Shown one piece after another: positions 1 to 41,539 of a DNA stretch of 41,539 nucleotides (within the stretch, counting starts at the first letter, position 1; the number at the start of each line of letters is the position of its first letter). Both the position numbers and the translations under genes were made by a program. The stretch comes from Candidatus Omnitrophota bacterium. Its GTDB lineage: Bacteria > Omnitrophota > Gorgyraeia > Zapsychrales > JBDRMG01. The notes under the pieces are model-generated. The model saw nothing but the letters and a program-made list of their open reading frames with translations. It did not search any database and was not told the origin of the DNA. The stretch covers positions 1 through 41,539 of the forward strand of contig JBDRMG010000005.1 in NCBI GenBank assembly GCA_043812495.1, given 5' to 3'.

Positions 1-2
1 GA

Positions 3-128
3 CAATGTAAAGAAGCTGTCGCGTCTCTTATCATCATCGACTCTACTTGCTTGTTATCAAAGAACCCTAAAGCGGCTGAAATCCTCAAGATTAAATCACA
101 AAGGTTTAAAGAACGGCTCAAAAATTAA
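3..128 (+). CDS. Possible 3' end of a convergent gene truncated by the window edge (...AAEILKIKSQRFKERLKN*)
   Basis: Frame 3 is open from the window start to TAA at 126-128. Frame 1 is also open to 150, so the frame is uncertain; no family recognised. Confidence 0.25.
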   Translation, partial: QCKEAVASLIIIDSTCLLSKNPKAAEILKIKSQRFKERLKN

Positions 129-173
129 CAAAGTCCTGTTACTAAATTGACGAAACATAGCCCTGCTTTGAAA

Positions 174-809
174 TTAAAAACTATGCGCAGCAGGACTGAT
201 GCGCGAGGTTAATGTATATTCCGGATTGGAGGGCGCGCCGCACGCCAGATCACCGGTAAGATCCGGTCGAAAGCAGTCCGTGATAGTGACCTGAAGATAA
301 AGGTCCCCCGCGCCAGGATCGGGTAACTGAAAATTAAAATTTGTTGCCTGCCCGATGACAGGATCCGCGCCTAAGCAGTCATTGATTAATGCCCAATTAT
401 TAAATTCACAGTAATGGATATTATTGTCAACCAACGGCGGTTGAAAGCGTGTATAACACCTCGCGACATCATCCGCATAATCTCCGGGAGTGGGTAAGGG
501 TAAAGTTGGATCATCAAATCGCATACACAAGGTTGATTCTGCAGCTGAGCTCAAATCAGCCAGACCCCAAGCAGATAAATCACCTGTGGCTTGCTGTGCA
601 TGCTTGGCAATATCCATCATGACAACAGACGTGCGCATGGCTAAAATCGCGTTACGCGAACTGCCTTCCCGCATCTGCCGAACGGCAATATCCATCGAGA
701 TGGCGCCGATCGCGACAATTCCAATGAGGACCGAAGCGATGAGAAGCTCGGTTAACGTCATACCGTGAGGATTTCTGATAGGGTTTTGGTGTTGGGAAAA
801 TAAAGCCAT
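174..809 (-). CDS. Minor type IV pilin (PilW-like), Cys-rich C-terminal domain
   Basis: Class III signal peptide G|MTLTELLIASVLIGIVAIG with Glu+5 and hydrophobic helix; last gene of the pilin run. Confidence 0.8.
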   Translation of the reverse strand: MALFSQHQNPIRNPHGMTLTELLIASVLIGIVAIGAISMDIAVRQMREGSSRNAILAMRTSVVMMDIAKHAQQATGDLSAWGLADLSSAAESTLCMRFDDPTLPLPTPGDYADDVARCYTRFQPPLVDNNIHYCEFNNWALINDCLGADPVIGQATNFNFQLPDPGAGDLYLQVTITDCFRPDLTGDLACGAPSNPEYTLTSRISPAAHSF

Positions 810-810
810 T

Positions 811-1182
811 TTATTCAGTCCATGTGATCGTTAGATCAACCTTGCGTAGGCCCGGCGGCACATCGGTGCAAACATAAGTTGCCCGACCGTTAAAGTCATC
901 AAAAAAAGGATTTCCTGCCGGGATATCCGGCCAATTATGGGACGCCCCGTCGCAAGTTAGATACCAGGCAGCCCAGCTATCTTGATCGATCTTTCCGCGT
1001 AATTCTTCTAAGAGCTGCCGTCCGTAATAAGCCGCTTGAAGGGAACGGTCTTTTAGGTTGGATGACCGACGCATGGAGGAAAGGGTGGAAAAAGTTCCAA
1101 CCGCGGCAATCGCGAAGATAACCGTGGAAATGAGAATCTCAACAAGTGATACACCTTTGTTTTTTATGAGAGAATTTAACAT
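811..1182 (-). CDS. Minor type IV pilin (PilV/GspI-like)
   Basis: KNKG|VSLVEILISTVIFAIAAVG; 'AAYYGRQLLEELR' helix and terminal 'LRKVDLTITW' strand typical of PilV/GspI. Confidence 0.8.
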   Translation of the reverse strand: MLNSLIKNKGVSLVEILISTVIFAIAAVGTFSTLSSMRRSSNLKDRSLQAAYYGRQLLEELRGKIDQDSWAAWYLTCDGASHNWPDIPAGNPFFDDFNGRATYVCTDVPPGLRKVDLTITWTE

Positions 1183-1185
1183 GCC

Positions 1186-1605
1186 TTAATAAGCGCACCC
1201 CCCATATGCGCAGGAAGGGTTGCCGCCTCCAGGAACAACAGGACCTTCATTGACAATCAATCCCCAGGCACCACCGCCTGTAAAGTCAGCGGTACAGCTA
1301 AAGGTCAAACCGTCGTTTGTCGGGGATGTACACGCATACGTCATTTGGTTGGCGATAATGTTCAGATTCAGGTTGGTATTGATGGCTATAAGATTATTAG
1401 AGGCGCTGGTATCCGGCCAAAATGTTCCATTTTCCGACCGAAAACCATGGGACGCCGCATGAATAGCGATTAAATTATTGATGGCTTCTCTGGCATGAGC
1501 CCTCTCAACACTGCGCCTGAGATTAGGAATGGCAAAGGCTGCAACGATTCCGATGATAATTACTACGACCATCAATTCAGCTAATGTAAAAGCTTTGTTT
1601 TTCAT
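1186..1605 (-). CDS. Type IV pilin (PilE-like)
   Basis: KNKA|FTLAELMVVVIIIGIVAAFAIP N-methylation motif. Confidence 0.88.
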   Translation of the reverse strand: MKNKAFTLAELMVVVIIIGIVAAFAIPNLRRSVERAHAREAINNLIAIHAASHGFRSENGTFWPDTSASNNLIAINTNLNLNIIANQMTYACTSPTNDGLTFSCTADFTGGGAWGLIVNEGPVVPGGGNPSCAYGGCAY

Positions 1606-1608
1606 AAC

Positions 1609-2052
1609 CTAGAATCCCATTTTTGAACAGATATTCGGTATTGTGCCGTCCGTGCAAAAAATATTGGCTGGATCACCCTGACCGCAAATTTCTAAGGTGT
1701 ATAAAACGCCTGTCCGCACAATCGAAGCCAGACGATTGTTTGTGCAATTTCCGCCTCCTCCACCATTTTGCAGGACAGGTGCATTGAAGTTTCTCGGAAA
1801 AGGTTCGCCGTTCAGCCCGGGAACTCCGATATCAAGATCTAAAATATTCGCCGTGTAATTACCACTCTCCAGCCGCCATCGCTCCTGAGCGGCGCGGATA
1901 GCCGCCAAAATATTCGTACCTTCGGTCGATCGCTGGCGTTCGACGACAAAACTTAGCCTTGGAAGGGCAAGGCCCGCCAGAATGCCAATAATAATGACAA
2001 CAATTGTAATTTCTACTAAAGTAAATCCTTTTGTCGAAACGAGCTTGCTCAT
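1609..2052 (-). CDS. Type IV pilin (PilE-like)
   Basis: TKG|FTLVEITIVVIIIGILAGLALP motif; C-terminal Cys pairs. Confidence 0.88.
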   Translation of the reverse strand: MSKLVSTKGFTLVEITIVVIIIGILAGLALPRLSFVVERQRSTEGTNILAAIRAAQERWRLESGNYTANILDLDIGVPGLNGEPFPRNFNAPVLQNGGGGGNCTNNRLASIVRTGVLYTLEICGQGDPANIFCTDGTIPNICSKMGF

Positions 2053-2075
2053 GAGTTAAGGAATTCCTTTAAGAG

Positions 2076-2125
2076 ACAAAACAACACTTAAATAAAGCAT
2101 AATGCCTATTTAAGTGTTGTTTTGT
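2076..2125 (-). terminator. 19-bp stem-loop directly after the probable major pilin (terminator/attenuator or mRNA-stabilising hairpin)
   Basis: ACAAAACAACACTTAAATA (2076-2094) is the perfect reverse complement of 2107-2125; starts 12 nt past the pilin stop. Confidence 0.65.
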
Positions 2126-2137
2126 GTGATTCTTAAA

Positions 2138-2542
2138 TTATCTTATAGCTCCAAAAACGCCAGTACCTCTTTTACTGCCTGTATCATCAATTGTAATAAC
2201 ATCAGTCGAACCATTTCTCGTTGCAGTTATTGTAAATTGTCCTGGAGTCCCACCAACAATGGCAAAGGTATAGGTAAACATAGCATTAGTAGGAGTATTA
2301 GGATTTTCAACATCCAAATCAGTCCATAAAATACAATTAGTTGCCCAGTTAGCGGCTGTAGGGTTCTGGAGGTAGCAGCGATTTATAGATTGGCGCAGCG
2401 TTCCAAGGTTCGAAAGCGCTTCCATACCCCGCGAATACTCAACGGTTCTAAAGAATCTAGGTACGGCCAAACCGGCCAACACACCAACGATGATGATGAC
2501 GATGATGATTTCCAATAATGTAAAACCTTTGTTTCCTTTCAT
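2138..2542 (-). CDS. pilA: Type IV pilin, probable major pilin
   Basis: NKG|FTLLEIIIVIIIVGVLAGLAVP; strong SD AAGGAGG; followed by a strong hairpin. Major-pilin status is inferred. Confidence 0.75.
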   Translation of the reverse strand: MKGNKGFTLLEIIIVIIIVGVLAGLAVPRFFRTVEYSRGMEALSNLGTLRQSINRCYLQNPTAANWATNCILWTDLDVENPNTPTNAMFTYTFAIVGGTPGQFTITATRNGSTDVITIDDTGSKRGTGVFGAIR

Positions 2543-2652
2543 TTCCCCCTCCTTGATTTAACCGAATTAATAATTGCTAGAAATTCTCTACTATTTTCAT
2601 TAAATTTTCTTCCGCTCAACACCCCCCTTCAATCACAAAATCAAATTTCAAA

Positions 2653-3897
2653 TTAATTGCCCGGCCCGCCCCCGATATCCGAAAGGCTAAACACAGGCAG
2701 GAACATCGCAATCACAATGACGCCAATGAGCCCTCCAATAAATACTAGCATAAACGGCTCAAAGATTGTACCAAAACGTTTTAAAAATGTTTGAACCGAA
2801 TTTTGGTAAAATTGAGATACTTTCGAGAGCATTTTGGATAATTCGCCGGTTTCTTCGCCGATCATGATCATTTGAATCGTCATCGGTGGAAAAAAATTAC
2901 TCGCGGCCATCGGATCAGCCACGAGTTTCCCTTGGCGAACACCTTCTTTTACGCTAGTAAGCACCTTTTCAGCCGTCACATTACCGATTAAACGCTGCGT
3001 TATTTCAAGGGCGTATAAAATCGGCACACCGCTGTCAACCAAAATAGCCATTTGTGATGTAAATCTTTCGATCACAATGGTTTTATAAATATCACCAAAT
3101 TTCGGTAAAGAAAAGAGCAAACCTTCAAATTGCAGCCGGCCACTTGGTGTTTTCACGTATTCTCTACCTATAAAAAGTATAGCACCCACAACTCCTATTA
3201 TCACTAAGAATTTCGTTTTTATAAAGTCAAATATGCCTAATAGTATAGTCGTTAATAGCGGGAGCTTGGTGTCAAATTGCTCAAAAAGGCTCTTGAATTT
3301 TGGCCCGACAAATAAGGCAAAGAAGGTAATGGCTCCGATCGCCACAAAGAAAAGAATAACCGGGTAAATAATGGCCGATACGATTTCTCTTTGGAATTCC
3401 TCTTTTTGGTCAAGATAAAAAGCCAGTTTTTCTAAAACCGTTGGCATAGTTCCTGAGGCCTCTCCGACTTCCACAAGGCTCACCCAGAATTGATTAAAAA
3501 CTTTAGGGTGTTTGGCCAGGCTTGCGCTTAGCGAATTTCCGTGTTCAACATCTTTTCTGACTTGTTTAAGGACATTGGCCATGTCTTTGCTTTCGACCTG
3601 GAGGCAAATGACATCAAGGCTGCGCAAAAGCGTCACGCCGGCATCCAGCATGGTGGCCAGTTGATGGCAAAAAATCAGCTGATCATTGAGCTTGACTTTG
3701 GAATGCGTATATTTCTGACTCTTGATCGCCTCTCTTTTTTCGGGCTTGGAAACAGAAGCTGAGAACGGCTGCATGCTTGTTACGAAATAACCTTGACTTT
3801 GAAGGTGCGTGACAAGACTGGCTTCATCAGAGGCTTCGTCAGTTCCGGTAATCGTCTTTCCTTTGTCGTCCTTAACCGTATACGAATAGCGCGGCAA
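2653..3897 (-). CDS. pilC: Type IV pilus platform protein PilC (GspF family)
   Basis: 'FCHQLATMLDAGVTLLRSL', 'VGEASGTM', 'IGEETGELSKML', 'EPFMLVFIG...AMFLPVF'; TTG start with SD AAGGAG. Confidence 0.95.
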   Translation of the reverse strand: MPRYSYTVKDDKGKTITGTDEASDEASLVTHLQSQGYFVTSMQPFSASVSKPEKREAIKSQKYTHSKVKLNDQLIFCHQLATMLDAGVTLLRSLDVICLQVESKDMANVLKQVRKDVEHGNSLSASLAKHPKVFNQFWVSLVEVGEASGTMPTVLEKLAFYLDQKEEFQREIVSAIIYPVILFFVAIGAITFFALFVGPKFKSLFEQFDTKLPLLTTILLGIFDFIKTKFLVIIGVVGAILFIGREYVKTPSGRLQFEGLLFSLPKFGDIYKTIVIERFTSQMAILVDSGVPILYALEITQRLIGNVTAEKVLTSVKEGVRQGKLVADPMAASNFFPPMTIQMIMIGEETGELSKMLSKVSQFYQNSVQTFLKRFGTIFEPFMLVFIGGLIGVIVIAMFLPVFSLSDIGGGPGN

Positions 3898-3910
3898 CGT
3901 TATTCTCCTT

Positions 3911-3985
3911 TCAATGAGCCCGCCATTGATTCAGTGGCGGGCGAATTGACCCCGAGTCCGCCACAAGCATTGGCGGACTCGGGGT
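3911..3985 (+). repeat. Tandem-GA hairpin element, solitary copy 1 (pilB-pilC spacer)
   Basis: TCAAT-GA-GCCCGCCA..TGGCGGGC-GA-ATTGA, then perfect 15-bp hairpin ACCCCGAGTCCGCCA / TGGCGGACTCGGGGT. Same architecture at 24163, 24657 and 25590. Confidence 0.8.
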
Positions 3986-4001
3986 ACAGCAAATTCCTTT
4001 G

Positions 4002-5726
4002 TTAGAGAGTTACGCTGAAGACTTCTTCTAAGCTTGTTATCCCGGCTTCAACCTTTCTTAAGCCGGATTCCAAAAGAGTGTTCATCCCGTTTTTTCTGGC
4101 TGTATCTTTGATTTGCGAATAAGAAGTTTGCGAAGCGATTAATTTTCTCAGCTCATCGTCCAGGAGCATAACTTCTGCGATGGCCAAGCGTCCTCGGTAT
4201 CCTGTTTGATTGCATTCTTCGCAGCCTTTGGCGCGATAAATAAGATCCGCCTTCAGTTTAATATTTCTCAGTTGTTCTCCGGTTGGCTCGTACGCTTCTT
4301 TGCATTTTGGGCATAGCTTACGCGCGAGCCGCTGTCCGACAACCATAATCAAAGACGGCATCAAAAGGTACGATTCAATGCCGATATCAAGCAGCCGCGT
4401 GATCGCAGAGGCCGCATCGTTGGTATGCAGGGTGCTTAAAACGAAATGACCTGTCAAGGCCGCGCGTACGCATATTTGCGCTGTTTCAAGGTCGCGGACT
4501 TCACCGACCATCATGACATCCGGGTCCTGACGCAAGAATGACCGCAACGCTGAGGCAAAGGTAAGACCGATATCCGGTTTGATGTTGACCTGATTGATTC
4601 CGTTGAGCCTGAATTCTACAGGATCTTCGATGGTCATGATATTTTTGCGCGGATCGATAATCTCGTTAATGGCGGCATACAGGGTTGTGGATTTTCCGCT
4701 TCCTGTTGGGCCGGTAACAAAAAACAGACCATAGGGCGATTTGATCGCTTTGCGGATGAGTTCGAGCTGTTTGGCTTCATATCCCAAGAGAGAAAGATCT
4801 AAAGGGACGCTGCTTTGATCCAAGATGCGCATGACCACCTTCTCGCCCCATACGGTCGGTATGGTAGAAATGCGCAAATCAACGGTTCGGTCTTCCAGCT
4901 TCACCATGATGGCGCCGTCCTGAGGAAGCCGCTTTTCGGCGATATCCAGCTTAGAGAGAATCTTGATACGGGATATAATCGGCAAATGCAAATGACGGGC
5001 CGGAGGAGGGATTTCGTACAAGGATCCGTCAATGCGATAGCGCAAGTTGATCTTATCCTTATAGGGTTCGATGTGAATGTCGCTCGCCCGCTCATCAATA
5101 GCCTGGCGGATAATCAAATCGACAAGCTTAACTACCGGGGCCTCTTCGGCACGGGCAATCAGCTTATCAAGGCTCAACTCTGTTTCTTCTTGACTCAGAA
5201 TTGAGGTTTGCTGGCTTTCCAGATACGGCATTTGGACGCCGTATGTGTTTTGAACCGCTTCACCAAGCATGGACGGATGCGTTGTGCTGTAAAAATCTTC
5301 AATGGCATGGATAATATCCGAACGCGTCGCTAAAACAAGATTGACTTCGCAGCCGGTGATTTTCTTTAAATTATCGATCATCAGAAGGTCAAGAGGATCA
5401 AAAACCGCGCACGTGAGCGAATTCATATTGCGCGATAAAGGCAAAACTAAATTTTTCTGCGCGAATTCCTTGGGAACCAATACATCGAGCTCTTGGTCGG
5501 CTTGGGGGTTTAAGAGACCTGCTTTACGCGACGCATAAGGAAGAGAAAATTGTTTCGCCAAGGCCGAGACCATTTCTTCTTCTTTAATGATACCGAGCTT
5601 GATGAAAATTTCTCCGATGCGTCCTCCCTCTTTCTTCTGAAGGGCGATGGCCTGTTTTAACTGATCATCCGTGATCAGGCCTTGTTTGACGAGTATTTCA
5701 CCTAATTTTAGATAACTCATGGTCAT
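4002..5726 (-). CDS. pilB: Type IV pilus extension ATPase PilB/GspE with N-terminal MshEN domain
   Basis: Walker A GPTGSGKSTT, 'TIEDPVE', 'LRQDPDVMMVGEVRD', 'STLHTND', CPKC/CEEC zinc motif; N-terminal KLGEILVKQGLI..Q / RIGEIFIKLGII..Q repeats. Confidence 0.96.
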   Translation of the reverse strand: MTMSYLKLGEILVKQGLITDDQLKQAIALQKKEGGRIGEIFIKLGIIKEEEMVSALAKQFSLPYASRKAGLLNPQADQELDVLVPKEFAQKNLVLPLSRNMNSLTCAVFDPLDLLMIDNLKKITGCEVNLVLATRSDIIHAIEDFYSTTHPSMLGEAVQNTYGVQMPYLESQQTSILSQEETELSLDKLIARAEEAPVVKLVDLIIRQAIDERASDIHIEPYKDKINLRYRIDGSLYEIPPPARHLHLPIISRIKILSKLDIAEKRLPQDGAIMVKLEDRTVDLRISTIPTVWGEKVVMRILDQSSVPLDLSLLGYEAKQLELIRKAIKSPYGLFFVTGPTGSGKSTTLYAAINEIIDPRKNIMTIEDPVEFRLNGINQVNIKPDIGLTFASALRSFLRQDPDVMMVGEVRDLETAQICVRAALTGHFVLSTLHTNDAASAITRLLDIGIESYLLMPSLIMVVGQRLARKLCPKCKEAYEPTGEQLRNIKLKADLIYRAKGCEECNQTGYRGRLAIAEVMLLDDELRKLIASQTSYSQIKDTARKNGMNTLLESGLRKVEAGITSLEEVFSVTL

Positions 5727-5732
5727 TTGCGT

Positions 5733-7211
5733 TTATTTTTCTAAAGAACCCAATGCTGCCTCTATTTCCTGAAGTTTTTTAGAAGGAATGTCCTGCTCTC
5801 GAAGCATAGGACCTGTATCGCGCATGGCGAGGCGCGGTGATCGCTCTTCCGACACAATATGCGGTGTAATGAAAATAACCAATTCGCGGTTCGTGTCTCC
5901 CGCGTTTTTATGGCGGAAGGCTGCGCCAATAATAGGGATATCGCTGATAAAAGGAACCTTTGTTTTTATGTTTTCGAATTCTTTTCGCAGGAGTCCGCCA
6001 AGGATAATTGTTTCTCCGTCTCTAATGCGTAAAATAGATTTTGAACCGCGATTTTCGGGGTCCTTAAAGGTTTGGCCCGAAAATGTTCCTCCGGTCTTGG
6101 CTTCGATAACACGGGGAGCGATGGCCATCGTGATTTCGCTTGTTTGCAAGTTGGCCTGGGGCGTGACGGTTAAGAAGATGCCTGTTTGGACACGCTCCGC
6201 CTCAACAGATAAAACCGATGAACCTTCCGCCGATTGCGTTACGGATTTTATTCCGATGGCCTCATTGGTTGAAATGCGAATTTGTGCTGTTTCATTGTTG
6301 AGTGTTAGGATGCGCGGACGGGCCAGGCTTTTGGTATCGGTATTTGTTTTTAACAATTGCAAGGTCGCCGATAAGCCGGACGCATCAATGGTGCCGACGC
6401 GATATTCATCCGCCGTAAAGCCGATTTTATCAGCAATTTTATTATTATTCCAAGGGTAATAATGGTCACGTTCGGCGCCAGTAAGGACGAGAGGTGTTTC
6501 TCCAAATTTAACACCCAAAAGATCGGCCGTCGCCTGCGAGATATCCAGCATCTCCACTTCGATGAGAATCTGAGGGATGGGAACATCTAAGCGGGCGATC
6601 GTGCGCTCAATCATAGGAAACTGACTGGGTAAATCCGTTACAATGATGCTGTTGGTGCGGGGATCTTCGATGATTTTGCCCAGCTCAGACAAGACTCCTT
6701 TCAAAGCCGGGACAAGCCCAGAATCTTCACTTTTTGATGATGAATCGGAGCTTGACCCGCTGTCCGCGTCTTCGATAATCGCAAAGGTGTTGTTCAGCTT
6801 TGAGGAAAGCACTGTAGCATACTTCAATTTATAAACACGCGTAATCACTTGAATGTCGGGCTCTTTAATGGGTTTCACGACAAATATATTGCTTTCAGGT
6901 TTGATTTCATAGGTCAGATTGTTCGCCTGCAAAATTCTTTCCAGCGCCTGATCAACGGGAACTTTATCCAGATAAAGGGTGATTTTCTTTTTGATCACTT
7001 CATCGGCCGCGATAAAATTAAGCCCCGACTGCTGTGAGAAAATCTTTAACACGTCGTTGAGATCCGCATTCTCAAAATCCATGGAGATCGTTTTTGAATA
7101 CTCAGGATAAATAAAACGACTCTCGCTTAAGACGCCGGCAAACGATTGATGTGGCGACAGAAGAACAAGCGTACAGATTAATCCCATAAATATCAATTGC
7201 GAATACTTCAT
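5733..7211 (-). CDS. pilQ: Outer-membrane secretin (PilQ/GspD family, short form)
   Basis: Signal peptide; 'ISMDFENADLNDVLKIFS' N0 domain, 'DPRTNSIIVTD' N3 domain, secretin core 'DGETIILGGL', 'KVPFISDIPIIGAAF', 'ELVIFITPHI'. Confidence 0.9.
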   Translation of the reverse strand: MKYSQLIFMGLICTLVLLSPHQSFAGVLSESRFIYPEYSKTISMDFENADLNDVLKIFSQQSGLNFIAADEVIKKKITLYLDKVPVDQALERILQANNLTYEIKPESNIFVVKPIKEPDIQVITRVYKLKYATVLSSKLNNTFAIIEDADSGSSSDSSSKSEDSGLVPALKGVLSELGKIIEDPRTNSIIVTDLPSQFPMIERTIARLDVPIPQILIEVEMLDISQATADLLGVKFGETPLVLTGAERDHYYPWNNNKIADKIGFTADEYRVGTIDASGLSATLQLLKTNTDTKSLARPRILTLNNETAQIRISTNEAIGIKSVTQSAEGSSVLSVEAERVQTGIFLTVTPQANLQTSEITMAIAPRVIEAKTGGTFSGQTFKDPENRGSKSILRIRDGETIILGGLLRKEFENIKTKVPFISDIPIIGAAFRHKNAGDTNRELVIFITPHIVSEERSPRLAMRDTGPMLREQDIPSKKLQEIEAALGSLEK

Positions 7212-7227
7212 AAGCCCTCCCTTAGTG

Positions 7228-7620
7228 TTACTTTTCTATAGTAAAGTTCTTTTCCATGTACTGAATCTTAATTCCTGATCGATTGATATCAATGATTTTT
7301 GCCTCTTCGACCACATCTCCGATGTTGACAACCATATTATTGATAATGGCCTGCGGGCGATCCGTATTCCAAATAACACCCGAAATCAGCAATGACGGCG
7401 GAATAATTTCCTGTTCCGGTCGCGTTTCGATAGGCGTCGGTAAAGGTCGTACCGGCATGATGAGTTCAGGTGTTGGCTGAATGATAATCGGTTCTTGCCG
7501 TTTGGGCAGGGCGGATTCAAAAGGATTCTTAAACGACAGATGCTCTGAAGGGGTATTTTGAGCCCAGCCCCCTGCGCTCATCACCAATAATATTATACTT
7601 GTTAAAATAAGTTTTTTCAT
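7228..7620 (-). CDS. PilP/GspC-like exported accessory protein
   Basis: Signal peptide, 'KNPF' motif, Pro-rich linker, 'ISGVIW...AIIN..VVNIGD.V' beta domain; lies between pilO-like and secretin genes. Confidence 0.7.
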   Translation of the reverse strand: MKKLILTSIILLVMSAGGWAQNTPSEHLSFKNPFESALPKRQEPIIIQPTPELIMPVRPLPTPIETRPEQEIIPPSLLISGVIWNTDRPQAIINNMVVNIGDVVEEAKIIDINRSGIKIQYMEKNFTIEK

Positions 7621-8225
7621 TTCATCTCTATAAAATTTACAGAGGTGACCGTTAAGGTCACATTTATTTTTTCTTCATCAAGGTCTGCGATCGAACGCTG
7701 GGTGCGGCGTCTGGGAACCTGCGAAGTCGCTTCCCAGGCATCCACGCGAAGGTTTCCTTTAGAGTTCTCGATGTCCTTAGCAAAAAATCCAGTATCTTCA
7801 TATGTATCGGCGACAATATCAAATCGGACGCTTAAAGTCGCGTACTGATCAAAAGAAGTTGATGCGCTGGGCGCATAGGATGAAATTTGGATGTTGTGAT
7901 TAATAGCCAATTCGTTAATGCGGTCAACGACATCGTTTAAGTTTCCGTATCCTTTGGGCAAGGACTGAAAAAAATCATTTTTTGATTTCTTGGACAGCTC
8001 CAGAGCATCAACGGTTTTTGATTTTACTTCTAAATCTTCGACCTCTTTTGCTAATTCACTGGCTTTAACATTTCGATCCCCGACGATTCTGCCGGATATA
8101 AAAAGAAAAACAATGACAAGCCCGATGTTGGCTAAAATATCTTTACGGTTAAATGCTTTTGAGCGCAATTTTGCCCAATCAATGCTTTTAATATCGTATT
8201 CGCTCAAATCTTTAAAGGTGATCAT
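7617..8225 (-). CDS. pilO: PilO-like alignment protein
   Basis: Single TM, coiled coil, 'INELAINHNIQISS', 'TYEDTGFFAKDIEN'; syntenic position. Confidence 0.7.
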   Translation of the reverse strand: MITFKDLSEYDIKSIDWAKLRSKAFNRKDILANIGLVIVFLFISGRIVGDRNVKASELAKEVEDLEVKSKTVDALELSKKSKNDFFQSLPKGYGNLNDVVDRINELAINHNIQISSYAPSASTSFDQYATLSVRFDIVADTYEDTGFFAKDIENSKGNLRVDAWEATSQVPRRRTQRSIADLDEEKINVTLTVTSVNFIEMK

Positions 8226-8237
8226 CGGTTCGTTTCC

Positions 8238-9794
8238 TTATTCACACGTCACTTCAAATGAGGTGACGGCATAATCATCAAGATTTTCTTTACGCGCATT
8301 CGCTGAAAAAATTTTCTCAAAAGTTTCCTGAAATCGAGGCTCCTGGCGGAGGCTGGAAACAAAATCATTAACAACCTGAATCTGCTGATTGGGCTTCTCT
8401 GTATAGACATACCCTCTCATATTGATGGTTGTTTTTGTGATTATCTTGCTTGGTTTTTCTCTTCCTCTTCGCGTGCGCGAAGTTGGGTTATTGTCCTGAT
8501 AGCTAACCTTCAATCGCGTTAGCCATGCTCCGCGAGGAAGAAGATCAGGAATCCGGTTTAAATAAAAAGCCGCATCACTTTTTAAGCGAACATTTTTATA
8601 GGATTCCAGCTGATTAAGCTCTTCTTCCTTCTTATCTTCTAAGTCCTTGACGCTCAAGGCATCGTAAATACCAATTTTCTCTTTTAGCAAAGAATTCTGC
8701 TTGTTGATACGGGAACTCTTGGCTCCCGATACCAGAAAAACAATCAGCAGCAAAACGGCGCATACGGCCGCAACCTTGAATGTCCCTAGAAAGTTTACCG
8801 GGACTTCTTTTAAGGGCTCTTCAACTTCCTGGGGTTGAATAAGCGACTTGGCCAAATCGATCTTAACGACAGACGGAACATCATCGCGCAAGCTAATCCC
8901 AAAGGCATTGAGCGATTCCAGAGAAGATTCTCGGTTATTCATCAGTCGATTCACAAGCACGGTCGTTACGGGAAGGCCGGTATTTTCTTTAATCAGCTCA
9001 GCCTGCGCAGATGACTCGGCATCCGAAATATAAAGGATCTGATCGACATTGCTTTGAGAATGTTCGCGGCGATAATAATCCAAGGACATGCGGATTTCGT
9101 TAAGAAGACGGGCATTGAGCGATTCAGCATCCACGCTGAAACTTCCCTGGGACGAGGCAAACCGGAAATCACGTAAAAACTGAGGAACGCCTTGATCGAT
9201 GATGGCTATCGATCCGTTGTGGTGGTTCAACTGGATGACGGCGTATCTTTTGGAGCGCTGAATCTGCTTCTTGAAGCTCAGAAGACGCAATAAACTTAAA
9301 ATAGACGGCTCGGCAAAGACAACTCTTAAGCCGGCTTGATCAAGGATCGAGAGATACTTTTCCAAAATATCTTTGCGAACCGCCACAAAGAGAATACGGA
9401 TACGCCGGTTTTTCTTTTCCGTGATCGTGGTCGCATGATAGCCGTAGGCCAGCTCGTCTAATTTAAAAGGAATATAACGTCTGGCTTCGAAATCCACAAC
9501 GCCTTTGACTTCGGAGGACGTCATCCAGGGGATGAAGAATGAGCGCAAAATAATATCGCCGGACGGCAAGGATAGCCCAACGTCGGAAATTTCAATCTTA
9601 TTATCACGCAGAGATTTTTGAATAATGGCCGTGATCTTGATTTCGTCAGGAATATTTTGAGACGAATAATTCTGGGAAGATTCAAAAAGGCTGTGCGAGG
9701 CCTCAAAACAATGAATGATATTGTTTTTCTGTGTTTCGATAATGCTGAGGGCATTGATTCCGAAAAATATACCCAATTTGTTTTTAATAGCCAT
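8238..9794 (-). CDS. Fused PilM (actin-like) - TM - PilN protein
   Basis: PilM motifs 'FEARRYIPF', 'ILFVAVRKD', 'EIRMSLDYY'; TM 'VAAVCAVLLLIVFLVSG'; PilN motif 'LNRIPDLLPRGAWLTRL' in one continuous 518-aa frame. Confidence 0.8.
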   Translation of the reverse strand: MAIKNKLGIFFGINALSIIETQKNNIIHCFEASHSLFESSQNYSSQNIPDEIKITAIIQKSLRDNKIEISDVGLSLPSGDIILRSFFIPWMTSSEVKGVVDFEARRYIPFKLDELAYGYHATTITEKKNRRIRILFVAVRKDILEKYLSILDQAGLRVVFAEPSILSLLRLLSFKKQIQRSKRYAVIQLNHHNGSIAIIDQGVPQFLRDFRFASSQGSFSVDAESLNARLLNEIRMSLDYYRREHSQSNVDQILYISDAESSAQAELIKENTGLPVTTVLVNRLMNNRESSLESLNAFGISLRDDVPSVVKIDLAKSLIQPQEVEEPLKEVPVNFLGTFKVAAVCAVLLLIVFLVSGAKSSRINKQNSLLKEKIGIYDALSVKDLEDKKEEELNQLESYKNVRLKSDAAFYLNRIPDLLPRGAWLTRLKVSYQDNNPTSRTRRGREKPSKIITKTTINMRGYVYTEKPNQQIQVVNDFVSSLRQEPRFQETFEKIFSANARKENLDDYAVTSFEVTCE

Positions 9795-9858
9795 AATGAA
9801 TGTTTTTGTTTTTGCGAAGAATGGCGAAGCGTCTTACAGCTTTTTCTTCAATTCAAGC

Positions 9859-10044
9859 TTAATTGTTCTGCTTCGCATTCCTCGATTGAGACCTTAGCCA
9901 TTTATCGACTTCCTTTTTATCAAAACGCCAGACGCCTCCAATTTTTATGCCGGAAATTTTGCGCTGATTGAGCCAGTTGTAAATCGTCTGTTTCTGGAGT
10001 TTTAGATATTTGGCTAATTCTTCGACATCGAGTAAACTGTTCAT
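9859..10044 (-). CDS. Small excisionase/BldC-like (HTH_17, MerR superfamily) DNA-binding protein
   Basis: MNSLLDVEELAKYLKLQKQTIYNW...IKIGGVWRFDKKEVDKWL; ATG at 10044 preferred over the upstream GTG at 10071. Confidence 0.88.
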   Translation of the reverse strand: MNSLLDVEELAKYLKLQKQTIYNWLNQRKISGIKIGGVWRFDKKEVDKWLRSQSRNAKQNN

Positions 10045-10117
10045 CGTTCGACTCAATTCTTTGGACCTCACGTTAGCTATATTTCATCATCTTCTTTAAT
10101 CAACTTCCTTAATCTTA

Positions 10118-10146
10118 ATTAGACTATAATAGACTTACTCTGTCAA
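10118..10146 (-). promoter_or_regulatory. Candidate sigma70-type promoter for the HTH-pilMNOPQBC operon
   Basis: Perfect TTGACA, 17-nt spacer, TCTAAT (imperfect -10) in an AT-rich spacer. Confidence 0.35.
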
Positions 10147-10207
10147 TAAAGAAAAATAATATTCTTGAAGAAGTTGATTTTTGACAGAAATGAAATATTG
10201 AGGAGCT

Positions 10208-10540
10208 TTAGTAGGTGATATCGAAGGTATGGAGATCTGTATTGTTCGGGCCGGCGTTAGCAGTGGGCACATGAGTAATGGTATAGGTTTTTCCATCCAA
10301 AGTTACTGTGCTGGGTAAAGGTGTAGCGGAACCGGGATCGAATTCATTCATATAATTGTACCATGCGACTCCTTTGCCGATCTGCTCTGCTTTGATGCGT
10401 TCTATTTGATGCTGCGTGTAGATTGCTTGGCTATAGTTGGTACTGATCACGCCGATGGTCACGATCATCATCACAATGGTTAATATAATGACGGTCACGA
10501 GGATCACGCCTGTCTCTTCTTTTAGCCGATTACTGAACAT
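10208..10540 (-). CDS. PilX/GspK-like minor pilin (no Glu+5)
   Basis: EETG|VILVTVIILTIVMMIVTIGVI followed by 'IKAEQIGKG'. Lack of E5 is typical of PilX/GspK. Confidence 0.7.
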   Translation of the reverse strand: MFSNRLKEETGVILVTVIILTIVMMIVTIGVISTNYSQAIYTQHQIERIKAEQIGKGVAWYNYMNEFDPGSATPLPSTVTLDGKTYTITHVPTANAGPNNTDLHTFDITY

Positions 10541-10549
10541 AGGATTCTC

Positions 10550-10804
10550 CTAAGCAGAGCTTTTAGGGTCTTGTTCATCTTTTTCCTGAGAAAAATAGCT
10601 CTTGCACTTTGGGCACTTTTTAATTTTATCTTTCAAATCATCAGAGAAGAAATACGTACAATAAGGACAACGCAACAAGTTTTTCGCGGTTGTTTTCCCG
10701 TTTATTTCTCTACTATAATTATAAACGAACCAAGGGATAAGAACAAGCATCATTACAAAAAAAAGGAAGACAGAAATGGCAGTAACAAAATCGATTCGAA
10801 TCAT
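10550..10804 (-). CDS. Small single-TM protein with zinc ribbon
   Basis: N-terminal hydrophobic helix, then CPYC-x14-CPKC; abuts neighbours. Confidence 0.75.
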   Translation of the reverse strand: MIRIDFVTAISVFLFFVMMLVLIPWFVYNYSREINGKTTAKNLLRCPYCTYFFSDDLKDKIKKCPKCKSYFSQEKDEQDPKSSA

Positions 10805-11239
10805 TTATGGATTTATTTTAAGGGGTTGCCTCGGAGGAATGGATGGCTCAATGTTAATGTTTTGTCCTTGGTCTTTCTGCTCTTTCTTGATTTCAGATAT
10901 TTCAAATAATGTTTTCTGATCCTTTTTTGACGATTGAGAAATGGCGGGGATATGCAATGATTTGTCTTGACCTGAAGATTGAAGTAATGGCTCAAATTCA
11001 GCCGACACCGATAGGTTTTTTGGAATATGATTGATGATGGCAGGCCCTGCCTGTTTCGTCATTTTCTGAGAAATAATCAGATCCTGCCCCCGGAGAATGG
11101 ATCCCAGAAATGTCATCACAGGCTTTTCCCTTTGCGGTTTTAACGAAAAAGAAAAAATGAAAAGCCCTAAAATAAACAAGTGAGCGAAGAAAGAAATCGA
11201 TAGGGCATGGAAAAGAATGCGTTTATCGCTTATCAGCAT
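10805..11239 (-). CDS. TonB/TolA-like membrane-anchored protein lacking a recognisable C-terminal domain
   Basis: TM 'ALSISFFAHLFILGLF' with Ser-x3-His; follows exbB-exbD; only 144 aa, ending in Pro-rich 'EPSIPPRQPLKINP'. Confidence 0.55.
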   Translation of the reverse strand: MLISDKRILFHALSISFFAHLFILGLFIFSFSLKPQREKPVMTFLGSILRGQDLIISQKMTKQAGPAIINHIPKNLSVSAEFEPLLQSSGQDKSLHIPAISQSSKKDQKTLFEISEIKKEQKDQGQNINIEPSIPPRQPLKINP

Positions 11240-11294
11240 ATCTTAATTCTGTTTCCTTAAAAACTGGGATCATGGACTTCGGCAGAACAGAATT

Positions 11295-11699
11295 CTACTT
11301 TTTTTGATCAGTAGCGATATTGACTTTCTCTATTTCCAAATCCCGGCAAAGATCCCAAATATCAATAATACGCCCCAAAGAAGCGCGACGGTCCGCTTTA
11401 ATCAAGATAGAACGTTTTTTGTTTAAAGGTTTTGACAGTTCTTTCCTTAAATCGTTCATCGTCGCGATGGAATTGTCGAGATAAATTACGTTTTCGCTGG
11501 TGATGACAATCACCAGATTTTCTTCGTCGATGACTTCGCTTGTGATCGCGCGGGGCAATTTCACTTTGATGCCGGACTGAAAAACAAAGGATGAGGACAG
11601 CATGAAAAATATCAAAAGCTGAAAAATGACATCCACCAGAGGCGCCAGATCAATCTGCTCGCGGCCATATTCAAGTTTTGAATATCGTTTAAATTGCAA
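11295..11699 (-). CDS. exbD: ExbD/TolR family protein
   Basis: 'IDLAPLVDVIFQLLIFFMLSS' with conserved Asp; 'ILIKADRRASLG'; TTG start. Confidence 0.92.
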   Translation of the reverse strand: MQFKRYSKLEYGREQIDLAPLVDVIFQLLIFFMLSSSFVFQSGIKVKLPRAITSEVIDEENLVIVITSENVIYLDNSIATMNDLRKELSKPLNKKRSILIKADRRASLGRIIDIWDLCRDLEIEKVNIATDQKK

Positions 11700-11733
11700 T
11701 GGGACTCCCTCTCTTCGTTAATTCAAAGTTCCT

Positions 11734-12384
11734 TTATTTGCCGCTTTCTGTAATCTGACAGATGACATTGATGAGTTCTGTGGCGCTGTGTTCCATCTGC
11801 AAAATAAATCGATTGACTTGGCTCACGAAATAGTTATAAAAGACAAAGGCCGGGATCGCGACAATCAGACCCGCAACCGTTGTCAGTAAGGCCTCCCAAA
11901 TGCCACCGGCGAGATCGCCGGGAGTTACGGGATTTAAGGACGTTGCCCGTTGTTGAATGGTATGGAAGCTTGAGGCCAAACCGGTGACGGTTCCTAAAAG
12001 TCCTAACAAAGGAGAAATGTGGGCAATCGTGGCCAGCATGGGCAATTTTTGTTCAAGCTTGGGCACAACATAAAGACTGGCATCTTCGATCGCTTCCTTT
12101 AATTCTTCCCGGGAAGAGCCGAATTTAGCCAAGCCGGCCTTGAGAATTTTGGCTATAGGGGAAGGATTGCGGTCGCAGAGTTCTATGGCTTCATGGATAT
12201 TATCATTCTTGACAAGATCAAATACTGATTTTTTGAGCTTTTGCGTGTTAGTGCGAATGGACGCATAATAAAGAAATCGTTCAATAATCACAGTCAAAGC
12301 GAAAAAAGAACATAACAAGATAAGATACATAACCGGTCCGCCAGCTTGCATGAGTTTCCATGCATTGATTTCCCATATTCCCAT
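11734..12384 (-). CDS. exbB: ExbB/TolQ/MotA family proton-channel protein
   Basis: 'GGPVM', 'SPLLGLLGTVTG', 'LAGGIWEALLTTVAGLIVAIPA'. Confidence 0.93.
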   Translation of the reverse strand: MGIWEINAWKLMQAGGPVMYLILLCSFFALTVIIERFLYYASIRTNTQKLKKSVFDLVKNDNIHEAIELCDRNPSPIAKILKAGLAKFGSSREELKEAIEDASLYVVPKLEQKLPMLATIAHISPLLGLLGTVTGLASSFHTIQQRATSLNPVTPGDLAGGIWEALLTTVAGLIVAIPAFVFYNYFVSQVNRFILQMEHSATELINVICQITESGK

Positions 12385-12409
12385 GATGCCTCCTTTTTAA
12401 TATATCGTT

Positions 12410-14911
12410 TTAATTCTGCGGTAATTCAATATTACTGTTAATCCACTCTATTCTTTCTTGAGCGAATTTAGCTTCTTCAACACCTTGTTCGATGATCTTA
12501 TTATACGCCAATTTGGCATTTTCCCAATCTTCTTCTTCTTCAAAAATCTTGGCCATGCGCAAGTAGGCTTTTGTGGCCCACGAACGTTCTTCAGGATAGA
12601 GATAGGGTATCTTCAGATATGTTTGCAAGGCCTCCGTATTCTGGTTGAGCATTTCGAGCGTATCTCCGATCAGAAATGTGAGTTGCGCGTCACTGAATTG
12701 ACTCAATCCAATGTCAGCGTCAAGTGCTTTTCTAAAAGCGTCAATGGCTTTCGCGTATTGACGATCCTGAATATTGATTTCCGCGATTTTCACATACGCA
12801 TCGCGAACAAATTCCGGTGATGTATTGACAATCTTCTGATAAGCCAAAACAGCTTTGTCAGGTTCGATATCGCGAGAAAAAATATCGGCAATGGCCAATT
12901 GGGCCTTGGCGTAAATCTCGCGATCATTGGTATCGATCATTTTGTATTGACTCAATGCTAAATCAAGCTCTTGCTTGGATGCGTAGGCCTGCCCAAGACC
13001 GTAATGGGCCATATTGGCTTTTTCATGATCCGGAAACTGTTTGATCAGTTCATCAAAGTAAAGAATGACGTTATCATAATCGGCATGCTCCAGATAGTAG
13101 TCCCCGAGCCATAAAAGCGATTCCAGAGCCGTCTCCGTCTGGGGATACTTGTAGACTATGATTTTAAATTTCTTAAGCGCTTCTTTATCATCCCCTAAGC
13201 GATAAAGACATTTGGCGATATTGACTTCAGCGTCTCTGGCGATCGGTAATTTATCGGGATAGTTTTTGGTGATTCTCTGGAAGACCTCCATCGCCTCTTG
13301 AGTTTGATTCAGATTAAACAGGGAAAGCCCGATTAGGTAATTGGCTTCCGGCTGCAGTTCATGCGTTTTGGGCAAGGCCTCGCAAAAGGCCTCGAGTTCT
13401 TCTTTGGCGGCGAGCCAATCATTTTTCTTAAAATAGACAAGGCCGAGATAATAGCGGACGTCATTAAAATATTTACTTTCCGGGAAGTTCGATTGGTGGC
13501 TTTGAAAGACTAAAGCGGCCGATTCAATGCGATCCATTTTTAAGAAAGCAACGCCTTGTCGGTATTGGATATAATCTGCATAGAGGCTCTGGGGGTATTC
13601 TTTGAGGATTTTGTCGTAGATTTCAACCGCTTTGGCATATTGCCCATTGTCTTGGGTCGTGTCGCCGATTTGCGTCAGGGCGCTAACCTTGATGACCTTG
13701 CTCTGGGTTTGATCCGCAACTTTCTGGAAATTTTCAATTGCCGAATCAACCTCTCCGCGTTTTAAATAAATCCAGGCCAATCCAAAATAGGCCTTTTCCA
13801 CGATTTCTTGCAGTGTTTTGTCGCTGGAATAAGTTTGGATCATCCAGATATTTTCTTGAATGGCCTCGTTATATTGACCCAGCGAATAAAGTATATTGGC
13901 CTTGCCGAGATGCGCTTGGGGGATACGTTCGCTAGTAGGGTGCTCTCGCATGAGTTCTTCATAAGTCGCTAAAGCTTTTGAATATTCCTCCATAGAAGCA
14001 TCAAGCGTGGCTAAGCCAAGAAGAATTTCATCCGTCGGGACATTTTGCTTGTCCGCGAGGTCCTTGGCTTCGACGAAAAATATCTGTGCCTGGTCAAATT
14101 CCTTTTGTTTTAAATAGCTCCATCCCAAGCTGATTTTTGCCATGAGGGTGAGCTCATTATTCTTGGAAACGGCAACTGCTTTGAGGAAATAATCAATAGC
14201 GTCGGGATATTGTTCGAGATAATAATAGGACTCTCCGATATAAAAATAGGCTTGATCATGGCGGTTTGATTTTTGAAATTTTAGAACATAGCTTCTGAAA
14301 TCTTTAATCACGGCTTCGTAATCCCTGAGCTGATAATCACATTCACCGATCATAAAGAAGCAATCCTCCGCGAGTTCGCTGGTAATAAACTTTTGCGTGA
14401 ATGTCATGAATGTCTCTTTGGCTTTTTGAAACTGCCCTTGTTCAAAATACGTCCAGCCCAAAGAGTGATAGGCTTGAGGAAGAAATGTTGAGTCTGGATA
14501 GCTGTCGATTAAGCGAAGGTAATGCTCTTGGGCTTGCGGATAGTCTTTGGCCTTAAAATACGTTTCCGCAAGCCAAAAAAGGGATGCATCTTTCCATTCG
14601 TCGGTTTGCTGAAGATCTCGGAAGATATCAAAGGATTCTAAATACTGGCCTTTGAAGAAATGGCATTGACCCAGAATCAAGCGCGCTTCCGTGCGGCGTT
14701 TGGCTTGAGGATAGGCCTCTAAATATTCCTGAATATAGCGGATGGCCACGTCATAAAAACCGTCATCCAGAGCCTTCTGGGCGACAAGAAAAAGCTCTGA
14801 TTCATGGTCTGCAGCGAACGTTTTTCCAATAAGAGGATTGGCAAAATTCGCACAGATCATGAAAGAAATTAAGGCGAGGACAATGGAAGAAAGTGAATTC
14901 CGTGGTTTCAT
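12410..14911 (-). CDS. Large exported tetratricopeptide-repeat protein (CpoB/BamD-like repeats)
   Basis: Signal peptide, then about 20 TPR-like units, many ending in 'YP.S'. ATG at 14911 chosen because of the adjacent promoter. Confidence 0.88.
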   Translation of the reverse strand: MKPRNSLSSIVLALISFMICANFANPLIGKTFAADHESELFLVAQKALDDGFYDVAIRYIQEYLEAYPQAKRRTEARLILGQCHFFKGQYLESFDIFRDLQQTDEWKDASLFWLAETYFKAKDYPQAQEHYLRLIDSYPDSTFLPQAYHSLGWTYFEQGQFQKAKETFMTFTQKFITSELAEDCFFMIGECDYQLRDYEAVIKDFRSYVLKFQKSNRHDQAYFYIGESYYYLEQYPDAIDYFLKAVAVSKNNELTLMAKISLGWSYLKQKEFDQAQIFFVEAKDLADKQNVPTDEILLGLATLDASMEEYSKALATYEELMREHPTSERIPQAHLGKANILYSLGQYNEAIQENIWMIQTYSSDKTLQEIVEKAYFGLAWIYLKRGEVDSAIENFQKVADQTQSKVIKVSALTQIGDTTQDNGQYAKAVEIYDKILKEYPQSLYADYIQYRQGVAFLKMDRIESAALVFQSHQSNFPESKYFNDVRYYLGLVYFKKNDWLAAKEELEAFCEALPKTHELQPEANYLIGLSLFNLNQTQEAMEVFQRITKNYPDKLPIARDAEVNIAKCLYRLGDDKEALKKFKIIVYKYPQTETALESLLWLGDYYLEHADYDNVILYFDELIKQFPDHEKANMAHYGLGQAYASKQELDLALSQYKMIDTNDREIYAKAQLAIADIFSRDIEPDKAVLAYQKIVNTSPEFVRDAYVKIAEINIQDRQYAKAIDAFRKALDADIGLSQFSDAQLTFLIGDTLEMLNQNTEALQTYLKIPYLYPEERSWATKAYLRMAKIFEEEEDWENAKLAYNKIIEQGVEEAKFAQERIEWINSNIELPQN

Positions 14912-14918
14912 GGGCAAT

Positions 14919-14947
14919 ATTATAACAAGTCGATAGGCGCTTTACAA
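14919..14947 (-). promoter_or_regulatory. sigma70 promoter with extended -10 for the TPR-exbB-exbD operon
   Basis: TTGTAA-N17-TATAAT with TG at the extended position; ATG lies 7 nt after the -10. Confidence 0.65.
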
Positions 14948-17755
14948 TTTCTTCTTTGAGGGTTTGGCCCGGACAAATTTCTTTAGATATCGCCCTGTGT
15001 AGGAAGCTTTATGGCGGATGATGTTTTCGGGCGTACCGGAAAAAACAACCTCTCCTCCCCTATCGCCGCCTTCGGGACCGAGATCGATGATGTAATCCGC
15101 TGTCTTAATCACTTCCAAGTTATGTTCGATAATCAGGACCGTGTTGCCCTTATCGACCAGTCGATGGAGAACATCGAGAAGTTTGCCGACATCGGCAAAA
15201 TGCAATCCTGTGGTCGGTTCATCGAGGATATAAAGCGTTTTTCCTGTGGCTTGCTTGCATAATTCGCTGGCGAGCTTCACGCGCTGAGCTTCTCCTCCCG
15301 AGAGCGTTGTGGCGGGCTGTCCACATTTAATATAATCTAGTCCGACGTCATGCAGCGTTTCTAGGACGCGCTGAATACGGGGAATGTTTTCAAAATGCCT
15401 CAGTCCTTCTTCAACAGACATATTCAAAACATCGGAAATATTTTTCCCTTTAAAGTACACATCAAGCGTTTGTTCGTTGAAACGTTTCCCTTTGCAAACT
15501 TCGCATTCCACATGAACATCGGGCAAAAAATGCATCTCGATTTTTTTAACGCCATCGCCCGAGCAGGCTTCGCAGCGTCCACCTTTGACATTGAAACTAA
15601 AACGACCCGGTTTATAGCCGCGGATGCGGGATTCCGGCATTTGACTCAAAAGCTCCCGGATAGGACCAAATACGCCCGTATAGGTGGCTGGATTGGATCG
15701 CGGTGTTCGACCGATGGGTGATTGGTCGACCACGATGACTTTATCGAGATTCTCAATTCCTTTAATTTCTTTATGAGTCCCGGGTTTGTCTTTTGATTGA
15801 TATATTTTCTGAGCGATGGCCTTATAAAGGACTTCATCCACAAGAGTTGATTTTCCGGAACCCGATACGCCTGTAATGCAAACAAAAGCCCCTAAGGGTA
15901 TGGACACATCGATGTGTTTTAAGTTATGTTGGCTTGCGTCAATGAGCTTGAGCGTGCGACCATGGTCAATCTTTCGGCGATGGGAAGGAATCGGTATTTT
16001 CAGCTGGCCTCGCAGGTATTGACCTGTCAAAGAAGTCTTCGCTTTGAGTAAATTCTTGACATTGCCTGCGAAGATGACTTTTCCGCCATGCTCTCCCGCT
16101 CCGGGTCCTAAATCAACAACAAAATCAGCTGCACGAATGGTTGCCTCATCATGCTCGACCACAATGAGCGTATTGCCAAGATCTCTTAAGGCATGCAAAG
16201 TCGAAAGAAGCCGTTCATTGTCTTTTTGATGAAGTCCGATGCTGGGCTCATCCAGGATGTAAATCACGCCCACCAAGCCGGAGCCCACTTGTGTGGCCAG
16301 GCGGATGCGTTCGGCTTCTCCGCCGGAGAGCGTAGCACTTTTTCGATCCAAGGTAAGGTATTCCAAACCCACATTGATGCAAAAATCAAGACGGCGTATG
16401 ATTTCTTTTAGAATCTGTTCGCTGATCAGTTTTTTATCTTTGGGAAGATTCAGATGAAGGAAAAACTGCTTTGCTTCTTTAATGGACAGGGAGGCAATCT
16501 CGCTAATATTCTTGTTATCGATGCGTATAGCCAAAGATTCTTTTTTAAGACGCGCACCCTGGCATTCCGGGCAAGGCAAGACAGACATAAAATTGGAAAT
16601 TTCATTCTTAAGCCAATCATTATCGGTCTCCCGAAAAAGACGCTCAAGATAATTGACGGCTCCTTCAAAACGCCGGCCCCAAATTTCATCTCCGGAGCCG
16701 TACAGGATAAGATCTTTTGTTTTCTTGGGAAGATTTTTAAAAGTGAGATGGATATCAATATGATAGAGATCGGCGATCTCGCGCAGAACGGCCCGATAAT
16801 ACATCATGTAACCTCGTCCACCTTTTCGCCAGGGAGCGATGGCCTGGATCCAGGATTTTAAGGGATCCGGCACGATCAGCTCGGGATCAATCTCCATTTT
16901 TGTGCCTAAGCCGTTGCATTTGGAGCAGGCGCCGTAAGGAGAATTAAAGGAGAAAATGCGCGGCTCAATCTCAGATAAACCGATTTGGCAATCAATGCAC
17001 GCATAATGCTCGCTAAAGGTTTGATCGGGAATGTTCTTGTCGAAGCTCATGGTTAGAAGGCCTTTGCCGATTTTGAGAGCCGTTTCGACGGAATCCGTGA
17101 GTCGCTTTTTGATTTCTTTTTTTATCAGAAGATGATCGATCACCACATCGATATGATGATTCTTGTATTTATCGAGCTTGATCTTATCCTGAACACCGAC
17201 GATTTTACCGTTGATGCGCAGGCGGGCGAAACCGGCTTGGGCGACTTGCCGGCCGATTTGACGGTATTCCCCTTTGCGACCGCGAATCAAAGGAGCGAGG
17301 ATATGGACGTCGGCTCCCTCGCGACTATCGAAAATTTGATGGACAATTTCTTCGGTTGTTTGACGTTCAATCTTTTTCCCGCAGTGAGGACAGTAAGGCG
17401 TGCCGATGCGGGCGAACAGCAAGCGAAGATAATCGTAAATTTCCGTGACCGTAGCAACTGTAGAACGCGGATTACGGCTGGTCGTTTTTTGCTCAATAGC
17501 GATCGTTGGCGATAAGCCTTCGATATATTCGATATTAGGTTTTTGGAGTTGCTCCAGGAATTGCCTTGCGTACGCCGAAAGGCTTTCGACATAACGCCTT
17601 TGACCTTCCGCGTAAATCGTGTCAAACGCGAGCGATGATTTTCCGGATCCGCTTAAACCCGTGATCACAATAAATTGATTACGCGGGAGACAAAGATCGA
17701 TATCTTTGAGATTATGCTCTTTGGCCCCTTTGATAAGTATAGGATGATCCATCAT
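14942..17755 (-). CDS. uvrA: Excinuclease ABC subunit A
   Basis: 'GAKEHNLK', two Walker A motifs ([18 protein letters not shown]), two LSGGEA signatures, zinc fingers. Start trimmed to [10 protein letters not shown]. Confidence 0.98.
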
Positions 17756-17811
17756 TTGATTTAATGAAAAATTCCGCTTTGAATTTTTTTGTTTTCGATG
17801 ATGAGTTGGAG

Positions 17812-17850
17812 AAAATAACCCCCACACATATTGCGTGCGGGGGTTATTTT
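17812..17850 (-). terminator. Intrinsic terminator after the small basic protein gene
   Basis: AAAATAACCCCC...GGGGGTTATTTT inverted repeat 18 nt past the stop codon. Confidence 0.75.
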
Positions 17851-17868
17851 ATAATAACTACCTTGGAC

Positions 17869-18138
17869 TTACTTCTTCTTGGCTTTTCCTCGAGCAGCCT
17901 TCTTTTTCTTTTTCTTTCCGCCGCGAACCATTTTGGCGCAGGAAATATCACCTTTCTTGTCGATGAAGTACAGGAATCCAGATTTTTTCGTTATGCCAAC
18001 CTTAGCAACCTTCTTAGGGGCTCCGCCTTTTTTGCTACCGCGAGCCATTTTAGCACAAGAAATATCACCCTTTTTATCGACGAAGTACAGGTAACCACCT
18101 TGCTTCTTAATGCCGACCTTAGCGACTTTTTGAGCCAT
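17869..18138 (-). CDS. Small, very basic protein with two ~31-aa repeats and a poly-Lys tail (putative nucleic-acid binding)
   Basis: 27 of 89 residues are Lys; repeats are 25/31 identical; SD GAGGTG; own terminator. Confidence 0.85.
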   Translation of the reverse strand: MAQKVAKVGIKKQGGYLYFVDKKGDISCAKMARGSKKGGAPKKVAKVGITKKSGFLYFIDKKGDISCAKMVRGGKKKKKKAARGKAKKK

Positions 18139-18158
18139 TGTCTATTTCACCTCCTCTC

Positions 18159-18974
18159 CTAAGTTCCAATTTTAATAAAGTTAACGTGTTGTTTGAGCGT
18201 CTGCAGAGCTGATAACACAGCGAGATAACTTGTTTTCGGATTGTCCGGACACGGAACATTATCCGTTCGTGTCATTAGGCGGCCAAATGATCCTTCAACG
18301 ACAATTTCGTGGCTGTTTGTTTTAAATTGAGGTGATGTGATGATGCGAATCTTCATTTTGTTCTTAGCGCGGCTCGCTAAAGCCAACGTTGCGGCCACGT
18401 TGATATTGCGTGGAAAATATTTGACCGCTCTCTTAACATCCCCTTCAAAAATAATTGTTTCCTTTTTGATATGGCTTAAATCGATCCCCTTTTCGATCAC
18501 ATAGCGTGCGTTCGCTAAACCCCGGGGGGGTTTGCGCGTTGTGAGCGTGATTTTAGATATTTTTTCAAGACTTCCGGCCTTGATGGCGTCCAGGCCGCCG
18601 ATAGCGCCTGAGGGAAGCAGCAAATGGCATTTATTTTTTTCTGCAAGCTTAAAAAGATCAGGCGCGCTTAGCATCTGGCCGATACTCATAACGAGAACGC
18701 TTTTCTTGGCCAGTAACGCGGGTTTGATAATACTGCGTATGTTATTAGAAGAAACAGCTTCAACGATCAAATCACACTTTTTAATCAAACTATTTAGCGT
18801 TGATGCAACGATGTCTTGACGATGAAGCTTGTTTGCCAAGGCACAAGTTTTTTCTTTATCAATATCATAAAGTGCGTTAATACAAAACGATTTCTTCCAC
18901 TCCTTTTGTATGCGCTTGGCGATGCCTGTTCCAATAGCCCCGCAGCCGACTATTCCAATGTGTGTCTTTTTCAT
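18159..18974 (-). CDS. nadX: L-aspartate dehydrogenase
   Basis: GCGAIG Rossmann motif, 'PSGAIGGLD', 'FPRNINVAATLALA', 'HEI', 'PDNPKTSYLAVLS'. Confidence 0.93.
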   Translation of the reverse strand: MKKTHIGIVGCGAIGTGIAKRIQKEWKKSFCINALYDIDKEKTCALANKLHRQDIVASTLNSLIKKCDLIVEAVSSNNIRSIIKPALLAKKSVLVMSIGQMLSAPDLFKLAEKNKCHLLLPSGAIGGLDAIKAGSLEKISKITLTTRKPPRGLANARYVIEKGIDLSHIKKETIIFEGDVKRAVKYFPRNINVAATLALASRAKNKMKIRIITSPQFKTNSHEIVVEGSFGRLMTRTDNVPCPDNPKTSYLAVLSALQTLKQHVNFIKIGT

Positions 18975-19819
18975 AGAACGTTGACCCTTATGTTATCAAT
19001 GAGACGTGTTGTACCGAAATAAACCGCCAAAGCGATGAAGAATGTGCCTTTAAGATTCTTTAAAGTGGTCAGGGTTTGCGCATCCGAGCATTCAATATAA
19101 TCAATCTTGGCATCGCTATGTTTCTGAATTACCTGTTTCATTATGTTTTTAATGATGCTTGCTCGTCTTTCGCCTTTTTTAATGAGATCCTTCGCACGCT
19201 TCAAAGATTGAAATAAAACACAGGCCTCTTGTCTTTGATTCGTCGTAAGATATGAATTGCGCGAACTCATGGCTAAACCATTCTTCTCGCGTATGATCGG
19301 CATGACCTTAATCTTCATTTTAAAGTTAAGATCTTCGATCATCTTTGCAATGATAACGGCTTGCTGCGCATCCTTTTGTCCCAAGTAAAGAACATCCGGC
19401 TCGACGATATTTAAAAGTTTGCAGACGATCGTGGTCACGCCCAGGAAATGATTCGCTCGCGTCCGTCCGCAAAGAGTCTCGCTTAAGTTTGTTACGTCAA
19501 CATATGTCAAATAGCGGTTCGGATACATTGTTTTTTCCGACGGATAAAACATTATATCAACATTTTCATTTTTTGCCAAGCATTCATCTTGTTTTTTATT
19601 GCGCGGATATTTCTTAAAATCCTCGCCGGGAGAAAACTGTGTTGGATTGACAAACAGGCTCACAACCGTGCAATCGTTTTCTTGTTTCGATTTTTTCATC
19701 AAAGACAAATGACCTTGGTGGAAATAGCCCATCGTCGGCACAAATCCGATACGTTGTTTCTTCCTTCTGATCGGTGCAAGAGTTTTGCGAAGTTGGTGGA
19801 TGGAGCGAATGATCTTCAT
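18971..19819 (-). CDS. panC: Pantoate--beta-alanine ligase
   Basis: 'GFVPTMGYFHQGHLSL', 'FVNPTQF', 'GQKDAQQ', 'GLAMSSRN', 'RLIDN'. Confidence 0.98.
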   Translation of the reverse strand: MKIIRSIHQLRKTLAPIRRKKQRIGFVPTMGYFHQGHLSLMKKSKQENDCTVVSLFVNPTQFSPGEDFKKYPRNKKQDECLAKNENVDIMFYPSEKTMYPNRYLTYVDVTNLSETLCGRTRANHFLGVTTIVCKLLNIVEPDVLYLGQKDAQQAVIIAKMIEDLNFKMKIKVMPIIREKNGLAMSSRNSYLTTNQRQEACVLFQSLKRAKDLIKKGERRASIIKNIMKQVIQKHSDAKIDYIECSDAQTLTTLKNLKGTFFIALAVYFGTTRLIDNIRVNVL

Positions 19820-20238
19820 CGTACTTTACCTTCAACGTGCTGAGGTGCGATTTCTTTTAATGGTTGTAAAACAAAATTCCGCTGATGCATCCTGGGATGC
19901 GGAATAATGAGATCTGGTTCATTAAGCGCAATATCATCATACAGCAACACGTCCATATCGATGGTCCGGGGACCATTACGCACTGTTTTTGTACGCCCCA
20001 GTTTTTGCTCAATCGTTTTGATAAGGGATAATAATTCATGGGGATCTAAAGATGTGGTGACTTCAATGACCGTATTGAGGAATAGACATTGGGGCGGGCC
20101 GCCTTCAGGCTCTGTTTCAATGATGTGCGCGCGCTTGGTGACTCTGATGCTATGATCCTCAAGCAATTTTATCGCTTGGAGAATATTTTGCTCTCGATTG
20201 CCAAGATTCGAGCCTAAACCAAGATAAGCAATTGCCAC
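19816..20238 (-). CDS. folK: 6-hydroxymethyl-7,8-dihydropterin pyrophosphokinase
   Basis: 'AYLGLGSNLG', 'GPRTIDMDVL', 'LIIPHPRMHQRNFVLQPL'. Confidence 0.97.
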   Translation of the reverse strand: MAIAYLGLGSNLGNREQNILQAIKLLEDHSIRVTKRAHIIETEPEGGPPQCLFLNTVIEVTTSLDPHELLSLIKTIEQKLGRTKTVRNGPRTIDMDVLLYDDIALNEPDLIIPHPRMHQRNFVLQPLKEIAPQHVEGKVR

Positions 20239-21399
20239 TTAGAGAACCTTCTTTAATCGCTCAACAGCTTCAAACAGTCTTTCTTTGGGGACCGTTAGGG
20301 CCATGCGCACAAAACCCTCTCCTGCCTGGCCAAAACCCACACCCGGCGTTACGATAATATCGGCCTGATCCAAAAAGGCTTTGGATGTTTCCATGGAATC
20401 ATTAAATTTTTTTGGGATCTTGGCCCAAACAAAAAAGGATGCACTTGGAGGAGTAATTTTCCAACCAATACTACGCAGGCCGTTAATGAGCGCATCCCGC
20501 CGTTCTTGATAAACATTGCGCAAATCGTTGACGTCCTGAGCCCCTTCTCTGAGGGCCTTGACAGCCGCAACTTGGATAGCCTGAAAAATACCGGAATCCA
20601 TATTGGATTTCACTTTAGCCAGGGCCGCGATCAATTGATGGTTGCCGCAGGCCCATCCGATGCGCCAACCGGACATATTGTATGTTTTTGAGAACGAATG
20701 GAATTCAATGGCCACGTCTTTTGCGCCTTCGATTTCCAGGATGCTGACGGGTTTTTCGTTATCATAGAAAATTTCGGAATAGGCTAAATCAGAAACCAGG
20801 ATCATGTTTTTCTCTCGCGCGATGCGAACGAGTTCTTGAAGGAATTCCCGTGGTGCCGTGGCTGCTGTGGGGTTGTTCGGATAGTTGATGAGCATCATTT
20901 TGATATCTTTTGCCGCCTCTACCTTCTTTAAATCGGGAAGAAAATTGTTCCCGGACTTCAACGGGACAGTAACGATTTTGCCACCGGCAAAAGTAATGGC
21001 TGCTCGGTAAGCCGGATACGCTGGGTCTGTCAAAAGGACCTTGTCTTTAGGATTGATAATGCCCAGAGGTAAATGTGCCAGGCCCTCCTTTGAACCGATC
21101 AAAGGATAGATTTCTTGCCCGGAATCAAGAGAAACACCGAAACGATTTAAAAACCATTCGCCAATGGCCGAACGTAATTCCGGCAGGCCGGCATCAAAAG
21201 CATAACGGTGATTGGCTTTGTCGCGCGCCGCTTGCGCTAATGCGTCAATAATAAAAGGAAATGTGCCTAAATCGGGGTCCCCGACACCCAAGTCGATCAC
21301 GTCTCGTCCGGCGGCCTTGGCCTCGCGCTTCGCCTTATCAATTTCAAGGAACAGATAAGGCGGTAGCTGTTTGAGTCTTTCTGAAAATTCAATATGCAC
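20239..21399 (-). CDS. dapL: LL-diaminopimelate aminotransferase (class I/II PLP enzyme)
   Basis: 'LPPYLF', 'GSKEG', 'NYPNNPT', 'SFSKTYNMSGWRIG'; sits in the dap cluster, and no dapD/dapE is present in the window. Confidence 0.85.
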   Translation of the reverse strand: MHIEFSERLKQLPPYLFLEIDKAKREAKAAGRDVIDLGVGDPDLGTFPFIIDALAQAARDKANHRYAFDAGLPELRSAIGEWFLNRFGVSLDSGQEIYPLIGSKEGLAHLPLGIINPKDKVLLTDPAYPAYRAAITFAGGKIVTVPLKSGNNFLPDLKKVEAAKDIKMMLINYPNNPTAATAPREFLQELVRIAREKNMILVSDLAYSEIFYDNEKPVSILEIEGAKDVAIEFHSFSKTYNMSGWRIGWACGNHQLIAALAKVKSNMDSGIFQAIQVAAVKALREGAQDVNDLRNVYQERRDALINGLRSIGWKITPPSASFFVWAKIPKKFNDSMETSKAFLDQADIIVTPGVGFGQAGEGFVRMALTVPKERLFEAVERLKKVL

Positions 21400-21403
21400 G
21401 AGA

Positions 21404-21565
21404 TTACCTTCTTTCTCTTAATTTCCAACGTATCGCCATAAGGCGCTTGGAAGAAGTTTTGACTGCTAATTGATGCAGTTGTTCGAGGATTTCAAGTTTT
21501 TTAGCCGGGGGGATTTTCATCCACTTGCGCGTTCTTTCGTTGGCACTTTCCCATTTTGATATCAT
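21404..21565 (-). CDS. 53-aa basic protein coupled to the nucleotidyltransferase (not in the ORF track)
   Basis: MISKWESANERTRKWMKIPPAKKLEILEQLHQLAVKTSSKRLMAIRWKLRERR*; ATGA overlap with the upstream stop; fills the gap to dapL. Confidence 0.7.
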   Translation of the reverse strand: MISKWESANERTRKWMKIPPAKKLEILEQLHQLAVKTSSKRLMAIRWKLRERR

Positions 21566-22056
21566 GCCAGTCTTCCGTTTCTCTTGATTCGATTTAGTTC
21601 ATAGATGTCAATCTTATCTATGTCTCGATTTGCTTTCTTTTTCATTTTAATCAAATGGTCAACGGACATGACCCACAGCGTCAATTGTCCGCACTTGATC
21701 CGTTTAGCAGATTTAATGGCTTGCTCAAATGAGACCGGTGACTCAATAATAATATCGACTTCCTTAAATGCTTCTTCCTTGTAAAAGTTAAAAGCTTTCA
21801 TGTGCTTGTTTTTAATCCAATCTCTTCGTGTGTTGGTATTGGCAATCCCCATGGGATCAACCGGCTGTTTGACTCTGTATCCTTTTTGGGTGAGGATCCT
21901 AACGATCTTCGCGAGATTCTCATCGCTCATTTCAACAAGGATATCTAAATCAGCCGTACTGCGGAAAGAACCTAAAAGATTGACAGCTAAGCCGCCGGCA
22001 ATAACATAACGGACTTTCTTTTTTTGAAATTCACTCAAGATTTCTTCGTAGAACAT
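21562..22056 (-). CDS. Pol-beta superfamily nucleotidyltransferase (AbiEii/DUF6036-like)
   Basis: 'YVIAGGLAVNLLGSFRSTADLDIL' and C-terminal 'LIKMKKKANRDIDKIDI'. Confidence 0.85.
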   Translation of the reverse strand: MFYEEILSEFQKKKVRYVIAGGLAVNLLGSFRSTADLDILVEMSDENLAKIVRILTQKGYRVKQPVDPMGIANTNTRRDWIKNKHMKAFNFYKEEAFKEVDIIIESPVSFEQAIKSAKRIKCGQLTLWVMSVDHLIKMKKKANRDIDKIDIYELNRIKRNGRLA

Positions 22057-22096
22057 AGGACATCCTTACAAGCAAGTTTTTCTTCTTACCTATTTG

Positions 22097-22816
22097 CTAT
22101 TTCAACTGCAGCACATCTTGCATATTAAACAAACCTTTTTTCTGTGCCGAAACATATTTAGCGGCGACCAAAGAGCCTTCGGCAAAGATATCGCGCGTTT
22201 TGGCATGATGGCCGATCGTGATCGTATCGACCTTGCTTTCAAAGACAACTTCATGATCTCCCACAATCTCATCTTCGCGGATCGATTTGATATTTTCTAC
22301 CTTTGCGCCTGTGGCGTTCTGGATAATTTGCGCTAAGGACTTAGCGGTCCCGGAAGGGGCATCCTTTTTATGAACATGATGGGCTTCGGTGATTTTGACC
22401 GCATAGGCGTTGGATGTTTTCTCGGAGACGATTTGGGCGAGTTTAAAAAGAACATTCACGCCGACCGACATATTGGAGGCAAAGACAATCGCGATTTTCT
22501 CCGAGGCCTTGCTGATTTTCTGGATCTGTTCATCCGAAAGTCCGGTTGTCCCAATCACCATTTTGACATTGTTTTTGACGCATTCATCACAATGAGCCAT
22601 GGTGGCTTCGGGTGAGGAAAATTCAATCAGCACATCCGCTTTTTTCAGATTTTTGACGTCCGATGCAATCGGAATTTTATCAACCTGTCCGCCGACGGCA
22701 GGATGGTTCTTATGTTCCAGAAGCGATGCAATCCTAAACTCTTTATCTTCTTGGGCTAGATGAAGAATTCTCAATCCCATACGCCCCTGACATCCGCTAA
22801 TTCCTAATTTAATCAT
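22097..22816 (-). CDS. dapB: 4-hydroxy-tetrahydrodipicolinate reductase
   Basis: 'GCQGRMG', 'VIGTTG', 'ASNMSVGVN', 'EAHHVHKKDAPSGTA'. Confidence 0.98.
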   Translation of the reverse strand: MIKLGISGCQGRMGLRILHLAQEDKEFRIASLLEHKNHPAVGGQVDKIPIASDVKNLKKADVLIEFSSPEATMAHCDECVKNNVKMVIGTTGLSDEQIQKISKASEKIAIVFASNMSVGVNVLFKLAQIVSEKTSNAYAVKITEAHHVHKKDAPSGTAKSLAQIIQNATGAKVENIKSIREDEIVGDHEVVFESKVDTITIGHHAKTRDIFAEGSLVAAKYVSAQKKGLFNMQDVLQLK

Positions 22817-22879
22817 GAAACATCCCTTCCTTTATTTATTCTACTTCGCCGAATACCCCGCAGCTTGGCTTTCGGGGAT

Positions 22880-22935
22880 GTCCGCCTTGCAAAGCAGGGC
22901 GAGATCTCGCCCAAAATCTTTGATTTTGGGCGGAA
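22880..22935. repeat. AGATCT twin-hairpin (dumbbell) element, copy A
   Basis: GTC-CGCCTTGC aaa GCAGGGCG-AGATCT-CGCCCAAAATC ttt GATTTTGGGCG-GAA. Confidence 0.75.
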
Positions 22936-22958
22936 AGGCGGAAGTAGAACCCTACGAA

Positions 22959-23092
22959 GTCCGTCTCCGCCAAATTGCTTTCGCGTTTGGCTTCGCCGAG
23001 ATCCCGCCGAAGTCAAACACGATAAGCACTTCGACTTTGCTGTGTCCTTCGAAGTGTCCTGAGCTAGTCGAAGGATATTTGACGAAGGCGGA
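22959..23092. repeat. Degenerate AGATCC twin-hairpin element, copy C, with a further repeat in its second loop
   Basis: GTCCG..GCCAAA..TTTGGC..CG-AGATCC-CGCC-GAA-GTCAAA...TTTGAC-GAA-GGCG-GA; loop holds CTTCGAC...TCCT-GA-GCTAGTC-GA-AGGA. Confidence 0.55.
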
Positions 23093-23272
23093 CTCAAACA
23101 CGCAACGAAGTGAAGTTTTTGAGCGGTCCTCCTTCGCCAAGGCTTCGGAAGGATTCTGCGAAGCTTTAGCGAAGCAGAACTTCGAAGAATGAACCATCCA
23201 AAACTTCCTTTAAGATACCCCGTAGCTTGCTACGGGGAGATTCATTGCTTTGGTCGGTTGCTTTCGTTAATT

Positions 23273-24151
23273 CTATTTCAGAAGTCCGTATTCCTTCAGA
23301 GCTTTCTTTAATTTCTCTTTGTTGTCATCCGCCATCGGGCAAAGAGGCAAGCGTACCTCATCGGAACAAAGACCCAAAAGCCCAGCCGCTGTCTTAACGG
23401 GAATCGGATTTGTTTCAATGAACAGGGCCTTGATGAGAGGCAAAAGCTTGTAATGCAACTCCTGAGCTTTTTTGATATTGCCGCTTTCAAAGGCTTTGAC
23501 CACATTGACCGTATCTTGAGGAACGAGGTTGGCGACAACCGAGATAACACCAACACCGCCAATGCCTAAGATGGGCAATGTGAGGGCGTCATCACCGGAA
23601 AGCAATAAGAAATCTTTAGGGCAGAGGCTCTTAATCTGAAGCATTTGATCAAGCGATCCCGAGGCCTCTTTGACGCCGATAATATTCTTGCAGTCGTGAG
23701 CCAGCTTGGCTATGGTTTCGGGATTGATATTGACAGCTGTCCGACCGGCGATGTTATAAAGAATGATGGGAATATTGACGCTGTCGGCGATTGCTTTGAA
23801 ATGAAGATAAAGGCCACGTTGCGTCGGCTTATTATAATAAGGACTCACGATCAAGGCGCCGTTGGCTCCGGCCTTTTTGGCATGTTGAGTTAAGGCCACC
23901 GCTTCCTTTGTTGAGTTAGAACCGGTGCCGGCTAGGACAGGAACCCTTTTGTTTGAAGCTTCGATGCACACTTCAATGACGCGCTCATGCTCTTCGGTTG
24001 AAAGCGTCGGAGATTCTCCCGTTGTTCCGCAGGGTAAAATGCCCGTGGTGCCGTTTTTGATTTGAAAATCAACCAATTCTTTGATTTTAGCTTCATCGAC
24101 TTGGTCATTCTTAAACGGTGTCATTAAGGCGACAATAGAACCCTTAAACAT
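23273..24151 (-). CDS. dapA: 4-hydroxy-tetrahydrodipicolinate synthase
   Basis: 'GTTGESPTL', 'PYYNKPTQ', 'LYNIAGRT', 'GVKEASG', 'LSGDD', 'ETNPIPVK'. Confidence 0.98.
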   Translation of the reverse strand: MFKGSIVALMTPFKNDQVDEAKIKELVDFQIKNGTTGILPCGTTGESPTLSTEEHERVIEVCIEASNKRVPVLAGTGSNSTKEAVALTQHAKKAGANGALIVSPYYNKPTQRGLYLHFKAIADSVNIPIILYNIAGRTAVNINPETIAKLAHDCKNIIGVKEASGSLDQMLQIKSLCPKDFLLLSGDDALTLPILGIGGVGVISVVANLVPQDTVNVVKAFESGNIKKAQELHYKLLPLIKALFIETNPIPVKTAAGLLGLCSDEVRLPLCPMADDNKEKLKKALKEYGLLK

Positions 24152-24162
24152 AATACTCCTCC

Positions 24163-24310
24163 TTTAATGAGTGCGTCACTTATGGAGCGAGCGAAAACGT
24201 CCGTCAAATTGCCTCAGGGCAATTTGACGAGATCTCGTCAATCTGTCAAAAGCAGATTGGCGGAAGCGAACATAAGTGACTGCACGAATTAAACCCCCAC
24301 ACCAATTATT
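24163..24310 (+). repeat. Tandem-GA hairpin element, copy 2 (left flank of GIY-YIG gene)
   Basis: TTTAAT-GA-GTGC-GTCACTTATG...CATAAGTGAC-t-GCAC-GA-ATTAAA-CCCCCACACCAATTATT. Confidence 0.82.
24199..24265. repeat. AGATCT twin-hairpin (dumbbell) element, copy B, nested in the loop of copy 2
   Basis: GTC-CGTCAAATTGCC tcag GGCAATTTGACG-AGATCT-CGTCAATCTG tcaaaag CAGATTGGCG-GAA. Confidence 0.75.
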
Positions 24311-24563
24311 ATGACAAACAATTTGAAATACGTCTTTTTAATTGGGCAAAGGCTCGAGATCTTAATTTAAGATTTCTTTCTCTATTTCTAGCATTACTCT
24401 CGGACTTGTAGCTCTCGCAATAGATCAGCTCAAAAGGTCCCCTTTTCTCTGTTGAAGCCACTTGACCGTTGTTGTGCTCTTTGACTCTTCTATTTAAATC
24501 ATTCGTAAATCCAATATATAAATTCGAATCTCTCGTACTTTTTAGTAAATAAACATGAAACAT
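24309..24563 (-). CDS. Stand-alone GIY-YIG nuclease (YhbQ/SLX1-like, 84 aa)
   Basis: MFHVYLLKS...LYIGFTNDLNRRVKEHNNG...ARNRERNLK retains the Tyr, Tyr, Arg, His and Glu positions. The ORF-track N-terminal extension is repeat DNA. Confidence 0.93.
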   Translation of the reverse strand: MFHVYLLKSTRDSNLYIGFTNDLNRRVKEHNNGQVASTEKRGPFELIYCESYKSESNARNRERNLKLRSRAFAQLKRRISNCLS

Positions 24564-24583
24564 TTTTGTATCTTGTTCATTAA

Positions 24584-24657
24584 AATAATTGGTGTGGGGG
24601 TCAAATTCGGACATACAACTTATGTCACTTCGTTCCATAATTTGTGTCCTCATTTGA
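24584..24657 (-). repeat. Tandem-GA hairpin element, copy 3 (right flank of GIY-YIG gene; contains the dapF stop)
   Basis: Minus strand: TCAAAT-GA-GGACA..TTATG-GA-AC-GAA-GT-GA-CATAA..TGTCC-GA-ATTTGA-CCCCCACACCAATTATT. Confidence 0.82.
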
Positions 24658-25471
24658 CATGGTACTCTCCTTTTGCGATAAATTGAACAGGTCCTTTCAA
24701 CCAGACATTCTCAATCTTTCTATTTTTTAAAGAAAACTGAATATTGAGAAGCTCCCCTCCGCTTGTCCGCACGTTCATCGAGACATGATCTCTGGAGAGA
24801 ATCAACGGGTTGGCTTTCAAAAAAGTGATGATCGCGCAGGCCACCGAACCCGTTCCGCAAGCCAGGGTTTCGTCTTCGACGCCTCGCTCATAGGTCCGCA
24901 CGTTCACGAGATTTTGTTTGACTTGCTCCACAAAATCGACATTGGTGCCGCGCGGTTTAAATTTATTATGGAAACGAATAAAACGGCCGATTCCGCTCAC
25001 GTCAATTTTTGCAAGATCACTGACAAAAATAATCGCGTGCGGGACACCTGTATCGATATAATTCACCTGAATAGTTCGTTTGCCGATTTTAATGGGGATG
25101 TTTGGTTTGTAGCCTTGAGGTTCGCTTAAGCGCACTTTGGCCACTTGCCCTTTAGCTTGCGCCAAGAGATTCCCTGACATTGTTTCGATACTAAATAATG
25201 TCTTTTTGGGTCTGCGGTTTTGAACAATGAAGGCCGCCATGCAGCGCGCTCCGTTACCGCACATCTCCGCTTCGGAGCCGTCGGCATTGATGATGCGCAT
25301 GCGGTAGTCAGCTTTCTTGGATTTATCCAAAACCAAAAGACCGTCGGCGCCAACTCCTGTTTTGCGGTTACAGACTTTGATGGCCAATTTCTTGAAATTG
25401 GTCTTAAGTACCTCCATAACCACAAAGTCGTTGCCCGCTCCTTGCATTTTTGTGAATTTAATTTTTTTCAT
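24650..25471 (-). CDS. dapF: Diaminopimelate epimerase
   Basis: 'FTKMQGAGNDF', 'AEMCGNGARC', 'GVPH', 'TYERGVEDETLACGTG'. Start trimmed to MKKIKF. Confidence 0.98.
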   Translation of the reverse strand: MKKIKFTKMQGAGNDFVVMEVLKTNFKKLAIKVCNRKTGVGADGLLVLDKSKKADYRMRIINADGSEAEMCGNGARCMAAFIVQNRRPKKTLFSIETMSGNLLAQAKGQVAKVRLSEPQGYKPNIPIKIGKRTIQVNYIDTGVPHAIIFVSDLAKIDVSGIGRFIRFHNKFKPRGTNVDFVEQVKQNLVNVRTYERGVEDETLACGTGSVACAIITFLKANPLILSRDHVSMNVRTSGGELLNIQFSLKNRKIENVWLKGPVQFIAKGEYHVK

Positions 25472-25502
25472 TAATGAAGCATTATGATTATATTTGTTTC
25501 CT

Positions 25503-25590
25503 CCCCGCCCTTTTGCTGAAAGCAAAAGGGCGGGGTCAATTCGGCCTTATGACTTATGTCGTTTTACTCCGTAAGTCATGGCCTCATTGA
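25503..25590 (-). repeat. Tandem-GA hairpin element, solitary copy 4 (overlaps the lysA 3' end)
   Basis: Minus strand: TCAAT-GA-GGCC-ATGACTTACG-GA-GT-AAA-AC-GA-CATAAGTCAT-aa-GGCC-GA-ATTGA-CCCCGCCCTTTTGCT ttc AGCAAAAGGGCGGGG. Confidence 0.82.
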
Positions 25591-26842
25591 TTAAGAAAGA
25601 AGGAATGGTTTCACCTTGAGCGAGATCCTTAAATGTTTCCCGTCTTTTGACAATGCTGAATTGGTTTCCCTTGACCATGACTTCCGGAACACGGCAGCGC
25701 ATATTGTAGTTGCTGGACATCGTGTATCCGTACGCTCCGGCGCTCATCACCGCCAAGAGATCATTTTTCTTAAGCATAGGAAGCCGGCGGTCTTTTCCTA
25801 AAAAGTCACCGCTTTCGCAGATCGGGCCGACCACGTCAACCTTAACCGTCCGTGCTCGTCTTTTGACGACAGGAACGATTTCCTGATAAGCATGGTAAAG
25901 GCTCGGACGAATGAGGTCATTCATCCCGCCATCAACAATAAAGAATTTCTTAAATCCGTTATCCTTGAAGTAAAGCATTTTGGTCACAAAAATTCCCGCA
26001 TTGCCGGTGATAAAGCGGCCCGGCTCCATGATAATTTTAAGGCCCGATTTCTTGAGATAGGGCAACACCGCATGGGCAAATTGATCGGCATTCTGCGGCT
26101 TTTCATCCTTGTAAATGATACCGAGACCCCCACCGATATTAAGATATTCAAGGCAGACTCCCGCAGTTCTAAGATCCGTCAAGAATCTAGTTATTCTTTT
26201 CATGGCCTGAATAAATGGTTTCTGGCTTGTGATCTGAGATCCGATATGAATATGCAAGCCGTTCATCCGCACATGCGAAAACCTCGCTTGCGATTTAAGC
26301 ACCCGACGCGCATTCTTGAGATCAATGCCGAATTTTTTCGACAAAGTCCCTGTCGTAATCGCCTGATGCGTGGCGGCATCCACATCCGGATTGATGCGTA
26401 GAGCCACCTGGACCTTTCGCTTCATTTTTCTGGCCACGCGATTGATGTTCTCAAGTTCAGGAACAGACTCGACATTAAAAAATAAAATATTTTTTCTAAT
26501 GGCAAAGGCGATTTCCTGATCCGTTTTGCCGACTGAAGCAAACACGATTTTTCTTGGATCGGCACCGGCCTTGAGGGCTTTTTGAAGTTCCCCCATCGAG
26601 ACAATATCAATGCCGGAGCCAAGATTCAGCAGAGTTTTAATCACGGAAAGATTCCCGTTTGATTTCATTGAGAAGCAAATCAAAGGATCAACGGAAGCGA
26701 AGGCGCGCTTTAACTTGAGGAAGTGATCCGACAAAGTCTTATGGCTGTAAAGATAAAAGGGTGTGCCGACTTTGCGGGCCACCTCTCTTACGCTGACCTT
26801 TTCGCAATATAATTCGCCTTTTCTAAACTTAAAATCGTGCAT
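25547..26842 (-). CDS. lysA: Diaminopimelate decarboxylase
   Basis: 'GTPFYLYS', 'SMKSN', 'HIHIGSQI', 'EPGRFI', 'VVGPICESGD', 'GAYGYTMSSNYN'. Confidence 0.98.
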   Translation of the reverse strand: MHDFKFRKGELYCEKVSVREVARKVGTPFYLYSHKTLSDHFLKLKRAFASVDPLICFSMKSNGNLSVIKTLLNLGSGIDIVSMGELQKALKAGADPRKIVFASVGKTDQEIAFAIRKNILFFNVESVPELENINRVARKMKRKVQVALRINPDVDAATHQAITTGTLSKKFGIDLKNARRVLKSQARFSHVRMNGLHIHIGSQITSQKPFIQAMKRITRFLTDLRTAGVCLEYLNIGGGLGIIYKDEKPQNADQFAHAVLPYLKKSGLKIIMEPGRFITGNAGIFVTKMLYFKDNGFKKFFIVDGGMNDLIRPSLYHAYQEIVPVVKRRARTVKVDVVGPICESGDFLGKDRRLPMLKKNDLLAVMSAGAYGYTMSSNYNMRCRVPEVMVKGNQFSIVKRRETFKDLAQGETIPSFLINEAMTYGVKRHKS

Positions 26843-26845
26843 GGT

Positions 26846-28207
26846 TTATTTTTTCTTTCGTTTTCGTATAGATTTCTTTGAATTGACCGAATAAACAGGG
26901 TTCATGATGGTCCGCACTATTTGAGCGCTGAGCAATGGATGAAACTTCTTAAGTTCTGCATTCGTCATGTCGCGCAATTGAATTTCCTTTTTTCCTTTGC
27001 ATTTGTGCTTGATTAATCGACCGATGATGACATGCGCTTCTTTAAAGGGAATACCATGTTGCACAAGATAATCCGCCAAATCTGTAGCGTAAAGCGATTC
27101 ATCGTCAAGTTGCTTAGCAATATTTTCTTGATTAAATTTGACGTTCTTTAAAAGTTCGGCACAAACCTCAAGCTCCTGTTGAACAATTTCAAACGACTCA
27201 AATAGCGGTTCCTTATCCAATTGCATATCCCTGTTGTATGATAACGGCAGCCCTTTCATCATTACAAGAACGCTAATGAGATGGCCGTAGAGTTTTCCGG
27301 TGTTCCCGCGAATCAATTCCAGAACATCCGGATTCTTTTTATTGGGCATCAAAGAGCTTCCGGTGCAGAATGCATCATCGATATCGATAAAATCAAATTC
27401 CTTTGTCGACCACAGGATCAAATCTTCCGCGAGGCGAGACAAATGAAGGCCGATCACGCTGAGGGCACTTAGAATATCAATGATAAAATCCCGGCTGCTG
27501 ACCGTATCGATCGCATTTTCTGAAGCTTGAATAGATACCTTGGCTCCCAGCAATGGTTTCAAGTCTTGAGTATAACAGGATGAAGGAATAAATGTTCCGG
27601 CTAACGCTCCGGATCCCATGGTCAAATCAATGCTCTGAAATATCTGCAGGAGTTTTGCTTCGTCTCGACTCAGCATCATATGGTAGGCATGCAGGTAATT
27701 GTAAAGAGAAATAGGAATCGCATGCTGCATATGCGTGTAGCCGGGCATAATGATGTTTTTGTTTTTCTTCGCAAGCTCATTTAAGGCTTTATCAAGAACG
27801 ATCAAAAGCTCTAAAGTTTCTACGCAGTTCTCAAGGCAATACAGTTTGGTGTCAAAGACGACTTGGTCATTGCGCGAGCGGCACGTATGTAATTTCAAAG
27901 CCGCCTCTTTTGCCTTCTTCTCTGTCAGTGATTGAATAGCCGAATGAATGTCTTCGCAAGTGCTGTCCATGTCTTTGAAGAACGATCCGTTATCAATCGA
28001 AGACAGAATGGCCTTCAAAGCTTTTTTGAGCTTTGCATGCTCCTTGGGCGTCAAAAGCTTGGCTTTTTTCAGAATATCGATATGGATGAGCGAACCAAGG
28101 CAGTCATAGGCCGCAAGTTTATAATCAAAATGAATGGAATTGGTAAATTCATCCACAAGCGTGTGTGTTTTTTTGTTAAACCGTCCCCCCCATAGTTTTT
28201 CTGCCAT
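26846..28207 (-). CDS. argH: Argininosuccinate lyase
   Basis: 'KLWGGRF', 'RSRNDQV', 'MPGYTHMQHA', 'GSSLMPNKKNPDVLELIRG'. Confidence 0.98.
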   Translation of the reverse strand: MAEKLWGGRFNKKTHTLVDEFTNSIHFDYKLAAYDCLGSLIHIDILKKAKLLTPKEHAKLKKALKAILSSIDNGSFFKDMDSTCEDIHSAIQSLTEKKAKEAALKLHTCRSRNDQVVFDTKLYCLENCVETLELLIVLDKALNELAKKNKNIIMPGYTHMQHAIPISLYNYLHAYHMMLSRDEAKLLQIFQSIDLTMGSGALAGTFIPSSCYTQDLKPLLGAKVSIQASENAIDTVSSRDFIIDILSALSVIGLHLSRLAEDLILWSTKEFDFIDIDDAFCTGSSLMPNKKNPDVLELIRGNTGKLYGHLISVLVMMKGLPLSYNRDMQLDKEPLFESFEIVQQELEVCAELLKNVKFNQENIAKQLDDESLYATDLADYLVQHGIPFKEAHVIIGRLIKHKCKGKKEIQLRDMTNAELKKFHPLLSAQIVRTIMNPVYSVNSKKSIRKRKKK

Positions 28208-28218
28208 GATGTTTCTCC

Positions 28219-29382
28219 TTAATACGGCATTCCCCAGAGTTTAATAAATCCTTCCGCCAATTTCTGATCAAATGTATCTTTGTCACCGTACGTAGCCAAT
28301 TTTTCCTTGTAAAGAGAATATTCTGATTTTCGGCCAACGGGTGTGCAATTTCCTTTGTATAATTTTAAACGCACCACACCGCTAACTTTTTCCTGCGTCT
28401 TGTTGATCCAGGCATCCAATTGTTTCTTGAGCGGCGTTTCCCATAGGCCGTAATAAATCATTTCGGCGTATTTTTGCGCTAAGGTTTCTTTGTAGTGCAA
28501 TGTTTCCCGGTCTAAAACAAGGCTTTCCAATTCTTTATGGGCGATATGCAGGATTGTCCCGCCCGGAGCTTCGTAAATTTCACGCGATTTAATACCGACC
28601 AAACGGTTTTCCACCATATCGACGCGGCCAACGGCATTTTTCCCACCGATTTCATTCAACTTCTTAATCAAATCAACCGGTTTATAAGATTTGCCATGGA
28701 TACTTACCGGAATCCCCTTGTTGAATCCAATCGTTATATAGGTCACCTTATGCGGTGCCTTTTGAGGACTGACCGTCATTTGATAAATTTCTTCAGGTGG
28801 TTCTTTCCAGGGATCTTCGAGAATCCCGCATTCGATACTCATCCCGTATATATTTTTGTCGATACTGTAAGGACTTTTCTTTGTCACATTAATGGGAATG
28901 CCTTTGGCCTTGGCGTAATCGATTTCTTGTTCACGCGTTTTAAATTCCCATATCCTCACCGGGGCAATCTGCTTGAGCTTGGGATCAAGGATTTTGGCCG
29001 TGACTTCAAAGCGAATCTGATCATTGCCCTTGCCTGTGCAACCATGAGCCAGGGCCTGCGCTTCTTCTTTATGCGCAATTTCCACCTGGTATTTCGCGAT
29101 CAATGGCCGCGACAAGGCCGTGGCCAAGAGATACTTACCCTCGTAAATCGCATTGGCCTTAAGGGCGCTAAATACATATTTCTCGACAAATTCTTTTTTT
29201 AAATCCAGCACATAGACTTTGGAAGCGCCGGTTTTCAAGGCCCGCTTTTGGATTTCCTTGAAATTGTCCTCTTGACCGACATCGGCAATGCACGCGATCA
29301 CCTGATAGCCTTTGTCCTGGAGCCATTTGATCGCGCAGGAGGTGTCGAGACCACCGGAATAAGCCAATACAACCTTTTTCAT
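28219..29382 (-). CDS. argG: Argininosuccinate synthase
   Basis: 'AYSGGLDTS', 'HGCTGKGNDQIRFE', 'ENRLVGIKSREIYEAP'. Confidence 0.98.
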   Translation of the reverse strand: MKKVVLAYSGGLDTSCAIKWLQDKGYQVIACIADVGQEDNFKEIQKRALKTGASKVYVLDLKKEFVEKYVFSALKANAIYEGKYLLATALSRPLIAKYQVEIAHKEEAQALAHGCTGKGNDQIRFEVTAKILDPKLKQIAPVRIWEFKTREQEIDYAKAKGIPINVTKKSPYSIDKNIYGMSIECGILEDPWKEPPEEIYQMTVSPQKAPHKVTYITIGFNKGIPVSIHGKSYKPVDLIKKLNEIGGKNAVGRVDMVENRLVGIKSREIYEAPGGTILHIAHKELESLVLDRETLHYKETLAQKYAEMIYYGLWETPLKKQLDAWINKTQEKVSGVVRLKLYKGNCTPVGRKSEYSLYKEKLATYGDKDTFDQKLAEGFIKLWGMPY

Positions 29383-29921
29383 AATAATTCTCCAATGGGA
29401 ACATTATTTCGATCGTTTTCCCAATTATTAATATTTTGATCAATATACGTTTGAATTCGATTAAGATCTTTATCGTTACGAATAATGTGTTCGTAATAAT
29501 TACGTTGCCATACAGGGTTACCGGGCCGTTGGCGAATTTGATTGATTAATTTTGACGTATTCATTTTAAAATATCCGATTATTTTTGGCAATAACATATT
29601 TCGCCGATATATGCGATTATTCGGGTTTTTTTGTTGTAGGGGCAATTCATGAATTGCCCCTACAATATTGATAACGGAAATAATCCCATGAATATGGTTT
29701 GGTAAAATAACATGATCATCCAATCGAATATTTTGAAAACGTACGGATAATTGTTTCCATTGCGATTGCACCAATTCCCCAAACACATTTAATTGTATTT
29801 TTTTGTCAACAATATCACCGAACAAACATGATCGGTTTTTTGTGCAAATGGTTACAAAATAGGAACCAGACGTTGAATAATTGTATTCTTTTAAACGCAT
29901 TTGTTTACGACATTTAATCAT
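29379..29921 (-). CDS. REP-associated tyrosine transposase (RAYT/TnpA-REP, HUH Y1 family)
   Basis: 'RLKEYNYS..GSYFVTICT', HUH motif 'LPNHIHGII', 'VWQRNYYEHIIR', catalytic Tyr in 'YIDQN'; visibly AT-richer than its neighbours. Confidence 0.92.
   Translation of the reverse strand: MIKCRKQMRLKEYNYSTSGSYFVTICTKNRSCLFGDIVDKKIQLNVFGELVQSQWKQLSVRFQNIRLDDHVILPNHIHGIISVINIVGAIHELPLQQKNPNNRIYRRNMLLPKIIGYFKMNTSKLINQIRQRPGNPVWQRNYYEHIIRNDKDLNRIQTYIDQNINNWENDRNNVPIGELL
29634..29665. repeat. GTAG-type REP palindrome inside the RAYT coding sequence
   Basis: Perfect 32-bp palindrome TTGTAGGGGCAATTCATGAATTGCCCCTACAA, encoding VGAIHELPLQ. Confidence 0.88.
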
Positions 29922-30841
29922 TTAACAATTCCCAATAAGAATAACAAAATAGCCTTCTGGACGTGCATGCGGTTTTCGGCCTGATCGAAAACAACCGAAT
30001 GCGGACCGTCCAAGATATCGGACGTCACTTCCTGTCCGCGATGTGCCGGAAGACAATGCATAAAAATATAATTTTTATCGGCCAGCTGGGCTAATCTCTC
30101 ATTCACTTGAAATTCCTTAAATGCGCCAAGCCTCTTTTTTGTCTCTTCTTCTTGGCCCATACTAACCCAGACATCCGCATAAAGGACATTGGCGTTTTTC
30201 GCTGCTTCTTGCGGGGAATAGGATAATTCAATCTTTGATCCTGATTCCTTGGCGATGGCTTGGGCGATTTTGATGATGTCTTTTTTTGGTTCATAGCCTT
30301 TGGGTGTCGCGACTTTGATATTGATTCCGACCTTGGCGCAACCCAAAAGCAATGAATGGCAAACATTGTTTCCATCGCCGATATAAGCCAGCGTGACACT
30401 TTCTAAATCGCTGAATTTTTCTTTCACGGTGAAAATATCGGCCAATCCTTGGCATGGGTGAAATAGATCCGATAAACCGTTAATAATAGGCACGCTCGCA
30501 TTTTGCGCGAGTTCAATAATGTCTTTATGGGCATTGGTCCGCGCAACGATACAGTGAACATAGCGCGAAAGCGTTTTGGCCACGTCGGCCGTGGATTCCC
30601 GCTTGCCTAAGTCAATTTCCCGCGGACTCAAATAAAGGCTTTTTCCGCCCAACTGCCAAATGCCGATCTCAAACGATACGCGCGTCCGATTCGACGGTTT
30701 CTGAAAAACCAAGGCTACAGATTTTTCTTTGAGTTGATCCGTATTCTTTCCTTTTTGGCTTTTGAGCTGAATGGTATGCGCAAGCAACCCTTCAATTTCC
30801 TTGGACGAAAAATCCTGAAGACTCAATAAATCACGTTTCAT
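29918..30841 (-). CDS. argF: Ornithine carbamoyltransferase
   Basis: 'KPSNRTRVSFE', 'HPCQGLAD', 'GDGNNV', 'SMG', 'FMHCLPAHRG', 'DQAENR'. Start trimmed to MKRDLL. Confidence 0.98.
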   Translation of the reverse strand: MKRDLLSLQDFSSKEIEGLLAHTIQLKSQKGKNTDQLKEKSVALVFQKPSNRTRVSFEIGIWQLGGKSLYLSPREIDLGKRESTADVAKTLSRYVHCIVARTNAHKDIIELAQNASVPIINGLSDLFHPCQGLADIFTVKEKFSDLESVTLAYIGDGNNVCHSLLLGCAKVGINIKVATPKGYEPKKDIIKIAQAIAKESGSKIELSYSPQEAAKNANVLYADVWVSMGQEEETKKRLGAFKEFQVNERLAQLADKNYIFMHCLPAHRGQEVTSDILDGPHSVVFDQAENRMHVQKAILLFLLGIVK

Positions 30842-30848
30842 GGTTATC

Positions 30849-32033
30849 CTATCCTGCGATTTTCGCAAAGGCCTGATCCAGAATCATAAAGGCCTTTTGA
30901 ATTTGTTTTTTTGTGACATTCAAAGCCGGCATCAGGCGCAACACGGTATTTTGCGTGCAATTGATGATCAGTCCTTGACGGAAACACTCATCCACAATGG
31001 CCTTGCCTTCGATATTCAGTTGGATGCCGAACATGAGGCCCAATCCCCGCACTTCCGTGATGCAAGGATATTTTTCTTTCAGGCCGTGAATTTTTTCCAT
31101 AATGACAGGGTGCATTTGTTTTGCGTTCTTCAACATTTTATCGCTGGTGATCGCCTTGAAAGTGCCCAGCGCGGCTTTGCAAATCAAAGGACTCCCTCCG
31201 AATGTCGAGGCATGCATGCCCGGCTTAAAGGTATCTGCCAGTTTTTCTTTAACGACCATAACGCCAATAGGTAATCCTCCTCCCAAGGCTTTCGCGAGAA
31301 CCATAATATCCGGAATGACGTCATAATTTTTATAACAAAACATCTCTCCTGTGCGGCCCATGCCCGTTTGCACTTCGTCAAAAATTAGAAGAATATCCTT
31401 TTCATCGCAGATTTTGCGGATTTCCTTCACATAGGTTGGCTGAGCGATGTGAACCCCGCCTTCCCCTTGAACCAACTCCAGGAGAATAGCGATGGTCTGC
31501 TCCGTGAGTGCGTTTTTCAGCGCTCCAATATCATTAAAAAGAACAGTTTTAAAACCGCTGACTAAGGGTGCGAAACCGTCTTGGTATTTCTTTTGTCCTG
31601 TGGCGGATAGCGAGCCCAGTGTTCGCCCGTGAAAAGAATTTTTCATGGAAATGATCTCATAGCGCTTCCCTTTACCGTACGCGCGGGCAAATTTAATGGC
31701 CGACTCGCAAGCCTCCGTACCGCTGTTACAAAAAAACACTTTTCCTTCAAAAGAATGATAAATAATTTCTTTGGCCAACTTCACTTGCTGAGGGTGGTAT
31801 AAATTGTTGGGAATATGAATCAGCTTTCCGATTTGATCGCGGACAGCCGCCATCACCTTGGGATGGCAGTGTCCCACATTGCTCACGCCCCATCCGGGGA
31901 AAAAGTCCAAATATTTTTTTCCGTCAATATCTGTCAAAGTCATGCCTTTGCCTTTGACAAAAATGCCGGGCATGCGCGAATACGTTGACAAGATATATTT
32001 TTCGTAATTTTGGTAGATTTCAGCTTTTTTCAT
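30849..32033 (-). CDS. argD: Acetylornithine aminotransferase
   Basis: 'NSGTEACE', 'SFHGRT', 'FDEVQTGMGRTG', 'LAKALGGG'; in the arg operon. Confidence 0.95.
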   Translation of the reverse strand: MKKAEIYQNYEKYILSTYSRMPGIFVKGKGMTLTDIDGKKYLDFFPGWGVSNVGHCHPKVMAAVRDQIGKLIHIPNNLYHPQQVKLAKEIIYHSFEGKVFFCNSGTEACESAIKFARAYGKGKRYEIISMKNSFHGRTLGSLSATGQKKYQDGFAPLVSGFKTVLFNDIGALKNALTEQTIAILLELVQGEGGVHIAQPTYVKEIRKICDEKDILLIFDEVQTGMGRTGEMFCYKNYDVIPDIMVLAKALGGGLPIGVMVVKEKLADTFKPGMHASTFGGSPLICKAALGTFKAITSDKMLKNAKQMHPVIMEKIHGLKEKYPCITEVRGLGLMFGIQLNIEGKAIVDECFRQGLIINCTQNTVLRLMPALNVTKKQIQKAFMILDQAFAKIAG

Positions 32034-32883
32034 CGTGAATAATTTGTGTTCCGATACCTTTATCGGTAAAGATCTCTAAAAGCAAGGCATGCTGCAAACG
32101 CGCGTCAACAATGTGCGTTTTTTTGACCCCGCCTTTAAGCGCCTCAAGACAAGCATCAACTTTGGGAATCATGCCGCCTGTGATAGCTTGATTGGTCTTG
32201 AGCAGTTCCACATCCTTTAATTTCAACGTTGAAATCAAAGAATTCGGGTCATCCGGATCCTTTAAAACGCCTTGCACATTCGTTAAGAGAACAAGTTTCT
32301 CTGCCTGCAATGATGATGCAATCGCACTCGCGACCTCATCGGCATTGACATTATGCGGTTGTTTCTCTGTGCTGATTCCCATAGGAGATAAAACCGTAAT
32401 GTGTCCTTCTTTCAAATGATGTTCGATAGCTTCTTTATCGACTTTCTCGATAGTACCAACAAAACCCAAGTCTTTGGATGCCTGTTTTTTGTGCACATGA
32501 ATGATGTTTTCTTGTCCCTTGAGACCCGTGACATCGCCACGCAAAGCCCTGATTTCTGTAACGATCTTTGTGTTCAATTTATCCAGCTCTTCGATGACAA
32601 TATGAAGAGTTTCCTTGTCCGTGACGCGAATGCCGTTATGAAATTCTGCCTTCTTTCCTGTGGCCTCCAGACGTTTAGAGATGTGCGGTCCACCGCCATG
32701 GATGAGAATCGTTCGGATTCCTACGTAACTTAAAAACACAATATCCTCGAGAACGTTTTTGCGTATCGTTTCATCATCCAAAATACTTCCGCCGTATTTG
32801 ATCACAAAAACCTTTTGGCGAAAGGCATGAATATACGGAATCGCTTCAACCAGGACCGAGGCTTTTTTAATTATATTTTCCAT
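32020..32883 (-). CDS. argB: Acetylglutamate kinase
   Basis: 'VIKYGG', 'IHGGGP', 'NVNAD', 'GGMIPKV', 'LLLEIFTDKGIGT'. Start trimmed to MENIIKK. Confidence 0.98.
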   Translation of the reverse strand: MENIIKKASVLVEAIPYIHAFRQKVFVIKYGGSILDDETIRKNVLEDIVFLSYVGIRTILIHGGGPHISKRLEATGKKAEFHNGIRVTDKETLHIVIEELDKLNTKIVTEIRALRGDVTGLKGQENIIHVHKKQASKDLGFVGTIEKVDKEAIEHHLKEGHITVLSPMGISTEKQPHNVNADEVASAIASSLQAEKLVLLTNVQGVLKDPDDPNSLISTLKLKDVELLKTNQAITGGMIPKVDACLEALKGGVKKTHIVDARLQHALLLEIFTDKGIGTQIIHDEKS

Positions 32884-34009
32884 TGATGCGCACGTAGTCC
32901 AGAGATAAATCCGATGTATAAACCGTTGAAGAAGCACGACCAAGATTTAAATTGACTGAAATATTAATATTCTTTGTTTTGAAAGAACTGAATTTAATTT
33001 TCATTTGCTTTTCCGAAATAGGCAAGCCGAGCGAGCCAACCGCTGCGGCCACGCGTCCCCAATTAGGATTGCTGCCGTAAGCCGCGGTTTTCACAAGATT
33101 TGAGTTGGCAATCGCCAGGGCCGCTTGCTTGGCCTGCGCTTGCGTCTTTGCGCCATGGACGCTCACCTCGATAAATTTTGTTCCTCCTTCGGCATCAAGA
33201 ACAATCTTCTTCGCACAATCAAGACAAATCAAATCTAGGGCCTTGCAAAAAGCTGTAAAATCTTTTCCGGGCTTGGTGATTTTCTTGTTTTGAGCCAAGC
33301 CGTTAGCCATGACGACAACCATATCATTTGTGCTCATGCACCCGTCCACCGTAATGTTATTGAAAGAATGATTCACGGCATTCTTTAAAGCGATTTTTAG
33401 CATAGAGCGAGAAATGGCCGCATCCGTCGTAATGAATCCAAGCATGGTCGCCATGTTGGGCGCAATCATGCCCGAACCTTTGGCTATAGCGCCGAGGTGG
33501 GCCTTACGATTTCCCAATTTTATCTCGACAGTGAGTTCTTTAACTTTTTTATCTGTCGTTAAGATACCGCGTGCGGCTTTCATGCCTCCGCTTTTGCATA
33601 GACCATTGACCAGCTTGGGAATCCCCGCCCTGATTTTATCGATCGGTAGCTTTCGGCCAATAATTCCTGTCGAGGCGACCAGGACATTCTTGGGCTGGAT
33701 ATTGAGTACCTTTGCCGTTAACTCTGTCATTTGTTTAGCATGAAGCAAACCAGGGTGGCCCGTAAAACAATTGGCATTTCCGCTATTGGCGATGATGGCC
33801 TGTATCGCGCAATTTCCTTGTAGCCTTTCTTGAGAAATCACTAATGGCGCGGCCTTAATAGAATTTTTTGTAAAAACGCCTGCGCAAACACACGGAACTT
33901 GGCTATAGATGAGCGATAAATCCGGTTTTCCTGAACGCTTTAGTCCGCAGGCGATTCCGTTAGCTTCGAATCCCTCGGGAGCCGATACATTTCCCTTAAT
34001 TCGTTTCAT
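32867..34009 (-). CDS. argJ: Ornithine acetyltransferase
   Basis: 'NSGNANCFTG', 'ASTGIIG', 'KGSGMIAPNMATML', 'VDGCMSTND', 'NWGRV'. Confidence 0.97.
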   Translation of the reverse strand: MKRIKGNVSAPEGFEANGIACGLKRSGKPDLSLIYSQVPCVCAGVFTKNSIKAAPLVISQERLQGNCAIQAIIANSGNANCFTGHPGLLHAKQMTELTAKVLNIQPKNVLVASTGIIGRKLPIDKIRAGIPKLVNGLCKSGGMKAARGILTTDKKVKELTVEIKLGNRKAHLGAIAKGSGMIAPNMATMLGFITTDAAISRSMLKIALKNAVNHSFNNITVDGCMSTNDMVVVMANGLAQNKKITKPGKDFTAFCKALDLICLDCAKKIVLDAEGGTKFIEVSVHGAKTQAQAKQAALAIANSNLVKTAAYGSNPNWGRVAAAVGSLGLPISEKQMKIKFSSFKTKNINISVNLNLGRASSTVYTSDLSLDYVRINGKYN

Positions 34010-35025
34010 ATCAAACCCGCCGATTCTCTATATCCGCACATGATATTAAAGTTTTGAACCGCTTGACCGGATGCGCCTTTCATTAAATTATCGATGACGC
34101 TTGTGATAACGATCAAACGATGTTTTGGTTCTACCGCAAGGCTGATGTCGCAATAATTTGTTCCGGTGACACACTTGACTTCCGGTTGTTCACCTTGCTT
34201 GAGGATGCGTACAAATTTTTCGGTTTTGTAGAATTTCATATAAAGATCATGAATCTTGTTAGGTAACTTTCCTTTTTTATAACGAACATAAATGGTTTCG
34301 AGTATGCCACGATTAATAGGAATCAAATGCGGGACAAAATCCACGCACAGCGCTTTCTTGCCAAGTCGAGACAAGTAATATTCAATTTCCGGCGTGTGCT
34401 GATGCGTCAAAACTTTATAAGCCTTCATGCTTTCATTCACTTCAGAGAATAAGAGCGACAAGGCCGCTTTGCGGCCCGCACCGGAAACACCTGATTTGGC
34501 GTCAATGGTCAAGGATTCGATGCCTTGAGCTTTAAGGGCAACCAATGGCGCCAAGGCGAGAATGGCGGCCGTAGGATAGCATCCCGGATTAGCCACCAAA
34601 TCGGCTCTCTTGATTTTCTCGCGATAGAGCTCGGGTAAACCATAAACCGCAAGAGATAAATTCTTTTTATCTTTATGCTCTTGACCATAAAACGTTTTGT
34701 AAAGTTTTGTATCATTCAATCGATAATCAGCGCTGATATCAATCACGCGCTTACCGGCCTTCAAGAGCTTGGGCACAATACCCATGGCCACCGTATGCGG
34801 GACGGCCAAAAACAAGACATCGCAAAGCCCAATCGCTTTTTTAAGATCAAACGGATCGCAGTAGAGTTTTGTCTTTCCTTTTAGGTGAGGCCAGATTTCC
34901 TCAATCCGACCCTTTGTTGTATTGGCGCTGACATATGTCACGCGCGCAAACGGATGTTTCAATAAAAGCTCTAATGCGAGACCACCGGAATACCCGCTTA
35001 TTCCCACTATGCCGACTTTTGTCAT
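34006..35025 (-). CDS. argC: N-acetyl-gamma-glutamyl-phosphate reductase
   Basis: 'VANPGCYPT', 'DAKSGVSGAGR', 'HQHTPEI', 'IDNLMKGASGQAVQN'. Confidence 0.98.
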   Translation of the reverse strand: MTKVGIVGISGYSGGLALELLLKHPFARVTYVSANTTKGRIEEIWPHLKGKTKLYCDPFDLKKAIGLCDVLFLAVPHTVAMGIVPKLLKAGKRVIDISADYRLNDTKLYKTFYGQEHKDKKNLSLAVYGLPELYREKIKRADLVANPGCYPTAAILALAPLVALKAQGIESLTIDAKSGVSGAGRKAALSLLFSEVNESMKAYKVLTHQHTPEIEYYLSRLGKKALCVDFVPHLIPINRGILETIYVRYKKGKLPNKIHDLYMKFYKTEKFVRILKQGEQPEVKCVTGTNYCDISLAVEPKHRLIVITSVIDNLMKGASGQAVQNFNIMCGYRESAGLI

Positions 35026-35101
35026 ATACTCCTCTTTTTAAATTGTAACTATCGCTCGTCTTTAGAGTTAAGGTAATTTCGTAGAGCCTTATCTTAAAAT
35101 A

Positions 35102-35145
35102 AAAAACCTATCTCGTCAACTTCTTTGTCGGGGAGATAGGTTTTT
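35102..35145 (-). terminator. Intrinsic terminator after rpsI
   Basis: AAAAACCTATCTC / GAGATAGGTTTTT inverted repeat with T-tract on the minus strand. Confidence 0.8.
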
Positions 35146-35170
35146 AACTATTAATATAGATATTAAATAA

Positions 35171-35566
35171 TTAGCGCTTAACCCACTGGAATTTCTTACG
35201 TGCTCCCTTCTGCCCCGGTTTCTTACGCTCTTTCATTCTTGGATCGCGTCTGAGGCAGTTTGCTTTTTTGAGAATATTCTTATGATCTTCGTCGCAAAGA
35301 GACAATGCGCGAGATAAAGCGAGCCGTACAGCTCCTGTTTGTCCGGTCATGCCTCCGCCGGAAACTTTGGCCACGATATCAAATTTGTTGAGCGTATTGG
35401 TCAATTGAAGCGGTTCCAAAACAATGATGCGATCCGTTTCGCGGGGAAAATAGTTTTCAAAGGGACGTTTGTTGATTTTAATTTTTCCGTCTCCCGGAAT
35501 GATATCGACCCGCGCCACAGAACATTTGCGTCGACCGGTTGCGCCATATTTGATCATTTCTACCAT
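35171..35566 (-). CDS. rpsI: 30S ribosomal protein S9
   Basis: 'TGRRK.SVARV', 'GGGMTGQ', 'RDPRMKERKKPG..GARKKFQWVKR'. Confidence 0.99.
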   Translation of the reverse strand: MVEMIKYGATGRRKCSVARVDIIPGDGKIKINKRPFENYFPRETDRIIVLEPLQLTNTLNKFDIVAKVSGGGMTGQTGAVRLALSRALSLCDEDHKNILKKANCLRRDPRMKERKKPGQKGARKKFQWVKR

Positions 35567-35572
35567 AACAGA

Positions 35573-36010
35573 TTAAACCTCCAACAGTGTAGGCTTTTGC
35601 GCTTGATGTGGTTGCTTGTCTCCCGCGTATATCTTTAGTTTTTGAATCATTTTACCGCCCAATCGTCCTTTCGGCATCATGCGGGTAATGGCTAACCGAA
35701 GGGCTTGCGTTGGCCGTTTCTTCATCATTTCTTCTAACGTAACACTTCTTTGTCCGGAAGGATATCCGGTATAACGCAGATACTTTTTTTGGGACATCTT
35801 GTTTCCGGTCACTCGAATCTTTTCGGCATTGATGATGACAACCATATCCCCTGTATCGACATGAGGAGTATAAATGGCCTTATGTTTTCCGCGCAAAATC
35901 GCTGCCACTTTTGATGCCAAGCGGCCCAAGACCTTGTCTTTGGCATCAACAACGAAACACTTGCGATCGATATCCTTGGCTTGCGCGATATAAGTTTTTG
36001 TCATAACCAT
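35573..36010 (-). CDS. rplM: 50S ribosomal protein L13
   Basis: 'LGRLAS', 'LRGKHK.IYTPHVDTGD.VVIINA', 'HQAQKP'. Confidence 0.99.
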   Translation of the reverse strand: MVMTKTYIAQAKDIDRKCFVVDAKDKVLGRLASKVAAILRGKHKAIYTPHVDTGDMVVIINAEKIRVTGNKMSQKKYLRYTGYPSGQRSVTLEEMMKKRPTQALRLAITRMMPKGRLGGKMIQKLKIYAGDKQPHQAQKPTLLEV

Positions 36011-36049
36011 TTCGTAGATAAAAATTTAAAATTTTTTAATCGGAGCATA

Positions 36050-36077
36050 AGTATATCATTTTTCTTATGAATGTCAA
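36050..36077 (-). promoter_or_regulatory. sigma70 promoter of rplM-rpsI
   Basis: TTGACA-N16-TATACT with TGn extension; the -35 overlaps the truA stop. Confidence 0.7.
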
Positions 36078-36823
36078 TATTTTACTTCCAGAAGACATAA
36101 TCCTTTTGCCGGAGCGGTCTTAGGAGCACACCGGCGGTCTTTTTGTTTCAAAATTCGCACAATACTTCCTTCGGGAAGTTGACCTGACCCAATGGCCAAC
36201 AAGGCCCCGACGATGTTGCGGACCATTTTATAGAGAAATCCATTGGATTCGATTTCAATGGAAACAAAGTCTTCGTTTTTTCTTATGTTGATACGCTTGA
36301 CTTGACGAACTGTATTCTTTTGTCTGTATTGCGCCGATGGATCCGCAGCCTGAAAGGACTTAAAGTCCTTTGTCCCTATCAGGCATTTTGCTTCCTGTCG
36401 CATCTTATTGACATTTAAAGGATAAGGATAAAATGCGCAGAAATTCCGTTTGAGCGCGCAAGGAATCTTTCGATTAAGTATCAAATAGCGGTAAACTTTG
36501 GATTTTACGTTATATTGCGCATGAAATTTCTCTGAGACATCCGCAGCCGTTAAAATAACGACATCGCAAGGAAGGCGACTATTCAGAGCTAAGCAGATCT
36601 TTTGGTTTGTTAGTTTTGTGTCCGTTTGAAAATGAGCAACCTGCCCTGAGGCATGAACACCGCTGTCGGTTCGGCCGGATCCCACAAGGCGAATGGGTTG
36701 CTTAAAAATATGCTTTGAGGCCTTTTCGATTTCGTCCTGAACTGTTCTGCTGTTCTTTTGAATCTGCCAGCCGGAAAAGTCCGTGCCGTCGTATTCGATC
36801 GTCAATTTAATCGTACGCAGCAT
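36074..36823 (-). CDS. truA: tRNA pseudouridine(38-40) synthase
   Basis: 'IEYDGTDFSGWQIQ', 'SGRTDSGVHA', 'GFLYKMVRNIVG', 'TAPAKGL'. Start trimmed to MLRTIKL. Confidence 0.98.
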   Translation of the reverse strand: MLRTIKLTIEYDGTDFSGWQIQKNSRTVQDEIEKASKHIFKQPIRLVGSGRTDSGVHASGQVAHFQTDTKLTNQKICLALNSRLPCDVVILTAADVSEKFHAQYNVKSKVYRYLILNRKIPCALKRNFCAFYPYPLNVNKMRQEAKCLIGTKDFKSFQAADPSAQYRQKNTVRQVKRINIRKNEDFVSIEIESNGFLYKMVRNIVGALLAIGSGQLPEGSIVRILKQKDRRCAPKTAPAKGLCLLEVKY

Positions 36824-36842
36824 AATTTTTTGTTCAAGAAAT

Positions 36843-37853
36843 TTACTTTTCGAGTTTAAGTAATTCTTCGGCGATTTGGATGGCATTGGTGGCGGCGCCC
36901 TTGCGTAGATTATCAGAAACGACCCATAACCAGAACGCATTTTTGACAAATGGGTCTCTGCGGATACGGCCGACAAATACCTCATCGCGGCCGGAACTGT
37001 CGCACGGCATAGGGTAGATTTTTTTGGCTGGATCGTCCATAACAATAATACCCGGGGATTGACTCAGAAGCTTTCGCATTTTTTCAACAGTGATGTGTTT
37101 TCTTGTTTCGAGGTAGATCGCTTCGGAATGGGCATTGCGTATAGGAACGCGTACGGTGGTTGCGGATATTTTTATTTTTTTATCATGAAGGATCTTGTGG
37201 GTTTCATAGACCATTTTCCATTCTTCGCTGGTGTAACCTTCGTCCTGGAATCCTCCGATATGAGGAAAAAGATTAAAGGCGATCACCTGGTCCATGGCTT
37301 TGGGGATTTCTTCTTGAGAATTGTTCGCCCAGGCACGAAATTCATTTTCGGTTTGCGCAATGGCCCCGCGTCCGCTTCCCGAAACCGCTTGATAAGTCGC
37401 CGCGATGACACGTTTTAAACCAACTTTTTTGTAAATCGGGCCCAAGGCCACAACCATTTGAATGGTTGAGCAATTGGGATTGGCGATGATCCCTTTATGT
37501 TTCTTGATATCCGAAGCGTTGACTTCCGGAACGACCAGGGGAACATCTTTTTTCATGCGGAAATCCGCGCCGTTATCGATCACAATAGCGCCGCTCTTGA
37601 TAGCGCTTGGCGCATAAGTGACGGCAGCGCCCTTTTCCCCTTCGGTTCCGGCAAAGAGGGCAATATCTATTCCTTGAAAAGAATCGTTGCCTAGAGTTTC
37701 GACAGAATACTTTTGGTCATCAACGGAAATTTCTCTCGCACTGCGGGCAAAAACCTTCAGTTGGTTGACAGGAAACTTCCTTTGGCGCAAGACGCGAAGC
37801 ATTTCTTCGCCGACAGCACCGACACCAACAACAGCCACATTCACTTTTTTCAT
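36843..37853 (-). CDS. asd: Aspartate-semialdehyde dehydrogenase
   Basis: 'VPLVVPEVN', 'IIANPNCSTIQM', 'YQAVSGSG', 'RVP', 'DNLRKGAATNA'. Confidence 0.98.
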   Translation of the reverse strand: MKKVNVAVVGVGAVGEEMLRVLRQRKFPVNQLKVFARSAREISVDDQKYSVETLGNDSFQGIDIALFAGTEGEKGAAVTYAPSAIKSGAIVIDNGADFRMKKDVPLVVPEVNASDIKKHKGIIANPNCSTIQMVVALGPIYKKVGLKRVIAATYQAVSGSGRGAIAQTENEFRAWANNSQEEIPKAMDQVIAFNLFPHIGGFQDEGYTSEEWKMVYETHKILHDKKIKISATTVRVPIRNAHSEAIYLETRKHITVEKMRKLLSQSPGIIVMDDPAKKIYPMPCDSSGRDEVFVGRIRRDPFVKNAFWLWVVSDNLRKGAATNAIQIAEELLKLEK

Positions 37854-38911
37854 TTTTTGAGTCCTTGTACGACAAGATCGCCGACTTGCGTGGTGGAATA
37901 ACCCATTTTACCGGCGGCCACGTCTTTTAATTTTGATTTCACGACGTCTTTCACGGAATTCTCGATCATGTTGCCGGCTTGCATCTCTCCGATCTCTTTA
38001 AGGAGCATGGACAAGGCACAGATAGCGGCCAAGGGATTAATGACATTTTTTCCGGTATATTTCGGGGCCGATCCTCCGATGGGTTCAAACATCGAAACGC
38101 CTTTGGGATTGATATTGCCTCCGGCCGCAAGACCCATGCCGCCTTGTATCATGGCGCCAAGATCCGTAATAATATCTCCGAACATGTTATCTGTCACAAT
38201 CACATCGAACCATTCCGGGTTCTTCACAAACCACATGGTGGTCGCATCCACATGCGCGTAGTCTGTTTTGATCTCAGGATATTCTTTGGCCACTTCATAA
38301 TAGGTGCGCTCCCAAAGATCAAAGGCATAGGTCAGGACGTTTGTTTTTCCGCATAGGGTCAATTGTTTTTTCTTTCCGAATTTTTTTGTGTATTCAAACG
38401 CGTAGCGGATGCAGCGTTCGATTCCTTTGCGGGTGTTGTAGGAAATCTGTATCGCGATTTCCTCAGGGGTCCCTTTGTCTTTAAATTCGCCCATTCCTTT
38501 ATAAAGGCCTTCAGAGTTTTCGCGCACAACGACAAAATCAATGTCCTTGGGTGTTTTATTTTTTAAAGGGCAGAACCGCTCGTCATACAGCTGGACAGGG
38601 CGAAGGTTGATGTACTGATCCAAATCAAAACGAAGCCGAAGCAAAATCCCTTTCTCAAGAATGCCGGGTTTGACGTTGGGATGACCGATGGCGCCCAGGA
38701 AAATTGCGTCAAAGTTTTTTAACTCCCCGATAGCGGAATCCGGCAGCACTTCCTTTGTTTTGAGGTATCTCTCGCCGCCAAAATCATAATGGACCGTTTC
38801 GTATTTAAAATTACATTTTTGGCTAACTGCTTTTAGAACTTTAAGGCCTTCGTTGACAACCTCTGGTCCTGTTCCGTCACCGGGAATCACGGCGATTTTA
38901 TATGTTTTCAT
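37850..38911 (-). CDS. leuB: 3-isopropylmalate dehydrogenase (beta-decarboxylating dehydrogenase family)
   Basis: 'IPGDGTGPEV', 'VRENSEG', 'DNMFGDIITD', 'MFEPIGGSAP'; SD AAGGA 7 nt before ATG 38911. Confidence 0.88.
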   Translation of the reverse strand: MKTYKIAVIPGDGTGPEVVNEGLKVLKAVSQKCNFKYETVHYDFGGERYLKTKEVLPDSAIGELKNFDAIFLGAIGHPNVKPGILEKGILLRLRFDLDQYINLRPVQLYDERFCPLKNKTPKDIDFVVVRENSEGLYKGMGEFKDKGTPEEIAIQISYNTRKGIERCIRYAFEYTKKFGKKKQLTLCGKTNVLTYAFDLWERTYYEVAKEYPEIKTDYAHVDATTMWFVKNPEWFDVIVTDNMFGDIITDLGAMIQGGMGLAAGGNINPKGVSMFEPIGGSAPKYTGKNVINPLAAICALSMLLKEIGEMQAGNMIENSVKDVVKSKLKDVAAGKMGYSTTQVGDLVVQGLKK

Positions 38912-38935
38912 CAACAAATCCTTCTCTCATTTTGT

Positions 38936-40186
38936 TTATGGATGATATTGTTTCAAAGCGAGCGTTGCATTATGACCGCCAAATCCCAGTGAATTTGTTA
39001 ATGCGGCTTTAACATTTATTTTTCTTGCTGTGTTGGGCACGTAATCCAAATCACAATCAGGATCTGGTGTCTCGTAGTTGATGGTCGGCGGAACGATGCC
39101 GTCGCGTATCGCAAAAACGCAGGCGATAAATTCTATGCCACCGGCCGCTCCCAAAAGATGCCCAGTCATGGATTTGGTTGAGCTGATGGCAACTTTCTTC
39201 GCAAAGTGACCCAAAGCGGTCTTAATAGCCAAAGTTTCCACTTTGTCGTTTAACTTGGTTGATGTTCCGTGCGCATTAATATAAGAGATATCTTCGGGCT
39301 TTAAAGAACCCTCCTGCATGGCTAATGTCATGGCCTTAGCCGCACCGTTGCCTGAAGGTTCGGGCGCCGTGACATGAAAGGCATCCGATGTGCGGCCATA
39401 TCCGACAATCTCGGCTAAAATAGGCGCGCCCCGTTTTTTAGCATGGTCCAAGGATTCCAAAGCAACAACACCGGCACCTTCGCCCATGACAAATCCGTCC
39501 CGATCAAGATCAAAAGGCCGTGAGGCTTTTTCTGGTTCGTCGTTTCTTTGAGAAAGGGCCCTGAGAGCGGAAAATCCCCCAACACCCAAAACAGTTGTTG
39601 CGCTTTCCGATCCTCCGGCAAAAACCACGTCCGCTTCATTAAATTGAATCAAGCGAAATGCGTCTCCGATGGCATTGTTTGCGGTTGCGCAAGCGGTCGT
39701 GACGCATGTGCATGGACCTCTGGCGCCCGTTGCGATAGAGACTTGTCCGGCCGCTTCATTGACGATTAGCTTTGGAATGAGAAAAGGTGAAATCTTTTTT
39801 GGACCGCGTTTAAGAAAAACGTCGTATTCCTTTTCCATCGTTTGGAGGCTTCCGATCCCTGAGCCGATGATTACGCCAACGCGATCCAAATCGATTTGCC
39901 CAAGGTCAAGCTTGGCATGACCGATGGCTTCCTTGGCGGCCACAATGGCGAATTGGACAAACTTGCAAATATGACGAGCGTCTTTGGTGGAAAAATATTC
40001 CTCCGGATTGTAATCAATGACATCGCCGGATATGCGCGTATCAAATTGACTGGCGTCAAAATGCGTGATGGGACGAATTCCGCTTTTTCCCTCGATGAGC
40101 GATTTCCAGAATTTCTCTCGCCCCGATCCCACCGGTGAGATCACCCCGCAACCCGTAACGACAACTCTTCTTTTTTGAATACTCAT
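38936..40186 (-). CDS. fabF: 3-oxoacyl-ACP synthase II
   Basis: 'RRVVVTG', 'TACAT', 'INAHGTST', 'SSTKSMTGHLLGAAG', 'NSLGFGGHN'. Start trimmed to MSIQK. Confidence 0.98.
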   Translation of the reverse strand: MSIQKRRVVVTGCGVISPVGSGREKFWKSLIEGKSGIRPITHFDASQFDTRISGDVIDYNPEEYFSTKDARHICKFVQFAIVAAKEAIGHAKLDLGQIDLDRVGVIIGSGIGSLQTMEKEYDVFLKRGPKKISPFLIPKLIVNEAAGQVSIATGARGPCTCVTTACATANNAIGDAFRLIQFNEADVVFAGGSESATTVLGVGGFSALRALSQRNDEPEKASRPFDLDRDGFVMGEGAGVVALESLDHAKKRGAPILAEIVGYGRTSDAFHVTAPEPSGNGAAKAMTLAMQEGSLKPEDISYINAHGTSTKLNDKVETLAIKTALGHFAKKVAISSTKSMTGHLLGAAGGIEFIACVFAIRDGIVPPTINYETPDPDCDLDYVPNTARKINVKAALTNSLGFGGHNATLALKQYHP

Positions 40187-40228
40187 AAGGCGTTTATAGT
40201 CTTTGGAAAGATTTGTGCTGGTCACATA

Positions 40229-40262
40229 AAACATTGCCCCGAATGGCTTCGGGGCAATGTTT
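40229..40262 (-). terminator. Stem-loop/terminator after acpP
   Basis: Perfect 15-bp stem AAACATTGCCCCGAA / TTCGGGGCAATGTTT with a 4-nt loop. Confidence 0.75.
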
Positions 40263-40289
40263 ATATTTATCCGTTACCTACACGATAGG

Positions 40290-40529
40290 TTATTTATTGG
40301 CTGATTTCTCTTCGATATACTTGATAGCGTCGCCAACGGTGCTCATTTTTTCGGCATCTTCGTCCGGAATTTCCACGTTGAATTCTTCCTCGAGAGCCAT
40401 GATTAACTCAACGGTATCTAAGGAATCGGCTCCGAGATCATCGATAAACGATGCCTGCGGTGTGACTTCTTCAGGTTTGACGCCAAGTTGTTCAGCAATG
40501 ATGGATTTGATTTTGTCATCTACTGCCAT
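40290..40529 (-). CDS. acpP: Acyl carrier protein
   Basis: '[20 protein letters not shown]'; SD AAGGAGG before ATG 40529. Confidence 0.99.
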
Positions 40530-40560
40530 GTAAAAGCCTCCTTGTTTTTCTCCTGCTTTG

Positions 40561-41301
40561 CTACATTGCCATTCCGCCATCGACAACGATGGTCTGACCT
40601 GTAATATAATCGGCGTCCTGGGATGCCAAAAAGAGGCAAACGCCAGCTACATCTTGTGGGGTTCCCAGTTTTCCCATCGGGATGGTTTTAAAAATCGCTT
40701 CGCGCGCCTTTTCGCTGAGCTTCTCGGTCATTTCGGTTTGAATGAAACCGGGAGCTACGGCATTGACTGTGATATCGCGCGACGCCAGTTCCCTGGCGAT
40801 GGATTTTGAAAAACCGATGATGCCGGCCTTACTGGCCGCGTAGTTGGCTTGGCCGGCATTTCCCATGATTCCAATGATCGAGGCAATGTTGATGATTTTG
40901 CCTTTTTTGGCTTTCAGCATGGGCTTGCTGACAGCCTTCGTGCAGTTAAACACACCCTTTAAATTTACTTTGAGAACGGCATCCCACTCCTCTTCACTCA
41001 TTCTTAAGAGAAGATTATCTTTTGTGATGCCAGCATTGTTAACTAATATATCAACCCTCTTATATTTGTCAAGAATTTTATTGACCATTTCGGTGACGCT
41101 TTGCGTGTTTGTTACGTCACAGGTAAAATAATCGCTTGGGGAACCTTTTTGGGATAATTCTTCGCTTGTCGCTTGAGCCATTTGCGCGTTGACATCAGAA
41201 ATGATGACGGTTGCCCCTTCCCGTGCAAATGTAATGGCAATTTCCTTTCCAATGCCGCGCGCTGAACCCGTGATAAGAGTGACTTGATCTTTTAATTGCA
41301 T
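40561..41301 (-). CDS. fabG: 3-oxoacyl-ACP reductase
   Basis: 'TGSARGIG', 'NNAGITKD', '[11 protein letters not shown]', 'VAPGFI'; directly upstream of acpP. Confidence 0.97.
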
Positions 41302-41347
41302 TCTGGATTTTTTACAAAAATAACGGTTGAGATAAAATGATGACCTT

Positions 41348-41375
41348 ATGATATCAACATAATTTTATTTTGCAA
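41348..41375 (-). promoter_or_regulatory. Candidate sigma70 promoter of fabG-acpP
   Basis: TTGCAA-N16-TATCAT with TGn extension. Confidence 0.5.
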
Positions 41376-41502
41376 GGAAAAAATATAGAAATAGTTATCT
41401 TGAAAGATTGTAACATTAAGTGAGACAAAATAAGAAAAAAGCTCCAAAGACCAAAAAAACTGTTAATTTGTAAGTGGAAACAAACAAAAAACAGGAGGTC
41501 AT

Positions 41503-41539
41503 ATGGAGCTAAAGCATTCTAACACTAAAAAGAAGAAAC
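41503..41539 (+). CDS. 5' end of a divergent gene (MELKHSNTKKKK...), truncated by the window edge
   Basis: SD AGGAGG 4 nt before ATG; frame open to the end of the window. Confidence 0.55.
   Translation, partial: MELKHSNTKKKK

Follow-up and report, generated by a model that had tools for sequence, protein, structure and literature searches.

A GIY-YIG nuclease cassette with hairpin ends in an Omnitrophota genome, and its repeat family, as a likely selfish DNA element

The window (the whole 41,539-nucleotide stretch of DNA analysed) carried four hairpins with a tandem G·A step (GA/GA), one at the junction of pilB and pilC and three around dapF, between lysA and dapA. The positions, basal and upper stems, GA/GA step and following C-run of all four were as originally predicted, and so was an inner GA/GA step capped by AC-GAA-GT in copy 3 and by GT-AAA-AC in copy 4. 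The strand-specific fold seen in that prediction was retained, but the prediction had missed a GIY-YIG nuclease gene, the inverted arms beside the hairpins and the insertion character of the copies. The features observed were as follows.

3905..3910, minus strand: ribosome-binding site (RBS) of pilC, flush with the hairpin foot, likely host-derived or selected
3911..3949, plus strand: copy 1, the GA/GA hairpin in a one-ended element without a gene; its GA strand is antisense to pilB-pilC
3950..3984, plus strand: closed second hairpin (an arm pair with no gene inside), directly 3' of copy 1
3985..4001, plus strand: copy 1 tail, short and A/T-rich, ending at the pilB stop codon
24148..24165, minus strand: dapA RBS and start, likely one of the two copies of a ~17-nt duplication that has diverged
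24163..24293, plus strand: copy 2, GA/GA hairpin at the downstream cassette end, with two extra hairpins nested in its loop
24294..24309, plus strand: downstream inverted arm of the cassette, overlapping the nuclease stop codon; part of the top inverted repeat of the window
24309..24563, minus strand: intact gene for an 84-aa single-domain GIY-YIG nuclease, UPF0213/Slx1-like
24585..24600, minus strand: upstream inverted arm of the cassette; part of the same top inverted repeat
24601..24657, minus strand: copy 3, GA/GA hairpin at the upstream cassette end, its TGA being the dapF stop codon
24658..24674, minus strand: dapF end, which has a tract resembling an RBS and ATG; likely the second copy of the duplication
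25472..25502, minus strand: copy 4 tail, A/T-rich, ending at the dapF start codon
25503..25535, minus strand: closed arm hairpin of copy 4, of an arm type shared with nuclease cassettes at three other loci (L274, L277, L279)
25536..25590, minus strand: copy 4, the GA/GA hairpin in a one-ended element without a gene

One cassette of ~500 bases has copies 2 and 3 as its inverted ends; it reads GA hairpin, 16-nt arm, GIY-YIG gene, arm and GA hairpin and was the sole full-length copy found in the genome. Copies 1 and 4 are one-ended forms without a gene. Only 7 nt matched exactly between the two cassette flanks. Neither the nuclease gene nor a family hairpin was present between dapF and dapA in any of 29 relatives, where a single RBS/start tract was observed and the two genes overlapped by 8 nt in 14; likewise, the pilB-pilC junction had no family hairpin in 19 of 19 relatives. 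These relatives are distant (DapF 51-65% identical), so the exact ends of the element are not fixed by the comparison. The copies reshape operon junctions by supplying stop codons and extending proteins: lysA runs 14 extra codons into copy 4, giving a protein of 431 aa whose match to most relatives stops at residue 417. Contigs from three DNA sequencing runs contained short pieces only, none across the cassette site. Joints across the nuclease gene in these contigs differed in their letters, and their probable source is family members at other places that lack the gene; they thus give no information on excision.

The AAT-GA-stem-GA-ATT hairpin was found in ~114 copies in the 1.94-Mb genome, far above chance, so that the further copies looked for genome-wide do exist. 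A scan for a strict core (a basal stem of 4 or more pairs with AAT/ATT among them, then GA, 4 pairs, a loop and GA) yielded 121 matches for GA compared with 1-8 for each of 11 other dinucleotide steps; seven rows (six loci) were discarded by eye as chance or another family. When the step was left free in the search, GA/GA was kept in 86 of 97 family-like hairpins, with all four upper-stem pairs beside it varying freely. Covariation of the stems, also predicted, was observed at each of six positions that the count did not require to pair, with pairing in 57-60 of 63 distinct cores from the genome and 51-61 of 63 from metagenome loci; at every tested position it exceeded the maximum of 2000 shuffles, which ignore relatedness. 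All listed copies had the foot AATGA/GAATT, a tail motif followed 51 (strict) to 74 (loose) of the 114, and doublets, nested arrays and abundant extragenic palindromes were present. A covariance-model search of the window gave no Rfam family at the gathering score, the same search in 10 loci gave host rRNA and RNase P only, and none of 16 pattern matches in viral contigs passed the hairpin test. The expectation that similarity finders would miss the family was true only in part, because the four copies failed to find one another by blastn but together retrieved 36 of the 114.

At two loci (C15 and C33) the GA step had been overwritten to give a perfect palindrome, in one case with the whole arm copied from the opposite arm, and the compensatory changes therefore need not each be selected. 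These loci could also be taken to mean that no protein reads the step, its pairing being kept by arm-to-arm template copying and GA/GA coming from founders or from good folding, and the gain or loss of the hairpin across nuclease subclades (below) would agree. We nevertheless consider this very improbable, given the retention of the step beside freely changing pairs, the occurrence of the same step in distant families of the phylum, and the fact that the overwritten versions were single copies only.

Within operons, 100 copies were placed relative to genes called with a simple custom caller, and both orientations were observed, the GA strand being antisense in 61 and sense in 39. The two sense and two antisense copies in the window had been offered as evidence against a purely mRNA-level role, but they cannot be counted independently, since copies 2 and 3 form both ends of a single inverted-repeat cassette. 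A hairpin working as RNA, whether as an intercistronic processing, stabilising or translation-coupling element or as the stem of an intervening sequence, would be consistent with the stability of tandem G·A pairs in RNA too, with the greater stability predicted for the GA strand in 98 of 112 copies (RNA parameters), with GNRA loops favoring that strand 25:8, with arm-only cassettes in 16S and 23S genes and at the RNase P RNA gene, and with the RBS often flush with antisense copies. We regard such a role as improbable, since the transcribed strand is UC/UC, not GA/GA, in the 61 antisense copies, the bias of G·T versus A·C was weak, at 38:26 and 25:22 compared with 10:1 for tRNA acceptor stems, and Rfam was without a match. 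Moreover, C-GNA-G loops favored the GA strand 21:1, and mini-hairpins of this type are reported to be much more stable in DNA (76.5 vs 39.0 C for GCGAAAGC; PMC13037366). The mixed orientation, the weak G·T bias and the C-GNA-G loops favor a DNA fold. Of the original reading, a single-stranded fold read by a protein, the strand-specific fold is supported, probably in DNA; a protein that reads the GA step is hypothetical, and nuclease lineage is tracked by the arm beside the hairpin and not by the GA hairpin itself.

An RBS was flush with the foot in 31 of 61 antisense copies vs 5 of 39 sense copies, and within one foot type in 30 of 55 vs 4 of 26. This dependence on orientation to host genes suggests that the foot RBS is likely host-derived or selected, and we rejected an element-encoded RBS as a fixed part. 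Avoidance of convergent or divergent junctions was also rejected, with 100 of 107 copies between co-directional genes vs a genome-wide baseline of 1409 of 1542.

The 84-aa protein matched Pfam PF01541 (E 7.6e-17), and its structure model (pLDDT 95.5) has the GIY-YIG superfamily fold with the Tyr, Tyr, Arg, His, Glu active-site set; the best sequence and fold matches were PDB 1zg2, 1ywl, 7wme, 7cq2 and 6sei. Residues Y5, Y16, G18, R26, H30 and E62 were invariant (17 of 17), and their position, together with the analogous Y6/Y17/E64 of SsnA (PMC11893778), suggests a catalytic role. A close homologue was found in only 7 of 301 genomes, at a different locus in each genome examined. A profile search of representatives gave 6174 matches at 1e-10 and supplied no context.

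The two-ended layout recurred at unrelated loci in other Omnitrophota around nucleases 45-74% identical, with GA hairpins scored by script at both ends in 12 and at one end in 5. Of the arm-bounded elements, the 14 whose inner segment exceeded 200 nt all encoded this nuclease only (one frameshifted), while short inner segments carried gene remnants in 2 of 80 (the 5' part in L147 and the 3' part in L129). Inverted arms were also observed in 10 of 11 top-scoring homologues found by protein alone, outside the profile. Arm types grouped with nuclease subclades, in trees with few columns and many open forks. GA hairpins occurred in three subclades, each with GA-less sisters, and the enzyme therefore apparently does not need the GA hairpin, which looks like an add-on since it does not track the nuclease lineage as the arm type does. 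Arm-only cassettes were found inside 16S and 23S rRNA genes and at the RNase P RNA gene, and no paired GA hairpin was among the matches listed in four genomes with such cassettes. Coverage of Patescibacteria extended to five genomes. Eight of 301 genomes, in 8 different families, had at least 45 pattern matches, and one of these 8 had a close nuclease homologue (E<=1e-20); draft genomes, gene loss or other subfamilies could account for the missing homologues.

Direct duplications of 3-6 nt flanked 11 of 37 arm-only cassettes vs 3.7 expected (at least 3 nt), five of the 11 being TGAA. Among GA elements, 4 of ~150 had duplications of 14-26 nt (null maximum 12), junction duplications numbered 3 of 17 vs 2.9 expected, and the flank matches of 40 of 41 two-ended cases were as in the null. 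We accordingly rejected a target duplication common to all GA-ended elements. A model in which a guide-like right arm pairs with target DNA that forms the left AATGA foot fitted one locus (L120), not copies 3 and 4 of the window, and was also set aside.

REP, REPIN and BIME sequences are abundant intergenic palindromes with a GTAG or CGTC foot that form doublets and nested mosaic arrays, occur in patchy bursts and have strand-specific ends. The GA-hairpin family shares with them abundant palindromes, doublets, arrays, patchy bursts and strand-specific ends, but it lacks the GTAG/CGTC foot and an adjacent RAYT, bounds a GIY-YIG gene and is associated with short duplications. If a RAYT or another Y1 transposase moved ends of this kind in trans, with the GIY-YIG gene as a passenger, this would explain the REPIN- and BIME-like doublets and nested arrays as well as the high-copy genomes that mostly lack a close nuclease homologue, and the genome does have 7 Y1_Tnp matches plus a RAYT-like gene in the window at 29379-29921. 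However, none of the Y1/RAYT loci found had a GA hairpin within 3 kb, and the contigs of three lacked such hairpins altogether; the RAYT of the window has its own GTAG hairpin inside the gene, one of 2 such hairpins in the genome; and the nuclease is carried with invariant catalytic-type residues by all 14 long elements. To our knowledge, target duplications are not expected from Y1 insertion either, and we consider movement by such an enzyme rather unlikely.

Prokaryotic MITEs and their autonomous insertion sequences have terminal inverted repeats, internal-deletion derivatives and target duplications. The cassette family resembles them in its terminal inverted repeats and internal-deletion derivatives; it differs in that the full-length form has no DDE, HUH or recombinase enzyme (GIY-YIG only in 14 of 14 long elements), the ends are conserved by structure, and the duplication length varies. 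Relative to UPF0213, Slx1 and HIGLE proteins, the window nuclease is much shorter than the Slx1 and HIGLE chains and sits in a cassette with no fixed locus. A homing endonuclease in an intron or at a fixed site was rejected, as sites differed in every genome examined and no intron match was found. GIY-YIG ORFs have been described in CPR rRNA genes, in intron-unlike insertions at scattered, poorly conserved sites and apparently outside homing (PMC11270868), and the arm-bounded homologues found here likewise lie inside 16S and 23S genes. Compared by description, the available part of that account mentions no arms, duplications, gene-less chromosomal copies or GA hairpin.

The closest published system is Ssn (cd10448, NTS/SRM), in which SsnA cuts ssDNA beside its own hairpin and the ssnA gene is flanked by that hairpin (PMC11893778, Chenal et al. 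2025), an NTS-ssnA-NTS unit that its authors likened to an insertion sequence. Both systems have a single-domain GIY-YIG gene of <100 aa, oriented hairpins on both sides of it and many gene-less intergenic copies. The window nuclease, however, fell outside the Ssn-like clade of a 75-protein tree (branch 1.92, support 100/100), a clade identified by NTS-like flanks (e.g. L073) and sequence features, and the window family differs in ends built of two parts, an arm and a GA/GA hairpin, in its short target duplications and in its deletion derivatives. None of the 114 hairpins matched the SRM pattern, none of its matches lay near the cassette, and the two differ by eye; the SRM test is insensitive, because NTS-like loci (L070, L073, L076) also failed it. 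A host-domesticated restriction device of the Ssn kind, cutting incoming or recombining ssDNA at hairpins that spread passively by recombination, would share this architecture, and it would suit both the PilB/PilC-type pilus or secretion genes of the window and the lowering by SsnA of transformation with NTS-bearing DNA in Neisseria (PMC11893778). We think it unlikely, as the gene is rare and lies at a different locus in each genome examined, and the duplications and deletion derivatives fit a selfish element.

The explanation we favor is that the copies are end modules of one repeat family that probably spreads as selfish DNA, with no classical transposase; its nuclease would introduce nicks at the folded ends or in the target. 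This view draws on the cassette anatomy, the empty orthologous sites, the recurrence of the layout at other loci, the deletion derivatives, the duplications beside arm-only cassettes, the agreement of arm type with nuclease lineage and the precedent of SsnA. Against it stand the lack of a general duplication at GA-ended elements and the rarity of close homologues in high-copy genomes. In ssDNA, or in an extruded cruciform, the arms and GA hairpin would adopt a branched shape. The Slx1-like enzyme would bind the arm specifically and cut close to the arm base, and the element would then be copied by host repair into the nicked site, which would leave a short duplication. We know of no GIY-YIG domain that joins DNA, so integration would need host functions. 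Most surviving insertions would be those at gene junctions, at which the element provides a stop codon, RBS or start or adds a second one. In Omnitrophota the GA/GA hairpin most likely serves as an accessory end module. In a two-ended element it would give each strand a stable, strand-specific fold at its 5' end, and its stems are likely kept paired by copying from arm to arm. More tentatively, the family may represent a class of transposase-free bacterial mobile elements of ~300-500 bases. An 84-residue nuclease of Slx1 type would recognise the folded DNA ends of its own element, insert at gene junctions with short duplications and cause gene-less miniatures to multiply in bursts. In Omnitrophota, the 5' end of each strand would be marked by an exchangeable sheared-G·A hairpin, which carries within the element the AATGA motif that arm-only cassettes often target.

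The mobility of hairpin-flanked GIY-YIG genes has been raised, not shown, for Ssn (PMC11893778). Here a structure-conserved repeat of >100 copies is tied to one small candidate enzyme of 84 aa, which makes that idea testable with few oligonucleotides, and the finding could account for the GIY-YIG insertions without introns in CPR rRNA genes. Given the agreement between arm type and enzyme lineage, more very small nucleases whose specificity is set by a hairpin could follow.

The genome also holds at least 14 other small GIY-YIG genes, and a link to these was rejected because none was bracketed by GA hairpins. Together with the 8 Y1/RAYT-like loci of the genome, they could act in trans. Four of the 14 had a GA hairpin on one side within 700 nt.

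Four copies of a hairpin with a tandem G·A mismatch (the GA/GA step, in the form AAT-GA-stem-GA-ATT) are present in the window:

3911-3949 (+), copy 1, at the pilB-pilC junction
24163-24293 (+), copy 2
24601-24657 (-), copy 3
25536-25590 (-), copy 4, at lysA

On re-inspection of the window sequence, the positions, stems, GA steps and caps originally predicted for these copies were all as claimed. The strict GA core gave 121 matches in the 1.94-Mb genome, while each of 11 other dinucleotide steps gave 1-8; seven of the 121 rows were discarded by eye, leaving 114 copies. With the step left unconstrained in the search of this genome, GA/GA was kept in 86 of 97 family-like hairpins. Covariation was tested at six stem positions, demanding pairing only higher up the stem. 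These were paired in 57-60 of 63 distinct cores from this genome and in 51-61 of 63 from metagenome loci, in each case above all 2000 shuffles, which ignore relatedness, and the variable positions showed three or four pair types. A perfect palindrome has replaced the GA step at two loci, indicating that arm-to-arm copying occurs; compensatory change is therefore cheap, and GA/GA retention is the more telling signal. The suggestion that similarity finders would miss the family held only in part: in blastn none of the four copies hit another, yet jointly they recovered 36 of the 114. The family is real and is not in Rfam, where the hairpins in the window had no match. GA elements were also observed nested in one another (G000 C6:47, C8:67597, C18:35870, C66:53541 and C51:7728, all contigs of this genome), inserted right after the GA of the parent's right foot or within the arm loop.

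Copies 2 and 3 face inward. Next to each lies a 16-nt arm, the same for both, and the two arms form the window's top inverted repeat and enclose an 84-aa GIY-YIG gene. This cassette is located between dapF and dapA, a junction at which neither the nuclease gene nor a family hairpin was found in the 29 relatives examined (0/29 for each); in 14 of the 29, dapF and dapA share 8 nt. Relatives carry an RBS/ATG tract once; here it occurs on either side of the cassette, with an exact match of only 7 nt, and we read the two tracts as a probable diverged duplication. The dapF stop codon includes the GA of copy 3, and lysA is lengthened 14 codons by copy 4. In each of copies 1 and 4 the whole element is a GA hairpin, then a closed arm hairpin, then an A/T-rich tail; none of 19 relatives has copy 1 at pilB-pilC. 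In other genomes, unrelated repeats of ~145-240 nt were observed at dapF-dapA (loci L003, L005, L009) and pilB-pilC (L308, L309), which makes both junctions reused insertion spots. The tail is conserved in 51-74 of the 114 copies, often with TATAAT within it, and might represent either a second end that has degenerated or something promoter-like. An RBS adjoined 31 of 61 antisense and 5 of 39 sense copies, with the same orientation dependence within one foot type, and was thereby ruled out as a fixed part of the element.

We interpret the hairpin family and cassette as a selfish DNA element, for which ends, cargo, empty sites, derivatives and some duplications were observed. At unrelated loci, the closest nucleases (61-74% identical, most of them from Omnitrophota-titled records) are bounded by these same ends. 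From the collected loci and this genome we compiled 109 distinct arm-bounded elements. In 14 the inner part exceeds 200 nt, and every one of these carries the gene for this nuclease, in one case frameshifted. Recognisable ends of the gene also survive in 2 of 80 short inner segments, from which we conclude that deletion produced at least some of the gene-less forms. Inverted arms were observed at 33 of 34 GIY-YIG loci scoring at least 100 bits versus 21 of 69 below (103 loci scored), and at 10 of 11 top-scoring loci once those in the profile, or located through the arm pattern itself, were set aside. GA hairpins were present at 17 scored loci, at both ends in 12 of them. Both Omnitrophota and Patescibacteria have cassettes without a GA hairpin (arm-only), among them some embedded in 16S/23S rRNA genes or running over the beginning of an RNase P RNA match (L036, L041, L042, L101). 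Direct duplications of 3-6 nt flank 11 of 37 loci scored arm-only (3.7 expected), a set with a handful of Ssn-like loci in it and a single GA-bearing locus that escaped the script. Five of the 11 duplicate TGAA, and the typical site is a stop-start overlap with a new GTG supplied by the arm. Among about 150 GA-ended elements, four had 14-26-nt duplications and the remainder were at chance level. One GA hairpin (G000 C66:38487-38541, -) has a 26-nt duplication of flanking DNA, its arm apparently made of duplicated host sequence. At G000 C36:3142-3206 (-) and downstream, the arm pair surrounds an entire tRNA-like gene, with 18-22 nt of the tRNA 5' end repeated outside it.

In a tree of 55 proteins, with few columns and many open forks, arm types cluster with nuclease subclades, while GA hairpins occur in three subclades with GA-less sisters alongside. 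Since the arm tracks subclade and the GA hairpin does not, we take the arm to be the likely core end, with the GA hairpin as an apparent add-on. No paired GA hairpin was among the matches listed for four arm-only genomes; a fifth, carrying a GA-ended cassette, had many. A sequence-only pattern, whose counts include chance matches and double counts, gave at least 45 matches in 8 of 301 genomes of the phylum, from 8 different families. Of these eight, this genome alone has a close nuclease homologue, an argument against strict dependence on the nuclease.

Y5, Y16, G18, R26, H30 and E62 show no variation among the 17 sequences compared. The best matches by sequence and fold are UPF0213 proteins, HIGLE and Slx1, and NCBIfam has no named family for the 84-aa protein. 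One rival explanation is a domesticated restriction device like Ssn (PMC11893778), small GIY-YIG nucleases flanked by hairpin repeats. The 84-aa nuclease falls outside the Ssn-like clade. None of 14 other small GIY-YIG genes of this genome is bracketed by GA hairpins. By eye, such loci (G000 C4, C8, C17, C18, C29, C36, C50, C51, C62, C66) mostly adjoin sequences of tRNA-like or tmRNA-like type, and partial copies and different hairpin families are frequent there.

The GA hairpin might instead act as RNA. For 100 copies between co-directional genes, the GA strand was antisense in 61 and sense in 39 (binomial p 0.035). The ratio of isolated G·T to A·C mismatches was 38:26 for GA hairpins and 25:22 for arm hairpins; the acceptor stems from 41 tRNAs gave 10:1. 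Loops exceeded their reverse complements for C-GNA-G (21:1), C-AAA-G (14:3) and GNRA (25:8), and PMC13037366 reports GNA and GNNA mini-hairpins both far stabler in DNA than in RNA. Together, these favour folding of the GA strand as DNA, short of proof.

Under the selfish-element reading, the element would fold in ssDNA or as a cruciform, the predicted cassette nuclease would nick near the arm base, host repair would copy the element into the site, and insertions would persist at gene junctions. Hairpin-flanked GIY-YIG systems may be comparable in way of working. Other rival explanations are that the palindromes are maintained passively, or that a RAYT mobilises the hairpin elements in trans; no Y1/RAYT locus of this genome lies within 3 kb of a GA hairpin. 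By the features tested, the family belongs to neither Ssn nor REP/RAYT. Our literature search, with subscription papers outside its scope, listed no paper on the GA hairpin or cassette, and 0 papers pairing Omnitrophota with "repetitive extragenic palindromic". The supplements of PMC11893778 and PMC11270868 (GIY-YIG insertions in CPR rRNA genes) may list members of the nuclease subfamily.

Other features were observed in the window:

about 17812-17852, solitary arm-like hairpin with a C-run and a G-run, without an adjoining GA hairpin
17911-18134, 107-nt direct repeat in two copies (77% identical), in a short ORF region
21562-22056 (-), small nucleotidyltransferase gene after dapB, with weak aminoglycoside/lincosamide nucleotidyltransferase family matches
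22817-23272, dapA-dapB gap, a hairpin nest with CTTCG/CGAAG feet and no GA/GA step, hence a different repeat family
29379-29921 (-), RAYT-like transposase gene between argF and argG (NF047646 at 55 bits, short of the cut-off, 80)
29636-29663, GTAG-type hairpin in frame within the RAYT-like gene, with a similar internal hairpin in the homologue on contig C31

Follow-up and report, generated by a model that had tools for sequence, protein, structure and literature searches.

Between dapF and dapA of a Candidatus Omnitrophota bacterium lies a small gene for a GIY-YIG nuclease enclosed by inverted repeats, and this locus raises the question of whether the gene belongs to a mobile element and, if so, by what enzyme that element is spread. 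The window analysed here (i.e., the whole stretch of 41,539 nt on which the locus lies) and its counterparts in other genomes point to a real family of mobile elements, defined by C-run/G-run arms, a variable loop and a duplication of about 4 nt with the consensus T-N-N-A. The layout, the spread over unrelated sites and phyla, the gene-less relatives, the exact insert sizes and the 4-nt duplication can all be read directly from the sequences, and they are presented below before the putative role of the nuclease is considered.

An intact nuclease gene as the loop of one stem

A preliminary description of the window had reported an intact 84-aa GIY-YIG gene that splits dapF-dapA and forms the loop of a perfect 18-bp inverted repeat, and both statements hold (Table 1). 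The protein (P0001) matches Pfam GIY-YIG (PF01541) over residues 2-71 with 63 bits (cut-off 22.6; E 3e-17), and its Y5, Y16, G18, R26, H30 and E62, which we take to be the catalytic positions of the GIY-YIG family, are invariant across 29 aligned homologues; the first motif reads HVY instead of GIY. The Pfam search of the protein gave GIY-YIG-clan matches only and no recognised transposase, and the NCBIfam search gave nothing above cut-off. Its predicted structure has a pLDDT of 91.8, the nearest solved sequences and folds are UPF0213 BH0048 (1zg2) and EF2693 (1ywl), HIGLE (7wme) and Slx1, and solely from this likeness we assume that the protein belongs to the SLX1-like family cd10449. A homodimer modelled through strand 45-54 scored 0.86 (best control 0.00), with a contact agreement of 100% and a pLDDT of 93, a mark that was reached by 20/30 solved pairs and 1/23 single chains in a benchmark; the nuclease is probably a homodimer on this model, and the pass may stem from likeness to solved GIY-YIG dimers. 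GIY-YIG has 16 matches in the same genome, including a UvrC-like one, and Y1 transposases have 7; none of the other GIY-YIG matches is enclosed by arms of this type.

The arms are 273 nt apart and form the longest inverted repeat of the window, and it is the inner 307 nt that are conserved as a unit, with CCCCCACACC-type arms around the gene. The 4-mers that flank this core element (24290-24293 and 24601-24604) mismatch at one base. An Rfam search of the window gave no match.

Table 1. Coordinates of the element, its insertion site and related repeats in the window
Feature	Position	Strand	Remark
Core element, 307 nt, C5 run to G5 run, gene as loop of one stem	24294..24600		same layout in 63/77 homologous loci (best 80 of 510)
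Arm at 3' end of gene, 18-bp perfect inverted repeat	24293..24310		exact reverse complement of 24584-24601
Arm at 5' end of gene	24584..24601		exact reverse complement of 24293-24310
GIY-YIG nuclease gene, single-domain, 84 aa, SLX1/UPF0213-like kind	24309..24563	-	stop codon overlaps arm
Outer tandem-GA hairpin, dapA side, with nested smaller hairpin pair (about 24188-24262)	24163..24292	+	fold z -8.8 vs shuffles
Outer tandem-GA hairpin, dapF side, supplying the dapF stop codon (24650-24652)	24602..24657	-	fold z -2.3/-3.1, weak
Degenerate ~21-nt duplication of ancestral dapF/dapA overlap, first copy (end of dapF)	24653..24673	-	17/22 columns match second copy, by eye
Degenerate ~21-nt duplication, second copy (ribosome-binding site and start of dapA)	24144..24165	-	dapF/dapA overlap or abut in 15/29 relatives
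Gene-less unit between lysA and dapF, GA hairpin and 33-nt stem, different arm type	25503..25590	-	z -9.1 (25495-25600)
Gene-less unit, GA hairpin and 35-nt stem, third arm type	3911..3985	+	z -8.0 (3900-3995)

The dapF-dapA junction in relatives

The dapF gene was present in 40/41 genomes searched, and loci were obtained for this genome and 29 relatives. In 29/29 of these relatives dapA follows dapF without a GIY-YIG gene, which contradicts the possibility, raised in the preliminary description, that all relatives carry the gene at this site, and the insertion is therefore lineage-specific. The two genes overlap or abut in 15 relatives, are separated by 21-81 nt in 11, and are separated by 146-151 nt of other repeats in 3. 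A degenerate duplication of about 21 nt, derived from the old dapF/dapA overlap, brackets the whole 500-nt insert and may be either a product of the insertion mechanism or a result of selection for intact copies of both genes; among the contigs from sequencing runs that were searched, none spans the stretch or shows an empty dapF-dapA site.

Elsewhere in the window, the dapA-dapB spacer (22815-23270) is crowded with other hairpin families, a 164-aa nucleotidyltransferase-like gene (DUF6036, a weak match) lies downstream of dapB at 21562-22056, and two 107-nt direct repeats that are 77% alike lie 117 nt apart at 17911-18134.

Tandem-GA hairpins and the repeat family of this genome

Inverted tandem-GA hairpins do lie outside the two arms, as had been described, with a strong fold on the left and a weak one on the right; their G-A steps appear as 2x2 internal loops in folding, sheared pairing being outside the model. 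The nested pair in the left hairpin is absent from related contigs, where the joint skips 24187-24263 in 2/3 sequencing runs (contigs from other organisms). The proposal that the tandem-GA hairpin is the conserved recognition unit had to be abandoned: as the core unit it is ruled out by its presence in 7/80 homologous loci by pattern and two more by eye (best 80 of 510), and tandem-GA hairpins are an Omnitrophota-type addition to the core element.

The units at 3911-3985 and 25503-25590 had been taken for gene-less versions of the same element, and they do have the GA hairpin and the C-run/G-run foot in common with it, whereas their arm sequence differs. The latter unit lengthens the C-terminus of lysA by about 14 codons and has an arm type that also brackets another GIY-YIG gene (locus L140), and the former immediately precedes a ribosome-binding site of the minus strand. 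Arms of the gene-bearing type recur on other contigs as 15 gene-less paired units and 2 unpaired arms; 16 paired copies of the stem type that encloses the gene (29-307 nt) are present in the genome, just one of them with the gene. The GA-hairpin pattern has 134 matches in the genome vs 16-17 in shuffles, with 85 of the matches leading straight into a C-run stem, and an earlier form of the pattern had 84 matches vs 8-11. Counted by sequence pattern, which misses diverged copies, about 117 GA units with at least six stem types stand against one arm-bearing gene in this genome.

Units with a single GA hairpin (e.g., at window 3985-4000 and 25475-25502) often have a conserved A/T-rich tail of about 28 nt on their other side. 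The loops of gene-less units (contigs C1, C2, C16, C29, C43, C47 and C66 of this genome, G000, and metagenome loci) are unrelated in sequence, and unit sizes cluster about 50-56, 95-112 and 122-133 nt. The idea that loops of 103-106 nt are gene remnants or captured host DNA was rejected; they gave no match to the gene, and the 7 loops tested matched elsewhere in the genome only one shared subfamily.

Homologous loci in other genomes

From 510 confirmed candidates the best 80 homologous loci were kept, 77 of which had enough flank for an arm search. The preliminary description had proposed folding the flanks of homologues to look for inverted hairpins, and among these best 80 of 510 the arms are present on both sides of the gene in 63/77 loci, vs 1/319 controls, with an exact inverted repeat of at least 12 bp in 57/77. 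Reading frames are intact in 77/80 homologues, a count that is biased because the best matches were the ones kept. Record titles name Omnitrophota, many Patescibacteria, Cloacimonadota and Elusimicrobia, and the flanks of the 80 loci (best 80 of 510) represent 71 separate neighbourhoods, none of them beside dapF/dapA. Copies of the element lie at tRNA 5' ends (by eye) and inside an RNase P RNA gene (L109) and a 23S rRNA gene (L272). More distant homologues have other arms, which match other stem types of this genome, and on the protein tree the arm types fall into clusters (11 changes vs a shuffled mean of 17.5, with 0/500 shuffles as low), which simple co-inheritance would also produce. Viral contigs yielded neither a homologue nor a short hairpin, and plasmids yielded no homologue of the 84-aa protein.

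In two genomes (L068 and L075) the gene-bearing element has split one and the same small Cys-rich gene, and the diverged flanks still appear, by eye, to read as the same protein, a pattern that raises read-through or repeated insertion; an empty allele of this site was searched for and none was retrieved. By eye, small GIY-YIG genes also lie directly before a tRNA gene, without the arms, at L004, L009, L011, L141, L277, L278, L281 and L284. Most of these genes follow a 5' fragment of the tRNA in question, itself broken by a hairpin; this arrangement represents a second layout (by eye).

Gene-less hairpins and the signature of insertion

A metagenome scan that started from a 15-nt arm found at least 123 loci, 43 of them short-flanked. 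The matches listed comprise 55 paired units and 70 arm matches without a partner arm; among them, 46/55 pairs are 26-150 nt long and lack a whole gene, and 7/8 units of more than 250 nt hold the nuclease (295-345 nt). The same matches include one 204-nt pair that is part of an interrupted nuclease gene and one 1165-nt pair with imperfect arms and without the nuclease, and in the remaining pairs no other cargo or enzyme was found between the arms. L160 is an internal deletion in which the 3' third of the gene is kept between the arms, and which, judged by its sequence, shows the direction from gene-bearing unit to hairpin.

Direct 4-nt repeats with the consensus T-N-N-A flank 25/81 units (permutation mean 6.4, maximum 17 in 5000), and the same 81 units gave no excess over permutation of 3-nt, 5-nt direct or inverted 4-mer flanking repeats. 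Among gene-bearing units, with same-site duplicates dropped, 8/37 have a 4-nt direct repeat (mean 2.2, p 0.0002); an exact duplication is thus kept by 31% of all units and 22% of gene-bearing units, and most flanks are imperfect. Empty alleles give the size of the insert. Genome G159 has two 29-nt hairpins in frame within long genes, which we take from their motifs to be ligA and an mfd-like gene, and the loci of relatives are exactly 33 nt shorter in 7/7 and 12/13 cases, i.e., by 29 nt plus a 4-nt duplication, in frame. At L262 and L467 the nuclease genes are themselves interrupted by hairpin elements with exact 4-nt duplications. The analogy to the REP/RAYT layout that had been drawn for this locus stands for an enzyme gene with inverted repeats and dispersed gene-less palindromes, and fails at the 4-nt target duplication, which is unlike REP/RAYT or IS200-type insertion.

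Co-occurrence of the repeats with the nuclease

Among 121 genomes of the phylum, 8 have short arm hairpins and 10 have the nuclease (E<=1e-24), and the three strongest nuclease matches all come with short hairpins. The preliminary description had asked whether the repeats track the nuclease rather than RAYT, and with this genome excluded arm hairpins occur in 3/9 nuclease genomes vs 4/111 others (p 0.009), and in the phylum of G159 (151 genomes, the nuclease in 15), with G159 excluded, in 2/14 vs 2/136 (p 0.044), a weak but significant association whose p values overstate it because assemblies are incomplete and genomes related. GA units, again with this genome excluded, occur in 4/9 nuclease genomes vs 9/111 others. 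No association of the repeats with Y1 transposases was found (p 0.67 and 0.51). When genomes were rechecked at E<=1e-14, no arm-bearing gene was found in 8/9 GA-unit and 4/6 hairpin-only genomes, whose assemblies are incomplete, and 2/5 gene-carrying genomes lack a short gene-less hairpin. Taken with the arms at homologous loci (63/77, best 80 of 510) and the empty sites, this co-occurrence with the nuclease, and not with Y1/RAYT-like genes, supports the earlier suggestion of an autonomous/non-autonomous pair.

None of the 7 Y1 genes of this genome is enclosed by these arms. Two long Y1 (RAYT/TIRYT-like) genes (G000:C2:45904-47095 and C4:1157-2237) lie within their own 18-bp inverted repeats of unrelated sequence, and an IS200-like gene with a premature stop (L017, G000:C64:87-700) adjoins a partial stem-and-tail unit of the repeat family.

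Putative mechanism and alternative explanations

We consider it slightly more probable than its contrary that the nuclease nicks at its own stem and that host repair inserts the copy. A homodimer of the nuclease would bind the stem base in single-stranded or extruded DNA (i.e., on the lagging strand or in a cruciform), whatever the content of the loop, and would nick a few bases off the stem foot, like SsnA beside its hairpin. A T-N-N-A site would then receive the freed, hairpin-closed strand, through either a staggered nick or 4-nt annealing, host polymerase and ligase would complete the insertion, and gene-less copies would be mobilised in trans. In this lineage the core would have fused with the outer tandem-GA hairpin, giving a larger unit at gene junctions, often beside ribosome-binding sites. 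Recognition and nicking by the 84-aa nuclease are proposed by analogy with SsnA, and the strand-joining step is one that we infer. GIY-YIG enzymes hydrolyse DNA and, to our knowledge, are not known to join strands, so the insertion step would be without precedent. Also speaking against this course are the low share of units with an exact duplication, the repeat-bearing genomes in which no arm-bearing gene was found, the gene-carrying genomes that lack a short hairpin, the 70 arm matches without a partner and, in this genome, the many GA units beside a single arm-bearing gene. The element may propagate both itself and its gene-less hairpins with no transposase of a known kind. In its fullest form, which we advance tentatively as having somewhat less than an even chance, this reading would make the 84-residue GIY-YIG homodimer the only element-encoded factor of an autonomous transposon of about 300 nt, which would also move hairpins of 26-150 nt in trans and leave 4-nt duplications; in Patescibacteria, Omnitrophota and other uncultured phyla, sub-clades with their particular arms would each act on a hairpin family of their own.

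The hairpins could instead owe their spread to something else (replication slippage, or an enzyme of the HUH or DDE kind acting in trans), and the nuclease would then be a homing-type passenger, cutting hairpins that already exist and becoming copied into their loop. The inner arm extensions, which vary but remain complementary (median 12 bp from a CAC core), look as though the gene occupied the tip of an older hairpin, many repeat-bearing genomes are without the gene, and Y1 genes are present in 88/121 genomes, so that their availability sets no limit. We nevertheless regard such a passenger as unlikely, given that the repeats are not associated with Y1 genes, that the 7 Y1 genes of this genome lie outside these arms (two have 18-bp inverted repeats that differ in sequence, and an IS200-like one adjoins a partial unit), that the arm-first scan revealed no other enzyme between arms among the matches listed, and that L160 points from gene to hairpin; a 29-nt unit would also seem too short for a paired-end DDE complex.

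Domestication is another explanation: in an Ssn-like system, the nuclease would cut incoming or recombining ssDNA at hairpins and so tune gene exchange, the repeats would multiply by host recombination, and mobility of the gene would be incidental. Such a role has been shown for SsnA in Neisseria transformation, according to the available text of PMC11893778, and the intact frames in 77/80 homologues (biased, as the best 80 of 510) would fit it. What makes it a rather improbable account is the patchiness of the gene (10/121 and 15/151 genomes), a different site nearly every time (71 neighbourhoods for 80 loci, best 80 of 510), and the insertions themselves, with the gene inside RNase P RNA and 23S rRNA genes and with hairpins that entered housekeeping genes, in frame, as well as the nuclease gene. 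Least probable, and in our judgement highly improbable, is that the stem acts in RNA, where it would control translation of the nuclease or let the insert be cut from transcripts like an rRNA intervening sequence. The right arm does extend into the stop codon or coding sequence in 39/53 loci, copies do lie within RNase P RNA and 23S rRNA, and 26/85 GA units adjoin an anti-Shine-Dalgarno-like sequence vs a 3.9% background; by contrast, stem mismatches reveal no clear G-U preference (9 G-T vs 5 A-C), the outer pair of GA units covaries as Watson-Crick in 80/85, the window has no Rfam match, and target duplications would be left unexplained. An RNA role could be a side effect that makes insertions tolerable.

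If nicking at the stem followed by host repair is the true course of events, it would add a transposition chemistry, account for the many palindromes and the peptides inserted in frame that occur in uncultured bacteria, and extend compact sequence-specific ssDNA nucleases beyond Ssn, and an autonomous transposon of about 300 nt would rank with the smallest known. The available text of PMC11893778 leaves open whether repeats are spread by their small GIY-YIG nucleases, and the question is now directly testable with one 84-aa protein because of the sharp ends, the 4-nt duplication, the empty alleles and a 29-nt minimal substrate.

Comparison with known systems

IS elements with MITEs have terminal inverted repeats, a short target duplication and derivatives by internal deletion. 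Terminal inverted repeats and a target-site duplication are also found here; the differences are that these elements have no DDE, HUH or serine transposase, total 280-345 nt, and have gene-less units down to 26-29 nt. Rickettsia palindromic elements are palindromes tolerated in frame in proteins and within structured RNAs, and the units described here differ in being much shorter and in having a candidate cognate enzyme. Unlike the gene of a homing endonuclease, which has a fixed insertion site and a product that cuts the empty allele, this gene occupies 71 neighbourhoods at 80 loci (best 80 of 510), and homing into the repeat family itself is the less likely reading considered above. A search of the open-access literature returned no description of this split-stem family, and a term search of the main text of the Weinberg 2017 motif paper (PMC5737381) gave 0 matches.

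Stand-alone prokaryotic Slx1-like/UPF0213 nucleases, which are the nearest solved sequences and folds to the 84-aa protein, are presumed repair enzymes (Dunin-Horkawicz 2006, PMC1564403, as far as its available text goes), whereas the clade of the 84-aa protein is patchy and element-borne. With REP/REPIN and RAYT, and with TIRYT/TIRtrons (available text of Di Nocera 2013, PMC3733652), the elements share an enzyme gene between inverted repeats, doublets in inverted orientation and many dispersed gene-less palindromes akin to the flanks of the gene (here 15 same-arm units, and 134 GA hairpins vs 16-17 shuffled). They differ in having a GIY-YIG enzyme and not an HUH tyrosine (Y1) transposase as cargo (in 7/8 units of more than 250 nt, among the matches listed), no GTAG/CGTC tag, and a 4-nt target duplication.

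The closest parallel is Ssn (cd10448; Chenal 2025, PMC11893778), a sister family for which the available text already documents that a small GIY-YIG gene is paired with hairpin repeats of its own. Ssn nucleases are described there as small GIY-YIG proteins that cut ssDNA beside their own NTS/SRM hairpin repeats, SsnA cleaving beside the stem even when the loop is removed or extended, and the authors propose a mobile origin, likening the system to REP/RAYT and IS200/IS605. In both cases a single-domain GIY-YIG gene of less than 100 aa lies between inverted repeats of a family of its own, whose gene-less copies occur genome-wide. The 84-aa protein, however, falls in an SLX1-like group that is called the sister of Ssn in the peer-review file of PMC11893778. 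A tree of 84 rows and 84 columns, from which half of the closest homologues had been dropped at random, unites 11 operational Ssn references (N. gonorrhoeae, Azospirillum, others and L005 of this genome) in a clade at SH-aLRT 98 that excludes P0001; a position of P0001 as sister of that clade was not rejected by the AU test (p 0.76). P0001 and the gonococcal homologue have 33% identity and score 43 bits, and the alpha/beta/gamma-proteobacterial and viral-contig references score 87-122 bits among themselves. Within 500 nt of the gene, one SRM accompanies 1/84 genes in homologue loci, and does so on a single side; no gene has SRMs on both sides and the window has none, vs at least one SRM at 9/12 reference genes from NTS or plasmid loci.

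L005 (G000:C64:52802-53020) is an Ssn-clade gene of the same genome that has an inverted repeat of 10 bp and is flanked by GA-rich hairpins, which gave no match to the SRM pattern.

The repeats differ in kind as well: here the two arms are the halves of a single stem whose loop is the gene, whereas each SRM, as described in the available text, is a whole hairpin and an unrelated repeat. By analogy, P0001 would work like the Ssn proteins described there without being a member of Ssn. The role of the enzyme in these elements is putative, and the evidence of their mobility, i.e., a 4-nt duplication, empty alleles and in-frame insertions, none of which we saw reported for Ssn in the available text of PMC11893778, is stronger than that published there for Ssn.
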